Positions 1 through 64,000 of a stretch of DNA of 64,000 bases are shown piece after piece. The stretch comes from Patescibacteria group bacterium (GTDB lineage: Bacteria > Patescibacteriota > Patescibacteriia > UBA10025 > JAHIVO01). A program made the translations under genes and the position numbers. The stretch spans positions 20,683-84,682 of the forward strand of contig JAZDEZ010000015.1 in NCBI GenBank assembly GCA_043808365.1, written 5' to 3'. The notes under the pieces are model-generated. The model saw only the letters and a program-made list of their open reading frames with translations. It was not told where the DNA came from and ran no database searches. How positions within the stretch are numbered: position 1 is the stretch's first letter; the number at the start of each line of letters is the position of its first letter.

Positions 1-2025
1 ATCAGCACCGTCTCTATCCTGGAGACGTACAACACCCAGACGACGATCATCTGGAATACTGACGCGGCCTCCGATTCCTACGTGGTGTATTCAAAAAACG
101 CCGACTTGTCGGGTTCCACCGAACTGCATATCAGTTCGCCGGCCTTGACCAGCCACAGCATGACTATCAATAACCTTGAGGTGGGCACCAAATATTATTT
201 TTACGTCCGGTCCGGCCTGACTATAGATAATAACAGCGGCAGTAATTATTACTTCATCACTACCAATGACCAGACGGCACCGACAATTTCCTCGGTGCAA
301 ATCAGCCCGATCACCGATACCCAGGCGGTTATCCATTGCATCACCAATGAAAAAACTTCCGGTACCGTGAAATACGGCACTGCCAGCGGCGTTTACTCGC
401 TCACTAACAGCATTGATTCTTCATTTAACCTGTCGCATTACGTGGTTTTGACTGAATTATCCAACGCCACAAAATATTACTTTGTGATAACGGCGACGGA
501 CGCATCCGGCAATACTTCGACTGGCGAAGAGGGAAATTTCACCACCCTGGAAAAACTTTCCACAGAAACAGCGGTTCAATTGCGGGAACAGCAGGCGCGC
601 ACTTCCCAGATAGACGTGACGCCGCCGGTCATATCCGCCCTGACTGCCAAGGCCAATACTGACGGAACTATCACCGTCACCTGGACGACCAATGAAGAAA
701 CGAACAGTTTCATCGAATACGGCACCGCGACTGCCTATGGCAACGTCACGGGAAACTGGGAATACACCACCAAACACACGCTCAACGTAGGGGCGCTCGA
801 CGCCAATACCGTTTACCATTACCGCGTGAGCTCCGTCGACCCCGGCAAGAACAGGTCCGTGTCCGCGGACACTACCGTCCAGACCGTCCCGTCGGCGCAA
901 TTATCAAACCAGTCCCTGCAGGATATCATCAAAGAAAAGGACGACCTGCTTTCTACCCTCTCAAAAAAGGCGGACACCAACACACTGGAAACCGCGCTGC
1001 AGGACCAATACGCGTTCATCCAGGATTTGGCTCAATCCCTGCCCACCCCGACCATGGCCGGCGAGCCGAAGGTCGAGTCAACAGCGAGCAGCGCGACCAT
1101 CTCCTGGACATCGGACAAGGAAGCGAACTCCCTCATCGGCATAGCGACGGCCGCCGAATACCAAGTTAACCCCAAAAGCCCGTACACACAGGTGATCGGC
1201 GACCCGAACACCTATACGACCAAGCATACCGTCATCCTGACCAACCTCCAGCCGGCGACCGTGTACCACTACCAGATCCGGTCAAAGACCAAGGTCAGCC
1301 AGGAGACGAAGTCCGTCGACTTCACGTTCAGCACGAAGGAAAAAGCTTTTGAAATCTCCAGCTACATCATAGACAAAACGTCAAGCGATGAGGTGATTTT
1401 CCGCTGGACCACGAACGTCAACTCCGATTCCGCCATCCAATACATCCCCTACCGCAACAACATCAAGCAGGTCGACGAGGTCAAGACCGTCACCGACACC
1501 GTGCCCACCATCATCCACCAGGTCAGCGTGCCTGGCCTGGAGGCCGGCACATTCTACGACATAGAGCTGAAAAGCGTCAACCCTGACGGGAGCGTGGCCA
1601 CGAAATTGATCGATGCCTTTACCACGGATACGGAAAACGCCCCGCCGCTCATCTCCCAGATCCAGACTACGTCAGCACTCTCCGCCGGCAAGGACGCGAA
1701 AGTTCAGACCATCATCTCCTGGACCACCAACGAACCGGCCACCGGCCGCGTCTATTACCGCAAAGGCGTCGGCGCCGCGACTGACGAATTGCCGGAGAAA
1801 ACGCCCCCAGACGATTCCTACTCCCGCCGCCATATCGTAGTCGTCACCGCTTTTGACCCGGGCGCCGTTTACCAGTTCAAGGTCGAAAGCATTGACTCGG
1901 CCGGTTCGAGTTCGCTCTCCAAGCCTCTGACCGTGCTGACGCCGCAAAAAGAACAAACCGTCCTCGATGTCATTATTAACGCCGCGGAACAGACATTCGG
2001 CTGGCTGAAAATGTTCAAACGATAA
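1..2025 (+). CDS. Large secreted repeat protein with tandem fibronectin-III / purple-acid-phosphatase-N-like beta-sandwich repeats. The 5' end is truncated by the window edge.
   Basis: The reading frame is open from position 1 with no upstream stop. A ~90-aa unit recurs (TKYYFxVxSxD, TVYHYRVSSVD, ATVYHYQIRS, GAVYQFKVESID) and each unit ends in a G-N-x-S motif typical of FN3/PAP-N domains. Confidence 0.55.
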   Translation: MSTVSILETYNTQTTIIWNTDAASDSYVVYSKNADLSGSTELHISSPALTSHSMTINNLEVGTKYYFYVRSGLTIDNNSGSNYYFITTNDQTAPTISSVQISPITDTQAVIHCITNEKTSGTVKYGTASGVYSLTNSIDSSFNLSHYVVLTELSNATKYYFVITATDASGNTSTGEEGNFTTLEKLSTETAVQLREQQARTSQIDVTPPVISALTAKANTDGTITVTWTTNEETNSFIEYGTATAYGNVTGNWEYTTKHTLNVGALDANTVYHYRVSSVDPGKNRSVSADTTVQTVPSAQLSNQSLQDIIKEKDDLLSTLSKKADTNTLETALQDQYAFIQDLAQSLPTPTMAGEPKVESTASSATISWTSDKEANSLIGIATAAEYQVNPKSPYTQVIGDPNTYTTKHTVILTNLQPATVYHYQIRSKTKVSQETKSVDFTFSTKEKAFEISSYIIDKTSSDEVIFRWTTNVNSDSAIQYIPYRNNIKQVDEVKTVTDTVPTIIHQVSVPGLEAGTFYDIELKSVNPDGSVATKLIDAFTTDTENAPPLISQIQTTSALSAGKDAKVQTIISWTTNEPATGRVYYRKGVGAATDELPEKTPPDDSYSRRHIVVVTAFDPGAVYQFKVESIDSAGSSSLSKPLTVLTPQKEQTVLDVIINAAEQTFGWLKMFKR

Positions 2026-2027
2026 CT

Positions 2028-2363
2028 ATGTTTTTCAACGCCCCGCCCAACCCCACGCCGACGAAGCATATCATCTACCTAGTTGCCTCCTCGCTCCTGG
2101 GAATTTTTCTGAGTCTCCTTATCCATGCCGTGGCTGAATCATTATATCTGAACTGGGCGACTGACACCGGCCATCACACAGTCTGGTACGGCGGCTGCGC
2201 CCTGCACCCGATTATCCAGATTGGCTTACTTATCCTAGGTGCTGTCGGCGGTTACTCGATCGGCCGTCTCTGGTGGCGCATGGTCTACCTTGACCGCATC
2301 TGGACGAACAAAATCGACAGCCAGACAAAAAATAATCCGCCAACACGCTCTCATGGGCAGTAA
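2028..2363 (+). CDS. Small hypothetical membrane protein (2 predicted TM helices).
   Basis: ORF of 111 aa with hydrophobic segments LVASSLLGIFLSLLIHAV and IIQIGLLILGAVGGYSIG. Confidence 0.35.
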   Translation: MFFNAPPNPTPTKHIIYLVASSLLGIFLSLLIHAVAESLYLNWATDTGHHTVWYGGCALHPIIQIGLLILGAVGGYSIGRLWWRMVYLDRIWTNKIDSQTKNNPPTRSHGQ

Positions 2364-2529
2364 ATTCGTCATCTATTTCTTCCTTTTCCTCGGCTCCATC
2401 GCGGGCGGGTGGCTGCCGACGCTTTGGCACCAGAGCGCTTTTTCGCTGGCCTCGATCATCGGCAGTGCCATCGGCGCCGGACTGGGTATTTGGGTTGGTT
2501 ACAAAATCAATCAGAACATCGGCGGATAA
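2353..2529 (+). CDS. Small hypothetical membrane protein (58 aa from the internal ATG).
   Basis: ATG at 2353 opens onto the hydrophobic peptide MGSKFVIYFFLFLGSIAGGW...GAGLGIWVGY. The upstream part of the listed 96-aa ORF overlaps the previous gene. Confidence 0.3.
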   Translation: MGSKFVIYFFLFLGSIAGGWLPTLWHQSAFSLASIIGSAIGAGLGIWVGYKINQNIGG

Positions 2530-2542
2530 CTTTTTCGACAAC

Positions 2543-3082
2543 ATGAGTACGTATATCACCTATTTTGTCCACGGCACCACCACGGATAACGAACGCGATA
2601 TTGCTACCGGCTGGCTGCCGGGCGAACTTTCTGATCTGGGGGAAAAACAGTCCAAGGAACTTGGTATTACTGCTAAAACAAAATATTTTGACACTATTTT
2701 TTCATCCGACCTGAAACGGGCCGTTGATTCCGCGGCCATGACATTCCCAGGGCAAAAAGTAACCGCGGACAAAAGACTCCGTGAAATCAATTATGGCGAC
2801 CTAAATGGCCAGCCCGACTCATTTAAAGACAGTCTGACGGATTACATCGATAAGCCATTCCCCAACGGTGAATCGTATCATGACGTAGAAAAACGGATAA
2901 ACGAATTTCTGGAATTGATAAAAAAGAATTTCAGTGGCCTGCATGTAGCCATCGTCGCTCACCAAGCACCCCAATTAGCCCTGGAAGTGCTGCTCAAGGG
3001 CAAATCCTGGACCCAAGCCATTGCCGAAGACTGGCGCCGGACAAAATCTTGGCAGCCCGGGTGGGAATATGAAATAAAATAG
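2543..3082 (+). CDS. Histidine-phosphatase (phosphoglycerate-mutase-like) family protein.
   Basis: YITYFVHGTTTDNE...GWLPGELSDLGEKQSKELG matches the PGAM/histidine-phosphatase N-terminal motif (RHGE-like, with Arg replaced by Val). Start taken at ATG 2543. Confidence 0.55.
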   Translation: MSTYITYFVHGTTTDNERDIATGWLPGELSDLGEKQSKELGITAKTKYFDTIFSSDLKRAVDSAAMTFPGQKVTADKRLREINYGDLNGQPDSFKDSLTDYIDKPFPNGESYHDVEKRINEFLELIKKNFSGLHVAIVAHQAPQLALEVLLKGKSWTQAIAEDWRRTKSWQPGWEYEIK

Positions 3083-3132
3083 GCGACCGCTACATAGCGA
3101 TCGCCTTGTTTGTTCTTAAAATGAACGAATGT

Positions 3133-4335
3133 TCAGTTTAGGGCTGCCAGCGCCTGTGAGAGGTCATGGATGAGAACACTAGCCGGCTCTATAAAACCGA
3201 CAGACACCCTGATTAGGTTTTCAGTTACGCCACTTTCATTGCGGATATTCTCCGGAACTCCCGCATGCGTTGTCGACGCCGGGTGCTCAATTAGCGAATG
3301 AGAACCTCCTAAGCTTACTGCCCGCTTGAACTTCTTGACTGCATCAATGACCCGAAACGCCGACTGCCGGGTAGGGTCTTTGAGGTAGAAAGAAATCATC
3401 GACCCAGGGCCAGTGCATGTCCGACGGTAGGTGGCATAGAGCGTGCCGTCCTTCTCAGCATCCAACAAGCCGGGATACATCACTCTCTCGACAGCTGGGT
3501 GCTTGGCCAAGAATTCGGCGATCTGCTGGGCCGATTCTGCCTGAGCCGGAACGCGGAGTCGGAGCGTATCCAGCGAACGAAGCAATAAGTAGGCGGTTAC
3601 TTCATCCATAATATTGCCGAACACATTCCGGTACTGCCTGATCCTTTCAATCAGGCTGGGCTCTTTGGCGTATATGACGCCGCCGAGTACGTCACTATGT
3701 CCACCTAGAAACTTAGTGGCAGAATGGACAACCAAGTCCGCTCCATGTTCGAAAGGATGACAGAGCACCGGACTAAGGAACGTGCTGTCCACGATAATCA
3801 GAGGCCGGTGACCATACTTCCGGAAATACTCTTCCCGAGCCTCGAACAAGTCATCGAGGTCGACAAAGGAAATGATCGGGTTAGTTGGGTACTCCGTAAA
3901 TATGTAGCACACCTGGTCACCGTTAGCGTCCAACGCTTCACGTATTGATGTCTTGAACGTACTTACCGGTTTATACCCATACCGTGGTGCGAAGGAGAGC
4001 AAAAAATCATACGTACACCCATAGAGCGGCTCGGTATGCACGATGACCGGGCGCTCCCTAGGATCAAATGACCCCATGATAGCCGCGGTTATGGCCGCCA
4101 TTCCTGCACGGAAAACGAGGCTACTGGACGCGCCATCCTCATATTCAGGAAGTGCCTCCTCAAGCGCGGTAATAAGCGGGGTGCCAAACCTCTGATAGAT
4201 ATACGGGTGTCCGCCCTTCAGCAACTCCTGGAACCAATCTGCCATCTCCTGGGCTGTTCGAGCAACATAAGTAGTTGCCAGATTCAATCCAGGGACTAGC
4301 GGCGTTACGATTTCATATTGTTGTTCATCTGACAC
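3133..4335 (-). CDS. PLP-dependent trans-sulfuration enzyme of the Cys/Met metabolism family (cystathionine gamma-synthase / beta-lyase / methionine gamma-lyase type).
   Basis: 400 aa. The SATKFLGGHSDVLGGV motif carries the PLP-lysine, and the overall fold-type I pattern (DSTFLSP, VVHSATK) is present. Confidence 0.75.
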   Translation of the reverse strand: MSDEQQYEIVTPLVPGLNLATTYVARTAQEMADWFQELLKGGHPYIYQRFGTPLITALEEALPEYEDGASSSLVFRAGMAAITAAIMGSFDPRERPVIVHTEPLYGCTYDFLLSFAPRYGYKPVSTFKTSIREALDANGDQVCYIFTEYPTNPIISFVDLDDLFEAREEYFRKYGHRPLIIVDSTFLSPVLCHPFEHGADLVVHSATKFLGGHSDVLGGVIYAKEPSLIERIRQYRNVFGNIMDEVTAYLLLRSLDTLRLRVPAQAESAQQIAEFLAKHPAVERVMYPGLLDAEKDGTLYATYRRTCTGPGSMISFYLKDPTRQSAFRVIDAVKKFKRAVSLGGSHSLIEHPASTTHAGVPENIRNESGVTENLIRVSVGFIEPASVLIHDLSQALAALN

Positions 4336-4349
4336 GATAAAAACCTCCT

Positions 4350-4613
4350 GTGAAAATTAAATTGCCAATGTGCACTATTAGTTTGGTTATCCTAGCGATT
4401 TCGCCCTATCCTGTCAAGGTTACTCACTGTCAAAGTCACTCACTTGACGAAAAAATCGGCGGAACGGTCCACCTAGCACTGGGCAATTCCATCCCCGAAT
4501 CAGGCGGAAAAAACAAGAGCAGTATCCACTGGGACATGCTCTGTGACATGCATCAGGGAGAAATCACCGCGGACGGCAAGGTGATATACCGTAACGGCAA
4601 ATTCACCATCTAA
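4350..4613 (+). pseudogene. Probable C-terminal remnant of an M29-family (aminopeptidase T-like) metallopeptidase.
   Basis: [45 protein letters not shown] resembles the conserved C-terminus of thermophilic M29 aminopeptidases. There is no N-terminal ~300 aa, because that space is occupied by the convergent PLP enzyme gene. Confidence 0.3.
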
Positions 4614-4798
4614 GTACATCGCAATTTCCAACGCCTCTCAACGCTCATTGTAAGACAGGCCCCATAGCTGCCAACTATGCGGGCTTTTTTATTTATGGGT
4701 TGCCCCCGTAAGAAATGAAATTTTCTAACGGGATTGCTTTTTTATCCAATTTGGGGGAAAATACACATGTCAGTCAGCTAATAATTATCTGAACAATT

Positions 4799-5332
4799 AT
4801 GAACAAAAAAGCCTATTGGATCCTGCCGGTCATCGCGATCGTAGCCATGGCCCTGGTCGTCTCCGGCTGTAAAACCACGGCTGAAAAAGCCGCGGAAAAA
4901 ACCATTGAAAAAGCCACCAATGGGGCGGCTGACGTGGATCTGGGGACTAACAGCGTAACAATCAACACCAACGGCGGATCGTACCAGGCCGGCGATGACG
5001 TGAAATTGCCGGACGGCTTCCCGTCCGACGTGTATATTATTGACGGCACGATCAAGGCGGCCATGACCCAACAGACGAATGATTCCTTCATCGTTTCCAT
5101 CGAAATATCCAAATCAATAGCTGACGCCAAAACGGCATATGAAAAAGAAATAGTAGATGACGGCTGGACCATCACCACGAACATGACCTATGGCGGCGCG
5201 GTTACCCTGATGGCCGAAAAAAGCAATCGGATTTTGGGCGTCGGCATCTCCGACCTTAACGGCAAAACGACGGTGAGCATCACCACGTCGACCAATTCCA
5301 CAAATGCCATGCCAACTCCTGATGACAATTAG
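4799..5332 (+). CDS. Hypothetical lipoprotein.
   Basis: Signal peptide with lipobox (LVVSGC), followed by a Thr/Asn-rich soluble domain. Confidence 0.5.
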   Translation: MNKKAYWILPVIAIVAMALVVSGCKTTAEKAAEKTIEKATNGAADVDLGTNSVTINTNGGSYQAGDDVKLPDGFPSDVYIIDGTIKAAMTQQTNDSFIVSIEISKSIADAKTAYEKEIVDDGWTITTNMTYGGAVTLMAEKSNRILGVGISDLNGKTTVSITTSTNSTNAMPTPDDN

Positions 5333-5370
5333 CACTGCGCTCTAAACTATAAAAATAATTTTTAAAGAAT

Positions 5371-6141
5371 ATGCCGCTTGACCAACTCACGCCGCAAAAC
5401 CCGCCGACCACATCGTCCGCCTCATTGCCTTCTGACAGTAAAATGCCGGCTGAACCAATAAAAAGACATCACTTCTTCCGTAATTTCCTGATTACTTTGG
5501 TAGTAATCATTATCATTGTCGCCATCGGCGTTTCCGCTACGGGCGTGTATGCCGTACCGGGTATTTCTAACATTTTCGGCATGAACAAGCCGAAAGACCT
5601 GGGAGTGACTTATACCGATGCCGACCTGACTGCCTTAGCCAAGAAAGTCCCTCTCACTATCAGCACGGAACGGGTGGATTATACCGGCGATCCGAGCCAG
5701 ATTTTCAGCGGGACGGTGCCGGTAGACACGCAGAACACCTCGGCGGAAATCACCGGCTTTTTGAACAGCCGGGCCCTCTCCACCTCGCCAGTCAAGGACC
5801 TGCAAGTCAAAATGATCGAGGGCGGCGTGGAAGTGTCGGGCAACCTGGATATGTACGTGAAATCTCCGGCGTACGCCAAGATCATGATCAACCGCACCGG
5901 TGAAAAAAGCGTGGCCATAGACATTACCAAGGCAAAAATCGGGATATTCAACGTCCCGGACAAATATCTCCGGAAGGTTACCGAATGGGCGAATAAAACA
6001 GTGAATGAGCGGATGGCCGGCATCCCCGGATTTTCGCTTACCCAGCTCGACTACCATGACGGATATGATGTTTTCAAGGGCACCATGCCGGCAAACGTGA
6101 AAGGAGCTGCCGGCGGATGGACTGACCTGATCCTGAAATGA
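5371..6141 (+). CDS. Hypothetical N-terminally membrane-anchored extracytoplasmic protein.
   Basis: Pro/Ser-rich N-terminus, then one TM segment (LITLVVIIIIVAIGVSATGVYAV), then a soluble domain. Confidence 0.45.
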   Translation: MPLDQLTPQNPPTTSSASLPSDSKMPAEPIKRHHFFRNFLITLVVIIIIVAIGVSATGVYAVPGISNIFGMNKPKDLGVTYTDADLTALAKKVPLTISTERVDYTGDPSQIFSGTVPVDTQNTSAEITGFLNSRALSTSPVKDLQVKMIEGGVEVSGNLDMYVKSPAYAKIMINRTGEKSVAIDITKAKIGIFNVPDKYLRKVTEWANKTVNERMAGIPGFSLTQLDYHDGYDVFKGTMPANVKGAAGGWTDLILK

Positions 6142-6158
6142 CGCAACTATTAGTCAGA

Positions 6159-6184
6159 GCCTCGCGTTACCGCGGGGCTTTTTA
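6159..6184 (+). terminator. Rho-independent terminator.
   Basis: GCCTCGCG-TTAC-CGCGGGGC stem-loop followed by TTTTT, 18 nt after the stop codon. Confidence 0.45.
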
Positions 6185-6204
6185 ATAAATGCACGTTTTT
6201 TGAC

Positions 6205-6232
6205 TTTGACTCCACGCACAACAGTCCTATAC
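6205..6232 (+). promoter_or_regulatory. Sigma70-like promoter for the heliorhodopsin gene.
   Basis: TTGACT, 16-nt spacer, TATACT, placed ~30 nt upstream of ATG 6262. Confidence 0.35.
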
Positions 6233-6261
6233 TATATATATTATTGAATAACTAAAAATCT

Positions 6262-7056
6262 ATGGAAACCTCCACATCCCCCATACCTGAGGAAATAAAG
6301 CTTAAAAAACTCAAGCGTTTCAATATCATCATGGCCTGTCTCCATGCCATCCAGGGCGTGGTCATGCTGGTCGTCAGTTCAGATTTTTCCCTGCCGGTCA
6401 CTACGGCCTTCGTCAAGATGAATTTCCTGTCCGGAAAACTGGAGCCGGTGCTGAATACACTGTTTGATTTGCGCATCGGCCCGTTGGTCGCCGGCTTTCT
6501 GTTCCTGTCGGCCATCGCCCACGCCTGTATCTCGCTCGTGCCTGGCATCAATGCCTGGTACAACCGCAACCTGCTCAGGGGCGCCAACTATGCCCGGTGG
6601 ATTGAGTACGCCTTCAGCTCCTCAATTATGATGATTGTCATCGCCATGCTGGTCGGCGTCTATGACGGTATCGCCCTTTTACTCATCTTCTTCCTCAATG
6701 CCATGATGATCCTCTTCGGCTGGATGATGGAGCTGCACAACCAGACGACCCAGAAAACAAATTGGACATCTTACATTTTTGGCTGTATCGCCGGCGCGAT
6801 CCCGTGGATAGCTGTTGGCCTTTATCTGTTCAATGCCGGCGAAGGCGATGCGAAAGCGCCGACCTTTGTTTACTGGATTTATTTCTCCATCTTTCTGTTT
6901 TTCAACTGTTTTGCCGTCAACCAGGTACTTCAGTATAAGAAAGTCGGCAAATGGCAGGACTACCTGTACGGTGAACGTGCATATATCATCCTGAGCCTGA
7001 TAGCAAAATCCCTGCTGGCCTGGCAGGTGTTCGCCGGGACATTACGGCCGGTATAA
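6262..7056 (+). CDS. Heliorhodopsin (7-TM retinal-binding photoreceptor, inverted topology).
   Basis: 264 aa with a block-by-block match to the heliorhodopsin family: RWIEYAFSSSIMM, MILFGWMMEL, FGCIAGAIPWI, FLFFNCFAV, QYKKVGKW, YGERAYIILSLIAKSLLAWQVF. The last block contains the conserved Schiff-base lysine. Confidence 0.8.
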   Translation: METSTSPIPEEIKLKKLKRFNIIMACLHAIQGVVMLVVSSDFSLPVTTAFVKMNFLSGKLEPVLNTLFDLRIGPLVAGFLFLSAIAHACISLVPGINAWYNRNLLRGANYARWIEYAFSSSIMMIVIAMLVGVYDGIALLLIFFLNAMMILFGWMMELHNQTTQKTNWTSYIFGCIAGAIPWIAVGLYLFNAGEGDAKAPTFVYWIYFSIFLFFNCFAVNQVLQYKKVGKWQDYLYGERAYIILSLIAKSLLAWQVFAGTLRPV

Positions 7057-7414
7057 ATCCTCAACCCCACATTAAAAAACTTCGAGCGCGCCCCGCTGTC
7101 GCTGGCTTTTCTTATATATAATTGCGTATCATTGTATCCATCCCCCAACCGCCCATATAAAAAAATGTTACGGAAATTGAGTGAGGAGGAGCGGTTCTAA
7201 GGGGAACGAAGAACAGCGTTGTACTGTTTGAGCCCCGAGTGGAACGAGGGGCGAGTTTACAACACTGAGCGACGACGAGCCAATTTACGTTAATTTTTTT
7301 GTCTGGGCGGAATCTCCCTTCGACTTCGCTCAGGGCATGCTTTTCGCCGCTTTGGCGCCTGTCCCGCCGAATGGCGGGAGATTCGCAGAAAAGCGGCTAA
7401 AAACAAAAACCCCA

Positions 7415-7443
7415 TTGACATCAGTGCATAACCATGCTACCAT
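7415..7443 (+). promoter_or_regulatory. Sigma70-like promoter.
   Basis: TTGACA, 17-nt spacer, TACCAT, ~80 nt upstream of the SD and ATG of the 7525 ORF. Confidence 0.35.
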
Positions 7444-7524
7444 AGAGGGCTTTCTTTTTGGTAAAATAAACATATCCAATATTTGGGTATTTGTACCTCA
7501 CAACCATTCATCAAGGAGGATTGA

Positions 7525-7743
7525 ATGAACGGATCTCGTGTCCCAAACACCACACCACCCGCCGACCTCGAGCGGATGGCGGACAGACTACTGAATGAAA
7601 AACACTTCAAGGCCAATGGTGCGCCATATAGTGCACCAGACACCAGCATTGAAAGTCACCTGGAGTGCGTTCCTCTCAGTAAAATTATCCCCGACCCGAC
7701 CGGAATGGCGTTCGTCACTCTAAAACCGGAGCCGGAATGGTAG
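7525..7743 (+). CDS. Small hypothetical protein (72 aa).
   Basis: Strong SD (AAGGAGGATTGA-ATG), its own promoter, and a terminator immediately downstream. Confidence 0.4.
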   Translation: MNGSRVPNTTPPADLERMADRLLNEKHFKANGAPYSAPDTSIESHLECVPLSKIIPDPTGMAFVTLKPEPEW

Positions 7744-7773
7744 TCAGGGGCAACTAGTACTCCTGAATACCGA

Positions 7774-7806
7774 CCCTGGATGCATGATGCTCCAGGGTTT
7801 TTTAAT
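7774..7806 (+). terminator. Rho-independent terminator.
   Basis: CCCTGGA...TCCAGGG perfect 7-bp stem followed by T8. Confidence 0.55.
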
Positions 7807-7871
7807 TTTTCTCAAAATTTTGAGCCATGCGACGGCGAAAAAGTTTCGGCAGAAAAATTATCCCGAGGAAC

Positions 7872-7954
7872 ATTGTGACGAGGGATCTCACACATTTCCA
7901 GTACCGAGATTGCCACGTCCCCCCAGGGCTCCGCTCGGGGTCCTCGCAATGACA
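7872..7954 (-). repeat. Copy R1 of the GTCATTGCGAGG...GGCAATCTCGGT MITE-like dispersed repeat.
   Basis: Its reverse complement aligns with the 25710-25836 copy (GTCATTGCGAGGA ... GACGTGGCAATCTCGGT). Confidence 0.4.
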
Positions 7955-7994
7955 AGGTAGGGGGCAGCTGGAATTAGCTGGCCCCAATACTTTT

Positions 7995-9146
7995 ATGGTA
8001 AAATATAAGCATATGAAACACGTCGTATTTTCCGGCATCCAGCCATCCGGCCAGCTCCATATCGGCAATTACTTCGGCGCCCTGAAAGGGTGGCTGGAAC
8101 TGCAGGCTGACCCAAACAATGACTGCATCTTTGCCGTGGTCGATTACCATGCCCTGACCGAGGGGCCGAAACCGGCTGAACTGCGCCAGCGTATTTTCGA
8201 CGTGTCTGCGGATTTCCTGGCGGCCGGTCTGGATCCGCACAAGAGCACTATCCTCATTCAATCATTCGTCACGGAGCATACCGACCTGGCCTGGATCCTG
8301 AACTGCGTCACGCCTGTCACCTGGCTGGAACGCGTCCCGACGTTCAAGGACAAAGCCCTTCAGTACCGCCAAAACATCAACATGGGCCTATTAGATTATC
8401 CGGTCTTAATGGCCGCGGACATTTTGCTTTACAAAGCGACGGTGGTGCCGGTCGGCCAGGACCAGTTCGCTCATCTCGAGCTGGCCCGCGAGATCGCCCG
8501 CGCCTTCAACGCCAAATACGGCCAGACCTTCCCCGAGCCGAAAGAGCGCATCACCCTGACGCCGAAAATCATGAGCCTGACCGACCCGACGAAAAAAATG
8601 AGCAAGAGCTACGGCGAAAAATCCTACCTGGCCGTGAACGACACTCCGGCCATAATCACCAGCAAGATCAAGTCCATGGTCACCATCACCGGCAACGAGA
8701 AAGACGTGATCAGCGCCTTCCTGAACCTGACCAAAGAAATCCACCAAGAATTCAAAGACCTGGGCAAGCACTACCTGGCAGACCGCGAACTGCGGACCGA
8801 GGATGACCTGACAAAGCTGGATAAAAAATGGGGTGATACGAAATTCAGGCAGTTCATGGCCCTGTATAATTTTTACATGCTCCTGTACATTTTTGGCGAG
8901 ACCGCTGACCGCAAGAAATTCCTGGAAGCACTGGAAAACAATACCGTAAAATTCTCAGAATATAAACAGCTCCTAGCTGACAAAATCGCCACCTACCCTG
9001 ACTTTGTCAGTTTCCGGAAAAAACGGGCCGAGCTGGTCGCCCACCCGGAAAAAGTCTGGGACACATTGCGCCACGGCAGTGAGCGGGCCCATGCCATCGC
9101 GAGACAAAACATCTCTGATATCAGGCATAAGGTGGGGCTGACATAA
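7995..9146 (+). CDS. trpS: Tryptophan--tRNA ligase.
   Basis: HIGH motif (PSGQLHIGNYFGA), KMSKS motif (KKMSKSYGE), and the class-Ic TrpRS core. The C-terminal region carries an insertion. An alternative start is at ATG 8013. Confidence 0.85.
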   Translation: MVKYKHMKHVVFSGIQPSGQLHIGNYFGALKGWLELQADPNNDCIFAVVDYHALTEGPKPAELRQRIFDVSADFLAAGLDPHKSTILIQSFVTEHTDLAWILNCVTPVTWLERVPTFKDKALQYRQNINMGLLDYPVLMAADILLYKATVVPVGQDQFAHLELAREIARAFNAKYGQTFPEPKERITLTPKIMSLTDPTKKMSKSYGEKSYLAVNDTPAIITSKIKSMVTITGNEKDVISAFLNLTKEIHQEFKDLGKHYLADRELRTEDDLTKLDKKWGDTKFRQFMALYNFYMLLYIFGETADRKKFLEALENNTVKFSEYKQLLADKIATYPDFVSFRKKRAELVAHPEKVWDTLRHGSERAHAIARQNISDIRHKVGLT

Positions 9147-9246
9147 TCTACCCGCACCTCATTGCCCTTGCTGAAAGGGTGGTTTTGTGATACCCTTCTC
9201 TTACAAATAAAAATTGAACTTGAACATTATAACACAAGAGGTGCGT

Positions 9247-10395
9247 ATGATCGACAGTCTTTCCCATTTGAGCCAAAGCGACAGTTATTATGCGCGTGAC
9301 CCACTGACATTGCGTCAATCGCTATTGTCCCGGCGCGACATGAAAATTATCTGTCGCGACAGCCGCCGCCGACACACGCCGAGCGAAACGGACGATACCC
9401 AAGACCATTATGAATGGTGTCGCTACTGTTCAGATGGCACACACCGACATTCCCATCTGACAAATAGGGTGATCGATGAAATATCGATAGACGGACAGCC
9501 GGTGATAGCAGTGACCAAGAAAGACCTGGACGTGACCATTATGGGCCCTGTCATTAAACAGGGCGACGGTAACTTCGGCCTACAGACGAACATTGGTGTT
9601 GATGAAACAGTCGCTATCGGCTCTAGGCATTCCCTACGGATGACGGAGCTGCCGGTGAAATTATTCGCCGCAAGCCTGACCATGTGCTTTAGGCGAATCA
9701 GCGACCTGAACGGCGATTCCCGGTTGGCCAACATCATTATGTGGTCGGAGGTGAACAACCTTGCGCAGGAATTTGGTTTTGTTCATCCGCACTGGCATAT
9801 TGCCGGACACACTGAAGAATTCCCCCGCCCCGGTGAGGAGATGGAGATGTGCTACCACCATTACTACACAATGAGGCATCTCCGCTGTTTGATGTGTGAC
9901 ATTTTAACGGATGAGCTGAGGCTTGAACAGCTAATAGTCGGATTGACGCCGCATTTCGTTGCCTTTATCCCTCGTGCCGCCCGGCATCCATTTGAAACAT
10001 GGGTAGTGCCTAGGCAGCACTCATCAACATTTGAATCCATCTGCGCCAGCCAACCAGACATCAGCCAATTCAATATTGAATTGGCTGGACTACTTAAGGA
10101 TCTTCTAAAGAAAATGGAAAAATTCCTGGGGCCCCGCTGTCCGATCGAGTTGTTACTGTACAATGCGCCACATAACTACCATATCGGCTTTCCGTCTGCC
10201 AGCAGTACGCTGCACGCGGAAGAAATCGATCCGTGCTTCCATACCAGATTCCGTGTCAGACCGATCTTTGCCCAACGCTCCATGCGTTCTAGCGCCACCG
10301 GTATCGCCTTCAACCGCCTCCTCCCTTCCGAATCAGCCCGACTGCTGAATATGCCGGACGATAAAATTGATCAATGGGTCATAAGCACCGATTGA
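9247..10395 (+). CDS. HIT-superfamily, GalT-like two-repeat nucleotidyltransferase/phosphorylase with an N-terminal CxxC.
   Basis: HPHWHIA (H-phi-H-phi-H-phi-phi HIT motif) in the first half. The second half-repeat is HPFETWVVPRQH. EWCRYCSDGTHRHSH is a Zn-site-like element. Start taken at the SD-preceded ATG 9247; the ORF is listed from 9214. Confidence 0.45.
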   Translation: MIDSLSHLSQSDSYYARDPLTLRQSLLSRRDMKIICRDSRRRHTPSETDDTQDHYEWCRYCSDGTHRHSHLTNRVIDEISIDGQPVIAVTKKDLDVTIMGPVIKQGDGNFGLQTNIGVDETVAIGSRHSLRMTELPVKLFAASLTMCFRRISDLNGDSRLANIIMWSEVNNLAQEFGFVHPHWHIAGHTEEFPRPGEEMEMCYHHYYTMRHLRCLMCDILTDELRLEQLIVGLTPHFVAFIPRAARHPFETWVVPRQHSSTFESICASQPDISQFNIELAGLLKDLLKKMEKFLGPRCPIELLLYNAPHNYHIGFPSASSTLHAEEIDPCFHTRFRVRPIFAQRSMRSSATGIAFNRLLPSESARLLNMPDDKIDQWVISTD

Positions 10396-10466
10396 AAATA
10401 GCTCCCAAGCATCAACTACAAACCCAGCCCACTCAGACCAAGAGTGGGCTGTTTTTTTGTAAACAA

Positions 10467-11027
10467 TTATGCCTTCCCTACGTATTCGCCAGTTTCCGTA
10501 TTCACCACCACCATCTCGTCCTGCTTGATAAACAACGGGACGCTGATTTCCAATCCGGTTTCCACCGTAGCCGGTTTCATCACCGCTCCTTGGGCAGTAT
10601 CGCCGCGCACGCCCGGGGCGGTCATCGTCACTTTCAGCGTAATTTTCTTAGGCAGTTCAATCGTTATCGGAGAATCGTTAAAATTCAACACCTCCACCTC
10701 GGTATTTTCTTTAAGGTAGCCCTTCTTGTCCCCCAGCTGGGCTTCCGTCACGAAAAACTGGTCATACGTGGCCGCATCCATGAAGAAAAATTGCCCGCCA
10801 TCGCGGTACAGGTAATTCGCCTTTGACTTGCGGATGTCGGCTTCTTCCAATTTCTCCTGGCCCTTGAATGTCTCCTCCAGGACCTTGCCGGTCTTCAGGT
10901 TTTTCAGCGTCGTCCGCATGATCCCTTTGGACTGGGCCATTTTAATGAAGCTGTGCTTCAGTACTACGAATGGGTCGCCCTGGTAAACCAAATAGGCGCC
11001 AGCGCGTAAATCGTTGATGGATAGCAT
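10467..11027 (-). CDS. efp: Elongation factor P.
   Basis: 186 aa. The MLSINDLRAG...VLKHSFIKMAQSKG...KTGKV pattern, including the conserved K in the loop region. Confidence 0.85.
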   Translation of the reverse strand: MLSINDLRAGAYLVYQGDPFVVLKHSFIKMAQSKGIMRTTLKNLKTGKVLEETFKGQEKLEEADIRKSKANYLYRDGGQFFFMDAATYDQFFVTEAQLGDKKGYLKENTEVEVLNFNDSPITIELPKKITLKVTMTAPGVRGDTAQGAVMKPATVETGLEISVPLFIKQDEMVVVNTETGEYVGKA

Positions 11028-11030
11028 AGC

Positions 11031-11279
11031 TTACCGTGTCGTATATGGGATTAAAGCCATAAACCGCGCGCGCTTGACCGCCTGAGCCAGCATGCGCTGG
11101 TGCTTGGAACAGATCCCGGTTTTCTTTCGGGGCAAGATTTTTGCGTATGAGGAAAGGTATTTCTGCATGACCCTTACCTCTCGGTACTCCAGGTCATCAA
11201 TGCCGTTCGTACAGAAATGGCACGCTTTATTTACGATGACCCGCGGGGCGTTATTCTTGTTTGTTCTCATCATTGACAT
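11031..11279 (-). CDS. rpsR: 30S ribosomal protein S18.
   Basis: CHFC...IDDLEYREVRVMQKYLS...KKTGICSKHQRMLAQAVKRARFMALIPY. Confidence 0.85.
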   Translation of the reverse strand: MSMMRTNKNNAPRVIVNKACHFCTNGIDDLEYREVRVMQKYLSSYAKILPRKKTGICSKHQRMLAQAVKRARFMALIPYTTR

Positions 11280-11292
11280 GGGTGTTCACGTA

Positions 11293-11721
11293 TTAAAATG
11301 GGATATCCTCGACGTTGATTTCCGGCTCGCTGGACGGCGGCGCCGGCTGTGCCGCCTCATCAGACGACGATGGCGCCGGTCCGCTCGATTGGCCGGCCCG
11401 GTCAAGCATGATTACGTTTTCAGCGACAATTTCGGTGCGATACCGCTTCTGGCCCGACTGGTCGTCCCAAGAACGGGTCTTGATGCGTCCTTCGATATAA
11501 ATCTTGCTGCCCTTTTTGACGTATTGGCCGACGATGTCCGCCAATTTCCTCCATACTACGACATTATGGAATTCCACTTCTTCTTTCTTTTGGCCGGACT
11601 GGTCTGTCCAGCGCCGGTTAGTGGCGACGCCGATAGTGGCGACGTTCTGGCCGTTTGGCGTGGTCCGTACCTCAGGGTCGCGCGTCACGTTGCCGATAAG
11701 CATTACTTTATTGAGATTCAT
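11293..11721 (-). CDS. ssb: Single-stranded DNA-binding protein.
   Basis: OB-fold core MNLNKVMLIGNVTRDPEVR...WHNVVVW, a Gly/Pro/Ser-rich linker, and the acidic C-terminal tail ...DIPF. Confidence 0.85.
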   Translation of the reverse strand: MNLNKVMLIGNVTRDPEVRTTPNGQNVATIGVATNRRWTDQSGQKKEEVEFHNVVVWRKLADIVGQYVKKGSKIYIEGRIKTRSWDDQSGQKRYRTEIVAENVIMLDRAGQSSGPAPSSSDEAAQPAPPSSEPEINVEDIPF

Positions 11722-11817
11722 AAGTATTGTATTAGATGGCTATAGAGGGCGATAGAAGGTCAGAAGGCGTCCTTGCTGCGCCCTCTTTACCTCTTGAGCC
11801 TTCTCAAGCCTTATTGG

Positions 11818-12312
11818 TTAAATCTCTTCTTTAAGGATATCGTCCAGTTTCTTATCCAGATCTTCCAGGCTGATTTTCTTGCCCTGGTCCTTTGCTTTTG
11901 GTTTTACTGGCTCTTCGACTGGGGCTTTTGCGGCGGCGGCAATTTTCTCTTCTGACCGCTCGCGCGCCATGCGTTGTTCGACTTTTTCCTGGATCATCCG
12001 CTCTTCGGCGATTTGGGCCTCGGTCTTGATCGGCTTTTTGATAATCAAGTGCCTGACCACATCGGACATCAAACGGAACTGACGGTCGATTTCCTTCACT
12101 TGCGGCTGTTCCATGTCAAATTCCACGCAAACGTACGTACCGTTCGTTTCGTGCTTGATCTCAAACGCCAATTTATGCTTGCCCAGTGACTCATGGCGGG
12201 TGACCCGGCCCTGGCATTTGGTGATAAGATCGAGGGTTTGTTTTTCGGCTGCCTCCTGGCCGGCTTGGTCGAGCTTCGAGCTCATGATGACCAATAGCTC
12301 ATAGTGCTGCAT
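11818..12312 (-). CDS. rpsF: 30S ribosomal protein S6, with a long charged C-terminal extension.
   Basis: MQHYELLVIMSSKLDQ...VTRHESLGKHKLAFEIK, then a K/E-rich tail. It sits in the conserved rpsF-ssb-rpsR order. Confidence 0.8.
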   Translation of the reverse strand: MQHYELLVIMSSKLDQAGQEAAEKQTLDLITKCQGRVTRHESLGKHKLAFEIKHETNGTYVCVEFDMEQPQVKEIDRQFRLMSDVVRHLIIKKPIKTEAQIAEERMIQEKVEQRMARERSEEKIAAAAKAPVEEPVKPKAKDQGKKISLEDLDKKLDDILKEEI

Positions 12313-12494
12313 GTAGGTTTCTCCTTTGCCCTGCCTGGCTGCTGTAGCGACCGGGGGCTGGCGCTACGTGGATAAAAAAACAGCCAAAACAAAGCTTAAT
12401 TAATTTGTCCTATAGAGTTTAACATAGCCCCTTCAGGCTGGCAAGGGTATCTACCCGATAAGCCGACATTGGATATATCTGATATAATGGATAC

Positions 12495-13742
12495 ATGGCC
12501 AAACTATACGCTTTTATCCTCGGTAAAAACCCCATCCTTTCAGTGGCGGAGATCTTTTGTCGGGCGAAAATTGAGGGCGTAACCTTCTCAATCGCCGAAT
12601 TGACCAGCCAAGCGCTGATCGTCAGCGCCAGCCAGCCGATTGGCGCCGCGGCCTGGCAAGAATCTCTGGGGGGATGCATTAAAATCGGGGAAATATTCAA
12701 AACATACGATAGCCTCAAGCAGTTCTTGGCCGACATCTCTTCAGATTACCTGATAGCCGAGATATTCCCCGCTCACGAGAAAAAAATAATTTTCGGATTC
12801 AGCCTCTACGGCGATCCGGTTATCCGCGAGCAGAAAAAATTCCTGACGGCCGGCCTCACTATAAAAAAGGCGCTCAAAGAATCCGGACGGAGCGTCCGCC
12901 TGCTCACCGGCAAAGAGCCGGCCCTGTCCAGCGTCCAAGTAGACAAGAATAATCTCCTGTCAAGAGGCGCGGATTGCCTGGTGATAGGCAGCTTGAATAA
13001 AATTTATTTTGGTAAAACCGTGACCATGCAGGATTATGAGGATTATTCAGCGCGTGACTATGGCCGGCCTCAGCGAGACGCCCGGGCCGGGATGCTCCCT
13101 CCAAAACTGGCAAAAATCATGATCAACTTGGCCGTCATAACCCACGACCAATATATCCTCGACCCGTTTTGCGGCTCCGGCACCATCCTGCAGGAAGCTC
13201 TCACCCTCGGCTATCACCGCGTTGCCGGCAGCGATATCAGCTCAAAAGCGGTTACGGATACAAAGCAAAATCTCGACTGGCTCGCTTCCGAGCGTCAATT
13301 GCCAAAAACCGATATCGTCCTGGACCAGGCTGACGTCCGGAAACTCGACAGCACGATCACGGCAGGATCAGTCGACGCGATTATTACCGAGCCATTCCTC
13401 GGCCCGCCGCTGACGCCCCATACGCCAATCATCAATATCCTGGCGATCATCCAGGAGCTGGAATCGTTGTACCTGGACGCTTTTAAAACATTTTCAAAAA
13501 TCCTGAAGTCGGGCGGGAAGGTCGTCATCGTATTCCCGCTCATCAAGACTCCCCATGGCATTTTCTGTCTGCGCATCCTGGAGCAGCTGACCACTCTCGG
13601 CTTCCGCCGGCTTAACCCGATCCCCGAAGACATTTCCCTGTTCGCTAAAATCGGCCCAACCGCCCGCGGCTCCATCCTCTACCACCGCGAGGGGCAGATG
13701 GTGGAGCGTGAAATATTCATATTTCAATTGAACAAATCCTGA
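12495..13742 (+). CDS. THUMP-like domain + class I SAM-dependent RNA (guanine-N2-type) methyltransferase, Trm11/TrmN/RlmL-like.
   Basis: MLPPKLAKIMINLA, motif I DPFCGSGTILQEA, and an ITEPFLGPP catalytic box. The N-terminal ~190 aa form a ferredoxin-like/THUMP-like domain. Confidence 0.6.
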   Translation: MAKLYAFILGKNPILSVAEIFCRAKIEGVTFSIAELTSQALIVSASQPIGAAAWQESLGGCIKIGEIFKTYDSLKQFLADISSDYLIAEIFPAHEKKIIFGFSLYGDPVIREQKKFLTAGLTIKKALKESGRSVRLLTGKEPALSSVQVDKNNLLSRGADCLVIGSLNKIYFGKTVTMQDYEDYSARDYGRPQRDARAGMLPPKLAKIMINLAVITHDQYILDPFCGSGTILQEALTLGYHRVAGSDISSKAVTDTKQNLDWLASERQLPKTDIVLDQADVRKLDSTITAGSVDAIITEPFLGPPLTPHTPIINILAIIQELESLYLDAFKTFSKILKSGGKVVIVFPLIKTPHGIFCLRILEQLTTLGFRRLNPIPEDISLFAKIGPTARGSILYHREGQMVEREIFIFQLNKS

Positions 13743-13770
13743 AATATCCTTGCTGTTAGCGCGGCAAAAA

Positions 13771-13799
13771 AGACGCTGGGGATCGTGCCCGCAGCGTCT
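13771..13799 (-). terminator. Hairpin plus T-run on the minus strand, possibly ending a ychF 3'UTR or sRNA.
   Basis: AGACGCTG...CAGCGTCT 8-bp stem. Read on the minus strand it is followed by TTTTTT. Confidence 0.3.
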
Positions 13800-14258
13800 A
13801 ATTGTAATAAAGAGAAAATCACTTTACGAAGGTACCACCTCCAATCTTTACCGTATTTGGCAGGGAATTTTACCGCCCGTCCAAGGTATGTAGCAAATAC
13901 TACTTGGATCACCTCCTTTCCAGCATGATATGCATAGTACTGCTGCTACCGATAATGTGTCTGCGGACCATAATACCCAGTACCTCCTTTCTGCCAGGCG
14001 TGAGGTTGCCGATTATACCATACCGCCCTGACTTTCATCAGGAGGATCATTTTCCATCGCGATAACAAATGGTTATTGCGCCTGTCACCGGATTTATGAC
14101 TGATAGTAACCTCCTTATGTTGGGAAGGTTCGACGATATCTCTTTGTTTCTATCTGTCTTCATTATAGTACTATTGTAAACAAAGAATAGCCGTGTCAAG
14201 GGTTAATGGCGCGGTATTCGAAATGAAAAAAAGAAAATTTCGCTAACTGCTGTGAAAA

Positions 14259-15305
14259 TTAAATCCTGAAATACATCGTATCCCCGTCCTGGACAATATA
14301 TTCCCTGCCCTCTGTCCGTGTTTTCCCCGCTTCACGGGCGCCCACCTCGCCTTTGCAGGCGACCAGATCCTGCCATGGCGTAACCTCAGCCCTGATGAAT
14401 TTCTGCTCAAAATCCGTGTGGATGGCCGCTCCGGCCTGTGGCGCAATAGAGCCCCTTGGCACGGTCCAGGCGCGGGTTTCATCCGGACCGGTGGTCAAAA
14501 AAGTGATTAGATCCAGCGCTTTATAAGCGGCGGTAATCAGGCGGTCCAGACCGGTTTTCCCCAATCCCAAACTATGCAAATACTCCCTAGCGTCTGCGGC
14601 TGGCATCTCGGCCAGCTCTGACTCAACTTTGGCGCTGATGACCACGTAGCCCGGCACATCTTTCGCCGCTTCAGATTCATCGACGTTCAACACGCGCAGC
14701 ATCGGCTTGATGGTCAATAAATTCAAATCGCGAATGGACAGCTTTTCATCGCTGGACAGATCAGCTTCAGATAATAATTTTCCCTCATCCAAAACCTGCT
14801 TCACCTTTTGATATACAGCCAGCATTTTCACGGCTGACTTGTCCCCGCTTTTTGCCTTAGGCCCTGTGTCCGACAAACGCTTGTCCACGGTAGATAAGTC
14901 GGCATAGATCAACTCCAACTTGATCGTTTCCTCGTCTGACTGGGGGTCAACTTTATTTGCCACATGGATGACGTTCGGGTCGGAAAATTTCCGCACCACC
15001 TGGCAGATGGCATCGACAGTCCGGATGTGCGATAAAAACTTATTCCCCAGCCCCTCGCCTTTATGCGCGCCGGCGACCAGGCCGGCAATGTCCACGAACT
15101 CCACGACAGTCGGAATGATTTTTTCGGAATTATAAATCGCCGCCAATTTATCCAAACGCTCGTCAGGCACGGCAACGGTACCGATGTTCGGGTCAATGGT
15201 GCAAAACGGGTAGTTTGAGGCGTCGACCTGTTTCTTGGTCAGCGCTTTAAATAAGGTCGACTTGCCGACGTTGGGCAGTCCGACGATGCCGATGGAAAAA
15301 CTCAT
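14259..15305 (-). CDS. ychF: Ribosome-binding ATPase YchF (Obg-family GTPase).
   Basis: G1 motif GIVGLPNVGKSTLF, NYPFCTIDPN, DIAGLV, and a C-terminal TGS domain (GDTMYFRI). Confidence 0.85.
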   Translation of the reverse strand: MSFSIGIVGLPNVGKSTLFKALTKKQVDASNYPFCTIDPNIGTVAVPDERLDKLAAIYNSEKIIPTVVEFVDIAGLVAGAHKGEGLGNKFLSHIRTVDAICQVVRKFSDPNVIHVANKVDPQSDEETIKLELIYADLSTVDKRLSDTGPKAKSGDKSAVKMLAVYQKVKQVLDEGKLLSEADLSSDEKLSIRDLNLLTIKPMLRVLNVDESEAAKDVPGYVVISAKVESELAEMPAADAREYLHSLGLGKTGLDRLITAAYKALDLITFLTTGPDETRAWTVPRGSIAPQAGAAIHTDFEQKFIRAEVTPWQDLVACKGEVGAREAGKTRTEGREYIVQDGDTMYFRI

Positions 15306-15343
15306 ATGAAGTATTGTACCAGCTTATGGGAATTTATTAAAGA

Positions 15344-15371
15344 TTGACAAGTCAGCTTGCTTTGATACCAT
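15344..15371 (+). promoter_or_regulatory. Sigma70-like promoter for the candidate sRNA.
   Basis: TTGACA, 16-nt spacer, TACCAT. Confidence 0.3.
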
Positions 15372-15377
15372 AAAGCA

Positions 15378-15598
15378 ATCCGGATCGCGACTGGCCAAAT
15401 CGATCCTACGTGCCCGTGAGCACAAGGACTCGGCTGCCGTGAGGAGTGCCCGCGAATATATAGCCTGCTGCGCTGTAGTGTATGGGAATAAGCGCCTGCG
15501 AAGTTGGTAAGTTGAGTAACGGGATTCTAAATCCCTGTACAAGAAACGCGCATCGTAGCCTGGGCAAAAAGGCTGTATACCTCACGGCCTTTTTTTTA
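15378..15598 (+). ncRNA. Candidate small RNA (~220 nt) of unknown class.
   Basis: Promoter-like element upstream. Internal hairpins (CGTGAGCAC palindrome, GGGATTCTAAATCCC). It ends in a GC stem followed by T8 at 15591-15598. The downstream gene has a separate promoter (TTGACA-17-TATTAT at 15618). Confidence 0.3.
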
Positions 15599-15763
15599 TT
15601 GCTTTTAACTGCACCCATTGACAACCGCCAGTATTCATGCTATTATTCCCCATTCCACTGCTCGTTGACAATTAATGCTTGTACGAGCGCAACCAAAAAA
15701 ACCCATTTTTCACTGACTGCGCAGGTCATTAAAATCCTGAGTGCAGAGTGAAAGGAGGAAACC

Positions 15764-16375
15764 ATGAATGTGATGATCATCCCGGTCACGCCTAACAAGC
15801 GCTGGTATCTTGAGCGTAGAGATGGCCTGATAGAATTAGGCACGCATTGGCCACTTCAAGAGACCTCAAATTTCGGCGGATACGTTAACGGCGAACCTTG
15901 CACTGGTCCTTTCTACCTCATTTTCAATGGGCCAGGAGATTCCAGCGAGATCAGGCTTCACTGTGAGAAATGCAATCTTCACCTTCAAGAAAAAACGCAT
16001 AAAAATCGCTTCGGCGCATTGGATGTCAAAGAACTCAAGCTCGCTCTGGCCAGGCTTATGTTCGTTTGTGCCCGACATGGCAACAAAATCAATCCGCCGA
16101 TCCAATTTCCCTGCCTCAGCCTGGGCGACAGAAGAAACCACATGCATGCCGATATCCCCTTGCTCGACACTGGTTTTTCCACCCCTGACGAGCAACCGAT
16201 CCACCTCGGATTATTCCTGCCGCGCCGAACCGGCTACTGGGATCCCAAAAAAGGCAAATGGGTCCCGGAAGAAACCTACGATAACTTGGCCGAATCAACA
16301 GCCCTCCTCATCGCTGAGCTGCTCAACAACAGCCGTTCCTTAGAACTTGCCAACAAACGTACGATCGGACGATAA
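15764..16375 (+). CDS. Hypothetical protein with a C-x2-C-x3-H-x5-H zinc-finger-like motif.
   Basis: 203 aa. Strong SD (AAAGGAGGAAACC-ATG). Motif LHCEKCNLHLQEKTH. No family was recognised. Confidence 0.5.
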   Translation: MNVMIIPVTPNKRWYLERRDGLIELGTHWPLQETSNFGGYVNGEPCTGPFYLIFNGPGDSSEIRLHCEKCNLHLQEKTHKNRFGALDVKELKLALARLMFVCARHGNKINPPIQFPCLSLGDRRNHMHADIPLLDTGFSTPDEQPIHLGLFLPRRTGYWDPKKGKWVPEETYDNLAESTALLIAELLNNSRSLELANKRTIGR

Positions 16376-16404
16376 CGCTACCAACGAACGTACGCACATA
16401 TGCA

Positions 16405-16440
16405 CCCCTCGCCCTATCCATGGACGAGGGGATTTTTATT
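16405..16440 (+). terminator. Rho-independent terminator.
   Basis: CCCCTCG...CGAGGGG 7-bp stem followed by ATTTTTATT. Confidence 0.5.
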
Positions 16441-16572
16441 ACATCTGGAAATTTTCGGGCTGAAACGGAGTCAGCGGGAAATTCCCGTATTAACACATTC
16501 TAACATTCTTAAGAATGTTCAAATTTAAATTTACCTCCGAAGATTCGCGCGAACGATTCCATATGGATAGCC

Positions 16573-16802
16573 GCGCACCCAGGGACGGGTGCGCTTGGCA
16601 GAAACAAAAAATCCTATCTCACACTTCTCGCTTCCCGCTTCCCGACTCGCATCCCACATCTGAAACTCACCTCCAACCTCCAACTTCCTATCTAATATCT
16701 CCCCCTACGGGGGATCTCCCGAAGGGAGATAATAACTTACACCCAACAACCAATCTCCTCGCTAACCACTAATTACTAGTGGCTAACAACTAGCGACTAA
16801 CA
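16573..16802 (+). repeat. Copy A of a ~190-230-nt pyrimidine-rich intergenic element: a 5' GC hairpin, CCUCC-containing repeats, and a stop-codon-rich tail.
   Basis: GCGCACCCAGGGACGGGTGCGC hairpin, then ATCCTATCTCACAC...CACCTCCAACCTCCAACTTCC...ACTAATTACTAGTGGCTAACAACTAGC. It aligns with the copy at 28520-28688. Confidence 0.5.
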
Positions 16803-16817
16803 TGCTATACTTACCCC

Positions 16818-17534
16818 ATGCAACCACGTTTTTACCTGCCAACGGTCAGCATTGAAAACGAAACGCTCGTCATATCTGACCGTGATATCATCCGGCAAAT
16901 AACGAATATCTTACGGCTGAAAAAGGACGACGTCTTTTTCGTTTTTACTCCTCAAACTGAATACGAGCTGGCCCTAAAAGCAGTCTCTAATTCAATAGTG
17001 GAAGCGACTGTCATCGAACAGCGTCAGGCTGAACGGGAACCGGCTAAAAAACTCATCTTGTACCAGTCTTTGCTGAAAAAAGACAAGTTCGAGTGGATTC
17101 TGCAAAAAGGCGTGGAGCTCGGCATCCATGCCTTCGTGCCGGTCGTCAGCGACAACAGCATCGCCCGCGACATTTCTGACAACAAGCTGGTACGCTACCA
17201 TAAAATCATAACTGAAGCGACCGAACAATGCGGCGGCGTGCATATCGCTCCATTGGATCCCCTGATGAAGTTTTCCGATGCCGTTCTGCGTGTCGCGCAA
17301 CAGACCGGCCAAAAGCTCATTGCCTGGGAAGGACAGACGAAAAATTTGCTTCCAAAAGTCCTCGACGCCTCTGCTAAGGTTTTCCACCTGTTTATCGGGC
17401 CGGAAGGCGGTTATTCTCCGGCAGAAATAGAGTTTGCCGAACAAAATGGGCTAACCACGGTCAATCTGGGCAAGCGCATTCTCCGGGCAGAAACCGCTTC
17501 GATTGCCGCGGCCGCGCTTATTCTTCTGAATTAG
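16818..17534 (+). CDS. rsmE: 16S rRNA (uracil1498-N3)-methyltransferase RsmE (SPOUT family).
   Basis: 238 aa. The C-terminal SPOUT knot motifs are present: HLFIGPEGGYSPAEIEF...LGKRILRAETAS. Confidence 0.75.
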   Translation: MQPRFYLPTVSIENETLVISDRDIIRQITNILRLKKDDVFFVFTPQTEYELALKAVSNSIVEATVIEQRQAEREPAKKLILYQSLLKKDKFEWILQKGVELGIHAFVPVVSDNSIARDISDNKLVRYHKIITEATEQCGGVHIAPLDPLMKFSDAVLRVAQQTGQKLIAWEGQTKNLLPKVLDASAKVFHLFIGPEGGYSPAEIEFAEQNGLTTVNLGKRILRAETASIAAAALILLN

Positions 17535-17582
17535 CCGGCAATATGGTATACTATATTCGGATTTTTATTAATAAAAAATAAT

Positions 17583-18398
17583 ATGTTTGAAAACGTTTCT
17601 CGTCCGCAAAACCAACCGCCCCAAGCTCCAGAGCAACCGAAAAATTGGGGTCCCTGGAAGCCAGTAGACCCGACCAGAAGGCCGGCTGTCCCGCCTAGAC
17701 GCGAGGCTGGCCCGATGCCGCCGCCGCCCATGGGCTCGGAACCGGTTGTCCCGCCGCCCCAAAATCCACTGGTGAATCTGCCGAGCCACCTCAACGTCCC
17801 CGGTGCCGGCACGCCCGAACCGCCGCGTCATGGCCGGAGCAAGATGATCATGATCGGCCTGATGATTTTCGCCGTCATTATTGTCCTGATTGCCGCGGCT
17901 ATTTTCCTGTTCAGCAAATATAGCAATAAGAACGCCAATACTAACGATAATACGAATGCTGTTAGTAATGAAAATGCAAACATTGCCCTCAACACTAACC
18001 TGAATTCCAATCTGAATGCTAACAGAAACTTGAATAGCCTCTTTAACACAAACGCGGCAAACGCCAATGCCGCGTCTAACCTTAATTCACTTTTCAACGT
18101 GAACACGTCGGGCAACGCGAATGTAAATGCTAACGTGAATACAAACGTGAATTCCGTCGGTAATATAAATGGCAACGGGAACACAAACACCACCAACCTA
18201 AATAACACTAACATTGCCGCCTGCAATGTGAATGGACAGCCGGACAGCGACTGCGACGCGCTCAGTGATGTCCAAGAAGAAATCTACGGCACAGACCGCA
18301 GGAATCCTGACACTGACGGCGACGGGTACTTAGACGGCGCTGAAGTGAAGAGCGGCTTTAACCCGAATGTTGGTGGTGGCGCCAAGCTCAATCCATAA
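17583..18398 (+). CDS. Hypothetical membrane protein with a Pro-rich N-terminus, one TM segment, a long Asn-rich low-complexity region, and a C-terminal Ca-binding-like (TSP3-type) motif.
   Basis: MIMIGLMIFAVIIVLIAAAIFLF is the TM segment. ~150 aa are of the N-x-N composition. The C-terminal motif is DTDGDGYLDGAEV. Confidence 0.5.
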   Translation: MFENVSRPQNQPPQAPEQPKNWGPWKPVDPTRRPAVPPRREAGPMPPPPMGSEPVVPPPQNPLVNLPSHLNVPGAGTPEPPRHGRSKMIMIGLMIFAVIIVLIAAAIFLFSKYSNKNANTNDNTNAVSNENANIALNTNLNSNLNANRNLNSLFNTNAANANAASNLNSLFNVNTSGNANVNANVNTNVNSVGNINGNGNTNTTNLNNTNIAACNVNGQPDSDCDALSDVQEEIYGTDRRNPDTDGDGYLDGAEVKSGFNPNVGGGAKLNP

Positions 18399-18426
18399 CC
18401 AAAACCTAAAAAAAACCATAAAAAAA

Positions 18427-18455
18427 CTCCGTCACCCGACGGGGTTTTTTATTTT
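18427..18455. terminator. Bidirectional rho-independent terminator between two convergent genes.
   Basis: CCGTC-ACCC-GACGG stem, flanked by A7 upstream and T6ATTTT downstream. Confidence 0.55.
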
Positions 18456-18984
18456 ATATTTTTATCAAATCGCGCAACGCTTTGGTTAGCCACCGGAAAC
18501 TTAACCTAGACCAAGGAATTGAATTTTTCCTGAACCACCGATATCCGTTTATATCATCCATCGGTTTCAATGCTCCGGACCGGATTTTAGCCAGGTAAAT
18601 AAGATTCAAGGTGTTTAAATCATACCCATGCCGATATGTATCCATATACACGCCGAGTAATCGGACTTCCTTGAGAGTGATGCCCAGCTCCTCCTTGATT
18701 TCCCGAAATAAACCACGCCGTGGCTCTTCACCGTCCTCCAGAAAGCCGCCTGGCGAGTCCCACCAGCCTTTTTTCGGATTCACTGCCCGTTTAACCAGTA
18801 AAATACGATTCTGAACATCCTCCAGAAATACAGATACCGTTGGCTTGGAATTCTGGTAAAAATCATACCTGCATCGAGAACAGCGGAGCATCCCTTTTTT
18901 CTGGAATCTGGAATACTTCGCCCCGCAATGCGGGCAGAATTTAAAATATGCATTAGCGCTGTAATTCATATGCGCGCAAGACAT
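18454..18984 (-). CDS. NUDIX hydrolase with an N-terminal zinc ribbon.
   Basis: CPHCG...CSRCRY zinc ribbon. Nudix box GGFLEDGEEPRRGLFREIKEELG. Confidence 0.7.
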   Translation of the reverse strand: MSCAHMNYSANAYFKFCPHCGAKYSRFQKKGMLRCSRCRYDFYQNSKPTVSVFLEDVQNRILLVKRAVNPKKGWWDSPGGFLEDGEEPRRGLFREIKEELGITLKEVRLLGVYMDTYRHGYDLNTLNLIYLAKIRSGALKPMDDINGYRWFRKNSIPWSRLSFRWLTKALRDLIKI

Positions 18985-19795
18985 TTTGTAAAAGCATAGA
19001 CACGGTCATCGGCCCGACTCCTCCTGGCACGGGGGTTATCCAGCCAGCAACGCCGGAAACGTCAGTAAAATCAACGTCACCGACCGCTTTGCCGTTGAGC
19101 CGATTATAGCCGACATCAATGACTATGGCGCCAGGCTTGACCATTTCTTTTTTCACGAACCTCGGCCGGCCGATCGCCACGATAATGACGTCAGCCGCCA
19201 GCGTCTGCTCCGCTAACTTAATATCGTCCGGCGACACATGGTCCGCTCGGCTTCCTAGTTTTTCCATCAGTAATGCGATTGGTTGGTAAAAAATCTTGCT
19301 GTTAGAAATGATGACAGTTTTTTTCTCCGTTAAGCTTTCTCCGGTGCTTCGCGCCAGCTCTACGATCCCGGCCGCCAAACCCGGCACCAGGCCCGGCCGG
19401 CCTTGCTGCTGCGACTGGATGTTTTCCGGATGAAAACCGTCTACGTCTTTAATTGGTTTTATGGCGCTGATGATTTTGTCCGTGCCGTACCCTTTTGGCA
19501 AAGGGAGCTGCACGAGGATGCCATTGATGTCTTTACGACCGTTCAATTCTGAAATCTTTTCCATGACCTTCGGCTCGCCGATGTTCTCCGGATACACGTA
19601 TTTTTCGATTACAATACCAACGTCCTGCGCCGCCTGCTCTTTCAGCCCAACGTAAATATACGAGGCCGGATCGCTGCCAATTAAAATAATCGCCAAGCCC
19701 GGCTTGTTGGAAAGCTTGGCCACGCTCCGTTTAACGTCTTGCAAGACGCCATCCGCTATTTTTTTGCCATCAATGATGTGTGCTCTTTGAAACAT
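18953..19795 (-). CDS. folD: Bifunctional methylenetetrahydrofolate dehydrogenase/cyclohydrolase.
   Basis: 280 aa with the FolD pattern (IILIGSDPASYIYVGLK..., GRPRFV, PVPGGVGPMT). It overlaps the Nudix gene by 32 nt. Confidence 0.85.
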   Translation of the reverse strand: MFQRAHIIDGKKIADGVLQDVKRSVAKLSNKPGLAIILIGSDPASYIYVGLKEQAAQDVGIVIEKYVYPENIGEPKVMEKISELNGRKDINGILVQLPLPKGYGTDKIISAIKPIKDVDGFHPENIQSQQQGRPGLVPGLAAGIVELARSTGESLTEKKTVIISNSKIFYQPIALLMEKLGSRADHVSPDDIKLAEQTLAADVIIVAIGRPRFVKKEMVKPGAIVIDVGYNRLNGKAVGDVDFTDVSGVAGWITPVPGGVGPMTVSMLLQNVLRAYELQR

Positions 19796-19860
19796 ACGCT
19801 AATCATATCATAAATCCGCCCGTCCAACACAGGTATGGCCATGTGCGCCGCCCCACCCTT

Positions 19861-19942
19861 GTCATTGCGAGGAGTGGAACGACGAAGCAATCTGGCCTGC
19901 AAGACTATCCCGAACAGAGCCGAGGAATCCCTCAGTAGATAC
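19861..19942 (+). repeat. Copy R2 of the GTCATTGCGAGGAG MITE-like repeat.
   Basis: GTCATTGCGAGGAGTGGAACGACGAAGCAATCT ... GAATCCCTCAGTAGATAC. Confidence 0.4.
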
Positions 19943-20125
19943 TATAAAACCCTTCACTGAGCTCGGGATGAAGGCTGTGCCCGCGGCGGTATGAATAAAT
20001 GCACGCGCAACCACGGCGGGTTGCGCTCCGAGGGTAATAAAAATCGGGGCGGCGCTATTGCCATCCTTCTGAAACCAACCTCTGACTTCCTGACTAATTT
20101 CTAACAACTAAAAACTAACTACTAA

Positions 20126-21424
20126 TTACTTATTACTAATTACTGAACCATACACCGGATGCTTTTCTGTGAGTTCTTTTACTTTTTTCCTCACCTCTTC
20201 TTTGGCTGATTCTTTTTGTGGGTTATGGATAGTCTCGGCAATCACGTCTGCCACGACTTTCATGTCTTCTTCCGTAAAACCGCGAGTGGTCAATGCCGGC
20301 GTGCCCAACCGGATGCCAGACGGGTCCATCGGCTTACGCGGGTCGAATGGCACGGTATTCTTATTGACCGTAATCCCCACTTCATCCAGTAGGGTCTCAG
20401 CTTCCTGGCCGGTTATGTTCTTGTTGGTTAAATCAACTAATAATAAATGGTTGTCCGTGCCGCCGGTGATCAGCTTGAAATCATGCGCCAAAAGCTGTTC
20501 GGCCAGCGCCTTGGCATTTTTGACAATTTGATGGCCGTACAGCTGAAAAGCCTTGGTTGACGCTTCTTTCAGCGCTACGGCAATGGCCGCGGTCTGATGG
20601 TTATGCGGCCCGCCTTGCAAGCCCGGGAATACTGCCCGGTCAATGAGTTCGGCTAAATTCCACTTTGACCCCGCGTGATATTTTTCCTTCAAACGATCCT
20701 CTTTTTTCGGGCATAAAATCATCGCTCCCCGCGGCCCGCGCAATGTCTTGTGCGTGGTCGTCATAATGACATCCGCATGATCAACGGGCGACTGGTGCGC
20801 GCCGGCAATCACCAACCCGGCCACATGGGAAATATCAGTCAGTAAATACGCTCCCACCTCGCGTGCTATCCGGCCGAACGCGGCAAAATCAAATTCACGC
20901 GGATACGCCGTCGCGCCGGCGATAATCATTTTCGGCCGCTCCTTTTTTGCCAGTTCCAGCACCTCTTCATAATTTATCAGTTGGGTTTCCTTGTCGACGC
21001 CATACGGCACTGAATGGTAGTACCGTCCGGAAAAATTCACTTTCCACCCGTGCGTCAGATGCCCGCCATGCGGCAGGCTCATGCCCATGACTTTGTCCCC
21101 CGGCTCCAGCAACGCGAAATACACCGCCTGGTTGGCCGGCGAACCGGAGTACGGCTGGACATTGGCGTGCTCCACGCCGAATAATTGCTTGGCGCGGTCA
21201 CGGGCGATATTCTCAATCACGTCAATAAATTCATTTCCGCCGTAATAGCGTTTGCCGGGATACCCTTCGGAATACTTGTTCGTGCCAATCCCGCCCAAAG
21301 CTTCGAGCACAGCCTTGGACACATAGTTTTCCGAAGGGATCATTTCCAAGCCGTCCTGCTGTCGTTTGAGTTCTTGGCTAATGGCCGAGAAAATCTCCGG
21401 ATCTTCTTTTTGTAATGGTTCCAT
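20126..21424 (-). CDS. glyA: Serine hydroxymethyltransferase.
   Basis: 432 aa. The PLP-lysine motif TTTHKTLRGPRG and HLTHG are present. Confidence 0.9.
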   Translation of the reverse strand: MEPLQKEDPEIFSAISQELKRQQDGLEMIPSENYVSKAVLEALGGIGTNKYSEGYPGKRYYGGNEFIDVIENIARDRAKQLFGVEHANVQPYSGSPANQAVYFALLEPGDKVMGMSLPHGGHLTHGWKVNFSGRYYHSVPYGVDKETQLINYEEVLELAKKERPKMIIAGATAYPREFDFAAFGRIAREVGAYLLTDISHVAGLVIAGAHQSPVDHADVIMTTTHKTLRGPRGAMILCPKKEDRLKEKYHAGSKWNLAELIDRAVFPGLQGGPHNHQTAAIAVALKEASTKAFQLYGHQIVKNAKALAEQLLAHDFKLITGGTDNHLLLVDLTNKNITGQEAETLLDEVGITVNKNTVPFDPRKPMDPSGIRLGTPALTTRGFTEEDMKVVADVIAETIHNPQKESAKEEVRKKVKELTEKHPVYGSVISNK

Positions 21425-21467
21425 ACCTGCATTGTACTGGAAAAATGGCCGGATGGCAAAAATGCTC

Positions 21468-21496
21468 TTGACATGATCTAATGTTTACTGTACAAT
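21468..21496 (+). promoter_or_regulatory. Near-consensus sigma70 promoter driving the retron locus, divergent from glyA.
   Basis: TTGACA, 17-nt spacer, TACAAT. Confidence 0.5.
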
Positions 21497-21502
21497 ACGG
21501 GT

Positions 21503-21778
21503 TGCCAAATTACGTGGCTATGGCGATTCGCCATATTTGATGGTTTTTGAATCTCGAAAGAACTTTTTCAACTCAAAGAAATACCTCCTCTATGCGCGTC
21601 TATCCGCGTCCCTAGCATAGCCTAGGGGTTACTGTTTTCCGCACACAAGGTACAGATTGTAATTGGTACTTTACTGAAATAAGGCTGAAATTACTGTTTA
21701 TCAGTTATAGATAAATTTTTTCTAAAAGGTCGGGGATGACACTCATCCAAAAAACCATTAAAGAAAGGAGGCACAACA
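21503..21778 (+). ncRNA. Candidate retron non-coding RNA (msr/msd) region. Its boundaries are not defined.
   Basis: ~280 nt with no ORF, lying between a strong promoter and the retron-type RT gene. Several stem-loops are present (ATGGCGA-T-TCGCCAT, CCCTAG-CATAGC-CTAGGG, ACTG...CAGT). I could not identify unambiguous a1/a2 repeats by eye. Confidence 0.3.
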
Positions 21779-21985
21779 ATGAAAAAGAAATATTCGGGAA
21801 GAAGGGTAATTTCCACTCTTTCGCTGCGTTACAGTAGGTCCGTTAACTCCTCTGACTCAAATTTAGGCGCACTGCGACAGTTCATAAATGGATGTAAAAA
21901 ACTGTGGAAAATCATATCAACCCTACCTTTTTATCAATTAACTCGCCCGCTAATCACGGGCGAGGTTTTAATACAACAAATTTAA
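21779..21985 (+). CDS. Small basic hypothetical protein (68 aa) overlapping the RT start in another frame.
   Basis: Best SD in the locus (AAAGAAAGGAGGCACAACA-ATG). No recognisable domain. It may instead be non-coding msd sequence. Confidence 0.3.
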   Translation: MKKKYSGRRVISTLSLRYSRSVNSSDSNLGALRQFINGCKKLWKIISTLPFYQLTRPLITGEVLIQQI

Positions 21986-22890
21986 AATTAAAAAACTTAT
22001 CTGATCTCGCCAAATTAATAAATACTCCTGTCTGGTTTATAAATAAATTGATCCAAACAAGACAAAAACGATATAACTTTTGGAATTACCCCAAAAAAAG
22101 TGGCGGTATTAGAACTTTGTCGAGACCAGATGCTGAATTACGGTTTGTCCAAGAAAAGATATATCAAAATATTCTCCGTTTTGTACCTCTTCCTGAATAC
22201 ATTCACTCACAAATAGGCCATTCCCATGTACAACACGCAGTTAGCCATCAAGGTAAACCGCTGGTTTTACTTTTTGATATTGCCGACTTTTTCCCAAGCA
22301 TTAGTACCAGAATGGTAAAAAACGCATTAACCCATGCGGGATTTACTGAAATTGTCGCAAAAAAAATAGCTAACCTGTGCACATTATCGAATAAAAGTAC
22401 ATCGCATGGATTTCTCCCTCAAGGAACCTCAACCAGTCCAGCATTGGCAACACTAGTGGCGACATCGCTTGATCATCGTCTATGGAAACTGAGTTCTAAA
22501 AATAATTGGATCTATACCCGTTTTGCTGATGATATCGCAATTTCAGGAGGTCTAGGCCTAAGACGAGCAAAAAAACTAATACTCAATATTATCAACAGTT
22601 CCAATTTCAAGGTAAGGGAGTCAAAAACTGAAGAAATAATCCCCGGACGCCGTAATAAAATAGTAGGGCTGCAACTTTATGGAAAAAATATTACGCCGCC
22701 AAGAGAATATTACAAACTTTTACGATCTATGATCCACCATCTTCAAACCAATAAAATACGTGGAAAAGCCAGACTGAAATTAAGAAAAAGTATTCAATCA
22801 AGGCTTTCATACGGTCTTTACGTTGAAAAAATAAGCAACACAAAACAAGGAAAGTTTTTTCGGCTTGCCCAAGCAATAACTATCGCTTAA
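21904..22890 (+). CDS. Retron-type reverse transcriptase (GTG start).
   Basis: RT motifs 1-2 YPKKSGGIRTL, motif A LLFDIADFFPSI, motif B' LPQGTSTSPALATL, motif C YTRFADDIAI. The thumb region RRNKIVGLQLYGKNITPPREYYKLLRSMIHHL parallels the retron-RT VTG...IHH region. 328 aa is a typical retron RT length. Confidence 0.8.
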   Translation: MENHINPTFLSINSPANHGRGFNTTNLKLKNLSDLAKLINTPVWFINKLIQTRQKRYNFWNYPKKSGGIRTLSRPDAELRFVQEKIYQNILRFVPLPEYIHSQIGHSHVQHAVSHQGKPLVLLFDIADFFPSISTRMVKNALTHAGFTEIVAKKIANLCTLSNKSTSHGFLPQGTSTSPALATLVATSLDHRLWKLSSKNNWIYTRFADDIAISGGLGLRRAKKLILNIINSSNFKVRESKTEEIIPGRRNKIVGLQLYGKNITPPREYYKLLRSMIHHLQTNKIRGKARLKLRKSIQSRLSYGLYVEKISNTKQGKFFRLAQAITIA

Positions 22891-22891
22891 T

Positions 22892-23416
22892 TTATTTCAC
22901 CTTCGCCCAGAGGTACTCACTGATCAATCTCCCCCGCTTTTTGACCACTTTGCGCATCAGGCCTTCGCGCTTAAAACCGTTCTTTTTTAAAACCTTTTGC
23001 GATGCTCGATTTGGGACAAACGTATACGCGTACACCCGATGAAGTTTGAACTTTTTAAACGCATAGTTAACCACCAGCTTCACTGCCTCTGGGATTATAC
23101 CCTGACCCCAGTATCTCCGTGCCAGCCAATAGCCGATTTCCGCCTTGTGTCGTGGTTCGATATGCGACAAACCGACACACCCGACAATCTCCCTATCCAT
23201 CTCAATGGCAAATTGAATATCTTTGGGTGAGCGCTGACGGTACTGCGGGATTGTCTTGGCAAACCACTTTGTGGCGTCGGACAAACGGTAGGGGTATGGG
23301 ATATGCAATGTGTACCGGTATATTTTGTAGTCGTTAATATTACGGGCTACAGCTGGCGCGTCCGACAGGCGATATGGCCGTAACACAAAACGCTTGGTTT
23401 TGATGACGTAGTTCAT
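22892..23416 (-). CDS. GNAT family N-acetyltransferase (RimJ/RimL-like).
   Basis: RFVLRPYRLSDA..., IVGCVGL, and the acetyl-CoA motif RRYWGQGIIPEAVKLVVNYAF. Confidence 0.75.
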   Translation of the reverse strand: MNYVIKTKRFVLRPYRLSDAPAVARNINDYKIYRYTLHIPYPYRLSDATKWFAKTIPQYRQRSPKDIQFAIEMDREIVGCVGLSHIEPRHKAEIGYWLARRYWGQGIIPEAVKLVVNYAFKKFKLHRVYAYTFVPNRASQKVLKKNGFKREGLMRKVVKKRGRLISEYLWAKVK

Positions 23417-23426
23417 TGGTGGAGTC

Positions 23427-24377
23427 CTATTTTACTAAAAACTTCCTTACCGATTCCAGCTGTCCGGCACTGCCCAGCATCTCGTTCTTATGGACAATGT
23501 ATTTAGCATATTCGGCCATAAACACCTTGCCGGGTTTGCGCAGGTCAAACACTTCCGGATGGTCGCGGAACATTTCCCGGTGCACGCGGCACCACACCAG
23601 CCGTCCGTCCGTATCGATGTTCACCTTGGTCACGCCCATTGCGGCCGCTTTCTTGAACTGCGTCTCATCCACGCCTTTGGCGCCTTTCATAACACCGCCG
23701 GCCGCGTTGATGCGGTCAATCTCGTCCTTCGGCACGGAGCTGGATCCGTGCATGACTAACGGGAAACCGGGTAATAATTTCTCAATGCCTTCGATTACCT
23801 CAAAATGCAGGCCTTGCGTACCGGCGAATTTATAGGCGCCGTGGCTCGTGCCGATGGCGCAGGCTAAGCTGTCGCAGCCGGTCTGGGCGACGAATTCTTT
23901 GGCTTGCACGGGGTCGGTCAATTTCGCATCGCTCTCCGCCACGCTGACATGCTCCTCAACGCCGCCGAGCTGGCCCAATTCCGCCTCAACTGAAATTCCT
24001 TTGGCATGGGCCGCGGCAACGACCCGCTTGGTGGCGGCGACATTGCCGTCAAACGGAAGTGCGGACGCGTCGATCATGACCGAACTGTAAAATCCGCCGG
24101 TAATGCAGTCCAGGCATGCCGCTTCATCGCCATGGTCCAGGTGGACGGCGAAAATCGCTGCTGGAAAAATTTCTTCAGCCGACTTGATCATTGCTTCCAA
24201 TAATCGCTTGTCAGTATATTCCCTAGCGCCTTTGGATATTTGGATAATGAACGGCGCCTGGCTGTCCAAGTTGCCCTGGAACAAGCCCATGATCTGCTCG
24301 GCGTTATTGATGTTATAAGCGCCGACGGCATATTTTTTATATGCGTGCTTAAATAATTTTTCTGTGGCGACGATCAT
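23427..24377 (-). CDS. fba: Class II fructose-bisphosphate aldolase.
   Basis: FIIQISKGAREY, AVHLDHGD, HGSSSVP, and a class II aldolase C-terminus. Confidence 0.85.
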   Translation of the reverse strand: MIVATEKLFKHAYKKYAVGAYNINNAEQIMGLFQGNLDSQAPFIIQISKGAREYTDKRLLEAMIKSAEEIFPAAIFAVHLDHGDEAACLDCITGGFYSSVMIDASALPFDGNVAATKRVVAAAHAKGISVEAELGQLGGVEEHVSVAESDAKLTDPVQAKEFVAQTGCDSLACAIGTSHGAYKFAGTQGLHFEVIEGIEKLLPGFPLVMHGSSSVPKDEIDRINAAGGVMKGAKGVDETQFKKAAAMGVTKVNIDTDGRLVWCRVHREMFRDHPEVFDLRKPGKVFMAEYAKYIVHKNEMLGSAGQLESVRKFLVK

Positions 24378-24400
24378 ATTATTTAATTTAATGGATTATA

Positions 24401-25606
24401 TTAATATACTCGATCGATTAACCCGCTGACTTTCTCCATCTTGGCGGAAAACTCGGCGCGTGGCCGGCCAAAACAGAATCCGAGCTGTTCGTAGAGCGCG
24501 ACCTCATTCAGGTCAACAGTCCTCCGCTTGATGGCGGCGGCAATGTCCATATAGTGGATGGTGCCGTTTTCATACCCGGTCACCGTCACGCCGGCAATGC
24601 CCTGCAGCAGCAGGTACATCGCGGCCGCCCCAGTCTCCATGCCGAAATTCGCGTCAAGCGCAGAAGAAAATCCGCATCGCACCAAATGGCTGGGAACAAT
24701 CGCCCGCACCTCCGGCAAGTCATACTGCCCAGCGACGTACATGCCCTGTTCCACCATAAACCGTTTGATTTCCGAATCATCTTTCATCAGCTTCTTTATT
24801 TCCTGGACCACGTACTTGCCGGCTCCGGCCAGCCTCTGATGGCCGAACGCGTCAATGCCGGACCCTTCGTCATGCAATTCTTTGCCGGATGCGTCCTTGA
24901 TGCCTTCCGCCACGACAATGGTGTATGTGCCGGCCTTGACATCACTTTCCATGATGCGCTTCATGTATACCTTCTTCAAATGACGGTATAATTCACCGAA
25001 CTTGACGGGGATTTCCGGAATCAGAATCGCGTCTGCCTCCCCAGCCACACCGCCGCGGAACGCCGCATGGCCGGTATACCTGCCGAACGCCTCTATAACC
25101 AAAATCCGATTATGCGTCCGGCCGGTCGTTTTCAGGTCGCGAATGCAGTCAGCGATGCGGTTAATGGTCGAGTCGCCGCCGAGAGAATATGGCACCAGAT
25201 CCAGATCCATAGTCTTTGGCACATGGATGCACTTGATGCCGTGCTTTTCCAAATCCAACACCACGCCGCCCGTATCATCGCCGCCGCTGATGACCAATCC
25301 TTCAATCTTGAATTTCGCCAAACCGGCCTTGATCCGCTCGTACTTTTTATCATCATCTATTTTTGAAATTTTCACGCGCGAATGCCCTGCCTCGGACCCG
25401 GCAATGCCGATGCTGAAAGTGTCTAAACGCGATGGCGTTAATTCAACCAGGGACTTCATGTCACGGAGGTTATACAGCCCCGCATAGCCGTTCGGGATGG
25501 CGAATGCTTTTACGCCCTTGCGGTTCGCCATCTGGGCCACGCCTTTTACGACGGCGTTCAACCCGCCGCAATCCCCGCCGCTGGTGATAATGCCGATTGT
25601 TTTCAT
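24401..25606 (-). CDS. pfp: Phosphofructokinase, probably pyrophosphate-dependent.
   Basis: IGIITSGGDCGGLNAVV. The GGDDTGG motif (rather than GGDGS) and PKTMDLD match the PPi-PFK signature. Confidence 0.8.
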   Translation of the reverse strand: MKTIGIITSGGDCGGLNAVVKGVAQMANRKGVKAFAIPNGYAGLYNLRDMKSLVELTPSRLDTFSIGIAGSEAGHSRVKISKIDDDKKYERIKAGLAKFKIEGLVISGGDDTGGVVLDLEKHGIKCIHVPKTMDLDLVPYSLGGDSTINRIADCIRDLKTTGRTHNRILVIEAFGRYTGHAAFRGGVAGEADAILIPEIPVKFGELYRHLKKVYMKRIMESDVKAGTYTIVVAEGIKDASGKELHDEGSGIDAFGHQRLAGAGKYVVQEIKKLMKDDSEIKRFMVEQGMYVAGQYDLPEVRAIVPSHLVRCGFSSALDANFGMETGAAAMYLLLQGIAGVTVTGYENGTIHYMDIAAAIKRRTVDLNEVALYEQLGFCFGRPRAEFSAKMEKVSGLIDRVY

Positions 25607-25709
25607 ACGTTTTATTTAATTCCTCAAGCGTCAAACAACCATGAAAACATGACATAGAAGTATAGTAATGGTACGGTTTTAACGCCTCTCAGTCAACCGC
25701 CCCCACCAT

Positions 25710-25836
25710 GTCATTGCGAGGAGCGACCCTGAACTCGATTCAGGGGAGCGACGTGGCAATCTCGGTGCAGTCCAACCAACAAGATCCTCACGTCGTGTCG
25801 CCTCTTTTCATTCGGCGCCACTCCTCAGGATGACAC
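25710..25836 (+). repeat. Copy R3 (full length, ~127 nt) of the MITE-like repeat with imperfect terminal inverted repeats.
   Basis: Left end GTCATTGCGAGGAG, internal GACGTGGCAATCTCGGT and AAGATCCTCACGTCG, right end CACTCCTCAGGATGACAC (reverse complement GTGTCATCCTGAGGAGTG). Confidence 0.5.
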
Positions 25837-25852
25837 ATGGGGCGGTAAGAAT

Positions 25853-25881
25853 TTGACAGCCATCTACAAAAGGTGTAAACT
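25853..25881 (+). promoter_or_regulatory. Sigma70-like promoter.
   Basis: TTGACA, 17-nt spacer, TAAACT. Confidence 0.35.
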
Positions 25882-25887
25882 ACCTCC

Positions 25888-26079
25888 GTATGAACAATAC
25901 TTTTCCACAACTAAAAAACCTCTTCCACTACTGTTGGCATTTTTATTTCTCTTCCGTTGAAGAGGTATATTTACGTAGTGGAAAAATTATGGTCTAATCA
26001 CATCCTGCCACGTAAATAAGAAAAGCCTCTTCAATAGAACGGAAGAGGTATTTTTGTATATCCCTTAAACCATCAACGT
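25888..26079 (+). promoter_or_regulatory. Structured 5' leader: tandem terminator-like hairpins with mutually exclusive pairings (attenuator / candidate riboswitch of unknown class).
   Basis: Three CCTCTTC and two GAAGAGG segments. Hairpins CTCTTC-CGTT-GAAGAG+UAUAUUU and CCTCTTC-AATAGAACG-GAAGAGG+UAUUUUUGUAU. A long-range TTTTCCAC/GTGGAAAA pairing is possible. No T-box sequence is present. Confidence 0.35.
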
Positions 26080-26976
26080 ATGAAAAAATCAGTAATAAAA
26101 ATTGGCTCATTATCCATTCCTCAGATAACACTGGGGGGTGGACGGCCTCGGATACTCATTACCGCGGGCATACATGGCGATGAATTCAGCCAGCAGATAG
26201 TTTTGCAACGGCTGCTCGCCGATCCGCCACAGTTACAACGTGGGTCAATCGTTATCCTGCCGCGAGTTAATCCTCTCGGATTGGCAGAAAATACAGAGGT
26301 AAACCCCACTGATGGATTGAATATTAACCGGGTATTCCCGGGTAAAAAAAATTCGCCAAACATCTCGCGGCGTATCGCTAACATGGTGTTCGAACAGGCG
26401 CTCCAAAGCGATACAGTCGTCGATTTGCATAATTTCACCGATCCGGCTCTGCCCCAGATAATCTACGTTGATGCGGGCAAGCGTCAAATCCGCCAACAAT
26501 CACTGCAGTTCTGCCGAATATATGGGTTTCCCCTGGTCTGGAGGATTCGCGCCAACGACCCGGGCATGGATGGCTCCCGCAAAACGCTCATCTTTAATGC
26601 AGTGCGGGCCGGCATACCTGCTATTGGAGTAGAACTGCCGCCGTTGGACGGGCTGACGGAGAAAGAAATAAAAACTGGAGTAACGGGGCTACGTCGGGTT
26701 CTGCAAGTGATGTCTGATTCTGGTAAAAATTTTCAACAACGCCCAATAACCATCATTGACCGTAAAAACGTACGGGCTCAACAGTCCGGCATCTTCGTCC
26801 CCTTGCTGCCAATCGGTGTCTCGGTGAAACCCAGCAGTATTATCGGAAAAATACTCACCTCCGATCTTCAGGAAATGCCAGTCCGCGCTGAATTCAGTGG
26901 GCTGCTGACACGGCTACGGAGAGCGGGGCCCATTAACAAAAAACAACTCATTGGAAATATTGGAATGAAAAAATAA
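26080..26976 (+). CDS. Succinylglutamate-desuccinylase / aspartoacylase (AstE/AspA) family zinc hydrolase.
   Basis: ITAGIHGDEF (Zn ligands), NPLG...DGLNINRVFPG, DLHN. Confidence 0.6.
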   Translation: MKKSVIKIGSLSIPQITLGGGRPRILITAGIHGDEFSQQIVLQRLLADPPQLQRGSIVILPRVNPLGLAENTEVNPTDGLNINRVFPGKKNSPNISRRIANMVFEQALQSDTVVDLHNFTDPALPQIIYVDAGKRQIRQQSLQFCRIYGFPLVWRIRANDPGMDGSRKTLIFNAVRAGIPAIGVELPPLDGLTEKEIKTGVTGLRRVLQVMSDSGKNFQQRPITIIDRKNVRAQQSGIFVPLLPIGVSVKPSSIIGKILTSDLQEMPVRAEFSGLLTRLRRAGPINKKQLIGNIGMKK

Positions 26977-27026
26977 ACAAAAACGTAGTTCCTTAACAAC
27001 CAACTCAACACCGAAGGAGGTTTGCC

Positions 27027-28346
27027 ATGAATGCGCAAACTACACTCGTATCGCCGAATGAACTGAAAGACTCTGCCCTGTCGGTCAAAGCGCGGCTCGA
27101 TGGGTACCAGGTGGGTTTCGGCGAGGACAGGCGATTTATGTCGCTGGTCAGTCCGGCCCCGTACCTGATCTCAACTGACGACCACCAGACGTTGAAAAAG
27201 CGCGGCCACGTGATCCGCCAATGGGTCGAGACGACAAACCGCCTCTACCACGCGTCGCTCACTGATCCGTCGCTATTCTGGCTCCGTGACCTGCTGGAAA
27301 CCGGACTCAACGACGAAATGCGAGCCATCCATCGTCAGCTCCACGCCAAGCAGCCGATGCGCGCCCCGTTCTTCATGCGGATGGACCAGCCGACATTTAC
27401 CTGCGCCGCAGAAGCGCAGACTCCCGGCTCCGGCTGGGGGTACCACGCCGCGCTGGCCACCTGCTACGAGGAATATACCGTCCTCGGAAGATCATTCGTC
27501 GCCAGAGTCGCTCACACATTGCGGGAACTGACGGGTAAGGATCGTCCACGCGTGGTGCACCTGCTGCATAAAGTCGATTATTACGGCACTGAAGCAACAT
27601 TCTTTGCCCAAGCTATCCGAGCCGCTGGCATTGATTTCACTATCAGTGTCAGAACCATTCCTGAAAATATCAAAACCTATGACGTTGTTTTCCGCCACTA
27701 CTTGGAGGAACTCGGTCAATACTCTGGTTGGCAGAATCTGTTGGGACTGTACGATCGCGGCGGCATCGAAATCGAACCTGCTCCTAACATCATCACCGAC
27801 CATAAGATCTCTATGATGCTACCGTTCCATCCGAGGACGTTCATGTATTATTCGGATGCCGTACGCTCCATTTTCCCGGCGACGTACCTGGTCGACCCGT
27901 ACGCTACCTACCAGATGCGCATCAGTAATAACTATGCGCACCCGGTCAGGCTAAGCAACCTGCCAGGCATCCCGCCGAAACAGCGCCGGCTGACGCTGAA
28001 GTACGCAGGCATGGATCCTCAAAAACGCGCCGGCGGGCGGGGAGTGTTCAACCTATCCATGAGCGATGAAGCTGAAATCAATCGGCTCCTCCAGCAGGTC
28101 ATTGATGACACCTACAACGGCATACCATGGCTGCTTCAGGAAATGGTGTTGCGGCGGTATCCGGTTACATACCTATCGGCTGAAGGCGCCATCGCCAACG
28201 ACCAGTGGTACGCCCGCATCAACCCGTTCTATGCCTTTCCGGCATCCGGCGGGAGTGAACTGCTCGGATGCCCCGTGCATTTCCGGAATTTCTGGAAAGT
28301 GCATGGGCAGCCGGACGCGGTGGAAACAATCATGGCAATTGCTTGA
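27027..28346 (+). CDS. Hypothetical protein, possibly a glutathionylspermidine-synthase-like (circularly permuted) ATP-grasp ligase.
   Basis: RMDQPTFTCAAEAQTPGSGWGYHAAL resembles the R-x-D...E-x-N-A-D-T-P motif of GSP-synthetase/YgiC-like ATP-grasp proteins. This is a weak, motif-only call. Confidence 0.35.
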   Translation: MNAQTTLVSPNELKDSALSVKARLDGYQVGFGEDRRFMSLVSPAPYLISTDDHQTLKKRGHVIRQWVETTNRLYHASLTDPSLFWLRDLLETGLNDEMRAIHRQLHAKQPMRAPFFMRMDQPTFTCAAEAQTPGSGWGYHAALATCYEEYTVLGRSFVARVAHTLRELTGKDRPRVVHLLHKVDYYGTEATFFAQAIRAAGIDFTISVRTIPENIKTYDVVFRHYLEELGQYSGWQNLLGLYDRGGIEIEPAPNIITDHKISMMLPFHPRTFMYYSDAVRSIFPATYLVDPYATYQMRISNNYAHPVRLSNLPGIPPKQRRLTLKYAGMDPQKRAGGRGVFNLSMSDEAEINRLLQQVIDDTYNGIPWLLQEMVLRRYPVTYLSAEGAIANDQWYARINPFYAFPASGGSELLGCPVHFRNFWKVHGQPDAVETIMAIA

Positions 28347-28370
28347 TTGTTACACACAAAAAACAGGGCG

Positions 28371-28438
28371 GCAGTAGGACTTAGGAAATAACCACGAAGT
28401 TAGAATCCATTAAGTCCTATTGCTCGCCCTGCCTAAAA
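28371..28438 (+). repeat. Long hairpin (~18-bp stem, ~30-nt loop) after the 27027 gene. It may be a terminator or structured RNA.
   Basis: GGGCGGCAGTAGGACTTA ... TAAGTCCTATTGCTCGCCC inverted repeat with one mismatch. Confidence 0.4.
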
Positions 28439-28519
28439 ACTAAGCTATTCCACTGTTCACGTCAAGTCTAGATAGGCAAAAGGATTTTCCGATGGCGTGC
28501 TTTTTTATTAAAAATAGTC

Positions 28520-28688
28520 GCGCACCCAGAGACAGGTGCGCTCGGAGGATATTCATTATCCTACCTCACCCATCTGAATCCAACATCCAACCACTAACTT
28601 CCTAACCAACTTCTTACCCTCCCCCTTATAGCTCCCATAGCTCTTCTATCCCCACTAACTACTAACCTACTAATGGCTAGCTACTAGC
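28520..28688 (+). repeat. Copy B of the pyrimidine-rich intergenic element. Its tail overlaps the last codons of Elp3.
   Basis: GCGCACCCAGAGACAGGTGCGC hairpin after a T-run, then ATCCTACCTCACCC...CATCCAACCACTAACTTCC...CTAATGGCTAGCTACTAGC, collinear with copy A. Confidence 0.5.
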
Positions 28689-30250
28689 TTCCTCACCATA
28701 TACGTCTTTTCCAACCGGTACCCCAGCTTCCGATAGTACTCACGCACCCCGATTCCTGAAATGACAGCCATTTTTATATAACCTTTTTTCTTCGCGATAC
28801 GTTCTGCTTCAACCAATAACCGCTTGCCAAAACCGATGTGCTGGACTGCTTTTTTCTTCCCGCCGATTGGCATTAGCTCCCCGTACGTATGCAATTCGCG
28901 TATTAACGCAGTCTCATCATCAAACGCACCAATAAAACGTTTTGCCGGAGCTGGCAGCCACAACCGGATAAAGGCGTATAGTTTTTTCTCGTCTTTGCTT
29001 TCAAAACTGATAAAATGCTCCTCGCCTGCTCCAGCCCTATAAACACGCTCTTTCAGTTTTACCTGATTTTGTTTAACGATCTCTTTTCGCGCCTCACGGC
29101 AACGGATGCATTTGCATTTCACCCCACGCTCCTGCAGCAACTGGCGCAAGTTCGTGGTCATGTTGCCAGCCACGATGTCCGGACCGGGAATATCACGGAT
29201 CAAACGGTTGATACGTACATAGGGTGGCATGATGCCTTTTATTTTTATCAGCAACTCCACTAATTGCTTATTGCTATACGGCTTATACCTGCCCTGCTGG
29301 TACCACTGATACAATAAAGAATTTTTCACCACCAAGCAGGGATATATCTTCAGCATATCCGGCTGGAACCGTGAATCGCCGAAAACTATTTTGAATGTAT
29401 CAAAATCTTTCTTCGGCGTGGCGCCAGGCAAACCGGGCATCAGATGATACGTGAACTTGAATCCGAACGCACGCAACAATGACGTAGCACGAGCAATATT
29501 ATCCAGCGTGTCATCCCGTTTGACCAGATCTAAAATGTCCTGATGCAGCGTCTGCACCCCGATCTGCACGTGCGTGCATCCCAGCTCGCGCATCCGCCAC
29601 AGCTCGGCCGAGGTCACGTGGTCAGGCCGCGTTTCCAAACTCAAACCGATAATCCGATGCTTTGCAGTTTCATTGATCTTCTGCGCCTTTTGAAGTGTCT
29701 TTGCCGTAGACTGTAGTCGGCAGTCCGTCGCCTCATTCGCCGCGTCAAAACACCGCTTAATAAACCATGTCTGGTAATCGTGCGGGTAATGCGACCACGT
29801 CCCTCCCAAGACAATCAGCTCAATCTTATCCGCGCTATGGCCATTGGCCTCCAGCGTGGCAATGCGCATTTTTACCTGCTGATACGGGTCGAACTTCAGG
29901 CTCAACCCCCTTTGCGCGGCCGGTTCGGATGACAGGTAGCTTTTCGGCATCCTGGCTTCTGTCGGGCAGTATACGCATCGGCCCGGGCACGGATAGGGTT
30001 TTGTTAATACGGTGACTGGCGCCACGCCGGACAGCGTCCTGATTTCGCGCTTGCGCAATAGCCGCAACAGCCGCTGGTCGGGGTTTTTTATTCCCTGCTT
30101 TCGGTACTGCCCCAGTATCTCGGAATTGGGTATAATGGTGGTGCGGTATTTAGTGGCCAACAAACGCTTGGCCTGACGGACCGCGGCAACCGTCTCTGGC
30201 TTGGCTCGTACGAAATCACGCGTATATTTTTGCAAAGTTTTCTTATTCAT
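28670..30250 (-). CDS. Elp3-family protein (radical SAM + GNAT), the bacterial homolog of the tRNA U34 carboxymethyltransferase.
   Basis: Radical-SAM cluster CPGRCVYCP, and a C-terminal GNAT domain (GYIKMAVISGIGVREYYRKLGYRL). 526 aa. Confidence 0.8.
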   Translation of the reverse strand: MNKKTLQKYTRDFVRAKPETVAAVRQAKRLLATKYRTTIIPNSEILGQYRKQGIKNPDQRLLRLLRKREIRTLSGVAPVTVLTKPYPCPGRCVYCPTEARMPKSYLSSEPAAQRGLSLKFDPYQQVKMRIATLEANGHSADKIELIVLGGTWSHYPHDYQTWFIKRCFDAANEATDCRLQSTAKTLQKAQKINETAKHRIIGLSLETRPDHVTSAELWRMRELGCTHVQIGVQTLHQDILDLVKRDDTLDNIARATSLLRAFGFKFTYHLMPGLPGATPKKDFDTFKIVFGDSRFQPDMLKIYPCLVVKNSLLYQWYQQGRYKPYSNKQLVELLIKIKGIMPPYVRINRLIRDIPGPDIVAGNMTTNLRQLLQERGVKCKCIRCREARKEIVKQNQVKLKERVYRAGAGEEHFISFESKDEKKLYAFIRLWLPAPAKRFIGAFDDETALIRELHTYGELMPIGGKKKAVQHIGFGKRLLVEAERIAKKKGYIKMAVISGIGVREYYRKLGYRLEKTYMVRKLVASH

Positions 30251-30970
30251 ATGGACGAACGTTTTGCGGAAAAATTAATGGCTATGAACGCGACGACCTA
30301 TCAGGCTATTGCTGACCAGTTTTCTGCCACCCGAAAATTCATCTGGGAAGATTTCAAGCCTTTGATGGAATATATAGCTATTGGCGAGAAAGTGCTCGAT
30401 GCCGGGTGCGGTAATGGCCGGCTCTATGAGTTATTGAAAGAAAAACACGTAGAGTATGCCGGCCTGGATTTGAGCGGCGAACTTATCGCCATCGCGAAGC
30501 GTCAATATCCCGAGTTAAAATTCATTGCTGGTAACATTCTGGATCTGCCGTTCCCGCCCGGTTCGTTTGACGTTGTTTTTTGCATTGCCACGCTTCATCA
30601 CCTGCCCACAGAGAAACTGCGCGCACAGGCCATCCGACAATTCTACAAAGTCCTGCGTCCAGATGGACGGCTGGTCATGCTAAACTGGAACCTGCTGGCC
30701 TCGAATTGGTGGCTGATCCATGCAAAAATACTTTGGCAGCGAATCATTGGCAAAGGGCGTATTTCATTCCCTGACGTCATCAAACTCTGGAAAAATGAAT
30801 CCGGGGCCGTAGTCGGCCGTCGCTATATTCATGGATTCCGCACATCGGAACTGTCAACACTATTGGACCATAATGGCTTCTCACAGGTACAGCAATATTA
30901 CACTAAAAAAGGCCATCCGGCTACGCGGCGGACCGGCTACAACCTTATTACTATAGCCAAAAAGGCTTGA
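30251..30970 (+). CDS. Class I SAM-dependent methyltransferase (Trm9/UbiE-like motif I).
   Basis: VLDAGCGNGRLYELL motif I and the post-I acidic GLDLS. Start taken at ATG 30251, which directly abuts the complement of the Elp3 start codon. The listed ORF begins at 30230. Confidence 0.6.
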   Translation: MDERFAEKLMAMNATTYQAIADQFSATRKFIWEDFKPLMEYIAIGEKVLDAGCGNGRLYELLKEKHVEYAGLDLSGELIAIAKRQYPELKFIAGNILDLPFPPGSFDVVFCIATLHHLPTEKLRAQAIRQFYKVLRPDGRLVMLNWNLLASNWWLIHAKILWQRIIGKGRISFPDVIKLWKNESGAVVGRRYIHGFRTSELSTLLDHNGFSQVQQYYTKKGHPATRRTGYNLITIAKKA

Positions 30971-31062
30971 TGCTTCGCCGCGAGGCGAGCCGAAGGGTTG
31001 AAAATGAACGAAAAAAATGATACCGTATATTCATATTATGCGCTAATTTTTAATATCTATTT

Positions 31063-32409
31063 ATGAACATCAACGCGAAAATCTTCAAGTCATACGACAT
31101 CCGCGGCATCTACCCCGCCGACCTGAACGAAGATACCGCTTACCTGGTCGGCCAGGCATTTGCCCAGCTGACCAAGGCTAAAAAAGTGGTGGTCGGACGG
31201 GATATGCGCCTGGGTTCGCCAACGCTCACTGAAAAGCTTGTCGCCGGCCTCATGAGCCAAGGCGTTGACGTGGATAATATCGGGCAAGTGCCGATTGACG
31301 CCGTATATTTCGCCACGGGCAAGTTTGACTATGACGGTGGTATTATGACTACGGCTTCGCATAACCCCAAAGAATACAACGGCTTCAAGATGGTTATCAA
31401 GAAAGGCAAAAGTTTGCAGTGGATCAGGGGCATTGAACTGTACGAGTTCATGTGCGACAAAACTTTCTCCGCGGCATCCCAGCCTGGCTCAACGAAAGAC
31501 AGGGATATTATTGAGGATTATCTCCAGCATATCTTGTCTTTCGTTGACGTAAAAAAAATAAAGCCCTTCAACATCGTGGTCGACGCCGGCAATGGTATGG
31601 CCGGCAAAATAATGCCGTTGCTCTTTAAGCGCCTGCCCTGCCGCCTGATCCCCCTCAACTTCGAGCTGGATGGGAACTTTCCCGGCCATCCCTCAAATCC
31701 ATTGCTGCCGGAATCACAGGTCCAGATCAAAAAAAAGGTGGTTGAAGCTAAGGCTGATTTCGGCATTATCATGGACGGTGACACGGACCGGCTGTTCTTC
31801 ATAACCGAACAGGGCGAATTCATCCGGGCCGATTCCACGCTTCTTATCCTGGCAAAATTTTTCATCGAGAAAAATCCCGGCGCTGGCATTGCTTACAATG
31901 TCATTTGCAGCAAGGCCGTGCCCGAGCGGATCAGAGAGTGGGGCGGCCGGCCGATCCGCAGTCCCGTGGGTTTTGCCAACCTGGCCGAAGCCATGCGGCG
32001 CGAGAATGGCGATATGAGCGGCGAACTCTCGGCCCATTACGCCTTTAAAGACAACTACTACGCCGATTCCGGTTTCATCGCTTTCGTCATCCTTTTAAGC
32101 TTGATTTCAGAGCATAATAAGCCGCTCTCGGCCATGACTGCCGGACTGAACCCATACGCCAAGGCGGATGAAGTCAATATTGAAGTGAATAACATTCCTA
32201 AAATAATCGCCATGGTCAAGGCCAAATACCAAGATGGCAAGCAGGACGAAATGGACGGCGTCACGATCGAATATCAGGACTGGTGGGTCAATGTCCGGCC
32301 GTCAAACACCGAACCGCTCCTGCGAATAACGCTTGAGGGGAATACCAAAAAAATAATGCTGCAAAGACTGGCAGAGGTCCAGGACTTCATTAAAGGAGTG
32401 GCCAAATGA
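31063..32409 (+). CDS. Phosphomannomutase/phosphoglucomutase (alpha-D-phosphohexomutase).
   Basis: Active-site loop TASHNPKEYNGFK, Mg site DGDTDR, sugar-binding GELSAHY. Confidence 0.8.
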   Translation: MNINAKIFKSYDIRGIYPADLNEDTAYLVGQAFAQLTKAKKVVVGRDMRLGSPTLTEKLVAGLMSQGVDVDNIGQVPIDAVYFATGKFDYDGGIMTTASHNPKEYNGFKMVIKKGKSLQWIRGIELYEFMCDKTFSAASQPGSTKDRDIIEDYLQHILSFVDVKKIKPFNIVVDAGNGMAGKIMPLLFKRLPCRLIPLNFELDGNFPGHPSNPLLPESQVQIKKKVVEAKADFGIIMDGDTDRLFFITEQGEFIRADSTLLILAKFFIEKNPGAGIAYNVICSKAVPERIREWGGRPIRSPVGFANLAEAMRRENGDMSGELSAHYAFKDNYYADSGFIAFVILLSLISEHNKPLSAMTAGLNPYAKADEVNIEVNNIPKIIAMVKAKYQDGKQDEMDGVTIEYQDWWVNVRPSNTEPLLRITLEGNTKKIMLQRLAEVQDFIKGVAK

Positions 32410-33071
32410 TTAAGGCGATCGCTTTCGACCTCGACGGCGTCCTGATTGACTCCGAGCCGCTTTGGGAACGATCGACATGGGAGTATGTAAAAAATAAATG
32501 CGGAACGACGCACCGGCGCCAATTCCGGTCACGCGACCTTGACCGGGAAGTCCGCGGCCGTACCCAGCGGTACATCAGCACGTATCTCAAGCGACACCTA
32601 TCGTTACCCGACTCGCCCCAGCAAATCGTAAAGGACAGGCTTCAGATGCTTTTTGACCTTTTTAACAAACGCCTGACAATGGCCCCGGGCGGCCTGGCAC
32701 TCTTGAAATTATTGAAAAAGAGTAAATACCCAGTAATTCTCGCCTCGTCATCCCCGCGACGGGTAATTGACTTCGTCATGCGTCGTTTCCTGTTAAAAAA
32801 ATATTTTGTAAAAATTATATCTGGGGATGACATGAAATACAGCAAGCCGCATCCTTGGGTGTATAAGCAAGCCGCGAAAATCTTGCACGTCAAACCTGCC
32901 GAAATGCTAGTCATTGAGGACTCGATCAGCGGCGTCCAGGCCGGTCTGAAATCCGGGGCAAGAGTCATTGCCATGAAAAAGCCTTACACGCCCAAAAAAT
33001 ATACCAAAGACGCGATACGCGTGATTAAAAGCCTCAATCAACTCTCGCTTGAACAAATTCAACGCCTTTAA
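32406..33071 (+). CDS. HAD-superfamily hydrolase (beta-phosphoglucomutase-like subfamily).
   Basis: Motif I AIAFDLDGVLIDSE, and the later motifs (ASSS, K...EDSISG). It overlaps the previous gene by ATGA. Confidence 0.7.
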   Translation: MIKAIAFDLDGVLIDSEPLWERSTWEYVKNKCGTTHRRQFRSRDLDREVRGRTQRYISTYLKRHLSLPDSPQQIVKDRLQMLFDLFNKRLTMAPGGLALLKLLKKSKYPVILASSSPRRVIDFVMRRFLLKKYFVKIISGDDMKYSKPHPWVYKQAAKILHVKPAEMLVIEDSISGVQAGLKSGARVIAMKKPYTPKKYTKDAIRVIKSLNQLSLEQIQRL

Positions 33072-33188
33072 CAATTCCAACATCTTCAACGTCATAAACA
33101 GTTTCAACAATTTGAACGGTTTCAACATCTTCAACATTTTCTTCCCACTAACTACTAATGGCTAACTTACTAATTACTAACTAACTAG
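33072..33188 (+). repeat. Partial copy C of the pyrimidine-rich element (CAACATCTTCAAC repeats plus stop-rich tail).
   Basis: TCCAACATCTTCAACGTCAT...TTCAACATCTTCAAC...CCCACTAACTACTAATGGCTAACTTACTAATTACTAACTAACTAGCC, ending immediately before the murI ATG. Confidence 0.35.
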
Positions 33189-33191
33189 CCC

Positions 33192-33986
33192 ATGATCGGC
33201 GTATTTGATTCCGGCATCGGCGGCCTCACCGTCGTTAAAGAATTAGAAAGGCAATTGCCAGACGAGCAAGTCCTTTATTTCGGCGACACGGCCCGGACGC
33301 CATACGGCAATAAAAGCCCGGGCACTATTGTCCGCTACGCATTGCAGGATGCCGACTTCTTGGCGCAGAAAAGCGCGGACTGCATCATTATCGCCTGCAA
33401 CACGGCCTCAGCCGTCGCGGCCGAACAAGTGGCTGACGCGTTTACCGACCTCCCGGTTTTTGAAGTGATCACGCCAGCGGTGCGGGCATCCGTCGCGGCG
33501 ACAAAAAACGGGCAGATCGGCGTCATCGGCACCCGGACAACAATTGCCAGCGATGTATATTCCAAAAAAATCAGCGCTGCCGATAAAAACATCACGGTCA
33601 CTGGCCAAGCCTGCCCGCTTTTTGTCCCCCTCGCGGAAGAAGGCTGGCTCGATACGCCGGAAACATTAATGATTGCCAAACATTATTTACAGCCGCTGCT
33701 CAACCGGCGGGTCGACACCCTTATCCTCGGGTGCACGCATTACCCCCTGTTAAAAAACCTCATTCAGGAAATAGTCGGATCACAGATAACGCTGATCGAT
33801 CCGGCCGAATTAGTCGTGGCGGCACTGTTCAAATATATCCAACGGAAGCCCGCTCTCCGAAAAGCAATGACGCGGGATGAATACGGTTCAGGATACTATT
33901 TCAGCGATACCCCTCCCCATTTGAACCAGCTGATCAAAACGTGGCTTGGGCACTCAGTCAGCGTACACCAGCATATCATCGCATGA
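33192..33986 (+). CDS. murI: Glutamate racemase.
   Basis: GVFDSGIGGLTV, IIACNTAS, LGCTHYP. Confidence 0.85.
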   Translation: MIGVFDSGIGGLTVVKELERQLPDEQVLYFGDTARTPYGNKSPGTIVRYALQDADFLAQKSADCIIIACNTASAVAAEQVADAFTDLPVFEVITPAVRASVAATKNGQIGVIGTRTTIASDVYSKKISAADKNITVTGQACPLFVPLAEEGWLDTPETLMIAKHYLQPLLNRRVDTLILGCTHYPLLKNLIQEIVGSQITLIDPAELVVAALFKYIQRKPALRKAMTRDEYGSGYYFSDTPPHLNQLIKTWLGHSVSVHQHIIA

Positions 33987-34177
33987 AGCTTCACGTTCGT
34001 ATTCGCATCATACCAGCCTACGCTTTAGCTTCGGCGGGTTATCAGCCTCGTTGCGTTGCGGAATCAGCCGTAGCGCAACCCCAGTACTCGATTCGCCTAC
34101 AGACGTTAGAGCCGCCCTCGATCTCTTCCCTGATGCACAGGATCTGCGGCGGAGGCTGATAAAAAAAGCCGGGATTC

Positions 34178-35257
34178 TCATGAACCACCGGCTGTTTCAG
34201 TCGTTGAACCATTGGCATACGGCGCCATTTGTCTGGTGATAACATCCACCATGTTGTTTTGTGCCGCGTGAATGGCCGCTTCAATGGCGTATTTGAACGC
34301 TTCTGGAGTTGAGCGTCCATGAGCTTTGATGACTACGCCATTGACTCCGAGAAATGGCGCCCCGCCGTATTTCTGGTAATCAAAGGTGCGCTTCAATGCC
34401 CCGAGTGTCGGACCAAGAAACACCTTACTAGCAAGAACCCCCCAGACCATTTGATCCGCCCTCCCATTGCGGATAACCCGCTTGAGCATCTTTTCTGCAG
34501 TCGGCTTCAAGCCCTCGACCATTTTTAGGACGACATTACCCGTAAAACCGTCCGTCACGATGACCTGGCACTCGCCGCTTAATATGGCATCGCCTTCGAT
34601 ATTACCGGAAAAAATAAAGGCTCCGCCCTCCGCCAGCTGACACAATAATTGGTGCGTTGCTTGAGCCAGGGCGTTTCCTTTACCGCCCTCGATTCCGACG
34701 TTTATCAGCCCAACACGCGGATCAGATTGACCGAGCACTAATTGAGAGTAGCTTGCCCCCATCAACGCAAATTGCGCTAAATACACCGGTTTGCATTCTG
34801 CGTTCGCGCCAACGTCAAGCACCAAGCTTGGTCGCCCTAGGACCGTGGGAAATGTGGCGGCCAATGCCGGCCTTTGCACGCCCTTGATTCGCTTTAACTG
34901 CAAGAGGCTCACCGCCATAAGCGCTCCCGTATTACCGGCACTGACCAATGCATCGGCACTGCCCGCAGAGACCAGCCTGGCCCCCACATGGATGGAAGAA
35001 TCGAGCTTGCTCCGCGCTACCTCCCCCGGATGTTCCGTTGGAGAAACTATCTGCGTGGCATTTTGGACCCGTAAACGGGAATCGCCATTATGCTTATGCC
35101 GTCCAAGCTCACGCTCTAGAGCTTCTTGACTACCGACCAGCACCAATTCGAAGTCTCCTGACAGCTCCCTTAATGCCAATAAAGCTCCTCGTACCGGGTT
35201 CGCGGGATAATAGTCGCCACCCATCGCATCCACGGCTATCACAATGGCATTAGCCAT
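34178..35257 (-). CDS. plsX: Phosphate acyltransferase PlsX.
   Basis: IAVDAMGGDYYP..., the overall PlsX pattern, and the SD AAAAGGAGGATAAA-ATG. Confidence 0.85.
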   Translation of the reverse strand: MANAIVIAVDAMGGDYYPANPVRGALLALRELSGDFELVLVGSQEALERELGRHKHNGDSRLRVQNATQIVSPTEHPGEVARSKLDSSIHVGARLVSAGSADALVSAGNTGALMAVSLLQLKRIKGVQRPALAATFPTVLGRPSLVLDVGANAECKPVYLAQFALMGASYSQLVLGQSDPRVGLINVGIEGGKGNALAQATHQLLCQLAEGGAFIFSGNIEGDAILSGECQVIVTDGFTGNVVLKMVEGLKPTAEKMLKRVIRNGRADQMVWGVLASKVFLGPTLGALKRTFDYQKYGGAPFLGVNGVVIKAHGRSTPEAFKYAIEAAIHAAQNNMVDVITRQMAPYANGSTTETAGGS

Positions 35258-35464
35258 TTTATCCTCCTTTTCAATTTGCTATTTTACTTCCGCTTATCTT
35301 ACCAATACCTTCAAAAATTGGCAAATAATCTACCTTACGGCAAGCCGCGAAGTATCGGAGCGATGCAAACACGGTTCATGCCCCGACCTCGGAGCAAGCT
35401 CTGTGGTATTAGCGGAGGGGAATAAAAAAGCCCGCCCAAGGTGAACGAGCCTTTTGGATGGATG

Positions 35465-36505
35465 TTATTTCCCGGCTTTCTCCTTTTCCTCGACATCGAC
35501 CGCGGCAAACACCTTTCTCTTTATTTCTTCGATTAGTTTCGGGTTCTGCCTCAAGAACGCCCGCGCGGTTTCGTGTCCGACGCCCAATTTCACCTCACCG
35601 AACGAAAACGTATTGCCGCTTTTCTCGATTACATTATGCAGGACGCCGGCATCCAGCACGTCTCCGGCCAATGAAATGCCTTCATTGTACATGATGTCGA
35701 ATTCGCAGGTGCGGAACGGCGGGGCCACTTTATTCTTAACTATTTTAACTTTCACGCGGTTGCCGATGGATTCTTCGCCTTTCTTGATCTGCGCGGCGCG
35801 GCGCACTTCGATGCGGATCGATGAATAGAATTTCAGGGCCATGCCGCCAGTGGTGGTTTCTGGGTTGCCGAAGAACACGCCGATCTTCATGCGGGTCTGG
35901 TTGATGAACACGACGACGGTTTTTGTCTTACTGACGATGGCGGCTAACTTACGCAGCGCCTGGCTCATTAACCGCGCTTGCAATCCCATGTGCACATCCC
36001 CCATCTCGCCTTCGATCTCTGCCTTAGGCGTCAGGGCGGCCACGGAATCAATAATGACCACGTCGACACCGTTGGAACGGACCAATGTTTCCACGATTTC
36101 CAAGGACTGCTCGCCTGTGTCCGGCTGGGAAATGAGCAATTCGTCGACATTCACGCCGATCTTCCTGGCGTATTCCGGATCCAGGGCGTGTTCAGCATCA
36201 ACGAACGCGGCAATGCCGCCGCGCTTCTGGACCTCGGCTAAAATGTGGAGCGCTAGAGTAGTCTTGCCGGACGCTTCCGGACCGTACACTTCAATAATAC
36301 GGCCCCGCGGCACGCCGCCGACTCCCAGGGCCAAATCCAATGACAAGCACCCAGTGGAAACAGCTTCAACCTTGATCCTTTTTGCTTCGCCCAATCTCAT
36401 GATTGAACCCTCGCCAAAACGTTCCTTGATTTGGGCGATGGCCTCATCGGCCGCCCGCCCTTTGGCATTCATGGAATTTTTTTCTATAGCTTTCGGCATA
36501 TGCAT
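35465..36505 (-). CDS. recA: Recombinase A.
   Basis: Walker [24 protein letters not shown], and the L1/L2 loops. Confidence 0.9.
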
Positions 36506-36532
36506 ATCAAATTAGTTATTAAAATGGGAAGA

Positions 36533-37228
36533 TTATAAATTTGTTTGTATTTGCGGCTGGCCTGTCTGTAACAAGATGCGCCTAGTTATGACCGTCGGCT
36601 TGCTCCGCTTTTTGACTGCCGACACGGTGATATTATTCAATCCAGCCTGCAAGGACACTACCTCCGAAAAATTCCCTTTTTCATCCAGATAAATCTGCTT
36701 GCCATTGACCGTCAGGGTAATGTCTGGATCAGTACTGCCAGTAACAGGAATAGTCACGGCCGTGACCGTCATGTCAAATGCCGGACTGCTGACACTTAAG
36801 GAAGGAGGCGAGAATATTTTCATGACCTCAAACCCGACATACCCCAGTCCGATCAGCATGATCAGCCCAATTCCGATTAATTTCAAAACTCGCGGCGTGA
36901 TTACTTCGCGCGGCCTTTTTTCGGATAAAGGCCATTTGACGCGATATTCTTTTTTCAGCGCCTTTTGTCCCTGATGTTTGTACAGGTCCAGGACAAAATC
37001 CGGGCTGACTTTCAAATATTCCGCGTACCGCTTTAAAAAATTCTCAATATAGACTGGACCGGGCAAATCCTTGTAATTTTCATTCTCTAACGCCGCCAGA
37101 TACGCCAGACGAATACCCGTGTCATCAGCGGCTTCCTGTAAACTAACTCGGGCTTCTTCGCGCACTTTGCGCAGCCGTTCGCCAAGCGTCTTCGATCGGG
37201 TAATGTCTTTTTTCGTAAAAACTGACAT
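36533..37228 (-). CDS. RodZ-like HTH-domain membrane protein.
   Basis: N-terminal XRE-type HTH (LGERLRKVREEARVSLQEAADDTGI), a single TM segment, and a C-terminal beta domain. Confidence 0.55.
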   Translation of the reverse strand: MSVFTKKDITRSKTLGERLRKVREEARVSLQEAADDTGIRLAYLAALENENYKDLPGPVYIENFLKRYAEYLKVSPDFVLDLYKHQGQKALKKEYRVKWPLSEKRPREVITPRVLKLIGIGLIMLIGLGYVGFEVMKIFSPPSLSVSSPAFDMTVTAVTIPVTGSTDPDITLTVNGKQIYLDEKGNFSEVVSLQAGLNNITVSAVKKRSKPTVITRRILLQTGQPQIQTNL

Positions 37229-37239
37229 AATTTCAAATC

Positions 37240-39570
37240 CTACCGAGGCGGCCGCGGGTCGTCATCGGGGTCGTCCTCAGTTTCCTCCTGTTCATCACCA
37301 GTGCCATCCCGTTCTTCAGGTTCTTCCGTTTCATCGGCGTTTTCCTCGCCCTCATCAACCTGCGGATCAGCCATTACGTGGTCTCGACTGACCAGTATCT
37401 CACGCGGCTTAGCGCCATCGCCCGGGCCGATAATGCCCCCCTCTTCCATCAGGTCCAGAAGCCGGGCGGCCCGTGCGTAGCCGACCCGGAGACGCCGCTG
37501 TAACAATGAAGCGGAGGCTTTGCCCGTCTTAATCACTAAATCCTTGGCCTGTTCCAAAAGGTCATCATCCCCGAGGTCCTCAAAATTCCCGGCCAGTGTC
37601 CGATCAACGACCTTGGCGGTAATTTCTTCCTGATATTCCGGCTGTCCTTTTGATTTTAAGTATGCCAAGACTCGGTTGATTTCGTCGTCAGTCACATAGG
37701 CGCCCTGCAGACGCTTTGGCTTGGATAATTGGGCGGAAATATACAGCATGTCGCCCCGGCCCAGTAATTTTTCGGCTCCCGACGTATCCAGGATGGTTCG
37801 GGAATCAACGGCAGAAGCCACGGAAAAAGCTATCCGCGACGTGATATTCGCCTTGATTAGGCCGGTGATGATATCAACTGACGGGCGTTGTGTCGCCAAT
37901 ATCAGGTGGATGCCGACCGCCCGGGCCATTTGAGCCAAACGGATAATAGCTGCCTCTACTTCATTGGCCGCCACGGACATGAGGTCAGCTAACTCATCAA
38001 TGGCCACAATGAGGTACGGCATAGTATTGCCGGCATCTTGGTTGTACGCCTGGATATTGCGGTGGCCGGTTTTCTGGAGCAATTCAAAACGGCGGTCCAT
38101 TTCCGCCACTACCCAGCGTAAAGAGTTGATGGTCTTGTCAATCTCATTGACAACCGGAGTAATCAAATGCGGAATGCCGTTATACCCGGTCATTTCCACG
38201 CGCTTCGGATCGACGAGAATCAACTTCAGTTCATCAGGCGAATTCTGGTACAACAGACTGATCAATATCGCGTTGAGGCAGACGGATTTGCCGGATCCGG
38301 TCGCGCCGGCGATCAACAGGTGGGGCATCGGGTCCAAGTCGACCGCCCACGACGTGCCGGCCACATCCTTGCCCAGGGCAACGGTCAGTTTAGATTTTCG
38401 TTTTTTGAATTCATCGCTCTGTAATATTTCCTTCAACTTCACCACCGCGACGGCCTTATTCGGGACTTCGATGCCGACCAGGGACTTGCCCGGGATTGGC
38501 GCTTCAATGCGGATTGGGTGCGCCGCCAAAGCCAACGCCAGATCATTTGATAATGTAGTTATCTGGGACAATTTGACGCCTTCTGCCGGCTTCAATGTAT
38601 ACTGGGTCACCGTCGGGCCGACCTTGGTCTCGCCCATCTCCACGTCGATGCCGAAATTCCTCAGCGTATCCTCAATCTTCTGCTTAATGGCCACGACATC
38701 GCCACTGGCGGGTTTTGAATTTGAAGTTTCAAGCAAATCAATCGGTACTTCAATTTTTCGTATCGTTTTTTTTGGTACCGTGAATAAGCCGGCTTGTTCC
38801 CCCGCCGGCTGGGCGGCCTTCATGCCTGATTGAGACGCCACCTTGCCAATTGATTTAACGCCGAATTCTGGCGAGACGGACGATTGCTCATCATGAATTT
38901 CCTCCGGCTCGGCCATGCGGCCGTCAGCAGTATTGGCTTCCATGTTGGTTCTGAGACGGTAAAAAAATTCCCTGAACCGCTCTGACAAGCGGCTGAAAAA
39001 ATTCCCGCCGGATGCCAAGCGTTTCAATGAGACGTCAAACAATACCAGAAGTGAAATAACAAGCAATCCGAATAATATCACCCCAGCAGCCCAAGGCCCC
39101 ATTATTTTTTGCAGCGGATATGAAAGGGCTAAGCCGAAATACCCGCCGCCGCGGCCGACGCTGATATCCGACGTGGCGCGCAAAATTGGCACAAAAAATA
39201 AATGGATCAGGCCCGAATAACTCAGCATCAAGCCGCCAAGGCCGATATAATTGGCCGTCCGTAAAATATATTTTTCCGGGTTGAAATACAAGTAACCGAC
39301 TACCAAAAGGACGGCTGGCACTGCAAAACGCCCCCAGCCGAATAAGTACCTCAAGCCGACGTCTATGCCATGCCCAAACGCGCCCGCCCATCCGAAAAGC
39401 GATAACACCACGATGATCACCGCGATGGCGATAACCACCAACATAATGCCATGCTTTGTCTCTGCCTTCAGACGCGGTAAAATTTCGGACGGGATATCCT
39501 GGCCGCCGGCTTCCTGGCGGGCTTCTTTCCTGTATTTCTTCAAGTATTGCTTTTTTGTCTTTTCCAACAT
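37240..39570 (-). CDS. ftsK: DNA translocase FtsK/SpoIIIE.
   Basis: N-terminal TM segments, Walker A GATGSGKSV, a gamma-domain wHTH (LLQRRLRVGYARAARLLDLMEEGGIIG), and an acidic tail. Confidence 0.85.
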   Translation of the reverse strand: MLEKTKKQYLKKYRKEARQEAGGQDIPSEILPRLKAETKHGIMLVVIAIAVIIVVLSLFGWAGAFGHGIDVGLRYLFGWGRFAVPAVLLVVGYLYFNPEKYILRTANYIGLGGLMLSYSGLIHLFFVPILRATSDISVGRGGGYFGLALSYPLQKIMGPWAAGVILFGLLVISLLVLFDVSLKRLASGGNFFSRLSERFREFFYRLRTNMEANTADGRMAEPEEIHDEQSSVSPEFGVKSIGKVASQSGMKAAQPAGEQAGLFTVPKKTIRKIEVPIDLLETSNSKPASGDVVAIKQKIEDTLRNFGIDVEMGETKVGPTVTQYTLKPAEGVKLSQITTLSNDLALALAAHPIRIEAPIPGKSLVGIEVPNKAVAVVKLKEILQSDEFKKRKSKLTVALGKDVAGTSWAVDLDPMPHLLIAGATGSGKSVCLNAILISLLYQNSPDELKLILVDPKRVEMTGYNGIPHLITPVVNEIDKTINSLRWVVAEMDRRFELLQKTGHRNIQAYNQDAGNTMPYLIVAIDELADLMSVAANEVEAAIIRLAQMARAVGIHLILATQRPSVDIITGLIKANITSRIAFSVASAVDSRTILDTSGAEKLLGRGDMLYISAQLSKPKRLQGAYVTDDEINRVLAYLKSKGQPEYQEEITAKVVDRTLAGNFEDLGDDDLLEQAKDLVIKTGKASASLLQRRLRVGYARAARLLDLMEEGGIIGPGDGAKPREILVSRDHVMADPQVDEGEENADETEEPEERDGTGDEQEETEDDPDDDPRPPR

Positions 39571-39685
39571 TTGGGGAGTATTTAAAATTGCTTATAGCGA
39601 TTAAATTTTACCATTTTTTATCAAATAATTCAACGTAAAAACATGCCTGCCTGACAGAGGGAGGGTTATTCTCAATAACTGCGAG

Positions 39686-42600
39686 CTATTCTTCTTTTGG
39701 CACCAAACTCGGGGGATATCCCGTGCCAGCCGGGATAAGCTTGCCGATAATCACGTTTTCCTTGAGGCCGCGCAATTTGTCAATTTTTCCGGACACGGCC
39801 GCGTCGATCAGCACCCGGGCCGTTTCCTGGAATGACGCGGCGGACAAGAAGCTGTCGATGGACAACGACGCCTTGGTAATGCCAAGCAATAACTGTTCGC
39901 CGGCAGCCAAAACGCCGCCTTTTTTCTTGGCCTCATCATTGGCCTCGACAAACTGCGACCTCTCCACCGTCTCGCCAGGCAGGAAATTAGTATCACCGGG
40001 ATCCTTCACGTATATTCGAGAGAACATCTGCCGAACGATGATTTCGATATGTTTTTCATTCAGCTTCTGGCCTTGCGATGAATAGATGTATTGGATTTCC
40101 TGAATAATATACCGCTGTACGGCTTCCTGACCATTGAGGTAAAACAATTGGTGCAAATCCAAACTGCCATCGGTGAGGCGATCGCCTTTGGTCAATAAAT
40201 CGCCATCCTTGACCCATAACATCTGTCCGGGCGGTACCTGGTATTCCCGTTTTTTTTCTTTTTCAGCGATCACAGTGACGGCTCCTGCGGACACCTTCGC
40301 GATGCCCGCGCCGCGCGCGGTCGTGGCGCCGCTCGAGTCAGCGAACAACACCTGTCCGGCCTGGACCATTTCGCCATCCTTTACTTTAATATCAATTTTC
40401 TTTTTCTTCTTCATCGGATACACCGCTTCGTCATTAGCCATATACATGATCGTCAGATGCTTCGCGCCCTTAGCCTCTTCTTTTACCGATACTTTACCCG
40501 TCACGCCGGCAATAATGGCCGGGTGCTTGATCGGCCGGGCCTCAAATAATTCTTCGACTCGCGGCAAACCCTGGGTGATATCCTGTCCGGCCACGCCGCC
40601 AGTATGGAACGTCCGCATGGTCAGCTGCGTGCCCGGCTCGCCAATCGATTGGGCGGCAATAATACCGACAGCCGTACCGAACTTCACCAGCCGATTGAAG
40701 CCTAAGTCATACCCATAGCATTTCTGGCACAATCCCCAGCGAGCCTTACAGGTCATGGCTGAGCGGATTTTAATCTTTTCTATTTCAATTTTTTCCAATC
40801 TTGGCATCTCTGCTTCCGTCACGAGGACTCCGGCTTTTACGATAATTTTCTTGGTTTTCGGATCGACAATATCTTCCATGACGACGCGGCCGAGCAAACG
40901 GCGAGAAAGATGCTCGCCCATCTCGTCAGACTCGACTTTGGTCAGCTCGTGGCCAACGTCATCACCGCAGTCTTCTTCGGTGATTAGCATGTCCTGGCTG
41001 ACGTCAACCAAGCGACGGGTCAGGTAACCGGCATTGGCGGTACGCAACGCCGTATCAGACAAACCTTTGCGCGCGCCGTGCGTCGAGATGAAATATTCCA
41101 ACACGTCAAAACCCTCTTTAAAACTGCCCTTGACCGGCAACTCGATGGTTTCGCCGGCCGGATTGGTCACTAAGCCCTTCATGCCCATCATCTGGGTGGT
41201 CTGGGCCCATGAACCGCGGGCGCCGGACTCAATCATGGAATACACGGAACCGAACTTGTCCAATGCCTCGCGGCTGACTTTTTGGACGCGGTCCTTGGCC
41301 TGCGCCCAGATCTCGATCACTTTGATGTGCCGCTCGTCATTCGTCAAAAGGCCCTGTTCATAATGCGAGTCGACTTCCTCTACCTGCTGATCCGCCTCCT
41401 GGACGATCTGTACCTTGGCTTTTGGCGTCACCAGATCGCTCATGCCCCAACTGATGCCGGAGGTGGTCAGGTACTTGAAAGCGAGCCGCTTGATATTATC
41501 CAACAATACTACCGTCTCCTCATTGCCGAATTTATGCAAAAAATTACTGATGAATTTTGACAGCGACTTGCGGTCTAACATCTCATTCACGAATCCGACA
41601 TTTTTCGGGATGATGCTATTAAGAATGACGCGGCCGGCGGTCGTCTCAATGATGGATTTGCCAACCATGACCATGACCTTGTCCTGCACGTGGATATGGC
41701 CGATCTGGTACGCCGTCTCCGCTTCATCCGGGGAACTGAACCGCTTCATTGATTCTTTCGGAACATCGCGCATAAAAGTCAAATAATAACAGCCTAAAAC
41801 GATATCCTGCGTCGGCGTGATAATCGGCGAGCCGGTGGACGGCTTCAATAAATTATTGACTGACGCGATAATATCCCGCGCCTCGCGTTTTGAATTTTCC
41901 GTCAGCGGCACATGGACGGCCATCTGGTCGCCGTCAAAGTCAGCATTGAATGCCGGGCACACTAACGGATGGATCTGGATGGCTTTGCCCTCGATCAATA
42001 CCGGCTTGAATGCCTGGATGCCCAAGCGGTGCAGGGTTGGGGCGCGGTTCAGCAGCACGTATGCGTCACGGCTGACCTCTTCCAGGATATCCCAAACTTC
42101 GCTCCGGTCGCTCTCGATGAACCGGCCGGCACTGCGGACATTATGGACGAGCTCGCGCTTGATCAGCTGGCTGATAATGAAAGGTTTGAATAATTCCAAC
42201 GCCATGCGCTTCGGCAGGCCGCATTCGTTCATTTTCAGGTGCGGGCCGACGACAATGACGGAGCGTCCGGAATAATCAACGCGCTTCCCCAGGAGGTTCT
42301 GGCGGAACCGGCCCTGCTTGCCCTTCAAGATGTCGGCGATGGATTTAAGCATGCGCTTCTGGCCGGTGGAGGCAGTCACGGTCTTGCCGTGGCGGGCGTT
42401 ATTATCAATCAAGGCATCGACTGCTTCCTGGAGCATGCGTTTTTCATTGCGGCGGATGACTTCTGGAGCGTTTAATTCAATCAGGCGTTTCAAACGGTTA
42501 TTCCGGTTAATCACCCGGCGATAAAGGTCGTTCAAATCAGACGCGGCAAACCGGCCGCCATCCAGCTGTACCATCGGACGCAGATCCGGAGGAATGACCG

Positions 42601-43545
42601 GGATGACGCTCAAAATCATCCACTCCGGGCGCAGTTTATTGATCTTGAAACTTTTAAATAATTTCAGGCGGCGGACAGTCCGGCGGCGCTTGGTTTCAGG
42701 CGCATCCTTCATTTCCCCGTCTAATTCAATGATTGTTTTTTCAATGTCAATTTCCCGTAAAAGCTCCTGGACCGCGTCAGCGCCGATATTGGCCTCAAAC
42801 ACGTGCCCGTATTTCAATGACAAATCGCGGTAAGTCTGCTCGGAAATGATCATCATTGGCTTCAGGCTTTTCAGCTCTTTTTTCGCCAAATCAACCGCAT
42901 CAGCCAGGTTTTTCATTTTCTCGTCCTTCAGGGCATTCACTGAAGATAATTCCTCGTCAAGCTCGCGGCTGGCCTTGGTCGGCTCCTGGCTTTGATGCTG
43001 GGCCTGCCGCTGTTTTACGTCATTGACCATGCGGCTGAATTCCGCCTCGATCGATTTTTTCTTGCCTTGGGACTCAGCTTCTATCTGCTGGAGTGTCTCC
43101 TCGCGCAAAGTCTCATCGACGCGCGTCACGATGAAATTGGCGAAATAAATGACTTTTTCCAAATCCTGAATGGACAAATCCAGTATCAAGCCGATCTTTG
43201 ACGGCACGCCGCGCAAGAACCAGATATGCGAAACCGGGGAAGCCAGCTTGATGTGGCCCATGCGCTCGCGGCGGACGATCGAACGGGTGACTTCCACGCC
43301 GCATTTATCGCACACCACGCCTTTGTAGCGGACTTTCTTGTATTTTCCGCAATAGCATTCCCAATCTTTTGTCGGCCCAAAAATTTCCTCGGCAAAGAGG
43401 CCGGACTTTTCTGGTTTTTGCGTGCGGTAATTGATGGTCTCCGGCTTCTGAACCTCGCCAAACGACCATGACAGGATATCATCCGGCGAGGCTAATTTGA
43501 GCCGGATGGCCTTGAAATCAATTGTCCTGACTGACGGTTCGGCGA

Positions 43546-43549
<4 letters not shown>
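39686..43549 (-). CDS. rpoC: DNA-directed RNA polymerase subunit beta'.
   Basis: 1287 aa. Zn-finger CxxC...CxxC near the N-terminus, the NADFDGDQM catalytic loop, and bridge-helix/trigger-loop regions. Confidence 0.95.
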
Positions 43550-46977
<3,428 letters not shown>

Positions 46978-47109
46978 AAAAAAGAATGTCTCCTGGCTTA
47001 TATGTACTATAAAGCGGAGCTTAATCGGCTAGAAACTGGTCAATTTTCTAAATAATTTTCGAACGTCATGTATTGTTTAGACGTTTTCCGATTGGAAATT
47101 GTAGCTTTG

Positions 47110-47138
47110 AGTGTAGCAGAGCATCTACCCCTTGTCAA
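47110..47138 (-). promoter_or_regulatory. Sigma70-like promoter for rpoBC.
   Basis: On the minus strand: TTGACA, 17-nt spacer, TACACT, ~130 nt upstream of the rpoB start. No rplJL genes lie upstream. Confidence 0.35.
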
Positions 47139-47305
47139 GTTTTAGCCTGATTCGAGCAAATAATTGATTCATCCCCAACCTTAGCTATTTTCCGGTGAAA
47201 ATGGCACTAAAATCAAGAATCCTCAATATAATTAAAAAACAGATACCAACAGGATATCCACATGGTTAATGACCAATTGACCAAACCCCAATATCCAATT
47301 TTTAT

Positions 47306-48055
47306 TTACGCCCAGATATCCTTGGAAAGATAGCTATAGTTCAATATCGAAGCATAATGGCCAAACCAACGATTTTCAATCACCACAACTGTGGGGATTA
47401 TTTTTCTTGCCGCTTCTGCGTACCTTTTTCCGAAGCTCGCAGGAATAATTCTATCCGTGCGTGAAATAATTATTTTCAACTTCTTATCTTTTAGTTGTGT
47501 CAAATAATACTCTGGCGCCAACTTCTTCCACTGTTTTTGTAACTCAACTAATCTAATCCCACGTGCTTCCATTGCCACCCTTACATTGCGTGTCCGCAAT
47601 CCATTCCACATCGAGTCGGCCAACGAATACCCTGGCACTACCATTATAAGCTCCGTTACCAATGGATTGTCGCTGGCAATCAGACTGGCAGTCACGCAGC
47701 TCAAACTAACTCCAATGATAGTAATGTGATTGATGGCGTTTAATTTGCTAAATTCTTCCAATTCATCCCTGATTTGCCGGCTGAACGTTTCAAATCGCTG
47801 TCTCGTCAATTCCGGATCAGCCGTTAAAATATCCGGGGCGAAAGAGTAATGTATATACGACGCTCTGGATTTTTTAATTTTGCGTTCTACAAAATAAAAC
47901 AGAGCTGGATTGATGTGCCAGGGATCCAGGATAATATAAACTTTTTTTGATCCAGGGCTTATAAATCTACGAGAAGTAAATAATCGCTCAGTTTCTTTTT
48001 GAGGATGCTTATGATCGTGCCAACGTCTGATGGCGCTGTAGATCTGGTCAAGCAT
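47306..48055 (-). CDS. Hypothetical protein, possibly alpha/beta-hydrolase-like.
   Basis: 249 aa. The IIGVSLSCVTASL segment resembles a nucleophile elbow. No firm family assignment. Confidence 0.35.
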   Translation of the reverse strand: MLDQIYSAIRRWHDHKHPQKETERLFTSRRFISPGSKKVYIILDPWHINPALFYFVERKIKKSRASYIHYSFAPDILTADPELTRQRFETFSRQIRDELEEFSKLNAINHITIIGVSLSCVTASLIASDNPLVTELIMVVPGYSLADSMWNGLRTRNVRVAMEARGIRLVELQKQWKKLAPEYYLTQLKDKKLKIIISRTDRIIPASFGKRYAEAARKIIPTVVVIENRWFGHYASILNYSYLSKDIWA

Positions 48056-48079
48056 ATGACCCTTTTTCTGAATTTTTTC

Positions 48080-48466
48080 TCATCTGGGAAATAATGACTT
48101 TATCGGATGACTCCTGCGCTTGGTCTTCTTGAGTTGGCCCCAGGTCATCCAGCGATATTCTGTATGCTCTGGACTCAATCTTATTCGGCCTGAGGCGTAT
48201 GACGCTTCGGCAGTCATCTCCACTGACCATACATGACGGAATGGGATGGCGTATACATTGAGCAGTCTAGTATTTTTAACCTTTACGCCCGCCTCTTCAC
48301 CAGCCTCCCGCCGTATCGCTTGGAACGGCTGCTCGCCCAGCTTCATGCCGCCACCTGGTAAATCCCAATCACCCGGGCCGTCCGGATCAGTCGCACTCCT
48401 CTTCAAAATTAAATATTTACCGGCCTTTTTTATCAGGACGTGGATACCAATATTAAAGCCTTTCAT
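48080..48466 (-). CDS. NUDIX hydrolase (MutT-like).
   Basis: Nudix box GGGMKLGEQPFQAIRREAGEEAGV. Confidence 0.7.
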   Translation of the reverse strand: MKGFNIGIHVLIKKAGKYLILKRSATDPDGPGDWDLPGGGMKLGEQPFQAIRREAGEEAGVKVKNTRLLNVYAIPFRHVWSVEMTAEASYASGRIRLSPEHTEYRWMTWGQLKKTKRRSHPIKSLFPR

Positions 48467-48500
48467 ATGATTTCTTTATTGCTCATCTACAAAATACCTT

Positions 48501-48546
48501 GTCATTGCGAGGAGGCCGAGTGAACCGAGGCTGACGAAGCAATCTC
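48501..48546 (+). repeat. Copy R4 (short) of the MITE-like repeat, immediately 3' of the GIY-YIG gene.
   Basis: GTCATTGCGAGGAGGCCGAGTGAACCGAGGCTGACGAAGCAATCTC. Confidence 0.45.
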
Positions 48547-48853
48547 ATCGCTTTTTATCATGCCACTCTTCACTTAAATCATTCCATTCTGGGTTAATAC
48601 TATTTATTAAATTTATTTTCTTTTGTCTTGATCCTCCTTTAATCTGTTTTTCCCTGGCAATTGCATCCTCAATATATTGAAATTCCTCATAATACACCAA
48701 CTTGGTGATATTATACTTCTTAGTAAATCCACCAACTTGTTTTTGTTTATGTTGCAAAACTCGCCCCTCAAGTCCACCGCTGACTCCCGTATAAAGAGTA
48801 GTATGCGCTTTATTGGTCATGATGTAAACGCAATAACTGCGTTCGTAAGACAT
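48545..48853 (-). CDS. GIY-YIG nuclease superfamily protein (small stand-alone type).
   Basis: YCVYIMTNKAHTTLYTGVSGGLEGRVLQHK is the GIY...YIG...R...H hallmark. 102 aa. Confidence 0.75.
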   Translation of the reverse strand: MSYERSYCVYIMTNKAHTTLYTGVSGGLEGRVLQHKQKQVGGFTKKYNITKLVYYEEFQYIEDAIAREKQIKGGSRQKKINLINSINPEWNDLSEEWHDKKR

Positions 48854-48875
48854 AGATTGCGTTTCTTACTTAGTA

Positions 48876-48957
48876 GATTGCTTCGCTCCGCTCGCAATGA
48901 CAAAAAACATGTGTCATTGCGAGGAGGACGAGGTACGAGGACGACGAAGCAATCTCT
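48876..48957. repeat. Copies R5a (inverted, 48876-48902) and R5b (direct, 48914-48957) of the MITE-like repeat, immediately 5' of the GIY-YIG gene.
   Basis: AGATTGCTTCGCTCCGCTCGCAATGAC, then GTCATTGCGAGGAGGACGAGGTACGAGGACGACGAAGCAATCTC. Confidence 0.45.
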
Positions 48958-50265
48958 TTACTGTAACAACTCTTTCAAAATCACCGCATCGCTCCAATCA
49001 ACCAGCTTCCCGTTTTTCAAGGCCATCTTCGTTTCCCCACCCTTACCCGTCACAATTACAATATCGCCCGGCTGGGCCAACTCAATTGCCCTTTTTAATG
49101 CCTGTTTTCTGTCTAGAATCTTTTCCACTTTCCCACGCGCCATTTGCAACACGCCATCTGCCACCTCATTGATAATCGCCTGCGGATCCTCGTTATACGG
49201 ATCCTCATTCGTCACAATAATATGGTCAGTATATTCTGCGGCTAACCGGCCGAGGATCGGACGTTTCGCTTTGTCGCGGCCTCCGCCCTGCGAACCGAGG
49301 ACGGAAATTATTTTTTTCGGCTGGAAAGTTTTAAGGGTTTGGTATACCGCTTCAAGCGAGGCCGGTTCATGAGCGTAATCAACAAATACGCGGAAACCTT
49401 TATCATTCTTGATTTCTTCCATCCGGCCGGGTAGTCCAGTGACTTTTTCTAATGCAACTTTTATATGTCCAAGTTCTATATGCTGTGACATACCTACAGC
49501 GATGGCAGCTAAGGCATTGTATATATTAAATTTCCCCAACAATGGCAGCCGGAAGAGTACATGATTGACCGCGAACTCACTGCCTGTTTCACTAACCTTC
49601 ACCTGTTCACTAAAAACTACCTCCACATCGTCCGATAATGCAGGTGTGTCTACATGCAATCCATATGCCCACTGACCATCTGCGGCAGTCGCAAGAAATT
49701 TTGAACCTTCCGAATCATCAGAATTGGCCACAACAATTTTTTTAACCAAATGGCCATCAATAACTTTGCGGTAACCATGGGCCAGTTCCTTGAACAGGGA
49801 TAATTTTGCCGCCCGATAATTTTCAAAACTGCCATGCGACTCAATATGCTCCGGCGATAAGTTCGTGAAAACGGCTATGTCATAGTCAATCCCGACGTGG
49901 CGGTGTTGGCTGATGCCTTCGGACGAAGTTTCTATGACCGCATACTGGCATCCGGCTTTCACCATCTGCCGGAGCATTTTCTGGAGCTTGAACCGGCCGG
50001 GCATAGTCTGCTTCAGGTCATTTGACCATTCTCGCTCGGCTATTTTAAATAGTACTGTGGTAGTCAAGCCGACCTTGTACCCGGCGGATTCCAAAACTTT
50101 CGCAATTAAATAAGCCGTGGTGGACTTCCCTTTTGTGCCAGTCACGCCGATAATAATCATTTGCCGTGACGGGAAACCGTACAGCTCAGCGCCGATGTGG
50201 GCGAGCGCCAAATGGTACCAGTTTAATAATGATTGTGGGATGAATTTTTTAATCAGGGCTTTCAT
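48958..50265 (-). CDS. Mur ligase family protein (MurE/MurF-like UDP-MurNAc-peptide ligase without the N-terminal domain).
   Basis: ATP-binding IIGVTGTKGKSTTAYL, the central Mur ligase domain, and the C-terminal DIVIVTGKGGE motif. 435 aa. Confidence 0.65.
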   Translation of the reverse strand: MKALIKKFIPQSLLNWYHLALAHIGAELYGFPSRQMIIIGVTGTKGKSTTAYLIAKVLESAGYKVGLTTTVLFKIAEREWSNDLKQTMPGRFKLQKMLRQMVKAGCQYAVIETSSEGISQHRHVGIDYDIAVFTNLSPEHIESHGSFENYRAAKLSLFKELAHGYRKVIDGHLVKKIVVANSDDSEGSKFLATAADGQWAYGLHVDTPALSDDVEVVFSEQVKVSETGSEFAVNHVLFRLPLLGKFNIYNALAAIAVGMSQHIELGHIKVALEKVTGLPGRMEEIKNDKGFRVFVDYAHEPASLEAVYQTLKTFQPKKIISVLGSQGGGRDKAKRPILGRLAAEYTDHIIVTNEDPYNEDPQAIINEVADGVLQMARGKVEKILDRKQALKRAIELAQPGDIVIVTGKGGETKMALKNGKLVDWSDAVILKELLQ

Positions 50266-50716
50266 GTGGTTGATATGCTTGTAGGTACCAGGCCACTTCC
50301 GCTTGCTTCCGCCGCACCCGCCATTCCAGCGCTAGTGAAACTACATAGAGAATTGCCATAGTAGCGTACGCCCAAGCTCTCGGTAAAAAATATGCCAGGA
50401 CAAACGCAAGATAGAGAATGAACTGCCATCCGGCATAATGGGTGAATGCCGACATCCGCCGGTCCCAATCGACGGGCAGTTTTACTGAATTATTCCCCAG
50501 CAACTGGCGTTGTTTCTTTTTATATAGCCGGTACAGTTTCGGACCGACGAAAAGAACCAAGACAATCGCGCCGACCATATAATACGGGGAATCCTGGCGC
50601 TTGGCAATATACGCCATCACAGTTATCAACGTGTTGAGCGCCATCCAACTCCCCTGTTCCCACCGCTGCATTGCCTGGAAACGTTTGATTATTAAATGCG
50701 ATTGATGTTCGGCCAT
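50249..50716 (-). CDS. Hypothetical membrane protein.
   Basis: 155 aa with 3-4 hydrophobic helices. Confidence 0.4.
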   Translation of the reverse strand: MAEHQSHLIIKRFQAMQRWEQGSWMALNTLITVMAYIAKRQDSPYYMVGAIVLVLFVGPKLYRLYKKKQRQLLGNNSVKLPVDWDRRMSAFTHYAGWQFILYLAFVLAYFLPRAWAYATMAILYVVSLALEWRVRRKQAEVAWYLQAYQPHESPD

Positions 50717-50752
50717 AGGGAGCTGTATGCTTTAACCATTACTCATACGATC

Positions 50753-51073
50753 TCATCTGGACTTGGGATTCCTGGTCTCATTGATAAGCCAGCGCTCATA
50801 CGATCGCAATGTGCGGCCGACGGGCAGCTCGACAATGCATGGCACGTCAAACGGATGCTCAGTGTTAATCAGCGCCTTAATCGTCCTGAAATATTTTTTT
50901 TGGGTGGCGATCAGAGTAACGATCCCCTTTGTCTGCACCATTTTACCTTTCCACCAGTACATATCTTCCTGCCTGATAAAATTGATGCAGGCCGCCAGGT
51001 GCTTCTGCAGGATTAATTTTGATATCCGCCTGGCTTCCTTAGTATTCGGATAATGGACGTAAATGTGGATCAT
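50753..51073 (-). CDS. cutA: Divalent-cation tolerance protein CutA.
   Basis: HLAACINFIRQEDMYWWKGKMVQTKG...HPFDVPCIVELPV matches the CutA1 core. Start taken at the internal Met (MIHIYVHY). The upstream 26 listed codons overlap repeat R6. Confidence 0.6.
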   Translation of the reverse strand: MIHIYVHYPNTKEARRISKLILQKHLAACINFIRQEDMYWWKGKMVQTKGIVTLIATQKKYFRTIKALINTEHPFDVPCIVELPVGRTLRSYERWLINETRNPKSR

Positions 51074-51127
51074 TTTTTTTCGTTTGTAAGTAAGTGTTGC
51101 GCCGCCCTTCTCCTTACTCTTTTTACT

Positions 51128-51226
51128 GTCATTGCGAGTGAAACGAAGCAATCTCTGCTATCTACTATTATAAGATCCTCACGTCGTTCCACTTCACTTC
51201 GTTCAGTGTCACTCCTCAGGATGACG
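51128..51226 (+). repeat. Copy R6 of the MITE-like repeat.
   Basis: GTCATTGCGAGTGAAACGAAGCAATCTCTG...AAGATCCTCACGTCG...CACTCCTCAGGATGACG. Confidence 0.5.
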
Positions 51227-51243
51227 CCAGGGGGCGGCGTCAC

Positions 51244-51642
51244 CTACTCCGCTCGTATTAAATTCCCCTCCGGATCCAACTCAACAAAATGGTGCGCCAT
51301 ACCGGCCACATACGCCGGGCATTGGTTTACTGGCTCATCGTCAACTGCCTGCCGGGGGTTATGCGCAATGTCAGCCACCCAATCAGGGATCAGGTCATTA
51401 GACAAGCAGGGGCCTTTTGATAAATCCTCTTCGAGCTGGAATTGTATACGCCACAATTCCTTGGCTTTGGCGACGGCCATATCCTTGTCGGCCTTTTCCT
51501 TAATCTTGACATCAGCGACGCCTGTCACGATCTCAGCCGCGGAAAATGTATTCGTGTTTGAGTTTGAAGCGGACTTTGTGCAGGCGCTAACAGTCATGCT
51601 TATCAGTAATATTGCGCTGAGTGTAACTATTTTTTTATCCAT
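51244..51642 (-). CDS. Hypothetical lipoprotein.
   Basis: Signal peptide with lipobox (MTVSAC). Confidence 0.5.
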   Translation of the reverse strand: MDKKIVTLSAILLISMTVSACTKSASNSNTNTFSAAEIVTGVADVKIKEKADKDMAVAKAKELWRIQFQLEEDLSKGPCLSNDLIPDWVADIAHNPRQAVDDEPVNQCPAYVAGMAHHFVELDPEGNLIRAE

Positions 51643-51735
51643 ACATTTATCCTTTCATAGATAGAAGTATAGCTTTTTTGAGCACAAAAAACAATAAAAA
51701 AGCTCCGGGACAACCCATCGGCTTTTCGTAAATTT

Positions 51736-52857
51736 TTATGGAATCTTGGCACCAATACCCAGTAACCGAAAAAATTGAAAGCGACCGAGCAAACTGACTA
51801 CGTAGTAACTTACAATAACATTACTTACAAATAGAACGGGATATACATACCACATATCCGGTAACCATCCCCACTGCCTGAGCATTTTTACAAGAATAAT
51901 TTGGAGCAAAACATGCAGTACATACATGCCCAGTGAAGCTGCCCCGAGCTTTTCCAGTATGCGTAAAAAATATTTTTTTGTCTGTGCCCATTGTTGCACC
52001 AGCGCGTAGAGCAACACTATCATGCAAAGGTTCAGGATTACCTGGCCGACTGTATTCACTGACCACTGTACCGGAGAATAAAAGGTTCGTATGCCCGTGC
52101 TATGGGACGGCAAGACAGTTGCCAGCACGATCACGGCTGTTACGCTCCCGGCAACTAATGCCAGACACCAACGCCAAAAAATCGTAATCCTCTGAATAAC
52201 TTTTGAAACACTGTGTTTGAAAAACATCCCCAGGAAAAAATAAAAAATAAATGACAAGACGGTACGTGACAAGACCAGTGTGATCAGCTCGCCGGCTCGG
52301 CCGTGCATCGCTGTGGCCAAGCCATAAATGGCAAATTGCCAAAAGCACTGTATGGCAAATGTCGTTCCTAGTAACCCTAGCACTCCCCCACGCCGCTGCG
52401 TGGCTCTGGCAAAAATTCGTGACAGTATCGGGTAGAATAGATAAAACTGCATGATCAATATAAAGAACCATAAATGGTACGAAGTGTTGCCGATCAAAAA
52501 ATCTATCAGAAATGTTCCCGCAGTAAAGTGCTTGGCATTAACAAAATAAAGCGCGATCGTGTAAAAAACTGTAGCGAATACGTACACGGGCAGTATGGCC
52601 CGGGCCCTTTTTTTATAAAACCACCGTAGATTGAAAAAATTTCCGTACCGTGCCCAGAGTACAAAGCCAGATAAAAAAATAAACAGCGGAACGGCGAAAC
52701 CGGCTATCTTATTCGCTATCATCAAAATTACTCCCAAAACTGACATTCCGGCCAAAACGGTGTATGGATTGGTCGTATGGATTGCCATCACTGCCAATAT
52801 TGCGACGCCTCTCAGTGCCTCGACCTCATGCAGTATGTGGCGATTTTCGTCCGTCAT
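51736..52857 (-). CDS. Acyltransferase-3 (OatA-like) family integral membrane protein.
   Basis: 373 aa with ~10 TM segments. N-terminal EALRGVAILAVMAIHT is typical of the family. Confidence 0.6.
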   Translation of the reverse strand: MTDENRHILHEVEALRGVAILAVMAIHTTNPYTVLAGMSVLGVILMIANKIAGFAVPLFIFLSGFVLWARYGNFFNLRWFYKKRARAILPVYVFATVFYTIALYFVNAKHFTAGTFLIDFLIGNTSYHLWFFILIMQFYLFYPILSRIFARATQRRGGVLGLLGTTFAIQCFWQFAIYGLATAMHGRAGELITLVLSRTVLSFIFYFFLGMFFKHSVSKVIQRITIFWRWCLALVAGSVTAVIVLATVLPSHSTGIRTFYSPVQWSVNTVGQVILNLCMIVLLYALVQQWAQTKKYFLRILEKLGAASLGMYVLHVLLQIILVKMLRQWGWLPDMWYVYPVLFVSNVIVSYYVVSLLGRFQFFRLLGIGAKIP

Positions 52858-52879
52858 AATGTCAGGCGCGCCGAATTTT

Positions 52880-54031
52880 TTACTTCTTCAGTACGCCAAC
52901 CTTATCCAGCTTCTCCCAGGGGAATTCCACGTCAGTCCGGCCGAAATGCCCGTAGGCGGCAGTCTTCTCATAGATCGGCTGCTTAAGGTGCAGTTGCTCG
53001 ATGATATCCGCCGGTTTTAACGGGAAATGCTTCCTGACCAAATCTTCCAGATCACCGTTCTCCAGCTTGCCGGTGCCGAACGTATTGATCATGATCGAAA
53101 CCGGCTCGGCCACGCCGATAGCATAAGCCAACTGGACTTCGCACCGCTTGGCCAGGCCCGCGGCGACAATATTTTTTGCGATATAACGCGCGGCGTATGA
53201 AGCGCTGCGATCGACTTTGGTGACGTCTTTGCCGGAAAAACACCCTCCTCCATGCGCGCCTACCCCGCCATAGGTATCAACAATTATCTTGCGGCCAGTC
53301 AGGCCCGTGTCGCCTGGAGGCCCGCCAATGACAAAGCGGCCAGTGGCGTTAATAAAAAAATTAATTTTTTCATCGTACCAATCTCCCAAAACTGGTTTGA
53401 TGACATACTCCTTAATGTCTGCCCGAAGTTTCTCCATTTCCACGTCTTCCGAATGATGCGCGGCAATGACCACCGTCTCAATGCGATGCGGCTTGTCGTC
53501 CGCATACTCTACGGTCACCTGCGATTTGCCGTCGGGCCTTAAATAAGGAAGCTGGCCGCTCTTGCGAACCTCGGCCAGTTTATGCGTGAGCCGGTGAGCC
53601 AGTGAAATGGTCAATGGCATGTACTCCGGCGTCTCGTCGCAGGCGTAGCCGAACATCAGGCCCTGATCGCCGGCCCCCTGCTCCTTGCGCTCGCCCGTGC
53701 CGTCCACGCCCTGGGCGATGTCGGGCGATTGTTCGTGGATGGTGCTGATCACGCCCACATCCTTATAGCAGAAACCGTACTCGGATTTGTCGTACCCGAT
53801 TTTCTTGAGTGTCCGGCGGACGATCGCCTGGATGTCCACATAGCCGGTCGTCTTGACCTCGCCGCCGACCAGCACCAGGCCGGTGGTGACAAAACATTCC
53901 ACGGCCGAGTGGCAGTCCTTATCCTGCTTCAGCATGTCGTCATACACCGCATCCGAGATTTGGTCGCACACCTTGTCCGGGTGCCCCTCCGTGACCGACT
54001 CCGAGGTGAATAATTTTTTCTGATGTGACAT
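52880..54031 (-). CDS. metK: S-adenosylmethionine synthetase.
   Basis: [29 protein letters not shown]. Confidence 0.9.
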
Positions 54032-54061
54032 AGTCTTATTCGTAAGTTATTTATTGTATTC

Positions 54062-54248
54062 GTAAAAAATAAAAAAAATCTCCTATCAGATAAGAGATTA
54101 CTACAGAGAATTCACCTCTTATCTATCCCCCGCACCTTGAGGCGTGGGAGCTGGACTTAGCACCCGAACTTCGTCTTGTGCCCGAATGGGTTGCTGGAGT
54201 GTCAACGGCCCAGTTGCCTACACTCACTCTTGATAATTGGTTGGGTTG
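54062..54248 (-). ncRNA. SAM-I (S-box) riboswitch with a terminator expression platform, in the metK leader.
   Basis: Read on the minus strand: UUAUCAAGAG...CUGGGCC...AGCAACC...GGUGCUAAGUCCAGC...P4 hairpin...GAUAGAUAAGAGG, which follows the SAM-I consensus order. It is followed by the AATCTCTTATC-TGAT-AGGAGATT hairpin and U8. Confidence 0.65.
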
Positions 54249-54647
54249 TTAAGAACAGATCTATTATATCACACAATGCAGTCCTGTCAATTTTTAAAAG
54301 TAATCGTGCCGAGCCTGCGGGTCTCGGGGTCCCGAGGCGAGGCATACTTTTTAGGGAAAAGAAGCGATGAGGCCGAAGTCCTGCCATCAGGAAGGATGAG
54401 CCGTAGGTGTCTCCTCATAGGCATCAGAAAAGCCCGCACCCATCTGCCAACTACTCTATAGTAATTAACAAATGGTGGTACGGGCTTTATATCCTCCCTT
54501 ATTAAGGTGGACTGGGATCCTTCCAAGCAATCGCTCAGTCGGATCACCACGGTCATTGTATCATATTTTTTGGCTAAAGTCAATAAAAAAGCGCCCTCTT
54601 GTCCTCATAAAACAAGACGGCGCTGAAGTGTACGGCTAGAAAGAGCG

Positions 54648-55592
54648 TTAATCGGAAAACTTGATAAGCGGGCAAGCCTTCTGCTTGACGGCCTTCATCC
54701 AAATCCAGAAAGGTTTCCAGTTGCGATCCGACCAGGACGGCCCAATACGCTCAGGCTTAACCTTTTTTGGCCTCCTCTCCCTTCCCTCCTCAGGCTTTCC
54801 TCTACCCATGACAGTCCTTAGCGACCGGCGAAACTTAACCTTGGTAATAATATATGTCATCATGAAAGCAATAATATAGGAGGCAAACAGGTACGAGCAA
54901 ATGGCCAAGAGTTGATCCGGCCCCGCAGATTTAATAAGATACGCTCCCAGTAGCACCGGGATGGCTATTACCGCATAGAACAGGATAAGCTCAGTTACTA
55001 ACATGGAACATCCCCTTGCCCTATTGAATCTCGGGTAGTTATTGATAAATTCTTCAGCTTTTAGCCCGCCAATGAGCAGGTAATGGAACAGTAGGCAGTT
55101 AAATCTCCACACTGGCCCGATGGCGCATGCGAAAGCATACTTAATGGCCAGCGCCACTAAGGATACAATGCCGATAATCAATAAGATTATCAATAAAATA
55201 AGTGAACAGAGGCCAATTAAACCAATAAGCAGGTGATCAATCTTGAGCAGGAAAACCAAGGATACAACCAGCAACCAGATAAGAAAGCTGGCCACCGACT
55301 TACGATTTTTCAATAGCGGGGCCATGACTTGGTTATAAAGCAAATCTTTGACTAGCCACTTGAACGGATAGACAAAGGCGTGCAGGACGACAGCCAAGGC
55401 GCCGATCCAGATTATTCTCTGCACATAGGCGCAGATCGACCTTTGGGAAGGAATATTTTTCTTCCAGAGGCCGTTACGGAACGTCCAGCACCAGAATTTA
55501 TAGTGCCAGGACGAGCGATTGATAACGACTGGTCCAGTGATAAACATATTTCCTCCTCTATTCCATTTCCACAAATAACCGGATTGTGCCAA
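54648..55592 (-). CDS. Hypothetical polytopic membrane protein.
   Basis: 314 aa with multiple TM helices and a basic C-terminus. Confidence 0.4.
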   Translation of the reverse strand: MAQSGYLWKWNRGGNMFITGPVVINRSSWHYKFWCWTFRNGLWKKNIPSQRSICAYVQRIIWIGALAVVLHAFVYPFKWLVKDLLYNQVMAPLLKNRKSVASFLIWLLVVSLVFLLKIDHLLIGLIGLCSLILLIILLIIGIVSLVALAIKYAFACAIGPVWRFNCLLFHYLLIGGLKAEEFINNYPRFNRARGCSMLVTELILFYAVIAIPVLLGAYLIKSAGPDQLLAICSYLFASYIIAFMMTYIITKVKFRRSLRTVMGRGKPEEGRERRPKKVKPERIGPSWSDRNWKPFWIWMKAVKQKACPLIKFSD

Positions 55593-56070
55593 AAAGGGTA
55601 ATGATCCACAGGATCAGGGCCGCGGCATGGTTGGCATATAGGTCGTACCGCCATACATATAATGTCGTGAACCACCCAAGTTCATGAAGCAACGGCTTGG
55701 CTTCCCTGTAGATGGCGGCACTATCTCCGGCAGTGACCGCAGATACGATCCGTTGGCCAAATCCCTCGATCTTTTCGTTCATCTCCTTGAGATGGGTAAA
55801 ACGGGCATCCAGAGAAATAGTCTCTCCGAAAATAGGCTTGACCGACCCGTGATCCATGCCAGAAGATTGCAAAGCGGCGAGAACCGTATCAGCCTTTGCA
55901 ATGGCCACGCTGATTTCCTGAGCGCTGGCTGTGCCAATGTCACGCATTTTCGTATAATCCTCCGGATATGCTGAGTATGTCTGGTATCCCAGCCAAGCGG
56001 AAACCAACGCAAAAACAATGAGATTTGCCCCTAAAAGCCAACTCCACGTTTCATTCAACGGCTTGGACAT
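55558..56070 (-). CDS. Hypothetical membrane-anchored protein.
   Basis: 170 aa with TM segments at both ends. Confidence 0.4.
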   Translation of the reverse strand: MSKPLNETWSWLLGANLIVFALVSAWLGYQTYSAYPEDYTKMRDIGTASAQEISVAIAKADTVLAALQSSGMDHGSVKPIFGETISLDARFTHLKEMNEKIEGFGQRIVSAVTAGDSAAIYREAKPLLHELGWFTTLYVWRYDLYANHAAALILWIITLFGTIRLFVEME

Positions 56071-56831
56071 TGCGTCCTCCTTTCTATTGATAACTTATAG
56101 GTTTTCAATGTGCATAATGAAACAGGATACATTAAAATAGATAAACTGTCAAGAGAAAGGCAGAAAAAAAGGCAACCAAAGTCGCCTTTCTCATTTGATC
56201 ATTGAATAATTTGCCGGCTAATGCCCTAGCCGCTTACAAATCTGCCGCGCCAATTTATCGGCGGTCTGCGGATGTTCCCTGGCCTTCTTCATTAGCTTTC
56301 CAAAATCAATCTTCGCTTCCAACATGCGATTATCCTCCTCAATCAATTAAGGTGCAAATATAAAAACAAGCTACCGTATTCCACGACGGGCGTCAAGGAA
56401 TGATAAATTGCAATATTGGAATTTATGATAGAATTATGCAAAATTGCTGATTATCAATATATTGGCAATACAAAATCCGCCTTAGGGGGCGGGCATCGCA
56501 TGGTTTCCATAAATTAGCGGAAACGGACAGTGCGGATGGTTTTGCCGGCTTTCTTGCGGTGCTTGCGCATCGCGACTTTACTTTTCTTGTCCATAACGTT
56601 GTAAGTTAGTATCTTTATCAGTGTAACAGAAATATCCTCCTTGTTCAATCAATAAACACACTTACGACAATTGCTCTCTCCCTATGGGTGAGGTAGCGGT
56701 GGCGTTATCGCCGCTCGTATCGGTATCGTTGGAGGTTTTGGTATTAATAAAGACGCAAACGAAACCGTTTAACGATACGCCTGCCCGCCTCTGGCGGGGG
56801 CCGCGCTAACTCTAACCCAAACTAATATCAA

Positions 56832-58127
56832 TTATCTCCACAGCACCGGCCGGTCTTTCGGCACGATCTCCACCCACGTCGTGCCACGCACGAACTGCAC
56901 CTCCTGGCCGTTAAGATAATAGTATTTCGTCCGGGAAGACATCAGCGGCTTGCGCCAGATGATCTGGGACAATTTCCCGTCCTGGAGCAGCCAGCCGCGC
57001 CCGCCGCCCGTTATCTGAAGGGCTAAATGCTTCTGCCAATCAATTACTTTTTCTTTATCGATCAGCTGGACCACTACGTTTTTTGCCGATAAGATCGATT
57101 TGGCGGGCAAATTCGCATCCCCGTGCGGTTTGCCGCCATTATATCTTAAAAATGAATTTGAGGCGCGATCGTAGGCGTACGTGACGATATATTGGCTGCC
57201 GGACTTGAAATCAATAATAAGTTTTTTCTTTTCATTCGGCCGGTTCTTCAGCGCAGACTCATCCTTGAATTTCCACGACTCAAACGTAGCTACGACGGAA
57301 GCCAGCTTGAAATCATTTTTCATCTTTTTAATTAACGTCCCGTTCGTGAACAGGTTATGCGTGGTGGCAGTTTTCCCCGCCCGGAAAAAATACCTGGCTG
57401 TTTTATTAACAAGTGCGTCAATACTCCGGACCTTCATCTTACCGAATTCGTTGAAAGCATCGCGGCTGCCGCCGGCGTGCATAACTGTGGCGCCATACTC
57501 CTTTGCCCAGTCAACATAATACGGACGGGCAGAACGGACCGGACCGATTTTCGGCTGGTTATCCAATACGGTCAGCATGAGAAATCTCGGGATGCCCCCT
57601 TCAGCCAGCGCCTCATAGACTATTGAAGCGGAGGCGAGACCGGATTGCGGCCGGACTGACGCCAAATTTTCTACTATCATGCCGACCGGCTGAACGTTCG
57701 CCTGATTGTATGGCACGATCACGCCGTCTATGCGGCGCGGCCAGGTCTTGGGAACGGTGAAGGTGATTTTATCGGTCCAGGCGCTGGTTTCACTTAACCG
57801 CCTGGCTTGTACTTGAATCGTGTGATTGCCAGCGGCGAATTTCAGCTTCGGCTTGAAGACAAAACTGGCTGTGCCCTTTTTCCCGTTCTTCGCTTTTACG
57901 CCGCCCGCGAACTTCCCGTCAATGACGAAAAAAACCGATGAATCATTTTTCACAAGACCGGTAATCACCAATTGCGTATCGGGCGGCAGGGCGTAATTAT
58001 TTTTTGGCTGGACGATCGTCGGCGATGATAAGGCTGATGCCGGAGATGCCATGCCAAACACAACCAGCCCTGACATGAGTACTGCCAAGGCAATGATATT
58101 TTTTATATTTGATTTTTTATTTTTCAT
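56832..58127 (-). CDS. Secreted hypothetical protein, possibly DUF3048/YerB-like.
   Basis: Signal peptide. ARPQSGL...IVYEALAEGGIPRF resembles the YerB-type family. Confidence 0.4.
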   Translation of the reverse strand: MKNKKSNIKNIIALAVLMSGLVVFGMASPASALSSPTIVQPKNNYALPPDTQLVITGLVKNDSSVFFVIDGKFAGGVKAKNGKKGTASFVFKPKLKFAAGNHTIQVQARRLSETSAWTDKITFTVPKTWPRRIDGVIVPYNQANVQPVGMIVENLASVRPQSGLASASIVYEALAEGGIPRFLMLTVLDNQPKIGPVRSARPYYVDWAKEYGATVMHAGGSRDAFNEFGKMKVRSIDALVNKTARYFFRAGKTATTHNLFTNGTLIKKMKNDFKLASVVATFESWKFKDESALKNRPNEKKKLIIDFKSGSQYIVTYAYDRASNSFLRYNGGKPHGDANLPAKSILSAKNVVVQLIDKEKVIDWQKHLALQITGGGRGWLLQDGKLSQIIWRKPLMSSRTKYYYLNGQEVQFVRGTTWVEIVPKDRPVLWR

Positions 58128-58196
58128 CTTTCAATATCAGTATAGCACAAAACGGGCCATATTTCAATAGCAATATTAATAACTCCTCTGTTACTA

Positions 58197-58682
58197 TCAA
58201 ATATTTCGGCAATCCGGGTCACGATAGTCCGCATCTGCTTCCTTTAACGAATTCATCCATGTTTTACAATTCCACTCATTCTTCCACTCATCACCTTCCC
58301 AGGCACCGCATGTTCCAATCCAATGACCCCATTTATTATAAAATACGGTACCGCCATCAAAACATTTCACAGCACATTTATCGTTTTCATCACGACGGGA
58401 ACTATATGTAGCATCGTCAGGCGGACCACCGCATTGGAACGCGTAGACTCGGCCTCTCCAAGTATTCCAAGAATAAACACGGTAATGGTCACCTTCGCTA
58501 TTTTTTATTTGTTCGATAAGTTCCCGGTCAACCGGACCAAGCTTCAAATAAAAATATCCCACAGTAAAAATTATTAACAGCACAGCGCATATAAGGACCC
58601 AAAAATACCATACGCTAAATATTTTTTTAGTACTCTGTGTTGAAGGTTGAATGTGGTTCATAAATTCTTTTAAATTTATCAT
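58197..58682 (-). CDS. Hypothetical N-terminally anchored protein.
   Basis: 161 aa with one TM segment. Confidence 0.4.
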   Translation of the reverse strand: MINLKEFMNHIQPSTQSTKKIFSVWYFWVLICAVLLIIFTVGYFYLKLGPVDRELIEQIKNSEGDHYRVYSWNTWRGRVYAFQCGGPPDDATYSSRRDENDKCAVKCFDGGTVFYNKWGHWIGTCGAWEGDEWKNEWNCKTWMNSLKEADADYRDPDCRNI

Positions 58683-58810
58683 CCCCTCCAGCGGTCTTCG
58701 GAGATGTCTCGATTTAAATTAATAAATCACTAACATTAAAATTAACCAGAGTATCAAAAAACCAAAAGAAGCAGTCGCCATAATCAACATCTTTTTAACA
58801 AATACAAGTA

Positions 58811-59152
58811 TTATTCTTTCCCATATTTCCTTTTACCGGAATCATACTTGTATTCTTCGCAAAGCGCTTTAATGAACCCAGCCGCGTTTGATAGCTCTGC
58901 CTCATTGACAGGCTTGCCCGGTGAAGTCGTTTCTGCAAAAATTGTCATTACGTTTATCTCTAATTGAGTCGCCCGTTTATCTCCTTTCTGCCGCATCACT
59001 TTTTCAAGACCCTCTGCCCGCCAGGCAAAATCAATAGCTTCTTTAGTACTTTCACTTATTTCATTCTCTTTAATACCACCTTCACCTGCTTCGAATTCTT
59101 TTGCAGCCCGTTGTTCTTCATGTGACGTTGGATTGCCTTGTTCGTTTGCCAT
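58811..59152 (-). CDS. Hypothetical acidic protein.
   Basis: 113-aa ORF. Confidence 0.35.
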   Translation of the reverse strand: MANEQGNPTSHEEQRAAKEFEAGEGGIKENEISESTKEAIDFAWRAEGLEKVMRQKGDKRATQLEINVMTIFAETTSPGKPVNEAELSNAAGFIKALCEEYKYDSGKRKYGKE

Positions 59153-59186
59153 ATTTTTCCTTTCATTACACTTTCTTAATTTTTTA

Positions 59187-59335
59187 TGCCCTCAGTAGTC
59201 CCGCCATCCCGTCATTCGACGGGACAGGTTCGGCGAGATCTTCGTCCCTCGGCTTCACTCGGGACTACGACCCCGCGGTGCAACTCGGGGTCGCCCTGAG
59301 CTTCGCCGAAGGGCGAGAATCTCATAATATGTTTC
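59187..59335. repeat. Degenerate MITE-like repeat copy (R7) bounded by a 13-nt direct repeat of the tRNA-Arg 3' end.
   Basis: ATGCCCTCAGTAG occurs at 59187-59199 and again at 59338-59350. In between lie GTCATTCGACGGGAC and AAGGGCGAGAATCTCAT, which resemble the repeat-family cores. Confidence 0.3.
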
Positions 59336-59338
59336 AAA

Positions 59339-59410
59339 TGCCCTCAGTAGGAATCGAACCTACATCACAAGATCCGGAATCTTGTGTCCTATCCATTGAA
59401 CGATGAGGGC
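59339..59410 (-). tRNA. tRNA-Arg (anticodon CCG).
   Basis: Reverse complement GCCCTCA-TC-GTTCAATGGATAGGAC-A-CAAGATTCCGGATCTTG-TGAT-GTAGGTTCGATTCCTAC-TGAGGGC-A folds as a canonical cloverleaf. The CCA end is not encoded. Confidence 0.85.
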
Positions 59411-59567
59411 TTATTGTAAAATTTCTTCAGCCAGAGGCTGATCCGCCTATGGCGGAAATGACGAATTTTTAATTTCTAATAAATTTCCAATTCCTGAATT
59501 TCTAATTGGACATTGAGTAATTGTGGCTTGATTAGAAATTAGTAATTAGGAATTGATAATTTACTTC

Positions 59568-60350
59568 CTACTCCTGCCTCTCCAATTTCTTCAACCGTTC
59601 TTCCATAACCCGGGTGGCATAGGCCAATTGCTCCGGATTATTCACGCCGACCCATTCATAATGATCAGTGATGCGGTGCGCCGAAACTTTCTGTTTGCGG
59701 TCAACAGCCATCTTCACCAGGTCCGGTAATATTAATTCACCCTTGCCGGTCGCAGAAGGCTCCAGCTTCTTGATATTCTCCCACAGCCACTCTGATTCAA
59801 AACAATAGGTGCCAGTATTAATCTCGTCAATCTTTTTTTCCTCCTCGGTCAGAACTTCTTTTTCCTTGATGGCGATTACGTCACCTGATTTATTACGAAT
59901 AATCCGCCCCAGCTCTGCGGGTTTTGGATGTTTGAGCGTCAGCAAACTAACTTTGGCCTTTTCTGACACATGCCAACCGATTAAATCAATAAGCGTGGCC
60001 GGGCTGTAAAAAGCCGAATCATCTCCTTGGATGACCAGTACGTGCGGATTGGATTTATCGACCGTGCTTTCTGCGCACATGACCGCGTGGCCGGTGCCTT
60101 TCTGCTCGGTTTGTGTGGCATATTTATAACGATTGCCGAAATACTCCTGGATCATCTCTGCCTTATACCCGACTACAATTACGACATCCGAGATATTGAT
60201 ATTCTCCAGAGTCTTGAGCGTGTACTCAAGCATCGGCTTGCCGCAAATCTCGTGCATGACTTTCGGCTTGGCGGACGGCTGGCCGTTGTTTAATCGAGTG
60301 CCTTTTCCGGCCGCGAGGATGATGGCACTGGTGTGCTGGATGATGGACAT
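59568..60350 (-). CDS. Sugar-1-phosphate nucleotidyltransferase (similar to the GlmU N-terminal domain; no acetyltransferase domain).
   Basis: IILAAGKGTRL..., VVGYK, and the NTP-transferase fold motifs. 260 aa. Confidence 0.7.
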   Translation of the reverse strand: MSIIQHTSAIILAAGKGTRLNNGQPSAKPKVMHEICGKPMLEYTLKTLENINISDVVIVVGYKAEMIQEYFGNRYKYATQTEQKGTGHAVMCAESTVDKSNPHVLVIQGDDSAFYSPATLIDLIGWHVSEKAKVSLLTLKHPKPAELGRIIRNKSGDVIAIKEKEVLTEEEKKIDEINTGTYCFESEWLWENIKKLEPSATGKGELILPDLVKMAVDRKQKVSAHRITDHYEWVGVNNPEQLAYATRVMEERLKKLERQE

Positions 60351-60468
60351 AAGAATAATTTCTCAATTACCAATTTCCAATAACCAATGAATGATCCAAT
60401 GCTGTATGATTATTTGGAAATTGGAGTTTGGAATTTTATTGGATATTGGTAATTGGATACTTGGTAAT

Positions 60469-61536
60469 TTACCTAATAATCGCTTTCTGCGCCATTTTAT
60501 AAATGGTATACCAGACCGGGTCCAGGATCAAGTCAAAGGCGCCAAGGTAGGCCGCTCCGTACCCGCCGAACCCCTGCTTGAAACGGGTAATGCCGTCCCA
60601 AGGATGCGGCGCGTCATTGTCATGAGCCAGTGTCACTCCGCCAAAATCATATTTTTTATAACCGCGCTTCTTGGCCTCCTGGATCTGGCGCCATTGCAGC
60701 AGATGAGGGGCCATAACCTCGCGCCGCTCGTCCCCGGAAGCGCCATGCAGATACGTCACCGTGTCGCCAAAAAAAATCACTATATTGCCCGCCACGTTCT
60801 TGCCTTCATATTCGGCGGAAAAAAGCTGTAAAAAATTCTTGCCAGCGAGCGTCCGGTGCATGATCCGATAATAGTCATGCGAGTGCGTTCTGATTTTGTC
60901 CCGCTGAGCGGTCTGCGTAGTGAGTGAGAGAAACGCGTCGAAATCATTGACCGTTTCCACGGTCCGGATATGGACGCCCTTCCGTTCGGCGAGCTTGATG
61001 TTATAACGCGTCTTCGGATGCATGGCGGCCAGCAATTGCTCTTCCGACTGCCCTAAGTCCAGAAACCACGTTTGCGCCGGCTGAACCTGATCAACCTTCT
61101 TTATCTGCCAGCCCTGCGTGACCGTGGTTAATAGCGCTTCATTTGTCTTTTCCCAGGGTGGCTCAACCTTCAAAAACATGACGCCGTGGTTCTCCGCCTG
61201 GTCCATAATCGTTTCCAACAGACTCCTGACGGTAGCGCCGTATTTATCAACCGGCAAACGGTCATCGAGCATCGGTCCGCGCGGGATATACCAATATTTT
61301 TTTCCGAGCGGGAGCCGATGTTCGAACGCCTGCGCGGTACCGAGAATCGTCTGCCCGTCAAAGGCTCCCCACCGCCTGACCGGTCGCGGCACGGCACGCT
61401 GGAACTCGCCCCACCGCCAGGACTGCAAAAACTGACAACCTGTCCGGTTGCCGACAAATGAATCTAATTCATTTTGCTTTTCAATTTCCCTGACTTCCAT
61501 TAAAATAAATATAAAATATAAAAAATCAAATATCAA
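60469..61536 (-). CDS. FemAB-family peptidoglycan branch aminoacyltransferase.
   Basis: QFLQSWRWGEF is the hallmark FemABX N-terminus. The GNAT-like tandem fold length fits. The start is probably the internal Met at ~61500. Confidence 0.7.
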   Translation of the reverse strand: MIFDFLYFIFILMEVREIEKQNELDSFVGNRTGCQFLQSWRWGEFQRAVPRPVRRWGAFDGQTILGTAQAFEHRLPLGKKYWYIPRGPMLDDRLPVDKYGATVRSLLETIMDQAENHGVMFLKVEPPWEKTNEALLTTVTQGWQIKKVDQVQPAQTWFLDLGQSEEQLLAAMHPKTRYNIKLAERKGVHIRTVETVNDFDAFLSLTTQTAQRDKIRTHSHDYYRIMHRTLAGKNFLQLFSAEYEGKNVAGNIVIFFGDTVTYLHGASGDERREVMAPHLLQWRQIQEAKKRGYKKYDFGGVTLAHDNDAPHPWDGITRFKQGFGGYGAAYLGAFDLILDPVWYTIYKMAQKAIIR

Positions 61537-61602
61537 AAAGGTAGTTATATGTAAAAAAATCCGTACCCATTTTTTACTTTTAATTTTTAAAATTTGATAT
61601 AA

Positions 61603-62181
61603 CTATTTCCTCCCCATATGTTTGAGCGCCGCCTTGACCCGGTCTTTTACCGATTCGACCGACGGATCAACCTGCCGCAACGCTTCACGCGCTTCCCTGG
61701 CAGAATATCCTAGGGTGGTCATGGCATCAATGGCATGATGGTCGAATGCCGCACCGGATAATTGGCCGGCTTCTACCGTCTCATCGCCGAGTTTGTCTTT
61801 CAGTTCCACCACTATACGTTCTGCTGTTTTCGTGCCGATACCGGACACTTTAGTCAACAATGACGCGTCGCCCTGCACGATCGCCCTTTTAAGTTCGGGC
61901 ACGGTAGCCAGCGACATGACTGCCAAAGCTGATTTCGGTCCGATGCCGGAAACAGACAGGAGCAATCGGAAAAAATCCCGCTCAGCCAAGCCGGTAAATC
62001 CGTATAATTCAATCGCTTCTTCCCGGACATGCTGGTAGGTGTACAGCTCGAGCGGAGATCCGATTTTTACTTTTTCCAATACCAGCGGCAGGCAAAAAAT
62101 TTCATACCCAACGCCAGTTACGTCAATGACAACCGCCTTCTCCGTTTTAAGTTTAATTATGCCGGAAATGTACGCGATCAT
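61603..62181 (-). CDS. ruvA: Holliday junction branch-migration complex subunit RuvA.
   Basis: MIAYISGIIK...VGYEIFC..., HhH motifs (SGIGPKSALAV, VSGIGTKTAERIV), and C-terminal domain III. ATG at 62181 gives 192 aa. The longer listed ORF carries a spurious N-terminal extension. Confidence 0.8.
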   Translation of the reverse strand: MIAYISGIIKLKTEKAVVIDVTGVGYEIFCLPLVLEKVKIGSPLELYTYQHVREEAIELYGFTGLAERDFFRLLLSVSGIGPKSALAVMSLATVPELKRAIVQGDASLLTKVSGIGTKTAERIVVELKDKLGDETVEAGQLSGAAFDHHAIDAMTTLGYSAREAREALRQVDPSVESVKDRVKAALKHMGRK

Positions 62182-62287
62182 ATGGATAAAGTATAGCAAA
62201 AAAAAGACCTGAGATACAGCCGGGCCGACAACCGCTTGACAAAAACCGGGAAATGCCGTATGCTGAAGCATTAATTTTTCAATACAC

Positions 62288-63865
62288 ATGATGACAAACG
62301 GCAAATACATTGTCTCGCTATTCATCATTGCACTCGGTAGTGCCATGTTTTTAGGCTGGCCAGGAGCATCACAGGCGGCGTGCGCCAGCAATACGACTCA
62401 GCTGCAAATCATCAGTCGCGACACTGACGGCCAGCTGCTCCCCGGCGTCAATTACCTCCTCTACCAACAAAGAAAAAATCCCGACAACCAGCCGTATTTC
62501 GGGACCAAGCTCGCCTCTGGCAAAACCGATGCTGGCGGCCAAGCCACCGTATGTGTCGGTACTAAAAACTTCCCGCTGGGCATCAAACTCTATACGCTGT
62601 CGGCCGCCTACGGGTACCAGGTCATCTGGCAGGACCGTTTCTCGGCATCCGCCAACGGCTATGCGGTAGAAGCGGCTTTCGGTTATTTCGACGTGATGTT
62701 CCGTGACGCCCAGGGCCGATTGCTGGCCAAAAAACCGTTCCAGTTATTCGCCCAGCAATATGATGCCGACGGACAACCCGTCTCCCCCGCCAACCAATTC
62801 ATCACTACCTATATTTTAGGCGGGCAACAAACCACGGGCGTTACCGGACGGGTTCGCCTGCATCTGGCGGCCGGTACGTACGTTTTCAAGATACCCGCCG
62901 ATGCCGGGCAATATTATCACCTCTATAACCAAAAATTGGCAGCCGGGCAATCGAAAATAATCAACTACCAGCTCGGCGCCATCCACCTGAAAATCGAAAA
63001 TGCCCTGGGCGAAGCCCTGCCGAATTTCAAATTTGCAGTATATGCGCAAGGCCAGGACAGCACACGCCAGCCGATTCTCGGACTGCCCCTTTTCAAATTG
63101 GCAACGGCCAATGAGAACGGCGTCTACGACCTCTACCTGCCCGACGGCACGTACGTCATCCGCGGACTCAATCCGGCAACCAAGACGTATTATATGCATT
63201 GGTCTATTAAAGGCCGCAATCAGGGCGCATCAACGGTCACGTGGCGGCTCAGTGGCGTGCGCGTCAATCTGCTGAGTGCCGATCGCCTGCCGTTGCCCAA
63301 CACCGCATTCAAAATCGGACTGACGAGCGCTGACTCCCAGGGAAACTGGACGCTCGCCAAACCGATCATAAATGCCACAACGGACGCCAACGGGCGGGCG
63401 GACATTCTCCTGACTCCCGGCAATTACTCGTTGTCCTACGGCAACAACCAGCTCCATAACCTGGCCGTCACCGGCGGTCAATTCGTGCTCATCGACTGGC
63501 CCCATGCCTATTCCATTCGGCCGGAGGGCGGCGAAATGGCCCTGACCACGCCGCTGGCCAATTCCAACGTAAAAATCACCGGCTTATCAGCCACTAACGT
63601 CCGTGGCCTTTCCATGCGCAAGCAGAATGTCGGCACCCCGTACCGCATCACCGCCAATACGCTCAGCCAGCCGTACACCGTCGTCTTTTTCTATAACAAA
63701 GAGAAGTTAGCCGCCCGCGGCATCAATACGGATAAATTGCGCATCGCCTTTTATAACGGCCGGACTAAAACTTGGGGACTGGTCGGCGCGAATAATTACT
63801 CGACGGGACGGCTTACCGCCAGCGTAAGAGATACCGGAATATTTACGCTAATAGAAATCAATTAA
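62288..63865 (+). CDS. Secreted hypothetical protein with repeated beta-sandwich (carboxypeptidase-regulatory-like) segments.
   Basis: Signal peptide (ALGSAMFLGWPGASQA). Recurring G-x-Y-x-L/hydrophobic-Gly repeat units (PGNYSLSYG, DGTYVIRG, AGTYVFKI). Confidence 0.45.
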   Translation: MMTNGKYIVSLFIIALGSAMFLGWPGASQAACASNTTQLQIISRDTDGQLLPGVNYLLYQQRKNPDNQPYFGTKLASGKTDAGGQATVCVGTKNFPLGIKLYTLSAAYGYQVIWQDRFSASANGYAVEAAFGYFDVMFRDAQGRLLAKKPFQLFAQQYDADGQPVSPANQFITTYILGGQQTTGVTGRVRLHLAAGTYVFKIPADAGQYYHLYNQKLAAGQSKIINYQLGAIHLKIENALGEALPNFKFAVYAQGQDSTRQPILGLPLFKLATANENGVYDLYLPDGTYVIRGLNPATKTYYMHWSIKGRNQGASTVTWRLSGVRVNLLSADRLPLPNTAFKIGLTSADSQGNWTLAKPIINATTDANGRADILLTPGNYSLSYGNNQLHNLAVTGGQFVLIDWPHAYSIRPEGGEMALTTPLANSNVKITGLSATNVRGLSMRKQNVGTPYRITANTLSQPYTVVFFYNKEKLAARGINTDKLRIAFYNGRTKTWGLVGANNYSTGRLTASVRDTGIFTLIEIN

Positions 63866-64000
63866 CTTCTCAAACTCTTTTTCAGAATGCAACGTGCGTT
63901 ACAATCTGGAAAAGAGAGAGGAGATCCTGGTACGTTTGTACAAACAAACCAAGACTTTTTATCCAGCATGCGCCGGACAATGGGCCCTCCTCTATTGGCC

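Follow-up and report, generated by a model that had tools for sequence, protein, structure and literature searches.

An intact heliorhodopsin kept under strong purifying selection in a bacterium of the Patescibacteria

Introduction

The locus analysed here, part of a 64-kb stretch of DNA that we call the window, raises the question of what a light receptor does in a member of the Patescibacteria (CPR), from where it would obtain its chromophore, and on which protein it might act. Heliorhodopsins (HeRs) have been surveyed in this host group before: Chiriac et al. 2022 (PMC9166423) screened 1,326 CPR genomes and reported 98 heliorhodopsins, and Patescibacteria formed part of the HeR context analysis in Bulzu et al. 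2021 (PMC8612252). Jaffe et al. 2022 (PMC9296517) showed that blh is missing from CPR carriers of rhodopsin and argued that these take up retinal, and a passage of that paper cites HeR (Shihoya 2019) as a precedent for an external retinal that is bound fast through an opening in the apoprotein. On the output side, partners have been shown experimentally for AbHeR, which pairs with glutamine synthetase (PMC9529153), for TfHeR, which pairs with a photolyase (PMC9769723), and for OcHeR, which pairs with the ABC transporter OmrDE (PMC11109279). Using a combination of profile searches, structure prediction, comparison of HeR loci and measures of selection, we ask here how far the window HeR can be placed within this picture.

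Results

A genuine heliorhodopsin in a Patescibacteria host

The ORF at the center of the locus (Table 1) is a genuine and intact heliorhodopsin, as the original prediction had it. Its product covers the full length of PF18761, the heliorhodopsin profile of Pfam (positions 1-242 of 242; E=4.7e-100, 334.3 bits against a cutoff of 26.7), and scores 339.9 bits with the NCBIfam equivalog NF038020 'heliorhodopsin HeR' (cutoff 100), and its best solved-structure matches are TaHeR (6IS6, E=3.9e-80) and then 48C12 (6SU3, E=1e-60). It does not belong with the type-1 rhodopsins, since PF01036 (Bac_rhodopsin) gives no match and helix 7 carries SxxxK, not DxxxK. Six of the seven family blocks that had been read from the sequence are literally present in the protein, with RWIEYAFSSSIM at residues 112-123, MILFGW at 149-154, FGCIAGAIPWI at 173-183, FLFFNCFA at 211-218 and GERAYIILSLIAKSLLAWQVF at 237-257; the block given as QY..K.GKW had been mis-spaced and actually reads QYKKVGKW (224-231).

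Table 1. Features of the heliorhodopsin locus, in window coordinates
Feature	Coordinates	Strand	Remarks
Lipoprotein-like protein, 177 aa	4799..5332	+	PF27226 'AF_1845' assigned in relatives; near HeR in about 7 lineages
Membrane-anchored protein, 256 aa, no family	5371..6141	+	Adjoins HeR in the window, L001, L002, L004 and L010
Intrinsic terminator of upstream gene	6156..6184	+	Hairpin and U-run, dG -23.7 kcal/mol, z=-4.2
Sigma-70-like promoter of HeR	6206..6233	+	TTGACT-16-TATACT; consensus scan, 10/12 matches; pattern match only
Heliorhodopsin (HeR) gene	6262..7056	+	795-nt ORF including stop, 264 aa, full-length
Promoter-like site of 72-aa ORF	7415..7443	+	TTGACA-17-TACCAT with TG extension; -35 invariant in L001/L002
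Ribosome-binding site of 72-aa ORF	7513-7519	+	AAGGAGG
72-aa ORF	7525..7743	+	GenBank MFH1207433.1 (hypothetical); homologous ORFs in L001 (11791-12018) and L002
Intrinsic terminator after 72-aa ORF	7772..7805	+	dG -28.6 kcal/mol, z=-4.0; 82% conserved with L001

The novelty implied at the outset does not hold, the CPR HeRs having been surveyed (PMC9166423, PMC8612252) and the exact protein being already deposited as MFH1207432.1 under the name 'heliorhodopsin HeR [Patescibacteria group bacterium]'; 100% matches in GenBank also exist for both upstream proteins (V1668_02380 and V1668_02385) and for the 72-aa ORF (V1668_02395). More than 7,000 HeR homologues are found at E<=1e-20, the closest of which (65-91% identity) come from Patescibacteria MAGs of the Kerfeldbacteria, Berkelbacteria, Dojkabacteria and Saccharibacteria, with dozens of them named 'heliorhodopsin HeR [Patescibacteria group bacterium]' or assigned to Kerfeldbacteria. 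Two of the related loci, L001 and L002, are syntenic with the window at about 80% nucleotide identity over 20 kb. Synteny and GenBank name together place the host in the Patescibacteria, and the small genome that had been proposed for it fits the contigs of relatives, which are around 1.1 Mb (0.9-1.2 Mb for some of them). The rest of the window is housekeeping in character (rpoBC, recA, ftsK, plsX, trpS, efp, rpsF, glyA, folD, pfk and fba). It also holds metK with a SAM riboswitch, as well as FemAB and Mur ligase genes, and outer-membrane gene families are absent from the window ORFs.

Chromophore pocket, fold and topology

For residue-level comparison, the HeR protein was aligned with TaHeR, 48C12 and 69 HeRs from related loci. 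The lysine that had been assigned to the Schiff base in the last helix survives accurate alignment: K249 lies in the SxxxK motif S245-L-I-A-K249, equivalent to S237/K241 of 48C12 and S234/K238 of TaHeR, and both columns are invariant across the 72 sequences. In CPR heliorhodopsins, SLIAK ranks among the three most frequent motifs of helix 7 (PMC9166423). The counterion position in helix 3 is occupied by E115, corresponding to E107/E108 (E107 in 48C12), and H28 and H87 correspond to the Schiff-base-cavity pair His23/His80(82), all of these being invariant in the alignment. S83, R112, W113, Y116, S119, E157, Y234, E238 and Y241 are likewise conserved in columns that are invariant or nearly so. 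At the level of sequence, the lateral-fenestration motif is also complete (Y171, C175, G178, F214, N215 and A218), as judged by criteria taken from the preprint 10.1101/2025.11.27.691015 and PMC7049168, which in 48C12 numbering are an aromatic residue at 162 and 206, a small residue at 166 and 210, Gly169 and Asn207.

Given an alignment of 40 sequences, AlphaFold2 produces a model (mean pLDDT 85.3) with seven long helices and a long AB beta-hairpin at 43-71, whose strands lie at 43-54 and 59-71. When this model is compared with the PDB by Foldseek, the top 10 matches are all HeR structures (TM 0.80-0.89, with 6is6 at TM 0.85-0.89), whereas type-1 rhodopsins reach TM 0.46-0.59 at 9-16% identity. 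As to topology, 10 Lys and Arg residues fall on predicted cytoplasmic segments versus 5 outside, and this positive-inside count, together with homology to proteins of known topology, is consistent with a cytoplasmic N-terminus, that is, with an inverted topology.

Probable import of retinal and the two-antenna alternative

The 64-kb window has 61 non-overlapping ORFs that reach 80 aa, and our Pfam scan covered 57 of them, the other four being short. Among these 57 ORFs there is no match to Blh/BCD, lycopene cyclase, SQS_PSY, phytoene desaturase or RPE65/carotenoid oxygenase, nor to Bac_rhodopsin, a result that holds for the 64 kb of the window, in a genome whose size is probably about 1 Mb. 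The original prediction that blh, crtY and bacteriorhodopsin-type pump genes are missing nearby is therefore correct for the window. Its further suggestion, that light is sensed by means of scavenged retinal, is what the literature as a rule infers for HeR hosts lacking blh (PMC9296517), and with the fenestration motif intact it may well apply here.

The same fenestration bears on another reading, in which the protein would be mainly a 'two-antenna' harvester that couples a carotenoid with retinal and draws on exogenous xanthophylls, rather than a sensor (preprint 10.1101/2025.11.27.691015). All six carotenoid-binding and fenestration positions are present in the window HeR, and the window's want of pigment genes fits an exogenous supply. 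We nevertheless consider this reading unlikely, given that the two-antenna proposal derives from sequence motifs and docking rather than from energy transfer measured in a HeR, and that prokaryotic HeRs are not known to have any output, such as ion transport, that would conserve energy. Moreover, the fenestration motif is common to 91% of HeRs, so that its presence says nothing specific about this one.

Neighborhoods of related heliorhodopsins and a possible link to damage defense

We surveyed the genomic setting of HeR by calling and clustering ORFs in 80 HeR loci plus the window, combined with HMM searches. Across 68 loci, the 121 immediate neighbors of HeR match 102 different Pfam families, and a diversity on this scale makes any single partner assignment weak. 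The commonest neighbors are DUF1295 (3 cases), Pyr_excise (3), DUF2177 (2), DNA photolyase (2) and VIT1 (2), and MsrA, MsrB and an AlkZ-like glycosylase are among those that occur once. HeR neighborhoods are heterogeneous, with a flavor of light damage and oxidative stress, in agreement with published analyses.

Within this set, the three closest relatives (L001, L002 and a third locus, L003) carry a gene for a pyrimidine-dimer DNA glycosylase (Pyr_excise, PF03013, E=3e-25) that lies on the strand of HeR and begins 4-13 nt past its end. In the titles and abstracts of the heliorhodopsin and pyrimidine-dimer literature we found no report of such a pair, and the word 'glycosylase' does not occur in PMC11109279. 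By tblastn, the Pyr_excise gene is absent from the HeR locus and from the whole 64-kb window.

Because a glycosylase, a photolyase or methionine-sulfoxide reductases adjoin HeR in relatives or in other Patescibacteria, the role that appears most likely for HeR is the light-dependent tuning of defense against photodamage or oxidative damage. It strikes us as quite unlikely that, in this particular lineage, HeR supplies the light signal for a photodamage response; with Pyr_excise missing from both locus and window, HeR would act on something encoded elsewhere. Two observations count against our overall reading of HeR as a light sensor with such a role: the defense genes that adjoin HeR in relatives are absent from the window, and a light sensor is hard to rationalize in groundwater, which is named in the titles of many HeR-carrying Patescibacteria MAGs.

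A predicted monocistronic unit beside two upstream genes

The promoter that had been claimed for HeR is upheld as a prediction: a sigma-70-like site precedes the gene (Table 1), and a three-way alignment shows that L001 and L002 have kept its -10 element and the TAAATGCACGTTTT block. Upstream of this site lies a strong intrinsic terminator whose stem is maintained by differing sequences in L001 and L002, and it is predicted to insulate HeR from the two upstream genes. The terminator that HeR itself was said to possess finds no support, as the 80 nt past the stop are no more stably folded than shuffled sequence (z=+1.2) and a scan of the + strand just downstream returns none; going downstream from HeR on the + strand, the first terminator to convince is the one that follows the 72-aa ORF. 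HeR is flanked by the membrane-anchored protein without a family and by the 72-aa orphan, and then by TrpRS. With a terminator upstream and 468 nt of non-coding sequence downstream, no neighbor qualifies as an operon partner of the kinds grouped in PMC11109279, such as DUF2177, and by prediction HeR is monocistronic. We also searched the 938-nt gap (7057-7994) for a non-coding RNA and rejected that idea: Rfam returns nothing at gathering thresholds, the matches at E<=1 are at chance level, with the best two overlapping terminators, and the fold of 7140-7280 (z=-2.4) is not compelling.

The two genes upstream suggest a different module, in which HeR would work together with the 256-aa membrane-anchored protein and the lipoprotein of PF27226. 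Across several lineages of Patescibacteria that share just 60-83% identity in their HeRs, at least one of the two genes is found no more than about 3 kb from HeR (the window with L001 and L002, and L003, L004, L010, L011, L026, L031, L043 and L058), and in L003 the pair stands on the opposite side of HeR. We regard such a module as very unlikely, since a strong terminator separates the pair from HeR, about 60 of 70 HeR loci have neither gene, and in L083 the lipoprotein and the membrane protein occur together without HeR. The pair as an obligate HeR module was rejected when we looked up three homologues of the 256-aa protein outside the HeR-selected set, none of which has a HeR within 6 kb. 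These two upstream genes are a unit of their own, and their proximity to HeR looks like residual synteny, which explains the pattern because each belongs to a small family that is limited to related Patescibacteria.

Strong selection on the heliorhodopsin amid loss of its neighbors

Comparison with L001 and L002 shows that the HeR protein is 90-91% identical to its counterparts, with synonymous sites near saturation. Its dN/dS is 0.052 against L001 and 0.044 against L002, as compared with 0.045 for the adjacent TrpRS; HeR is thus under strong purifying selection, like the neighboring TrpRS. On one side of HeR, the window lacks about 3.9 kb that L001 keeps, encoding STAS, peroxiredoxin, RidA and M29 peptidase proteins, the last of which survives in the window only as a C-terminal remnant (4392-4607). 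On the other side, the two genes directly downstream of HeR in L001 are missing, and neither the gap nor the rest of the window yields, by tblastn, a remnant of Pyr_excise or of the gene next to it. HeR has been kept intact through this loss of flanking genes.

These observations bear in turn on whether the gene could be a decaying relic or serve a role independent of light, its relatives being from dark aquifers. Groundwater does appear in many of the related MAG titles, and the window has lost neighbors kept in L001, including the glycosylase that follows HeR there. Such a reading is nonetheless highly improbable: a dN/dS of 0.05, equal to that of an essential aminoacyl-tRNA synthetase, an intact frame, a conserved promoter and the invariance of every chromophore-pocket residue all argue against it, and a light-independent role would not require the retention of K249, E115, H28 and H87.

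A lineage-restricted orphan gene downstream

The 72-aa ORF exists where the original prediction put it, and so does a promoter-like site of its own, which is conserved in L001 and L002. Both relatives carry homologous ORFs of about 75 aa that share a C-terminal DPxGMxFVxLxPxPEW motif with it, and the conserved promoter-like site, ribosome-binding site, terminator and homologues establish it as a real, lineage-restricted orphan gene with its own transcription unit. Amino acid identity among these close relatives is 39-41%, with a dN/dS of about 0.39. The ORF is matched only in L001 and L002, and is absent from 77 of the 79 other HeR loci (tblastn, 80 HeR loci). When 1.84 billion representative proteins were searched exhaustively with phmmer, only the ORF itself and two weak matches to long repeat proteins came back, and the protein has no Pfam or NCBIfam match and no predicted membrane segment. 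In both L001 and L002, two other genes stand between HeR and the homologue.

As the partner proposed for HeR, this protein fares badly. In favor of a sensor-transducer pair are the shared strand, the spacing of 468 nt, the want of a convincing terminator between the two genes, so that read-through is possible, and a position conserved in L001 and L002, which is uninformative because these loci are syntenic over the whole 20 kb. A pairing is extremely improbable for an orphan that is missing from the other 77 HeR loci, diverges to 39% identity where HeR stays at 91%, is parted from HeR by two genes in both relatives, lacks a predicted membrane segment or known domain, and has a conserved promoter, a strong ribosome-binding site and a terminator of its own.

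Discussion

Our work here identifies the window protein as a member of a known family in a known host group, and both the object and the scavenged-retinal reading are already in the literature. Taking the evidence together, we hold it probable that this is a functional HeR of the Patescibacteria that would use imported retinal and, through a slow and non-transporting photocycle, modulate a partner protein, with a role in damage defense. On this mechanism, whose photochemical steps we infer from the characterized family, all-trans retinal would form a protonated Schiff base with K249, a covalent link for which E115 would be the counterion. The retinal would come from the surroundings or from a host rather than being made by the cell, and would enter where helices E and F leave a lateral fenestration. 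Green light would then set off a photocycle lasting seconds, with no net ion transport, and a long-lived photoproduct may alter the cytoplasmic surface and so modulate a partner protein, as suggested by HeRs with demonstrated partners. That partner would not be encoded next to HeR, and the best guess from relatives would be enzymes of damage defense.

The closest solved relative is TaHeR of Thermoplasmatales archaeon SG8-52-1 (6IS6, 7CLJ and 7U55), with 53% identity and a TM of 0.85-0.89. The two proteins share the Schiff-base lysine, the glutamate counterion, the histidine pair, the fenestration tyrosine (Y164 in TaHeR, Y171 here) and an HNQTTQxTNWTSY loop. According to a passage of PMC9296517, the TaHeR host is likewise without retinal synthesis and TaHeR takes up retinal through its fenestration. 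The differences begin with the host, which is archaeal for TaHeR and bacterial here, and extend to a four-residue insertion in the EF loop of the window HeR (NAGEGDAKAP versus ISAESVP), to the fenestration rim, where the window HeR has F211 for A200 and A179 for F172, and to Q221 in place of M210.

More distant is 48C12, the founding bacterial HeR (6SU3 and 6UH3), at 41-44% identity. Its functional residues K241, E107, H23, H80, S76, S237, N138 and Q213 are all common to the window HeR; 48C12 differs in its origin from an actinobacterial fosmid, in its DE loop, and in having F162 where the window HeR has Y171. From the CPR HeRs surveyed in PMC9166423 and PMC8612252, which come from the same host group, carry the same helix-7 motif and were discussed in the same context of reduced genomes, nothing of substance sets the window HeR apart, and it is one more member of that set. 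AbHeR, TfHeR and OcHeR belong to the same family and are the source of the presumption that the window HeR, too, might bind and regulate another protein in a light-dependent manner. Contrasting with the window HeR, which has no adjacent glutamine synthetase, photolyase or ABC transporter, each of these has its partner gene in the same operon.

Because both HeR chromophores must be imported, there is a further possibility, namely that HeR reports contact with a pigment-producing host. For the locus itself, our findings have little significance beyond a correct annotation. Mildly useful leads are the pairing of HeR with a pyrimidine-dimer-glycosylase gene in close relatives and the unexplained presence of HeRs in groundwater MAGs; if the former reflects function, a HeR that regulates a base-excision enzyme of UV repair would constitute a new class of HeR partner. 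What the window illustrates for the biology of the group, a point already published, is that in a CPR bacterium with a reduced genome a light receptor has stayed under selection equal in strength to that acting on TrpRS, with a chromophore that apparently comes from others.

Results

Immediately downstream of the heliorhodopsin gene in the three closest relatives (loci L001, L002 and L003) lies a gene for a pyrimidine-dimer DNA glycosylase, assigned to PF03013 with E=3e-25, whose start follows the heliorhodopsin stop by only 4-13 nt. By this spacing the two genes look like an operon; the 64-kb window itself contains no pyrimidine-dimer glycosylase gene.

Features of the window and of related loci
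Feature	Location	Strand	Remarks
Pyrimidine-dimer DNA glycosylase	L001 10802-11134	+	PF03013; directly 3' of heliorhodopsin
Pyrimidine-dimer DNA glycosylase	L002 10802-11134	+	PF03013; directly 3' of heliorhodopsin
Pyrimidine-dimer DNA glycosylase	L003 10811-11146	+	PF03013; directly 3' of heliorhodopsin
M29 aminopeptidase C-terminal remnant, 87-aa ORF	window 4350-4613	+	best match 4392-4607; PF02073 positions 331-406
Lipoprotein-like gene	window 4799-5332		PF27226 ('AF_1845')
256-aa membrane-anchored protein gene	window 5371-6141
Lipoprotein-like and membrane-anchored gene pair	L083 5426-6780
393-aa ORF, GalP_UDP_tr_C-like	window 9214-10395	+	weak, below cutoff
Repeated intergenic element, two copies	window 16567-16706 and 28514-28620
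Reverse transcriptase, 328 aa	window 21904-22890	+	Pfam RVT_1
metK	window 52880-54031	-
SAM riboswitch	window 54116-54239	-	RF00162; 55 bits

On the upstream side, the window retains an M29 remnant with 34% identity to the full 375-aa M29 gene of L001, a locus that is longer by about 3.9 kb at this site and there encodes STAS, AhpC/peroxiredoxin and RidA proteins along with the intact M29 peptidase; this points to continuing gene loss beside heliorhodopsin. The PF27226 and 256-aa membrane-protein genes form a conserved pair restricted to a small group of Patescibacteria, with 24-40 homologues of its members among 5.8e9 proteins, and the pair is found both with and without heliorhodopsin nearby, the latter in locus L083.

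The reverse transcriptase matches retron-type models from PADLOC (RT_III-A, 2.4e-60; RT_II-A, 3.1e-59) and is preceded by 480 nt of non-coding, gene-free sequence (21425-21903) that could encode an msr/msd RNA. GC content falls to 0.456 across 22001-24000, and no effector gene was identified for this enzyme.

The two copies of the intergenic element, about 76% identical, each comprise a GC hairpin (GCGCACCC-N6-GGGTGCGC) and, after it, a tract that is rich in C, T and A but poor in G; they match nothing in the related loci. The 393-aa ORF, conserved in L002, scores 23.5 bits against Pfam GalP_UDP_tr_C (cutoff 29.2) and 46 against the NCBIfam galactose-1-phosphate uridylyltransferase model (cutoff 448), and is predicted from its sequence to be a divergent HIT-family enzyme. 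The SAM riboswitch upstream of metK is an ordinary arrangement.

Discussion

Record titles among the 80 heliorhodopsin-carrying loci (NC_groundwater, RIFCSPLOWO2, CG08_land, GW2011, HGW-Dojkabacteria, SO_..._GW1) indicate groundwater or aquifer samples for many of these Patescibacteria MAGs, habitats in which a well-conserved light receptor is puzzling.

The pairing of heliorhodopsin with a glycosylase in the closest relatives parallels the known heliorhodopsin-photolyase pair, and pyrimidine-dimer glycosylases possibly represent a new class of heliorhodopsin partner.

Follow-up and report, generated by a model that had tools for sequence, protein, structure and literature searches.

The short repeats dispersed over the window (the whole 64-kb stretch of DNA that was analysed, from one metagenome-assembled genome of the Patescibacteria (CPR)) are probably Ssn-related hairpin motifs and would, by analogy with Neisseria, serve as the cognate DNA sites of a small GIY-YIG nuclease encoded at 48545..48853 on the reverse strand (ssn). 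The system is a variant of the known Ssn/SRM system (Chenal et al., Nat Commun 2025, PMC11893778), whose nuclease binds a single-stranded DNA hairpin and makes its cut a few nucleotides to the 5' side of GTCAT; the comparative evidence for mobility is new.

The family, originally predicted as dispersed repeats, is genuine: its cores are over-represented and the predicted loci coincide with the matches of a covariance model that was trained on homologous modules from other genomes and used to scan the window unfiltered. The core GTCATTGCGAGGAG has 6 matches in the window at no more than two mismatches (0.48 expected), GACGAAGCAATCTC has 6 matches (0.47 expected) and CCTCAGGATGAC has 2 exact matches, all three being enriched relative to expectation. 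The model yielded nine clear and two borderline module copies of 26-52 nt each, the seven strongest with E-values of 1.7e-9 to 9e-5. It recovered the loci listed before, but a 'degenerate' copy at 59187-59335 is not securely a member because its match is only borderline (59233-59269(-), E 2). This doubtful member is a GC-rich, self-pairing insert of 139 nt (59199..59337; DNA fold z -4.7), flanked by a 13-nt duplication of the 3' end of a tRNA-Arg gene (ATGCCCTCAGTAG at 59186 and 59338). As had been claimed, every repeat locus falls between ORFs, and since ORFs cover ~88% of the window the probability that six independent loci are all intergenic by chance is ~2e-6. The two ORFs suspected of being spuriously extended or created by repeats are indeed so: the CutA Pfam domain begins at residue 29 of ORF 50753-51151 (the CutA start in relatives is the ATG at window position 51073), and ORF 19862-20107 matches no Pfam family.

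The unit of repetition is a module of 26-52 nt and not an element of 100-130 nt. Modules share one grammar, consisting of GTC, a 5-bp stem (ATTGC or ATCCT), GA, a variable inner hairpin (7-33 nt in the window copies), GA(A), the returning stem and C, and they occur as single copies, as head-to-head pairs and in arrays. The supposed full-length copies (25710-25834 and 51128-51225) are two modules placed tail to tail in inverted orientation. What was taken for ~14-bp imperfect terminal inverted repeats are these self-contained hairpin modules; the two 'ends' differ at exactly three stem positions (TGC vs CCT), and the mismatches are stem bases that are each compensated within their own module. 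In the first doublet, the left module (52 nt, 25710..25761, +; model match 25706-25765(+), E 9.2e-5) combines an ATTGC stem with a 7-bp inner hairpin (CCCTGAA/TTCAGGG), with a DNA fold of -11.5 kcal/mol (z -3.3), and the right one (52 nt, 25783..25834, -; 25779-25838(-), E 0.046) has the usual grammar with the three compensated changes (ATCCT/AGGAT stem). The second doublet joins a 26-nt module, GTCATTGCGA-GTGAAAC-GAAGCAATC (51128..51153, +; 51124-51157(+), 43.8 bits, E 3.1e-9), to a 52-nt module with an ATCCT/AGGAT stem (51174..51225, -; 51170-51229(-), E 0.13) that shows 79% identity over 62 nt to the copy at 25781-25842. A 46-nt module with an ATTGC stem (7908..7953, -; 7904-7957(-), 30.4 bits, E 1e-5) has a decayed partner that lost its GTC head (7860..7890, +; ATCCC/GGGAT stem, borderline match, E 0.6), and a 32-nt module at 19861..19892 (+; 19857-19896(+), 35.6 bits, E 4.4e-7) carries two GA layers (GA-G-GA-GTGGAAC-GA-C-GAA).

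The arms of the modules clearly covary. The type of the 5' arm predicts that of the 3' arm, ATTGC being followed by GCAAT in 272/288 modules, ATTCT by AGAAT in 26/28 and ATCCT by AGGAT in 15/17, and the inner closing pair is Watson-Crick in 90% against 56% expected. Fold-preserving covariation, named in the original prediction as a sign of a conserved structured RNA instead of mobile DNA, is thus present; covariation alone, however, does not separate a DNA hairpin from an RNA hairpin. A structured RNA element (a terminator, stabiliser or small RNA) that happens to recur would account for the compensatory changes in both helices and for the intergenic position of the copies, but it is a very unlikely explanation: no Rfam family matches even at E<=1, there is no T-run, the modules occur in both orientations with respect to neighbouring genes (some are antisense, others lie between divergently transcribed genes), they are missing in the orthologous intergenic regions of close relatives, and the nuclease gene to which they are closely tied has a characterised homolog that does not bind RNA (PMC11893778). 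Most likely, the module folds as a hairpin of single-stranded DNA. Loops of the GNA/GCGAAGC type and G·A layers in tandem typify stable DNA hairpins (PMC13037366), and 51/68 of the 26-nt modules have a 2-bp stem with a GNA loop, most frequently GCGAAGC, the classic ultra-stable DNA mini-hairpin (PMC13037366). Nearest-neighbour DNA folding, with an energy model that leaves out G·A and GNA motifs, scored short modules no better than shuffled sequence (z -0.8 to +1.4), and the structural support therefore rests on covariation and on what is known of these motifs.

The ssn gene was overlooked originally, though it lies within the coordinates of the repeat family. It is present in a single copy in the window and encodes a single-domain GIY-YIG protein of 102 aa (Pfam PF01541, E 3.9e-14, residues 7-81), 42% identical over 90 aa to the SsnA homolog of N. 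gonorrhoeae (pairwise E 3e-24; tblastn E 2e-15), which places it among the homologs as delimited by Chenal et al. (E<1e-10; PMC11893778). Residues Y10, Y21 and E68 align to Y6, Y17 and E64 of Nm SsnA and are invariant or nearly so in an alignment of 33 sequences; the latter are the residues that were mutated in Nm SsnA to abolish cleavage (Chenal et al., PMC11893778). YhbQ of E. coli, from a different small GIY-YIG family, gives only 20.8 bits over 25 aa.

The gene is bracketed by modules. Immediately upstream and on the same strand lies a 26-nt module, GTCATTGCGA-GCGGAGC-GAAGCAATC (48876..48901, -), which gives the best model match of the window (48872-48905(-), 44.7 bits, E 1.7e-9); its inner GCGGAGC is a GNA mini-hairpin, and 22 nt separate the end of its tail from the ssn ATG. 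Downstream, a 44-nt module in inverted orientation (48501..48544, +; 48497-48548(+), 40.7 bits, E 2.1e-8) adjoins the ssn stop codon with its tail (TGA-GATTGC on the gene strand). A third module of 42 nt (48913..48954, +; 48909-48958(+), 39.3 bits, E 4.5e-8) stands head to head with the first across a spacer of 11 nt, and its tail is 3 nt from the murE stop codon. Together, ssn and the three modules are contained in a block of 491 nt (48467..48957) between murE and a NUDIX gene that is missing in close relatives.

The same architecture was found in other genomes. Modules occur within 250 nt on both sides of the gene in 64 of the 80 closest homologous ssn loci, which represent at least 14 phyla. 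These loci contain 450 modules against 68 expected, at a density of 0.49 per kb compared to 0.026 per kb in 85 control loci; the unit of gene and modules has a median length of 400 bp, and its stem type follows protein similarity weakly. In ssn-less relatives, 64.5 kb of syntenic DNA gave no match to the covariance model, versus 9 in the window. The published degenerate SRM pattern has no match in the window and occurs near ssn in only 1/80 homologous loci. Canonical SRMs flank the ssn genes of Rhizobium and Aeromonas in the (+)/(-) layout that is also seen with window-type modules, and the window model picks up NTS copies of Neisseria weakly (10-14 bits).

At least two loci of the window, the ssn unit and a doublet block, are insertions relative to close relatives. 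To separate murE from the NUDIX gene, L088 has 9 nt, L085 has 4 nt and L089 has 74 nt of unrelated sequence; MurE in these genomes is 79-87% identical to that of the window. Similarly, a block of 170 nt (51074..51243), in which a GC-rich inverted repeat (GCCGCCCCC ... GGGCGGCGC) encloses the second doublet, separates the stop codon of a 132-aa gene from the true CutA start; in L085, L086/L087 and L180/L181 there is only 1 nt between the two genes. The comparison of empty and filled sites that was advised originally puts the two blocks at places that are bare junctions of 1-9 nt in relatives. The module at 19861-19892 is missing from the equivalent intergenic region of L090 (SHMT identity 94%).

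Filled and empty sites would also fit a classical MITE family, as was first proposed, moved in trans by a DDE-type transposase whose gene lies elsewhere in the genome, and so would the inverted ends of the two-module copies, the inverted similarity that in this genome runs ~15 nt past their module heads, and the GCCCC found at most 16 nt upstream of 5/9 module heads (chance probability 4e-9). Such an origin is nevertheless very unlikely. Target-site duplications were found neither at the two mapped insertions nor in 39 compact ssn units elsewhere, and no DDE, HUH or recombinase family turned up among the ~55 window ORFs; modules frequently stand alone, in head-to-head pairs or in arrays, the differences between the supposed terminal repeats are compensated within each module, and the gene that modules bracket across phyla encodes a GIY-YIG nuclease. 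The autonomous partner that was to be sought has a counterpart in ssn, with its matching inverted module ends, but not in a transposase. The likeness to a REP/BIME or REPIN family kept by a RAYT (a domesticated IS200/IS605-type HUH Y1 transposase) is close, with short extragenic palindromes that form hairpins, frequent inverted doublets as the likely replicative unit, no target-site duplications and one associated gene flanked by repeats (PMC3116915). This is still the least probable of the readings weighed here: the flanked gene encodes a hydrolytic GIY-YIG nuclease and not an HUH Y1 transposase, no Y1_Tnp family was found in the scanned window ORFs, the sequence and grammar of the modules differ, and their oriented flanks (GTCAT ... 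ATC) are common to SRM/NTS and not to known REPs.

The modules could alternatively be ancient, vertically inherited Ssn sites without current or recent mobility, their patchiness resulting from repeated precise deletion. The divergence between window copies (79% identity between doublet halves), the lack of target-site duplications, the slow evolution of the ssn protein and the presence of the ssn unit at the murE|NUDIX site in three lineages (the window, L175 and L178) are in line with this. It is very unlikely all the same, as clean loss would have to have happened several times independently, with a junction of 1-9 nt left each time. Moreover, ssn is less diverged at synonymous sites than flanking genes are: between the window and L175, a distant lineage with a MurE that is only 62% identical, four-fold synonymous identity is 63.6% for ssn and 37.4% for MurE (Fisher p 0.01, 33 sites). 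The 48501-48544 module is identical to its L175 equivalent at 43/44 nt, versus only 79.6% nucleotide identity between the ssn ORFs. Apart from this shared site, the closest ssn homologs have unrelated genes around them, and across at least 14 phyla the protein stays 60-70% identical.

As Ssn sites, the modules would fold once their strand is single-stranded, for instance in the lagging-strand template, in transforming or conjugating DNA or in repair intermediates, to give GTC, a 5-bp stem, an internal loop of purines (GA/GA(A)), an inner stem-loop (often a GNA mini-hairpin), the stem return and C. By analogy with Neisseria SsnA, the ssn protein would bind this hairpin and introduce a nick into the single strand, a few nucleotides to the 5' side of GTCAT, while leaving alone double-stranded DNA, RNA and the complementary strand; altering the stem sequence abolished activity in Neisseria (Chenal et al., PMC11893778). 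The gene and two inverted modules form a compact unit of ~400 bp that resembles an insertion sequence, singlets and tail-to-tail doublets may be its gene-less derivatives, and both the unit and the doublets have inserted between genes in this lineage. As hydrolytic enzymes, GIY-YIG nucleases are not known to transfer strands. The physiological role is possibly the restriction or modulation of incoming single-stranded DNA, since some Patescibacteria are naturally competent (PMC10633639).

The system resembles NTS/SRM with SsnA in its partner (a small single-domain GIY-YIG protein with conserved catalytic Y, Y and E), in its oriented hairpin (with GTCAT 5' and ATC(Y) 3' of it) and in its repeats, which are intergenic, lie on both sides of the gene and reach high numbers only in the presence of the gene. 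Whereas the Neisseria NTS (CGTCAT-stem-loop-stem-ATCYRG) has a continuous 9-bp stem and a 3-nt loop (PMC11893778), the window stem is only 5 bp and interrupted by the conserved GA/GA(A) loop ahead of its longer inner hairpin; the modules also depart from the published SRM pattern, and the host phylum is absent from the main text of Chenal et al. (PMC11893778). The IS200/IS605 elements ('peel and paste') are comparable in that they are tiny, have sub-terminal hairpins recognised on one strand and leave precise empty sites and no target-site duplications. Their end hairpins both lie on one strand and TnpA makes covalent 5'-phosphotyrosine intermediates, whereas the two modules that bracket ssn occupy opposite strands and nothing points to a strand-transfer enzyme. 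MITEs like the Correia elements of Neisseria are similarly small, non-coding and intergenic, with inverted ends and presence/absence between strains, but the ends in the window are independent modules, which can also stand alone. Free-standing GIY-YIG homing endonucleases (I-TevI type) share the occurrence of a GIY-YIG domain on a selfish-looking small gene that recurs at one site in divergent hosts; these enzymes possess a distinct domain for DNA binding and cleave empty alleles in double-stranded DNA, whereas the ssn protein is a bare catalytic domain with its putative sites inside the element. The Nostoc and Calothrix loci compared here are full of 26-nt modules, which by description are similar to the small dispersed repeats of cyanobacteria, reportedly ~21-27 nt long and mobile-looking in Nostoc genomes.

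The original prediction of a dispersed repeat family in the window was borne out: the first two of its three cores each matched six times with at most two mismatches, where about 0.5 matches were expected, and the third had two exact matches. All copies were intergenic, as had been stated. The unit, however, was not an element of 100-130 nt but a module of 26-52 nt, running from GTCAT to ATC(TC), and the copies that had been taken for full-length elements turned out to be pairs of such modules placed tail to tail (doublets). The 14-nt sequences GTCATTGCGAGGAG and GTCATCCTGAGGAG, described earlier as imperfect terminal inverted repeats, differ in three positions only, and every one of these differences is compensated within its own module (ATTGC/GCAAT versus ATCCT/AGGAT). 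A search with a simple grammar (GTC followed by a 5-nt arm, the reverse complement of that arm and a final C) recovered nine modules in the window, five on the forward strand (19861-19892, 25710-25761, 48501-48544, 48913-48954 and 51128-51153) and four on the reverse strand (7908-7953, 25783-25834, 48876-48901 and 51174-51225). A covariance model trained exclusively on modules of other genomes, with which the window was scanned unfiltered, had the same nine as its top matches (E 1.7e-9 to 0.13); beyond these it gave borderline matches at 7860-7890 (+) and 59233-59269 (-). The flanks GTCAT (5') and ATC (3') were present in all nine. The octamer GCCGCCCC was not enriched across the window, the repeat sequence turned up in the literature only as chance primer matches, and Rfam 15 contained no family that matched the modules at the gathering threshold or at E<=1 (above the gathering threshold, only tRNA and a SAM riboswitch were found in the window). 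For annotation, recognising the modules eliminates spurious ORFs and false N-terminal extensions, for instance that of CutA.

The anatomy of the module was derived from 80 related loci of other genomes. In a test that does not assume pairing, the type of the 5' half-site predicted that of the 3' half-site: ATTGC was followed by GCAAT in 272 of 288 cases, ATTCT by AGAAT in 26 of 28 and ATCCT by AGGAT in 15 of 17. The 5-bp stem is followed by an almost invariant GA (274 of 300 modules), with GAA on the return strand opposite to it (240/300), and the base pair next to this GA/GAA was of the Watson-Crick type in 90% of the modules versus 56% expected under independence, with all four pair types occurring. 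The innermost part is a variable stem-loop, and many modules contain a second GA/GA layer. The minimal modules of 26 nt mostly consist there of a 2-bp stem and a GNA triloop (51/68), most frequently GCGAAGC, a classic DNA mini-hairpin of extraordinary stability (PMC13037366). Covariation preserving a fold, an observation that the original prediction had set against its own reading, is thus present in the modules. In nearest-neighbour folding, single short modules did no better than shuffled sequence, and the claim of structure therefore rests on the covariation and not on energy.

We also found that the repeats flank a gene on both sides that the original prediction had not noticed. This gene, ssn (48545-48853, minus strand), encodes a protein of 102 aa with a single GIY-YIG domain (Pfam, residues 7-81) and no second domain, in line with the single-domain architecture of roughly 90-100 aa that characterises the Ssn family. 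The module at 48876-48901 (-) lies on the same strand, 22 nt ahead of the ATG start codon, and the module at 48501-48544 (+) is inverted relative to the gene, its tail directly adjoining the stop codon; the third module, at 48913-48954, faces the upstream module head to head. The protein shared 42% identity over 90 residues (pairwise E 3e-24) with a Neisseria homolog taken from a gonorrhoeae chromosome, where canonical copies of NTS, the Neisseria version of the Ssn-related motif (SRM), surround this gene. In tblastn the N. gonorrhoeae locus was matched at E 2e-15, where Chenal et al. define homologs by E<1e-10 to Neisseria SsnA. The residues of SsnA that were mutated in that study (Y6, Y17 and E64) correspond to Y10, Y21 and E68 of the ssn protein; Y21 and E68 were invariant and Y10 was conserved in at least 90% of an alignment of 33 sequences including members from Neisseria, Rhizobium, Aeromonas, Spirosoma and Planktothrix. 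As an outgroup, YhbQ of E. coli, which belongs to another small GIY-YIG family, gave a local match only (20.8 bits). Homologs of 60-85% identity number in the thousands and occur in Patescibacteria, Chloroflexota, Cyanobacteria, Bacteroidota, Desulfobacterota, Nitrospirota, Planctomycetota and other phyla. The annotation of a Patescibacteria group MAG includes exactly this protein sequence; an exact-sequence look-up of the window protein returned no record. No model in NCBIfam or PADLOC matched the nuclease, sequence and profile searches of the PDB yielded no structure from the Ssn clade but only distant UPF0213 proteins and UvrC, and no ssn relatives were found in viral contigs.

In the loci compared, the association between modules and ssn is specific. 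In 64 of the 80 related loci the gene had a module to either side at a distance of at most 250 nt, usually in the layout of the window, and the unit formed by the two modules and the gene had a median length of 400 bp. Module density was 0.49/kb in ssn loci, still 0.12/kb beyond 400 nt from the gene and 0.026/kb in 85 control loci, and the covariance model matched nine modules in the 64-kb window versus none in 64.5 kb of syntenic DNA belonging to close relatives without ssn. The same survey speaks against a reading of the repeats as REP/REPIN elements served by a RAYT: the flanked gene was no Y1 (HUH) RAYT but a GIY-YIG gene, in the window and in those 64 of the 80 loci. On Planktothrix agardhii plasmid p1 (1498-1782) the ssn unit, with arrays of ATTCT/ATCCT modules, lies inside a defence island, where its neighbours are a type IIL MmeI restriction-modification gene on one side and DISARM drmA on the other. 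The ssnA homolog of the N. gonorrhoeae locus (NZ_CP119142.1, 1495-1773) is apparently frameshifted near its 5' end (MHGLYFSKPT*, with the remainder in another frame); this record is a 2.17-Mb chromosome filed in PLSDB as a plasmid.

The system in the window is a structural variant of the kind described in 2025 for Neisseria meningitidis (Chenal et al., Nat Commun 2025, PMC11893778). As reported there, SsnA, a GIY-YIG protein of 94 aa, binds the repeat NTS (CGTCATTCCCGCGMAVGCGGGAATCYRG) only as single-stranded DNA and on one strand only, cuts a few nucleotides upstream of it and reduces transformation by NTS-bearing DNA; the sequence of the stem is required, homologs (CDD cd10448) are usually flanked by SRMs, and the NTS-ssnA-NTS layout was likened to an insertion sequence (PMC11893778). 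NTS and the window module share the frame GTCAT, hairpin, ATC, and the window modules are, like SRM and NTS, oriented hairpins with covarying stems; a covariance model of window-type modules detected Neisseria NTS copies weakly (10-14 bits). The two classes differ in the stem, which in SRM/NTS is continuous, about 9 bp long and closed by a 3-nt loop, and which in the window class has 5 bp and is followed by a purine internal loop and a free inner hairpin, the inner part ranging from 7 to 33 nt in the window. As the stem is interrupted by the purine loop and the inner hairpin, the published degenerate SRM pattern (HGTCWYN(0-2)YYVSBRHN(0-5)WNVSBRGN(0-2)RNCYNB), which recovered the NTS consensus and the copies in Neisseria, Rhizobium and Aeromonas, had no match in the window and matched near ssn in only one of the 80 related loci. 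The reach of the Ssn family across phyla has therefore probably been underestimated. The main text of Chenal et al. makes no mention of an interrupted-stem variant, of Patescibacteria or of Cyanobacteria (PMC11893778). Neisseria NTS occur in alternating arrays. Module orientation (heads outward in the window, inward in Neisseria) was considered as a further difference and dismissed, since canonical systems of Rhizobium and Aeromonas share the layout of the window. The type of stem tracked protein similarity only weakly, so that the unpaired GTC head, the GA/GAA loop and the 3' C may outweigh stem sequence; this hints that in the interrupted-stem class, unlike in Neisseria, conserved unpaired features matter more than the sequence of the stem.

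The presence or absence of the repeats at orthologous sites, a comparison that the original prediction had called for, could be established at two places. Between murE and the NUDIX gene the window has a spacer of 491 nt with three modules and ssn, and the corresponding spacer measures 9 nt in L088, 74 nt of unrelated sequence in L089 and 4 nt in L085, three contigs of relatives with 85-87% (L088 and L089) and 79% (L085) MurE identity to the window. At the second site, a gene of 130-136 aa is separated from cutA by 1 nt in five relatives' contigs (L085, L086/L087 and L180/L181), and the same junction in the window contains a block of 170 nt, consisting of a GC-rich inverted repeat that encloses the doublet 51128-51225. 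This inverted repeat belongs to the inserted block, from which we infer that the copied unit in this genome is longer than the module pair. A (C)CGCCCC motif was located 4-7 nt upstream of GTCAT at five of the six heads of dispersed modules (7953(-), 19861(+), 25710(+), 25834(-) and 51225(-)) and at none of the three ssn-flanking heads (P ~4e-9). GCCCC was rejected as a pre-existing insertion target at the CutA site, being absent from the empty sites and located within the inserted block. Downstream of the SHMT gene, the module that the window has at 19861-19892 is absent from L090 (94% SHMT identity); the whole spacer is rearranged there, so that no clean empty site can be defined.

The murE/NUDIX junction also carries ssn in two further contigs, L175 and L178 (83.5% and 84.5% protein identity, respectively), of which L175 has a MurE only 62% identical to that of the window. 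The discordance between ssn and MurE was also seen in the nucleotide sequences: identity to L175 at four-fold synonymous sites was 63.6% for ssn (33 sites), 37.4% for MurE (131 sites) and 30.8% for NUDIX (Fisher, p 0.01 for ssn versus MurE alone and p 0.004 versus MurE plus NUDIX). The non-coding downstream module was identical to that of L175 at 43 of 44 nt, with third codon positions of ssn 57% identical, and compared with L178 it showed a compensated change in the inner stem (GCC/GGC to GTC/GAC). Next in similarity came ssn homologs with about 73% nucleotide identity, which had unrelated neighbourhoods and the same module layout. The pattern at murE/NUDIX can be explained only if the unit entered one junction more than once or was lost precisely more than once, and mobile DNA behaves in both ways. 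The interpretation as a MITE-like family is therefore retained in part: the repeats are inserted, dispersed and non-coding, but the mechanism that this implied does not hold. Besides the nature of the supposed terminal repeats, target-site duplications were absent from both mapped insertions and not above chance in 39 compact units elsewhere, no transposase family was found among the approximately 55 ORFs of the window, and the place of an autonomous transposase with matching ends is taken by an element that encodes a GIY-YIG nuclease.

The anatomy and covariation of the repeats, the homology of the protein, the architecture of the locus and its filled and empty sites are best explained if the repeats are the single-stranded hairpin targets of a cognate nuclease of the Ssn family. 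The ssn protein would then, by analogy, bind and cut single-stranded DNA specifically at the hairpin, and the gene with its modules would constitute an IS-like unit of which the doublets would be gene-less derivatives. Since Saccharibacteria, a lineage within the Patescibacteria, are naturally competent (PMC10633639), a putative role is possibly the control of incoming single-stranded DNA. With sites that are cleanly filled or empty, and with a unit found again at one junction in divergent hosts, the question whether, and how, SRM-ssn-SRM units move can be tested directly; beyond the published system, the present analysis adds this comparative evidence for mobility and a motif class that the published pattern misses.

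To our knowledge GIY-YIG enzymes are hydrolytic and strand transfer is not known for them, which does not account for the spread of the modules. A bolder proposal, towards which we lean less than away from it, is that the unit of two modules and ssn (about 400 bp) is mobile on its own and represents a new mechanistic class of element: its nuclease, which has a GIY-YIG domain and nothing else, would act on hairpin ends in single-stranded form, and the unit would insert without duplicating its target, excise precisely and favour particular sites, with the gene-less doublets as miniature derivatives and the interrupted-stem GA-loop module as a large SRM class. The occupation of the same murE/NUDIX junction in lineages with only 62% MurE identity is the site preference meant here. 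If this were true, the window and its empty-site relatives would provide the first comparative evidence for what Chenal et al. raised solely as a hypothesis, and the interrupted-stem class missed by the published pattern would span Patescibacteria, Chloroflexota, Cyanobacteria, Bacteroidota, Desulfobacterota and others. We know of no site-specific nucleases other than the Ssn enzymes that cut single-stranded DNA alone. Each enzyme-motif pair is a potential tool, and the locus in the window supplies a predicted pair from an uncultivated Patescibacteria lineage.

Several other features of the window deserve mention. At 59186-59350 a 13-nt direct repeat (ATGCCCTCAGTAG), equal to the 3' end of tRNA-Arg(CCG) (59339-59410, minus strand), brackets a GC-rich insert of 139 nt that pairs very strongly with itself (DNA fold z -4.7), in which only head-like and tail-like module fragments were found; the whole looks either like an att-type duplication that remained from integration into the tRNA gene or like a small insertion element of another kind. 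Hairpins of a second repeat family (GCGCGCACCC-N6-GGGTGCGC), whose flanks are conserved, were found at 16567-16628, 28514-28575 and 19985-20020, the two long copies being 76% identical over 62 nt, and also downstream of SHMT in L090 and L091; as the family is kept after this gene in relatives, it is probably a terminator-like element. AT-rich simple repeats that are rich in stop codons (TAGTAATTAGTTA..., CCAATATCCAAT/ATTGGTAATTGG) occupy many intergenic spacers of the lineage, often directly 3' of genes (16762-16791, 20101-20155, 33141-33170, 47264-47299, 59457-59561 and 60438-60473, and also in L089, L090, L175 and L178), and a repeat with a 9-nt period and six overlapping copies (AACnnnTTC..., 33052-33144) covers the 3' end of a HAD-hydrolase ORF (32406-33071) and the following spacer. 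A stand-alone retron-type reverse transcriptase of 328 aa (21904-22890, plus strand; Pfam RVT_1 E 2e-16; PADLOC RT_III-A E 2.4e-60 and RT_II-A E 3.1e-59) has no obvious adjoining effector gene, its neighbour being a GNAT gene on the opposite strand, and is preceded on the same strand by a 480-nt non-coding spacer (21425-21903) that could hold msr/msd. A SAM-I riboswitch (Rfam RF00162, 55 bits; 54116-54239, minus strand) lies directly upstream of the S-adenosylmethionine synthetase gene (52880-54031, minus strand), and at 6262-7056 (plus strand) this Patescibacteria genome encodes a heliorhodopsin (Pfam PF18761, E 4.7e-100).

Follow-up and report, generated by a model that had tools for sequence, protein, structure and literature searches.

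The window, that is, the whole 64-kb stretch of DNA that was analysed and the sole part of the host genome covered by the counts below, contains four copies (c1 to c4) of an intergenic element, lying next to rsmE, Elp3, glyA and murI. The DNA belongs to a Patescibacteria (CPR) MAG, and the homologues of GlyA and Elp3 all came from Patescibacteria MAGs. The copies and their parts are:

16567..16802, + strand: copy c1, full mosaic, in the interval from a 203-aa ORF to rsmE (repeat family D4)
16573..16594, no strand assigned: c1 REP-like palindrome GCGCACCCAGGGACGGGTGCGC, 8-bp stem
16607..16705, + strand: c1 arrays of the heptamers CTTCCCG and ACCTCCA, poor in G, with TCTGAA..CCAAC and ACTTCCTATCTAAT among them
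16701..16730, no strand assigned: two small GC hairpins, CCCCCTACGGGGG and ATCTCCCGAAGGGAGAT, read directly from the sequence, in c1 only
16760..16802, + strand: c1 CTAA-rich tail, with the 12-mer CTAGTGGCTAAC at 16776-16787
19999..20148, + strand: copy c3, in the interval from folD to the 3′ end of glyA
20005..20026, no strand assigned: c3 REP-like palindrome variant GCGCAACCACGGCGGGTTGCGC, a stem C-G being replaced by A-T
20068..20148, + strand: c3 TCTGAAACCAAC, then about ten heptamer units, consensus ACTAATT
28514..28690, + strand: copy c2, in the interval from a 439-aa ORF to the convergent Elp3 gene
28520..28541, no strand assigned: c2 REP-like palindrome GCGCACCCAGAGACAGGTGCGC
28542..28569, + strand: c2 spacer with the small hairpin TCGGAGGATAttcatTATCCTACCTCAC
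28570..28690, + strand: c2 G-poor tract and tail (TRF period 8 at 28654-28673)
33052..33144, + strand: c4, part 1, 9-nt tandem array AACANNTTC, about ten units (repeat family D1)
33145..33190, + strand: c4, part 2, tail common to c1 and c2 (CCACTAACTACTAATGGCTAAC...ACTAGC; TRF period 7, ACTAATT)

The original prediction had described three collinear copies, one of them partial. Of these, c1 and c2 are truly homologous from ATAGYC, located 6 nt 5′ of the hairpin, onward, and the proposed order of modules holds in both: hairpin GCGCACCCAG(R)GAC(R)GGTGCGC, ATCCTAYCTCAC, CATCTGAA, CCAAC..AACTTCCTA, CCCCCT and CACTAAC..CTARTGGCTARC..ACTAGC. The copy described as partial (33072-33188) has nothing but the tail in common with them; hairpin and middle module are missing, and the remainder belongs to a 9-nt array (TRF periods 9, with 8 copies, and 27; lag-9 z = 6.4) that starts within the final HAD codons and was seeded from the 3′ coding sequence of that gene. 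A third full copy, c3, had been overlooked. Local alignment scores lay well above those of composition-preserving shuffles (full copies, z = 12; 5′ module, z = 23; tract, z = 7), and none of 500 shuffles equalled them. The junctions from ATAGYC through TCTGAA..CCAAC are common to the dispersed copies, and the modules are separable: the tail occurs alone in c4, the hairpin alone at loci L123 and L019 of relatives, and arrays alone at L125 and at 59455-60475 of the window. When copies were compared, the small GC hairpins of c1 were not found in c2 or c3.

The claim that the copies directly follow terminators applies only loosely. By eye, c1 begins about 130 nt past a hairpin with a T-run, c2 is preceded by a T-run without an intact stem, and c4 has no terminator upstream; a terminator scan called none upstream of c1, c2 or c4.

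The REP-like palindrome

The GC palindrome is REP/REPIN-like. It spans 22 nt (GCGCAMCC-loop-GGKTGCGC) and is followed by TCGG, the full unit reading (A/G)TC-GCGCAMCC-6-nt loop-GGKTGCGC-TCGGRG and continuing into a short AT-rich spacer hairpin. A pattern search for the hairpin returned 13 loci (14 sites) in at least nine other Patescibacteria MAGs, and local scans of relatives yielded 24 oriented instances, mostly intergenic. Identical copies of the c1 22-mer are present at L002 and L019, and of the c3 22-mer at L116 and L119. The family is spread over many Patescibacteria genomes and is often arranged in inverted doublets: L010, L011 and L119 have them with spacers of about 25 nt, the TCGGGGAATATTATCATTCCTCCCA spacer of the first two being the counterpart of TCGGAGGATAttcatTATCCTACCTCAC in c2, and L015, L021 and L093 carry adjacent paired palindromes of a related GCGCAGGC stem type.

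Folding prediction indicated that only the 5′ hairpin folds and that the tract is unstructured. Of the cells in the 8-bp stem, 96.7% are paired, and 0 of 500 shuffles match the stem's compensation, a statistic biased upwards by the use of palindrome-favouring patterns to collect the hairpin set. Within that same sample, the proposed check for covariation across genomes identified three stem pairs with compensatory changes (C-G to A-U or G-C).

Like the REP, BIME and REPIN sequences of Proteobacteria, the unit is a short, imperfect, GC-rich palindrome flanked by a conserved tetranucleotide, is extragenic and often located just past gene 3′ ends, exists in several sequence subtypes (with inverted doublets in the window's relatives), maintains its stem by compensatory change, and forms mosaics with other motifs; a T-run sometimes adjoins it, making it a possible terminator or 3′ stabiliser. 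In contrast, it has no sequence similarity to proteobacterial REPs, is represented in the window by singlets without a RAYT gene, recurs as the same 22-mer variants across many species of one phylum, and is joined to a heptamer array, as classical BIMEs are not. No description of REPs in Patescibacteria was found in the literature searched.

Heptanucleotide arrays at gene boundaries

The G-poor tract and the stop-rich tail consist of degenerate heptanucleotides in tandem (TRF period 7), with units such as CTTCCCG, ACCTCCA, ACTTCCT, AATTTCT, ACTAACT and ACTAATT. TRF detected period-7 arrays within c1, c3 and c4 and in further intergenic regions of the window, and lag-7 autocorrelation gave z = 4.4-6.2 for c1, c3, L002 and L125 and 2.7 for c2, the lowest periodicity among the copies. 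The c1 arrays (TRF period 7 at 16624-16644 and 16669-16688; lag-7 z = 5.4) were also positive in the array detector, and the c1 tail has TRF period 14 and lag-7 z = 5.0; the c3 array spans 20093-20144 (TRF period 7, 7.4 copies; lag-7 z = 4.4, lag-14 z = 4.7). Window-wide, 14 lag-7 arrays were counted versus 2.7 in block shuffles, and 10 of the 14 fall within the intergenic 16% of the sequence. The + strand is as poor in G as had been stated: there are 6 G among the 130 nt of 28546-28675 and 5 among the 73 nt of 16638-16710. Neither the 7-nt periodicity nor the REP-like nature of the hairpin had been recognised in the original prediction. Two related hairpins with heptamer arms lie outside the original finding:

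59455..59560, no strand assigned: AATTTCT units and complementary ATTAGAA units (repeat family I1; z = -3.1 to -3.5), with the motif TTCCTRA..TAATTTCTAA in common with the element
60351..60475, no strand assigned: CCAAT-type and ATTGG-type arms (z = -4.7, minus strand), between two minus-strand genes

Seven is not divisible by 3 and the units carry TAA or TAG, so every reading frame is closed on either strand; stop codons were indeed present in all six frames of every copy, and the copies have no conserved reading frame in common. This closure is an arithmetic consequence of 7-nt units, not evidence of design, and it limits the extension of arrays into genes to a few codons at most. The arrays end exactly at gene boundaries, and tails overlapping the 3′ ends of Elp3 and glyA donate both stop codons: that of glyA (20126-20128, minus strand) lies inside the c3 array together with the last seven glyA codons, and that of Elp3 (28670-28672, minus strand) lies within the c2 12-mer CTAATGGCTAGC (28670-28681), in agreement with the predicted overlap with the Elp3 3′ end on the opposite strand. 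At the other two sites, the c4 tail ends 1 nt 5′ of the SD-less murI ATG, and the c1 tail overlaps the promoter-like site of rsmE (CTAACA-17-TATACT, 16783-16811).

Mixed heptamer arrays of the TAACTGA type, present in Beggiatoaceae, Cyanobacteria and Bacteroidetes, are intergenic, differ by 7-nt steps between close relatives and overlap gene ends only briefly owing to their stop codons (PMC4679880), and cyanobacterial STRR sequences have 7-bp units and hairpins between genes (PMC2670836). The window arrays resemble both in their 7-nt period, mixed degenerate units and purely intergenic location, in the restriction of gene overlap to a few codons by stop codons, in lying sometimes directly 5′ of SD-less starts and sometimes between stop codons, in their variable presence among close relatives with indels in unit steps, and in the capacity of paired arrays to form intergenic hairpins (59455-59560 and 60351-60475). 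They differ in their units, TAACTGA never occurring in tandem but only singly (1 + 3 times, counting both strands), and in being closed both ways, unlike TAACTGA, which is open in reverse complement. They are also short and much decayed, belong to a small Patescibacteria genome, and comprise an ordered series of unlike units that is itself dispersed as a repeat.

Turnover among relatives and interpretation

Comparison with relatives shows that the copies are recent, lineage-specific and dispensable. Syntenic relatives with GlyA identity of about 90% are without the elements; L001 lacks all three orthologous copies, and L143, L145 and L146 have neither a REP-like hairpin nor a CTAA-type array in 13-21 kb of synteny. 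At the HAD/murI junction, the two genes overlap by ATGA in L143 and L145, while the window has 120 inserted bases. An orthologous copy of c3 is present in L002, and the array at the 3′ end of glyA varies in length, L145 having about 1-2 units, L002 about 7 and the window about 10. Because it is absent from close relatives, the element is regarded as dispensable intergenic filler. Among the options raised originally, another mobile element comes closest, in that the copies are scattered, restricted to particular lineages and missing where close relatives have the orthologous site.

On balance, the element is likely a mosaic of non-coding repeat DNA combining two independent kinds of repeat: a REP-like palindromic unit and a strand-asymmetric, G-poor tract of degenerate heptanucleotide tandem repeats. 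By analogy, it would be best described as dispersed, fast-turnover repeat DNA akin to REP/BIME sequences and STRR/TAACTGA-type arrays. The two kinds may be co-located because both are tolerated only between genes. Replication slippage would lengthen and shorten the arrays by whole units, and whole composite pieces may be copied to new intergenic sites via recombination, gene conversion or a transposase acting in trans, as candidate mechanisms. Any function would be secondary: the minus-strand GC hairpin may incidentally serve convergent transcripts as a 3′ hairpin or terminator, and the unstructured G-poor tract could act as a neutral spacer or as an SD-less leader, e.g., for murI. BOX elements of pneumococci (boxA-boxB-boxC) are likewise intergenic mosaics with modules in variable combinations, and the window modules (hairpin, spacer, array, tail) are similarly present or absent in different copies; BOX modules are not known to be heptamer arrays.

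Several observations count against this repeat-DNA interpretation. The window yielded no transposase gene (Y1/RAYT or other), and neither terminal inverted repeats nor target-site duplications were seen, which leaves the mechanism of copying unproven. Three copies have the 12-mer CTARTGGCTARC without a mismatch, and in the ordered run of dissimilar heptamers CCAACYT-CTRACTT-CCTRACT-AATWTCT-... the window, L002 and the non-orthologous L125 site are 87-89% identical. Between c3 and its L002 orthologue, 110 positions are identical versus 90 ± 5 expected from glyA synonymous divergence (third codon positions 57.5% identical), an excess suggesting constraint or recent homogenisation, which pure neutral decay does not predict.

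The tract, unstructured and with 50 C and 6 G in 130 nt, has the composition that textbooks give for rut sites. The element might be a transcription insulator at gene boundaries, with the GC hairpin terminating or stabilising the convergent minus-strand Elp3 and glyA transcripts and the + strand tract loading Rho to halt read-through of the upstream + strand gene before it becomes antisense to the next gene. The positions of c2 and c3 between convergent or tandem gene ends fit such a role, as do the terminator-like score of the c2 palindrome followed by GACTATTTTT on the minus strand (scan site 28541-28520) and the upstream A-run (an opposite-strand T-run) seen by eye in about 8 of 22 oriented hairpins of relatives (L015, L019, L079). 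It is nevertheless unlikely to be the main explanation: c1 and c4 have no convergent gene, c4 has no hairpin, a good T-run after the hairpin is missing in c1, c3 and L002, no rho gene is among the window genes, and relatives cope without the element at the same gene junctions.

Improbable as well is a cis-acting platform, in which the arrays would be selected 7-nt-register RNA or ssDNA sites for an OB-fold protein (e.g., ribosomal protein S1 or a cold-shock protein) that aids SD-independent downstream translation or organises the transcript. Such a platform was proposed for the TAACTGA repeats of Beggiatoaceae, where arrays lying directly 5′ of SD-less starts prompted the same argument, with S1, Csp and CsrA as candidates (MacGregor 2015). 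It is consistent with an SD-poor genome (SD of at least 4 nt in about 14 of 53 window ORFs), with the predicted lack of structure in the tract, with conservation of the heptamer series beyond synonymous sites, and with the reach of c4 to the murI start and of c1 to the rsmE promoter and start. However, c2 and c3 adjoin the 3′ ends of convergent genes rather than start codons, c1 would lie outside an rsmE mRNA that is probably leaderless (TGcTATACT 6 nt before ATG), many SD-less window genes have no array, and relatives express the same genes without arrays, with murI translationally coupled through the ATGA overlap in L143 and L145.

There is little probability that the element is a non-autonomous transposable element (MITE/REPIN) moved whole by a transposase encoded elsewhere, e.g., a RAYT-type Y1 enzyme recognising the hairpin and its TCGG flank. 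The common junctions of the dispersed copies, their variable presence at orthologous sites, the REPIN-like inverted doublets and conserved flanking tetranucleotide in relatives, and the exchange of the hairpin at the orthologous glyA site for other canonical variants, rather than drift, would all agree with it; against it stand the separate occurrence of modules and the singlet state of the window copies. In addition, no transposase (Y1/RAYT or other) is among the window genes, and comparison of filled and empty sites revealed neither terminal inverted repeats nor target-site duplications.

The remaining suggestion, that CCUCC motifs of a 3′UTR-derived or independent sRNA act as 16S anti-SD mimics and so titrate mRNAs with an SD, is extremely improbable and already close to refuted, since CCTCC, presented as a common feature, numbers 2, 1, 0 and 0 in c1 to c4 (CACCTCC and ACCTCC in c1, a single CCTCC in c2, each of them on the G-poor strand) and is also missing from the L002 and L125 copies, most genes of the host genome have no SD, a + strand scan found no promoter-like site upstream of any copy, an Rfam search of the element gave no match, the hairpin is the sole structure, and the CCTCC of c1 is merely its repeated heptamer unit ACCTCCA.

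Composition of the element and its copies

The conserved intergenic element is real and non-random, and it consists of two known kinds of repeat DNA: it is a mosaic of a REP-like part, a 22-nt GC palindrome (GCGCAMCC-loop-GGKTGCGC), and of G-poor heptamer arrays that form the tract and tail 3′ of the palindrome. This mosaic codes for no protein, has stops in all frames, and is found only at gene boundaries; it varies in unit number, is absent from close relatives, and lies outside known RNA families. A search of the window for copies beyond the following four found none:

16567-16802, + strand: c1, with hairpin, middle module and tail
28514-28690, + strand: c2, with the same blocks as c1, its tail at the Elp3 3′ end
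19999-20148, + strand: c3, full copy in the folD-glyA interval
33052-33190, + strand: c4, array and tail between a HAD-type hydrolase gene (HAD) and murI

The original prediction described three collinear copies, one of them partial. Copies c1 and c2 do share one block order, namely hairpin, ATCCTAYCTCAC, CATCTGAA, CCAAC..AACTTCCTA, CCCCCT, and a tail reading CACTAAC..CTARTGGCTARC..ACTAGC; the full copy c3, whose hairpin is the compensated variant GCGCAACCACGGCGGGTTGCGC, had been overlooked. The supposed partial copy, c4, has neither the hairpin nor the middle module and has only the tail in common with the others, being a 9-nt tandem array that begins within the last HAD codons and is followed by the common tail. 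Element alignments scored above composition-preserving shuffles (z = 5-23), with none of 500 shuffles equally high. The 12-mer CTARTGGCTARC occurs exactly in c1 (16776-16787), c2 (28670-28681), and c4 (33155-33166), compared to an expected count of 0.5 even with one mismatch allowed, and a relative's locus (L145, about 11545-11556) has a one-mismatch version where Elp3 ends.

The reported depletion of G on the + strand (in c2, 6 G against 50 C over 130 nt) and the stops in all six frames were confirmed, while CCTCC, proposed as a common feature, is present 2, 1, 0, and 0 times in c1 to c4. The traits that had appeared striking are explained by a 7-nt periodicity. The tails extend into glyA and Elp3 at their 3′ ends, supplying stop codons and 3-7 extra codons; the public Elp3 annotation (526 aa) counts tail-encoded codons, and glyA is likewise longer by 7 codons. 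Such elements lengthen annotated ORFs; in addition, assemblies can be broken by them, and they may be misread as regulatory RNAs. Rfam gave no match at gathering thresholds in the whole window and nothing relevant within 15300-33300 at E ≤ 5.

Three further assignments were rejected. As for a structured RNA, folding is limited to the 5′ hairpin and a small second hairpin in c2, and z-scores range from -0.7 to -1.8, with the exception of the c2 + strand (-3.7). As coding sequence, all frames are closed, and neither c2 nor c3 conserves a + strand ORF at 16515-16772 or the c1 minus-strand mini-ORFs behind GGAGG. A TIGR or CRISPR-like array fits neither the period nor the architecture.

Window GC is about 50%, with C persistently exceeding G on the + strand. 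All four copies are G-poor on this strand, which is probably the lagging strand because of its negative GC skew and the location of rpoB, rpoC, recA, and ftsK on the minus strand. A general orientation rule was discarded, given + strand ATTGG- and TTAG-type arrays at 59531-59554 and 60412-60472 that break it, and four copies being too few.

Palindrome and heptamer arrays

The predicted GC hairpin held up: its stem of 8 bp and loop of 6 nt fold in every copy that has it, and a covariation check over 19 distinct sequences found 96.7% of cells paired, including three pairs with compensatory changes, a pairing statistic that is inflated because the sequences were gathered with palindrome-favouring patterns. 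When the pattern GCGCAMCCASRGMSRGKTGCGC was scanned against one representative genome per species, most matches were due to chance in GC-rich phyla, and at least 13 loci came from nine Patescibacteria MAGs. In these loci the 22-mer is mostly intergenic, often directly past a gene end, and has TCGG(R)G and a spacer rich in AT on its 3′ side; palindromes lie outside ORFs of at least 90 aa in 3 of 3 window copies and in most copies of relatives. The frequency is three in 64 kb in the window and at least 2-4 sites in each of several MAGs, within short loci. An inverted partner about 25 nt away is frequent (doublets in L010, L011, and L119), the related palindrome GCGCAGGC-CGCTGT-GCCTGCGC acts as an alternative partner, and adjacent paired palindromes of the GCGCAGGC stem type were present in L015, L021, and L093, which is the layout of REP doublets and BIME-type mosaics.

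The hairpin behaves like REP, BIME, and REPIN sequences, differing in that the window copies are singlets instead of the inverted doublets of a REPIN and that no RAYT was seen in the window. A Pfam scan of 49 window ORFs detected no Y1_Tnp/RAYT or other transposase domain, with one reverse transcriptase as the exception. A metagenome scan with the pattern CCAACYWCYRACTTCCTRWCYAAY, which was too strict, returned only the contig of the relative L002 and two unrelated matches; three viral scans gave nothing, or chance matches in AT-rich phages; and the literature searched contained no description of REP-like repeats in Patescibacteria/CPR. By eye, about one-third of instances carry an A-run 5′ of the palindrome, so that a T-run follows the hairpin on the other strand, and a terminator scan scored the c2 hairpin as terminator-like for Elp3. 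For convergent transcripts the hairpin may have a secondary role, as a terminator or 3′ hairpin.

In the tract and tail, TRF reported period-7 arrays at 16624, 16669, 16775 (period 14), and 33147, as well as 7.4 copies of ACTAATT at 20093 in c3; unrelated intergenic regions carry others at 59464, 59531, 60357, 60412, 60437, and 61507. Units include ACTAATT, ACCTCCA, CTTCCCG, and AATTTCC, among others. Autocorrelation at lag 7 was strong in c1, c3, and the L002 and L125 copies (z = 4.4-6.2) and weaker in c2 (2.7); in the first part of c4 it was the lag of 9 that stood out (z = 6.4). The window contains 14 lag-7 arrays versus 2.7 in block shuffles, 10 of them in the intergenic 16% of the sequence; lags other than 7 that are not divisible by 3 yield 0-2 intergenic arrays each, and the further enriched lags, which are multiples of 3, fall within genes. 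A 7-nt unit with TAA or TAG passes through all three frames, so stops appear in every frame, and the complements of the units contain TAG or TTA; the arrays end at gene boundaries because of these frame-cycling stops. No structure is predicted for the G-poor tract, which may be an inert spacer or an SD-less leader.

The tract is similar to cyanobacterial STRR sequences, which comprise 7-bp units and hairpins between genes (PMC2670836). It also behaves like the TAACTGA-type mixed arrays of intergenic heptamers (PMC4679880), outside which family it falls because its units differ; the window has no tandem TAACTGA, only 1 and 3 single occurrences on the two strands. Two long AT-rich hairpins adjoining tRNA-Arg between minus-strand genes (59455-59560 and 60351-60475; folding z -3.1 to -4.7) resemble STRR hairpins, their arms being complementary heptamer arrays of AATTTCT/ATTAGAA and CCAAT-type/ATTGG-type. 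Heptamer unit types also form hairpin arms upstream of rsmE in L125.

Turnover among relatives

The best matches to GlyA and Elp3 were in MAGs labelled Patescibacteria group bacterium (identity up to 94% and 100%, respectively), followed by more distant ones in Uhrbacteria, Kerfeldbacteria, and related groups. The L001 locus (GlyA 90% identity) is without the element at the glyA, Elp3, and rsmE sites. In L143, L145, and L146 (Elp3 86%, 84%, and 84%; GlyA about 90% in L145), neither the REP-like hairpin nor a CTAA-type array was found across 13-21 kb of synteny. Each lineage examined has its own content at the glyA 3′ end:

Content of the 3′ side of glyA
L001: nothing
L145: a different hairpin, then CCAAC-GA-CTAATA (about 1-2 units)
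L002 (GlyA 94%): REP, then 7 units
Window: about 10 units after a REP of a different variant
L123: REP alone, its loop being another one
L124/L125: a 6-unit NNATTAC array after other repeats

The arrays of the window and L002 differ in length by a net 25 nt, which is not an exact multiple of 7. At the HAD-murI boundary, the genes overlap by ATGA in L143 (6334-6337) and L145 (6317-6320), implying translational coupling, versus 120 nt of c4 in the window. There, murI has no SD and is separated from HAD by 120 nt of repeat DNA, and the 9-nt array stays open in the HAD frame for 28 codons beyond the TAA stop. Absence and variation at orthologous sites indicate that the elements are recent, lineage-specific, and dispensable. 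Thus, repeat DNA can split a coupled gene pair without evident harm, and even Patescibacteria genomes of about 1 Mb carry fast-turnover repeats, combining cross-species REP-like palindromes and STRR-like heptamer arrays.

The DNA past the stop codon of a gene collects repeats of several families. A separate dispersed family, TGTCATTGCGAGGAG...GAAGCAATCTC, occurs in either orientation, frequently in inverted pairs (7934-7963, 19848-19905, 25697-25766, 48495-48550, 48875-48956, and 51122-51155), also downstream of glyA in L124/L125, and is probably the first intergenic element of the original prediction. Another family is represented by a 62-nt pair (25781-25842 and 51172-51233).

Decay of the element shows signs of not being purely neutral. 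The ordered series CCAACYT-CTRACTT-CCTRACT-AATWTCT-AACAACT... is 87-89% identical among c3, its L002 orthologue, and L125, where it lies upstream of rsmE at a non-orthologous site; at third codon positions of glyA, the window and L002 have 57.5% identity. A gap-tolerant aligner gave 110 identical positions for c3 versus L002, compared to 90 ± 5 expected after evolution to 57.5% identity and 94 ± 3 from block shuffles. At the orthologous glyA site the hairpin variants are unlike one another, and each recurs exactly in other genomes. The conserved series, the exact 12-mer, and the recurring hairpin variants fit either copying and homogenisation among dispersed repeats or some constraint.

Origin of the element and alternative explanations

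The heptamer arrays would arise and change by replication slippage, and c4 is visibly seeded from the neighbouring coding sequence. Earlier work summarised in PMC4679880 reports heptamers to be the commonest long simple repeats in most of the genomes surveyed, and proposes polymerase slippage. The composite pieces may have spread via recombination or a transposase.

Among the rivals to such a repeat-DNA origin, most confidence is given to a terminator or Rho insulator, itself unlikely: the tract would give the C-rich, G-poor, unstructured RNA of about 70 nt or more that is typical of a rut site, and no rho gene was found in the 64-kb window. Second in order, and also doubtful, is a translational platform that binds a protein, on the model put forward by MacGregor for TAACTGA repeats. 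It bears on a gene set in which an SD of at least 4 nt precedes only about 14 of 53 long ORFs in the window and many leaders are A/T-rich and G-poor. A true MITE or REPIN with a dedicated transposase comes third and appears improbable, given that no inverted repeat links both ends of any copy and that comparison of empty (L001/L145) and filled (L002/window) sites revealed no target-site duplication. A true REPIN/RAYT system or protein-binding platforms would be the first for the phylum, and the data require neither.

Equally improbable is a broader reading, in which the heptamer tracts would be a selected gene-boundary marking system of SD-poor Patescibacteria genomes. An OB-fold protein (cold-shock-domain or S1) would read the 7-nt register at about one fold per 7 nt, while the arrays would keep RNA single-stranded, halt stray ribosomes in six frames, and permit SD-independent initiation or insulation. 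The GC palindrome would be a phylum-wide transcript 3′-end or uptake/recognition signal, and the above-synonymous conservation of the series and the exact CTARTGGCTARC would be footprints of selection. Last, the proposed titration of SD-containing mRNAs by an anti-SD sponge can be set aside almost entirely, since CCTCC is not conserved and no copy has a promoter-like site upstream.

Compared to L001 (14629-14933), a 203-aa ORF (15764-16375; no Pfam match), its promoter, its terminator, and c1 together make up about 1.2 kb of DNA inserted between rsmE and the terminator on the ychF side. Between the ORF terminator and c1 lie two perfect palindromes, GGGAAATTCCC (16477-16487) and AACATTCTTAAGAATGTT (16502-16519), that could be operator-like sites; rsmE appears leaderless, with TGcTATACT 6 nt upstream of its ATG. 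Near ychF, a candidate unannotated small RNA (15344-15594, + strand) has a promoter-like TTGACA-16-TACCAT, a body of about 200 nt conserved in L001 (14690-14900, minus strand), and a strong terminator (15566-15594). It has no Rfam match at E ≤ 5, and a consensus fold of the two sequences retains 42 pairs, compensatory changes preserving 3 of these.

The + strand of a 516-nt gap (13743-14258) has four CCTCC(TT) motifs, one of which, GGATCACCTCCTTTC, is identical to the 16S rRNA 3′ end; these may be SDs of very small minus-strand ORFs (about 20-60 aa). A heliorhodopsin gene (6262-7056; Pfam E = 5e-100) has an SD-less, G-poor leader. Finally, the 328-aa reverse transcriptase (RVT_1), in the region 21425-22890, has a strong promoter-like site upstream (21468-21496) and, between the two, about 400 nt of non-coding DNA with 10- and 20-nt tandem repeats and a hairpin, a layout that looks retron-like.

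Follow-up and report, generated by a model that had tools for sequence, protein, structure and literature searches.

A compact and unusual retron in a Patescibacteria genome, with a conserved upstream RNA and a small open reading frame ahead of the reverse transcriptase

Locus organization and genome setting

The window, as the whole stretch of DNA analysed is called here, comprises 64,000 nucleotides from a Patescibacteria group bacterium. On its forward strand a sigma-70-type promoter, TTGACA-17-TACAAT (21468..21496), precedes a structured RNA, a small open reading frame (ORF) and a gene annotated as a 328-aa retron-type reverse transcriptase (RT, 21904..22890). The promoter matches the consensus at 11 of 12 positions, as an earlier note on this DNA had described it, and it diverges from the glyA promoter of the opposite strand, the two lying back to back. 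The neighbours are glyA (20126-21424, reverse strand) and a GNAT acetyltransferase gene (22892-23416, reverse strand; Pfam Acetyltransf_3, 7.5e-35), and further ORFs were read from their translations as fba and pfk; the housekeeping surroundings named earlier (glyA, GNAT, fba) agree with this, GNAT by Pfam and fba by reading the translation. Across 21500-22900 the GC content is about 36%, down from about 53%, which would be expected of an acquired island, and the position of the retron between glyA and the GNAT gene of a Patescibacteria genome is likely to reflect horizontal acquisition.

Reverse transcriptase

The RT translation contains the motifs KKSGGIR, FDIADFFPSI, LPQGTSTSPAL, FADD, NKIVGLQL and REYYKLLRSMIHHL, read directly from it, so that both the motifs and the 328-aa length previously reported are borne out. 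The protein carries a single RVT_1 domain (Pfam, 2e-16), and the exact sequence is present at NCBI as MFH1207448.1, 'MAG: reverse transcriptase family protein [Patescibacteria group bacterium]'. Regarding the PADLOC retron RT models, scores of 180-202 bits were obtained, with no clear winner among the types: III-A 202 bits (E-value 2.4e-60), II-A 199 bits (3.1e-59) and VI 181 bits (7.8e-54). A true type III-A RT (P0010) reached 430 bits on the same III-A model on which the window RT reached 202; with a score of no more than about 200 bits for any type model, the RT fits no defined retron type. Among the NCBIfam models, retron_St85_RT scored 161 bits versus 41 for group II maturase, 49 for Drt3a and 35 for Drt2, and all 12 PDB matches were retron RTs, with Ec86 the best (108 bits). 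By these profile and structure matches the window RT is a member of the retron RTs and not of the group II intron, DGR or Abi/DRT RTs; the retron assignment of the earlier note is upheld by this HMM comparison, at about 200 bits for retron models against 35-49 for the others.

Of the retron-specific regions X (NAxxH) and Y (VTG), as delimited in PMC7736814, the window RT retains the residues that are conserved most strongly, with changes around them. Region X reads HAVSH in the window and HAxxH in all close relatives, the H being kept and the N of the canonical NAxxH replaced by H; region Y reads IVG in the window, LVG in the related P0002 and L007 and the canonical VTG in P0008, the G being kept. 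Motif C is FADD in the window versus YADD or YVDD in the closest relatives.

Related loci and distribution

An exhaustive phmmer search of 1.84 billion cluster representatives at 50% identity yielded only three close relatives, P0002 (45%), P0022 (52%, a fragment) and P0008 (33%), all other hits scoring at most 150 bits. A metagenome scan added a fourth related locus, L026 (51%), and a genome scan found only one Kerfeldbacteria MAG and one Patescibacteria MAG. Five loci were compared throughout: the one in the window, L026, L007, L001 and L003. Every taxonomically labelled locus belongs to the Patescibacteria, and the sequences probably represent a small, previously unclassified RT lineage confined so far to Patescibacteria-type genomes and unlabelled metagenome contigs. 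L007 is a pseudogene, its frame broken by a 38-nt insertion and again by a second frameshift; L007, L029 and L030, from three independent samples, are identical. Conserved neighbours, which the earlier note had suggested looking for, were not found when the flanks were compared: each related locus has different flanking genes, and no neighbour gene is common to the five. A phage origin was also considered and was ruled out by the absence of relatives in IMG/VR.

Upstream RNA

A single architecture was found upstream of the RT in all five loci: two leader hairpins, an a1/a2 inverted repeat, an invariant G, two msr hairpins and a variable msd. Promoters lie at the same distance in relatives (TTGACA-17-TAGAAT in L026 and TTGACC-17-TAAAAT in L007), where the -10 box ends 8-9 nt upstream of the first leader hairpin. 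At the sequence level, a single transcript would begin about 7 nt past the -10 box and open with the two-hairpin 5' leader (21504..21534, forward strand, as are all features of this RNA), consisting of hairpin A (GCCA/TGGC, 21504-21518) and hairpin B (ATGGCG-ATT-CGCCAT, 21520-21534). Both are shared by the five loci and show compensatory changes, e.g., GGCG/CGCC to GACG/CGTC (L007) and AT../..AT to TC../..GA (L001).

The arms of the inverted repeat, a1 (TTTGATGGTTTTT, 21536..21548) and a2 (AAAAACCATTAAA, 21750..21762), pair over 13 bp, a pairing equalled in only one of 5000 shuffles. The arms are complementary in all five loci despite different sequences (product of the shuffle p values 3e-9). 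PMC10849725 takes as its criterion an a1/a2 inverted repeat of more than 8 bp flanking a structured ncRNA next to an RT; the repeat beside the RT here spans 13 bp. Directly 3' of a1 lies a candidate priming (branching) G (21549) within an invariant TTGA (columns T88, T89, G90 and A91 of the five-locus alignment A4). The covarying a1-a2 pairing would place this G beside the 3' end of the template region, and we infer that G21549 serves as the 2'-OH primer.

Two adjacent msr hairpins follow, hp1 (GCGCG/CGCGU, 21594-21609), which covaries as GCGCG:CGCGU, CACGG:CCGUG and CAGGC:GCCUG, and hp2 (CCCUAG/CUAGGG, 21610-21627), also with compensatory changes among loci; together (21594..21627) they are candidate RT recognition elements. 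The presumed msd (21640..21749, with putative boundaries) varies in sequence and length among loci (about 105-185 nt), and in minimum free energy (MFE) folds of a1 to a2 a hairpin abuts a2 in all five. Its predicted fold consists of several short hairpins, without the single long stem typical of retrons. By analogy with retron biology, the RT would bind the two msr hairpins and prime cDNA synthesis from the 2'-OH of G21549 on the msd of about 110 nt, giving msDNA.

A covariance model built from the four relatives, with the window excluded, gave one significant match in the 64 kb, at 21503-21647 (23.5 bits, E 0.0014), which includes the hp1/hp2 region. From a MAFFT alignment, RNAalifold predicted hairpins A, B and hp2; hp1 was missed because of a one-column register shift and was then checked locus by locus. 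Folding was modestly better than in shuffled sequences (z -1.55 for 21530-21770 and z -2.58 for 21503-21990), and with so modest a leader folding energy the evidence for structure comes from comparison with the relatives and not from energy. A permissive Rfam scan of 21300-23100 (E up to 10) returned chance-level matches only and no retron msr family. The structured RNA with a1/a2 repeats that had been expected upstream was found by the inverted-repeat and covariance searches (21536-48 with 21750-62), and the non-coding region is retained, with compensatory changes, in the homologous loci.

Small ORF and RT start

About 280 nt free of ORFs had been reported between promoter and RT. The interval 21497-21778 is indeed ORF-free, but the gap from promoter to GTG measures 407 nt, and its remainder carries an ORF of 68 codons (21779-21985) with a strong Shine-Dalgarno sequence that had been overlooked. 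This small ORF, taken from the open reading frame list (21779..21985, forward strand; 68 aa, pI 10.8), starts 16 nt after a2, stops 15 nt past the ancestral RT start position and extends 82 nt into the annotated RT gene. Its Shine-Dalgarno sequence, AGGAGG (21766..21771, forward strand), lies 7 nt before the ATG, and four of the five loci have conserved AAAGGRGG in front of it. Each of the five has an equivalent open frame, 58-90 aa long, its ATG 16-35 nt after a2 and its stop between -2 and +82 nt from the RT start; the probabilities of an open frame given shuffling are 0.025, 0.0006, 0.0008, 0.043 and 0.028 (product 1.4e-11).

The annotated GTG at 21904 is the sole canonical in-frame start of the RT. 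The earlier note had described this GTG as lacking a Shine-Dalgarno sequence, and none is evident; the GTG is not, however, the normal start of the family, since the ancestral ATG, at 21970..21972 (forward strand), now reads AAT and aligns in the protein alignment with the ATG of L026 (MTTLKLKKLSDL). With the ancestral ATG lost and the GTG devoid of a Shine-Dalgarno sequence, RT output is probably low in the window copy. Loss of this ATG and the change of YADD to FADD are a first sign of decay in this copy and, together with the L007 pseudogene, suggest that the family may be decaying.

Predicted control of RT translation

The small-ORF Shine-Dalgarno sequence forms the 3' arm of a long-range helix, P2, whose 5' arm is a CCUCCU box in the msr (21584..21589, forward strand). 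P2 comprises 6, 11, 9, 8 and 10 bp in the five loci (product of the shuffle p values 5e-10), and in L001 both arms have changed together (ATCGACCT/AGGTCGAT). The 3' arm in L001 is located 28 nt upstream of the small-ORF ATG, so that no Shine-Dalgarno sequence is covered there. P1 (a1/a2) and P2 are not nested, the order being a1, box, a2, Shine-Dalgarno sequence, which implies a pseudoknot or alternative states.

At the expected RT ribosome-binding site (RBS), 5 nt before the ancestral start, a GC-rich hairpin (CTCGCCCG-CTAATCA-CGGGCGAG, 21942..21964, forward strand; dG -16 kcal/mol, z -5.2) is predicted, and hairpins of different sequence precede the RT in all five loci (z -1.9 to -5.3). An intrinsic terminator was ruled out for this hairpin: the T-run is missing in the four relatives, and the hairpin sits inside two overlapping ORFs. 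Programmed -1 frameshifting at the A6 run 21896-21901, by which ribosomes on the small ORF would enter the RT frame, was likewise ruled out; the run reads U AAA AAA in the zero frame with the hairpin 41 nt distant, the frame relation of small ORF and RT is +2, +1, +2, +1 and +1 by locus, and the other RTs have an ATG of their own.

RT synthesis would accordingly be gated twice, with the pairings as described and their effect predicted: the small-ORF Shine-Dalgarno sequence is paired with the CCUCC box of the msr, and the RT RBS region is enclosed in a hairpin that lies within the 3' end of the small ORF. Under such double gating, ribosomes translating the small ORF would be needed to open the RT start, and translation of the small ORF appears to switch on the RT. 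Translational coupling by RBS occlusion is known from the ssRNA phage MS2 and many bacterial operons. The predicted arrangement resembles it in that the downstream start region is held in a hairpin inside the end of the upstream ORF and the upstream stop lies at or just past the downstream start; it differs in that the Shine-Dalgarno sequence of the upstream ORF itself pairs with a retron msr.

Comparison with known retrons

Like Retron-Eco1 (Ec86, type II-A), the locus has the order promoter, msr, msd and RT on one strand, an a1/a2 repeat with a G at the 3' edge of a1, short msr hairpins and an RT of about 320 aa with no extra domain; Ec86 is also its best match among solved structures (108 bits). 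Unlike Ec86, it lacks an NDT-type effector, its RT reaches only about 200 bits on the II-A models, a 32-nt two-hairpin leader precedes a1, and the distance from a2 to the RT is about 220 nt, occupied by the small ORF and the predicted RBS-occluding hairpin. Further differences are HAxxH in region X, IVG in region Y and an msd of several short predicted hairpins instead of one long stem.

None of the effectors or fused domains that define the tripartite retron types I-XIII (Mestre 2020) was detected at the locus (ATPase/HNH/Toprim, NDT, PRTase+WH, 2TM, CSD, HTH, DUF3800, protease, TIR, HEPN and others), the RT, GNAT and small-ORF products being covered by profiles and the remaining neighbours judged housekeeping by their translations; the absence of a recognisable effector, noted previously, holds. 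The GNAT gene was ruled out as an effector: its GC content is host-like, and it adjoins the RT in no relative.

Interpretation

The locus is, on comparative grounds, a real but unusual retron and a new retron variant, with msDNA production and function predicted. The reading preferred here, to which a probability of roughly 0.7 is assigned, is a compact retron of about 1.4 kb, horizontally acquired, comprising promoter, msr/msd ncRNA, small ORF and retron-clade RT and predicted to make msDNA; it would act as other retrons do, as a defence or toxin-antitoxin-like module. The 'minimal or novel-architecture retron' proposed earlier fits best, but the conserved small ORF with its predicted coupling and the first sign of decay in this copy have to be added to it; the earlier observation as a whole was partly confirmed and its interpretation supported, each of the refuting conditions that the earlier note had set having turned out for a retron.

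As a conserved candidate partner of the RT there is only the small basic peptide, which may be no more than a leader peptide. That it is the missing third component, a basic effector or cofactor in a new two-protein retron type, is the strongest of the other readings, though rather unlikely. Every one of the five loci has kept the ORF, its position unchanged and its length much alike (58-90 aa), and four of them have a strong Shine-Dalgarno sequence for it; the peptides are without exception basic (pI 10.4-11.4), a helix is predicted in the central part, and weak collinear similarity is seen (window and L026, 25% over 64 aa; L026 and L001, 31% over 45 aa). Precedent exists in the 67-86 aa CSD protein of type V retrons and the 91-110 aa HTH protein and 75-79 aa three-helix proteins of type VI (Mestre et al. 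2020, PMC7736814), where a retron RT is likewise joined by a very small ORF; the RT_VI profile is among the top matches of the window RT (181 bits). However, the score of the window RT is not that of a type VI member, and, unlike in types V and VI, the small ORF follows the msd directly ahead of the RT and runs across the RT start. Its product has no CSD, HTH or other Pfam, NCBIfam or PADLOC match and no confident three-helix or other fold (AlphaFold pLDDT 61, pTM 0.27). Identity among the peptides is 11-25%, compared with 33-52% among the RTs; their charge and hydrophobicity are not significant overall against a compositional null and lie within expectation in most loci, and what they share at the C-terminus is imposed by the RNA hairpin within that part of the coding sequence. 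Low identity, composition-level charge and the lack of a confident fold leave a protein function for the peptide unsupported. A split N-terminal extension of longer retron RTs was ruled out for the small ORF, which shows no similarity to 155 retron RTs.

A bolder form of this idea, that the locus defines a new retron type restricted to Patescibacteria (CPR), whose sole partner is a translationally coupled basic effector or RT cofactor of about 60-90 aa and in which msr-Shine-Dalgarno pairing controls both proteins, is more doubtful still. If true, the state of the ncRNA or msDNA would be sensed through translation and not by a separate toxin.

It is similarly doubtful that the window copy is an inactive or decaying relic, in which the architecture of the family is real and the RT is poorly or not translated, with no effect on the cell. 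The change of ATG to AAT, which leaves a GTG inside the small ORF as the only canonical start, speaks for it, as do FADD in place of YADD in the window copy only and the frameshifts shared by L007, L029 and L030 in three samples. Y to F in motif C of an RT is a conservative change, however, and the catalytic motifs are all intact; the 328 codons of the frame contain no internal stop, at a GC content (about 37%) that would make about 7% of random codons stops, and promoter, ncRNA helices, small ORF and Shine-Dalgarno sequence are also intact.

A lone RT with an upstream ncRNA is the layout of DRT2-type defence systems. A DRT2- or DRT9-like system would likewise have two components, an RT and a long structured upstream ncRNA, and would have no separate effector; its product would be template-repeat or homopolymer cDNA instead of msDNA. 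The P1 stem joining both ends of the template region is a further resemblance. This reading is nevertheless highly improbable. By profile the RT is not a DRT2 or UG RT, with 35 bits for Drt2 (cutoff 390) and 49 bits for Drt3a (cutoff 200) against about 200 for retron models. The a1-a2 interior contains at least one stop in all six frames in all five loci, so that no concatemer-encoded ORF is possible, and a DRT2-like concatemer ORF was ruled out.

A domesticated RT with a housekeeping role tied to the flanking metabolic genes is barely credible: the RT is embedded among housekeeping genes, its promoter back to back with that of glyA, but the GC island shows foreign origin, the patchy distribution includes a pseudogene, and synteny with glyA or GNAT was not seen in the related loci. 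A diversity-generating retroelement (DGR) was ruled out, there being no DGR family among the NCBIfam matches and no template/variable repeat pair (direct repeats of at least 40 nt in 14000-30000 were absent except for an unrelated 62-nt intergenic pair 12 kb apart), as was a group II intron (TIGR04416 41 bits, cutoff 300; no group II Rfam match).

Implications

A survey attributed about 80% of the RTs in CPR bacteria to DGRs (PMC8632793). The locus described here represents a retron lineage from these ultra-small bacteria. Its conserved regulatory design, with msr-Shine-Dalgarno pairing and a leader ORF predicted to unlock the RT start, bears on the RT-to-ncRNA ratio, the setting of which in retrons has, to our knowledge, been little studied. 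Retrons are in use as genome-editing tools, and at only 1.4 kb in total, with an RT of 300-330 aa, the element lends itself to synthesis and testing. By definition a retron has three parts, RT, ncRNA and effector; lacking a recognisable effector, this locus could make clear the action of a minimal retron or bring to light an effector that is a small peptide.

Classification of the reverse transcriptase

The RT gene of the window (21904..22890, + strand; 328 aa, GTG start) encodes a single RVT_1 domain (Pfam, 2e-16), and its translation contains all of the RT motifs quoted in the earlier note. Full-length matches were obtained to the PADLOC retron RT profiles RT_III-A (2.4e-60), RT_II-A (3.1e-59), RT_VI (7.8e-54) and RT_XIII (1.2e-53), while the NCBIfam scores were 161 bits for retron_St85_RT, 49 bits for Drt3a, 41 bits for the group II maturase and 35 bits for Drt2. 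Every match to a solved structure was a retron RT; the best was Ec86 (108 bits), and Ec67 and Kva2 came next. On these matches the RT is a retron-clade enzyme; the placement made in the earlier note withstood the profile check against group II and DRT families. Retron RTs are marked by NAxxH in region X (H most conserved) and VTG in region Y (G most conserved) (Mestre et al., PMC7736814); the RT of the window reads HAVSH and IVG, respectively, and HAxxH is common to the whole small RT clade. At motif C the window has FADD; two of the close relatives have YADD there, and P0008 has YVDD. The RT belongs to no defined retron type: together with its relatives it scores 185-200 bits alike on several type profiles, whereas a genuine III-A enzyme (P0010) reaches 430 bits on the III-A model.

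Known retron effector classes were sought on both strands around the RT and none was found (the earlier note had reported none on the RT strand), and the sole conserved neighbour of the RT in the five loci compared (see below) is a small ORF. The RT fails the DRT profiles and the template region has no stop-free frame in any locus, which makes a DRT2-like mechanism unlikely. A DGR was rejected by profile search and by a repeat search around the RT, and a group II intron by the RT profile and Rfam.

Genomic setting

The RT segment lies between glyA (20126-21424, − strand) and a GNAT acetyltransferase gene (22892-23416, − strand). The flanking genes have approximately 53% GC, against 35-40% across approximately 21500-22900, and for this reason the ~1.4-kb segment resembles an acquired island. 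The promoter TTGACA-17-TACAAT (21468-21496) matches at 11 of 12 positions; on the minus strand another promoter-like site faces glyA, back to back with the retron promoter, and the two -35 boxes are 8 nt apart (21431-21496). The stop codons of the RT and GNAT genes are convergent with one base between them (22888-22894), and no terminator is found there. An identical protein is present in NCBI (MFH1207448.1, 'MAG: reverse transcriptase family protein [Patescibacteria group bacterium]', 115-kb contig).

Elsewhere in the window, a 62-nt direct repeat (76% identity) occurs at 16567-16628 and 28514-28575, its copies flanking the retron region at a distance of 12 kb from each other. It contains the GC hairpin GCGCACCC-AGRGAC-GGGTGCGC; the window holds two copies only (0 expected by chance), both apparently between listed ORFs. 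Rfam at gathering level and ARAGORN gave just two matches in the 64 kb: a SAM riboswitch (54116-54239, − strand, 55 bits) and a tRNA-Arg(CCG) (59339-59410, − strand). The 271-aa product of the ORF at 17583-18398 (+ strand) is rich in Pro at its N-terminus; it also has a hydrophobic segment and an extended tract of low complexity, rich in Asn and with NANxN repeats.

Upstream non-coding RNA

The window was compared with four related loci (L026, L007, L001 and L003), whose RTs are 33-52% identical to that of the window, and one upstream layout is common to all five. Two leader hairpins, A and B, lie between promoter and a1 in every locus, the first of them 8-9 nt from the end of the -10 box (window, L026, L007). 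Hairpin B, ATGGCG-ATT-CGCCAT in the window, shows compensatory changes (GACG/CGTC in L007, other closing pairs in L001 and L003). The arm a1 (TTTGATGGTTTTT, 21536-48) pairs with a2 (AAAAACCATTAAA, 21750-62) over 13 bp, a pairing equalled by 1 of 5000 shuffles; the arms of the relatives differ in sequence and keep their complementarity (AATGATCTTT/AAAGATCATT, TGATCATTG/CAATGATCA, GAGATCTTT/AAAGATCTC), and the per-locus shuffle p values multiply to 3e-9. Directly 3' of a1 is an invariant TTGA, whose G (21549) occupies the position of the retron priming G and is a candidate primer. It is followed by a CCUCC box, two short covarying GC hairpins of the msr (21594-21609 and 21610-21627) and a conserved U-rich stretch. 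The ~105-185 nt region before a2 varies in sequence and length and folds into hairpins, the last of which abuts a2; it is in the expected place of the msd and is presumed to be that element.

A covariance model built from the four relatives only, with the window left out, was run over both strands of the 64-kb window and gave a sole significant match, at 21503-21647 (23.5 bits, E 0.0014). By folding energy alone the RNA does not stand out (z -1.55), and the Rfam retron families gave no match to the locus. In a retron census (PMC10849725) the operational criteria were an a1/a2 repeat of >8 bp, a priming G close to the start, and multiple hairpins beside a retron RT; all of these have counterparts here, G21549 being the candidate for the priming G.

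Small ORF and predicted coupling

The earlier note had described the region before the RT as structured and ORF-free; the structured RNA is borne out by the 13-bp repeat and its complementarity in relatives, whereas a small ORF of 68 codons (21779-21985, + strand) had been overlooked. Its ATG lies 7 nt after an AGGAGG (SD, 21766-71) located 3' of a2, and the frame, absent from the NCBI annotation of the contig, overlaps the annotated RT start. All five loci have an equivalent of 58-90 codons, with the ATG 16-35 nt 3' of a2 and the stop -2 to +82 nt from the RT start; the chance of the frame being open in these AT-rich sequences is 0.0006-0.043 per locus (product 1.4e-11). It is concluded that the small ORF is translated. 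A frameshift fusion of small ORF and RT is unsupported by frame comparison of the loci.

The peptides are basic (pI 10.4-11.4) with a hydrophobic or amphipathic stretch at the centre, charge and hydrophobicity being mostly within base-composition expectation. Their pairwise identity is just 11-25%, no family match was found in Pfam, NCBIfam or PADLOC, and AlphaFold gave no confident fold (pLDDT 61; confident helix at residues 31-50 only). Small partners are known from type V (CSD proteins of 67-86 aa) and type VI (75-110 aa) retrons (PMC7736814) and set a precedent, although the small ORF has no match among these proteins. The peptide may be a functional partner, but this is less likely than not.

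The SD region of the small ORF pairs with the CCUCC box of the msr (helix P2; 6 bp in the window, 8-11 bp in relatives). Both arms have changed together in L001 (ATCGACCT/AGGTCGAT), and the shuffle p values of the loci have a product of 5e-10. P2 is interleaved with the a1/a2 helix (P1) in the order a1, box, a2, SD, and the two helices either make up a pseudoknot or exist as alternative states. The final codons of the small ORF contain a stable hairpin, which lies 5-17 nt 5' of the RT start and occurs in 5/5 loci with differing sequences (dG -8.4 to -22.1 kcal/mol, z -1.9 to -5.3); its 3' arm holds the SD-like GGGAG in L026 and GAGG in the window, and in L003 it takes in the RT ATG. A terminator was rejected for this hairpin, since conservation does not extend to the T-run. 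As regards their regulatory effect, the pairings would most simply be read as translational coupling by RBS occlusion: ribosomes ending the small ORF would open up the hairpin and let RT initiation proceed, and the msr could mask the SD of the small ORF itself.

State of the window copy and its relatives

The RT of L026 starts with ATG ACA ACT TTA AAA TTA (MTTLKLK), where the window reads AAT ACA ACA AAT TTA AAA TTA; with AAT in place of ATG, the window has lost the ancestral RT start. The sole canonical in-frame start is the GTG at 21904, 66 nt 5' of the ancestral one; this GTG falls within the small ORF, 5' of the hairpin, and has no SD. The rest of the frame is intact. The RT of L007 is a pseudogene, its frame broken after PQG by a 38-nt insertion (5397-5434, AGAAAAAAAAATTTGTTAGAAATTTTCTTCCACAAGGA), with a second frameshift near the C-terminus. 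Lying between direct repeats of CAAGGA, the insertion forms an inverted repeat; it could have arisen from a very small mobile element or by slippage. The L007 sequence is 100% identical over 1501 nt in three independent samples (L007, L029, L030); the family is therefore not uniformly maintained.

Distribution

When 1.84 billion cluster representatives were searched exhaustively with the RT (phmmer), thousands of retron RTs were returned, of which only three are close: P0002 (45% identity), P0022 (52%, a 160-aa fragment) and P0008 (33%); the best match after these scored 142 bits. Among GTDB species, each represented by one genome, a scan recovered the family in two MAGs only, one of Candidatus Kerfeldbacteria and one of Patescibacteria, Kerfeldbacteria being part of the Patescibacteria group. 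One further locus, L026 (51% identity), came from a metagenome scan, and a search of IMG/VR found no relatives of the RT. In the Kerfeldbacteria MAG a free-standing LAGLIDADG homing-endonuclease gene (L003, 3689-4327) lies directly 5' of the related retron ncRNA. At L002 1588-5099 a more distant retron-type RT (P0003, 36% identity, best PADLOC profile RT_XIII) is followed by a gene for a 530-aa Trypsin_2 protease, a retron architecture that differs from that of the window. In CPR bacteria ~80% of RTs are DGRs according to a published survey (PMC8632793). A full-text literature search for retron plus Patescibacteria yielded no relevant paper.

Overall interpretation

The layout is the canonical a1/a2-G-msr-msd, with a known effector absent. 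The retron interpretation of the earlier note is supported and the finding is real: judged from sequence, the locus is very probably (approximately 0.9) a retron-family element, with msDNA production and role predicted, and the overall explanation including the coupling appears fairly likely. We know of no described retron with the two-hairpin leader, the conserved small ORF between msd and RT, the msr-SD pairing or the RBS-occluding hairpin. The window carries a compact retron whose small lineage falls outside the defined types and has so far been found only in Patescibacteria-type genomes.
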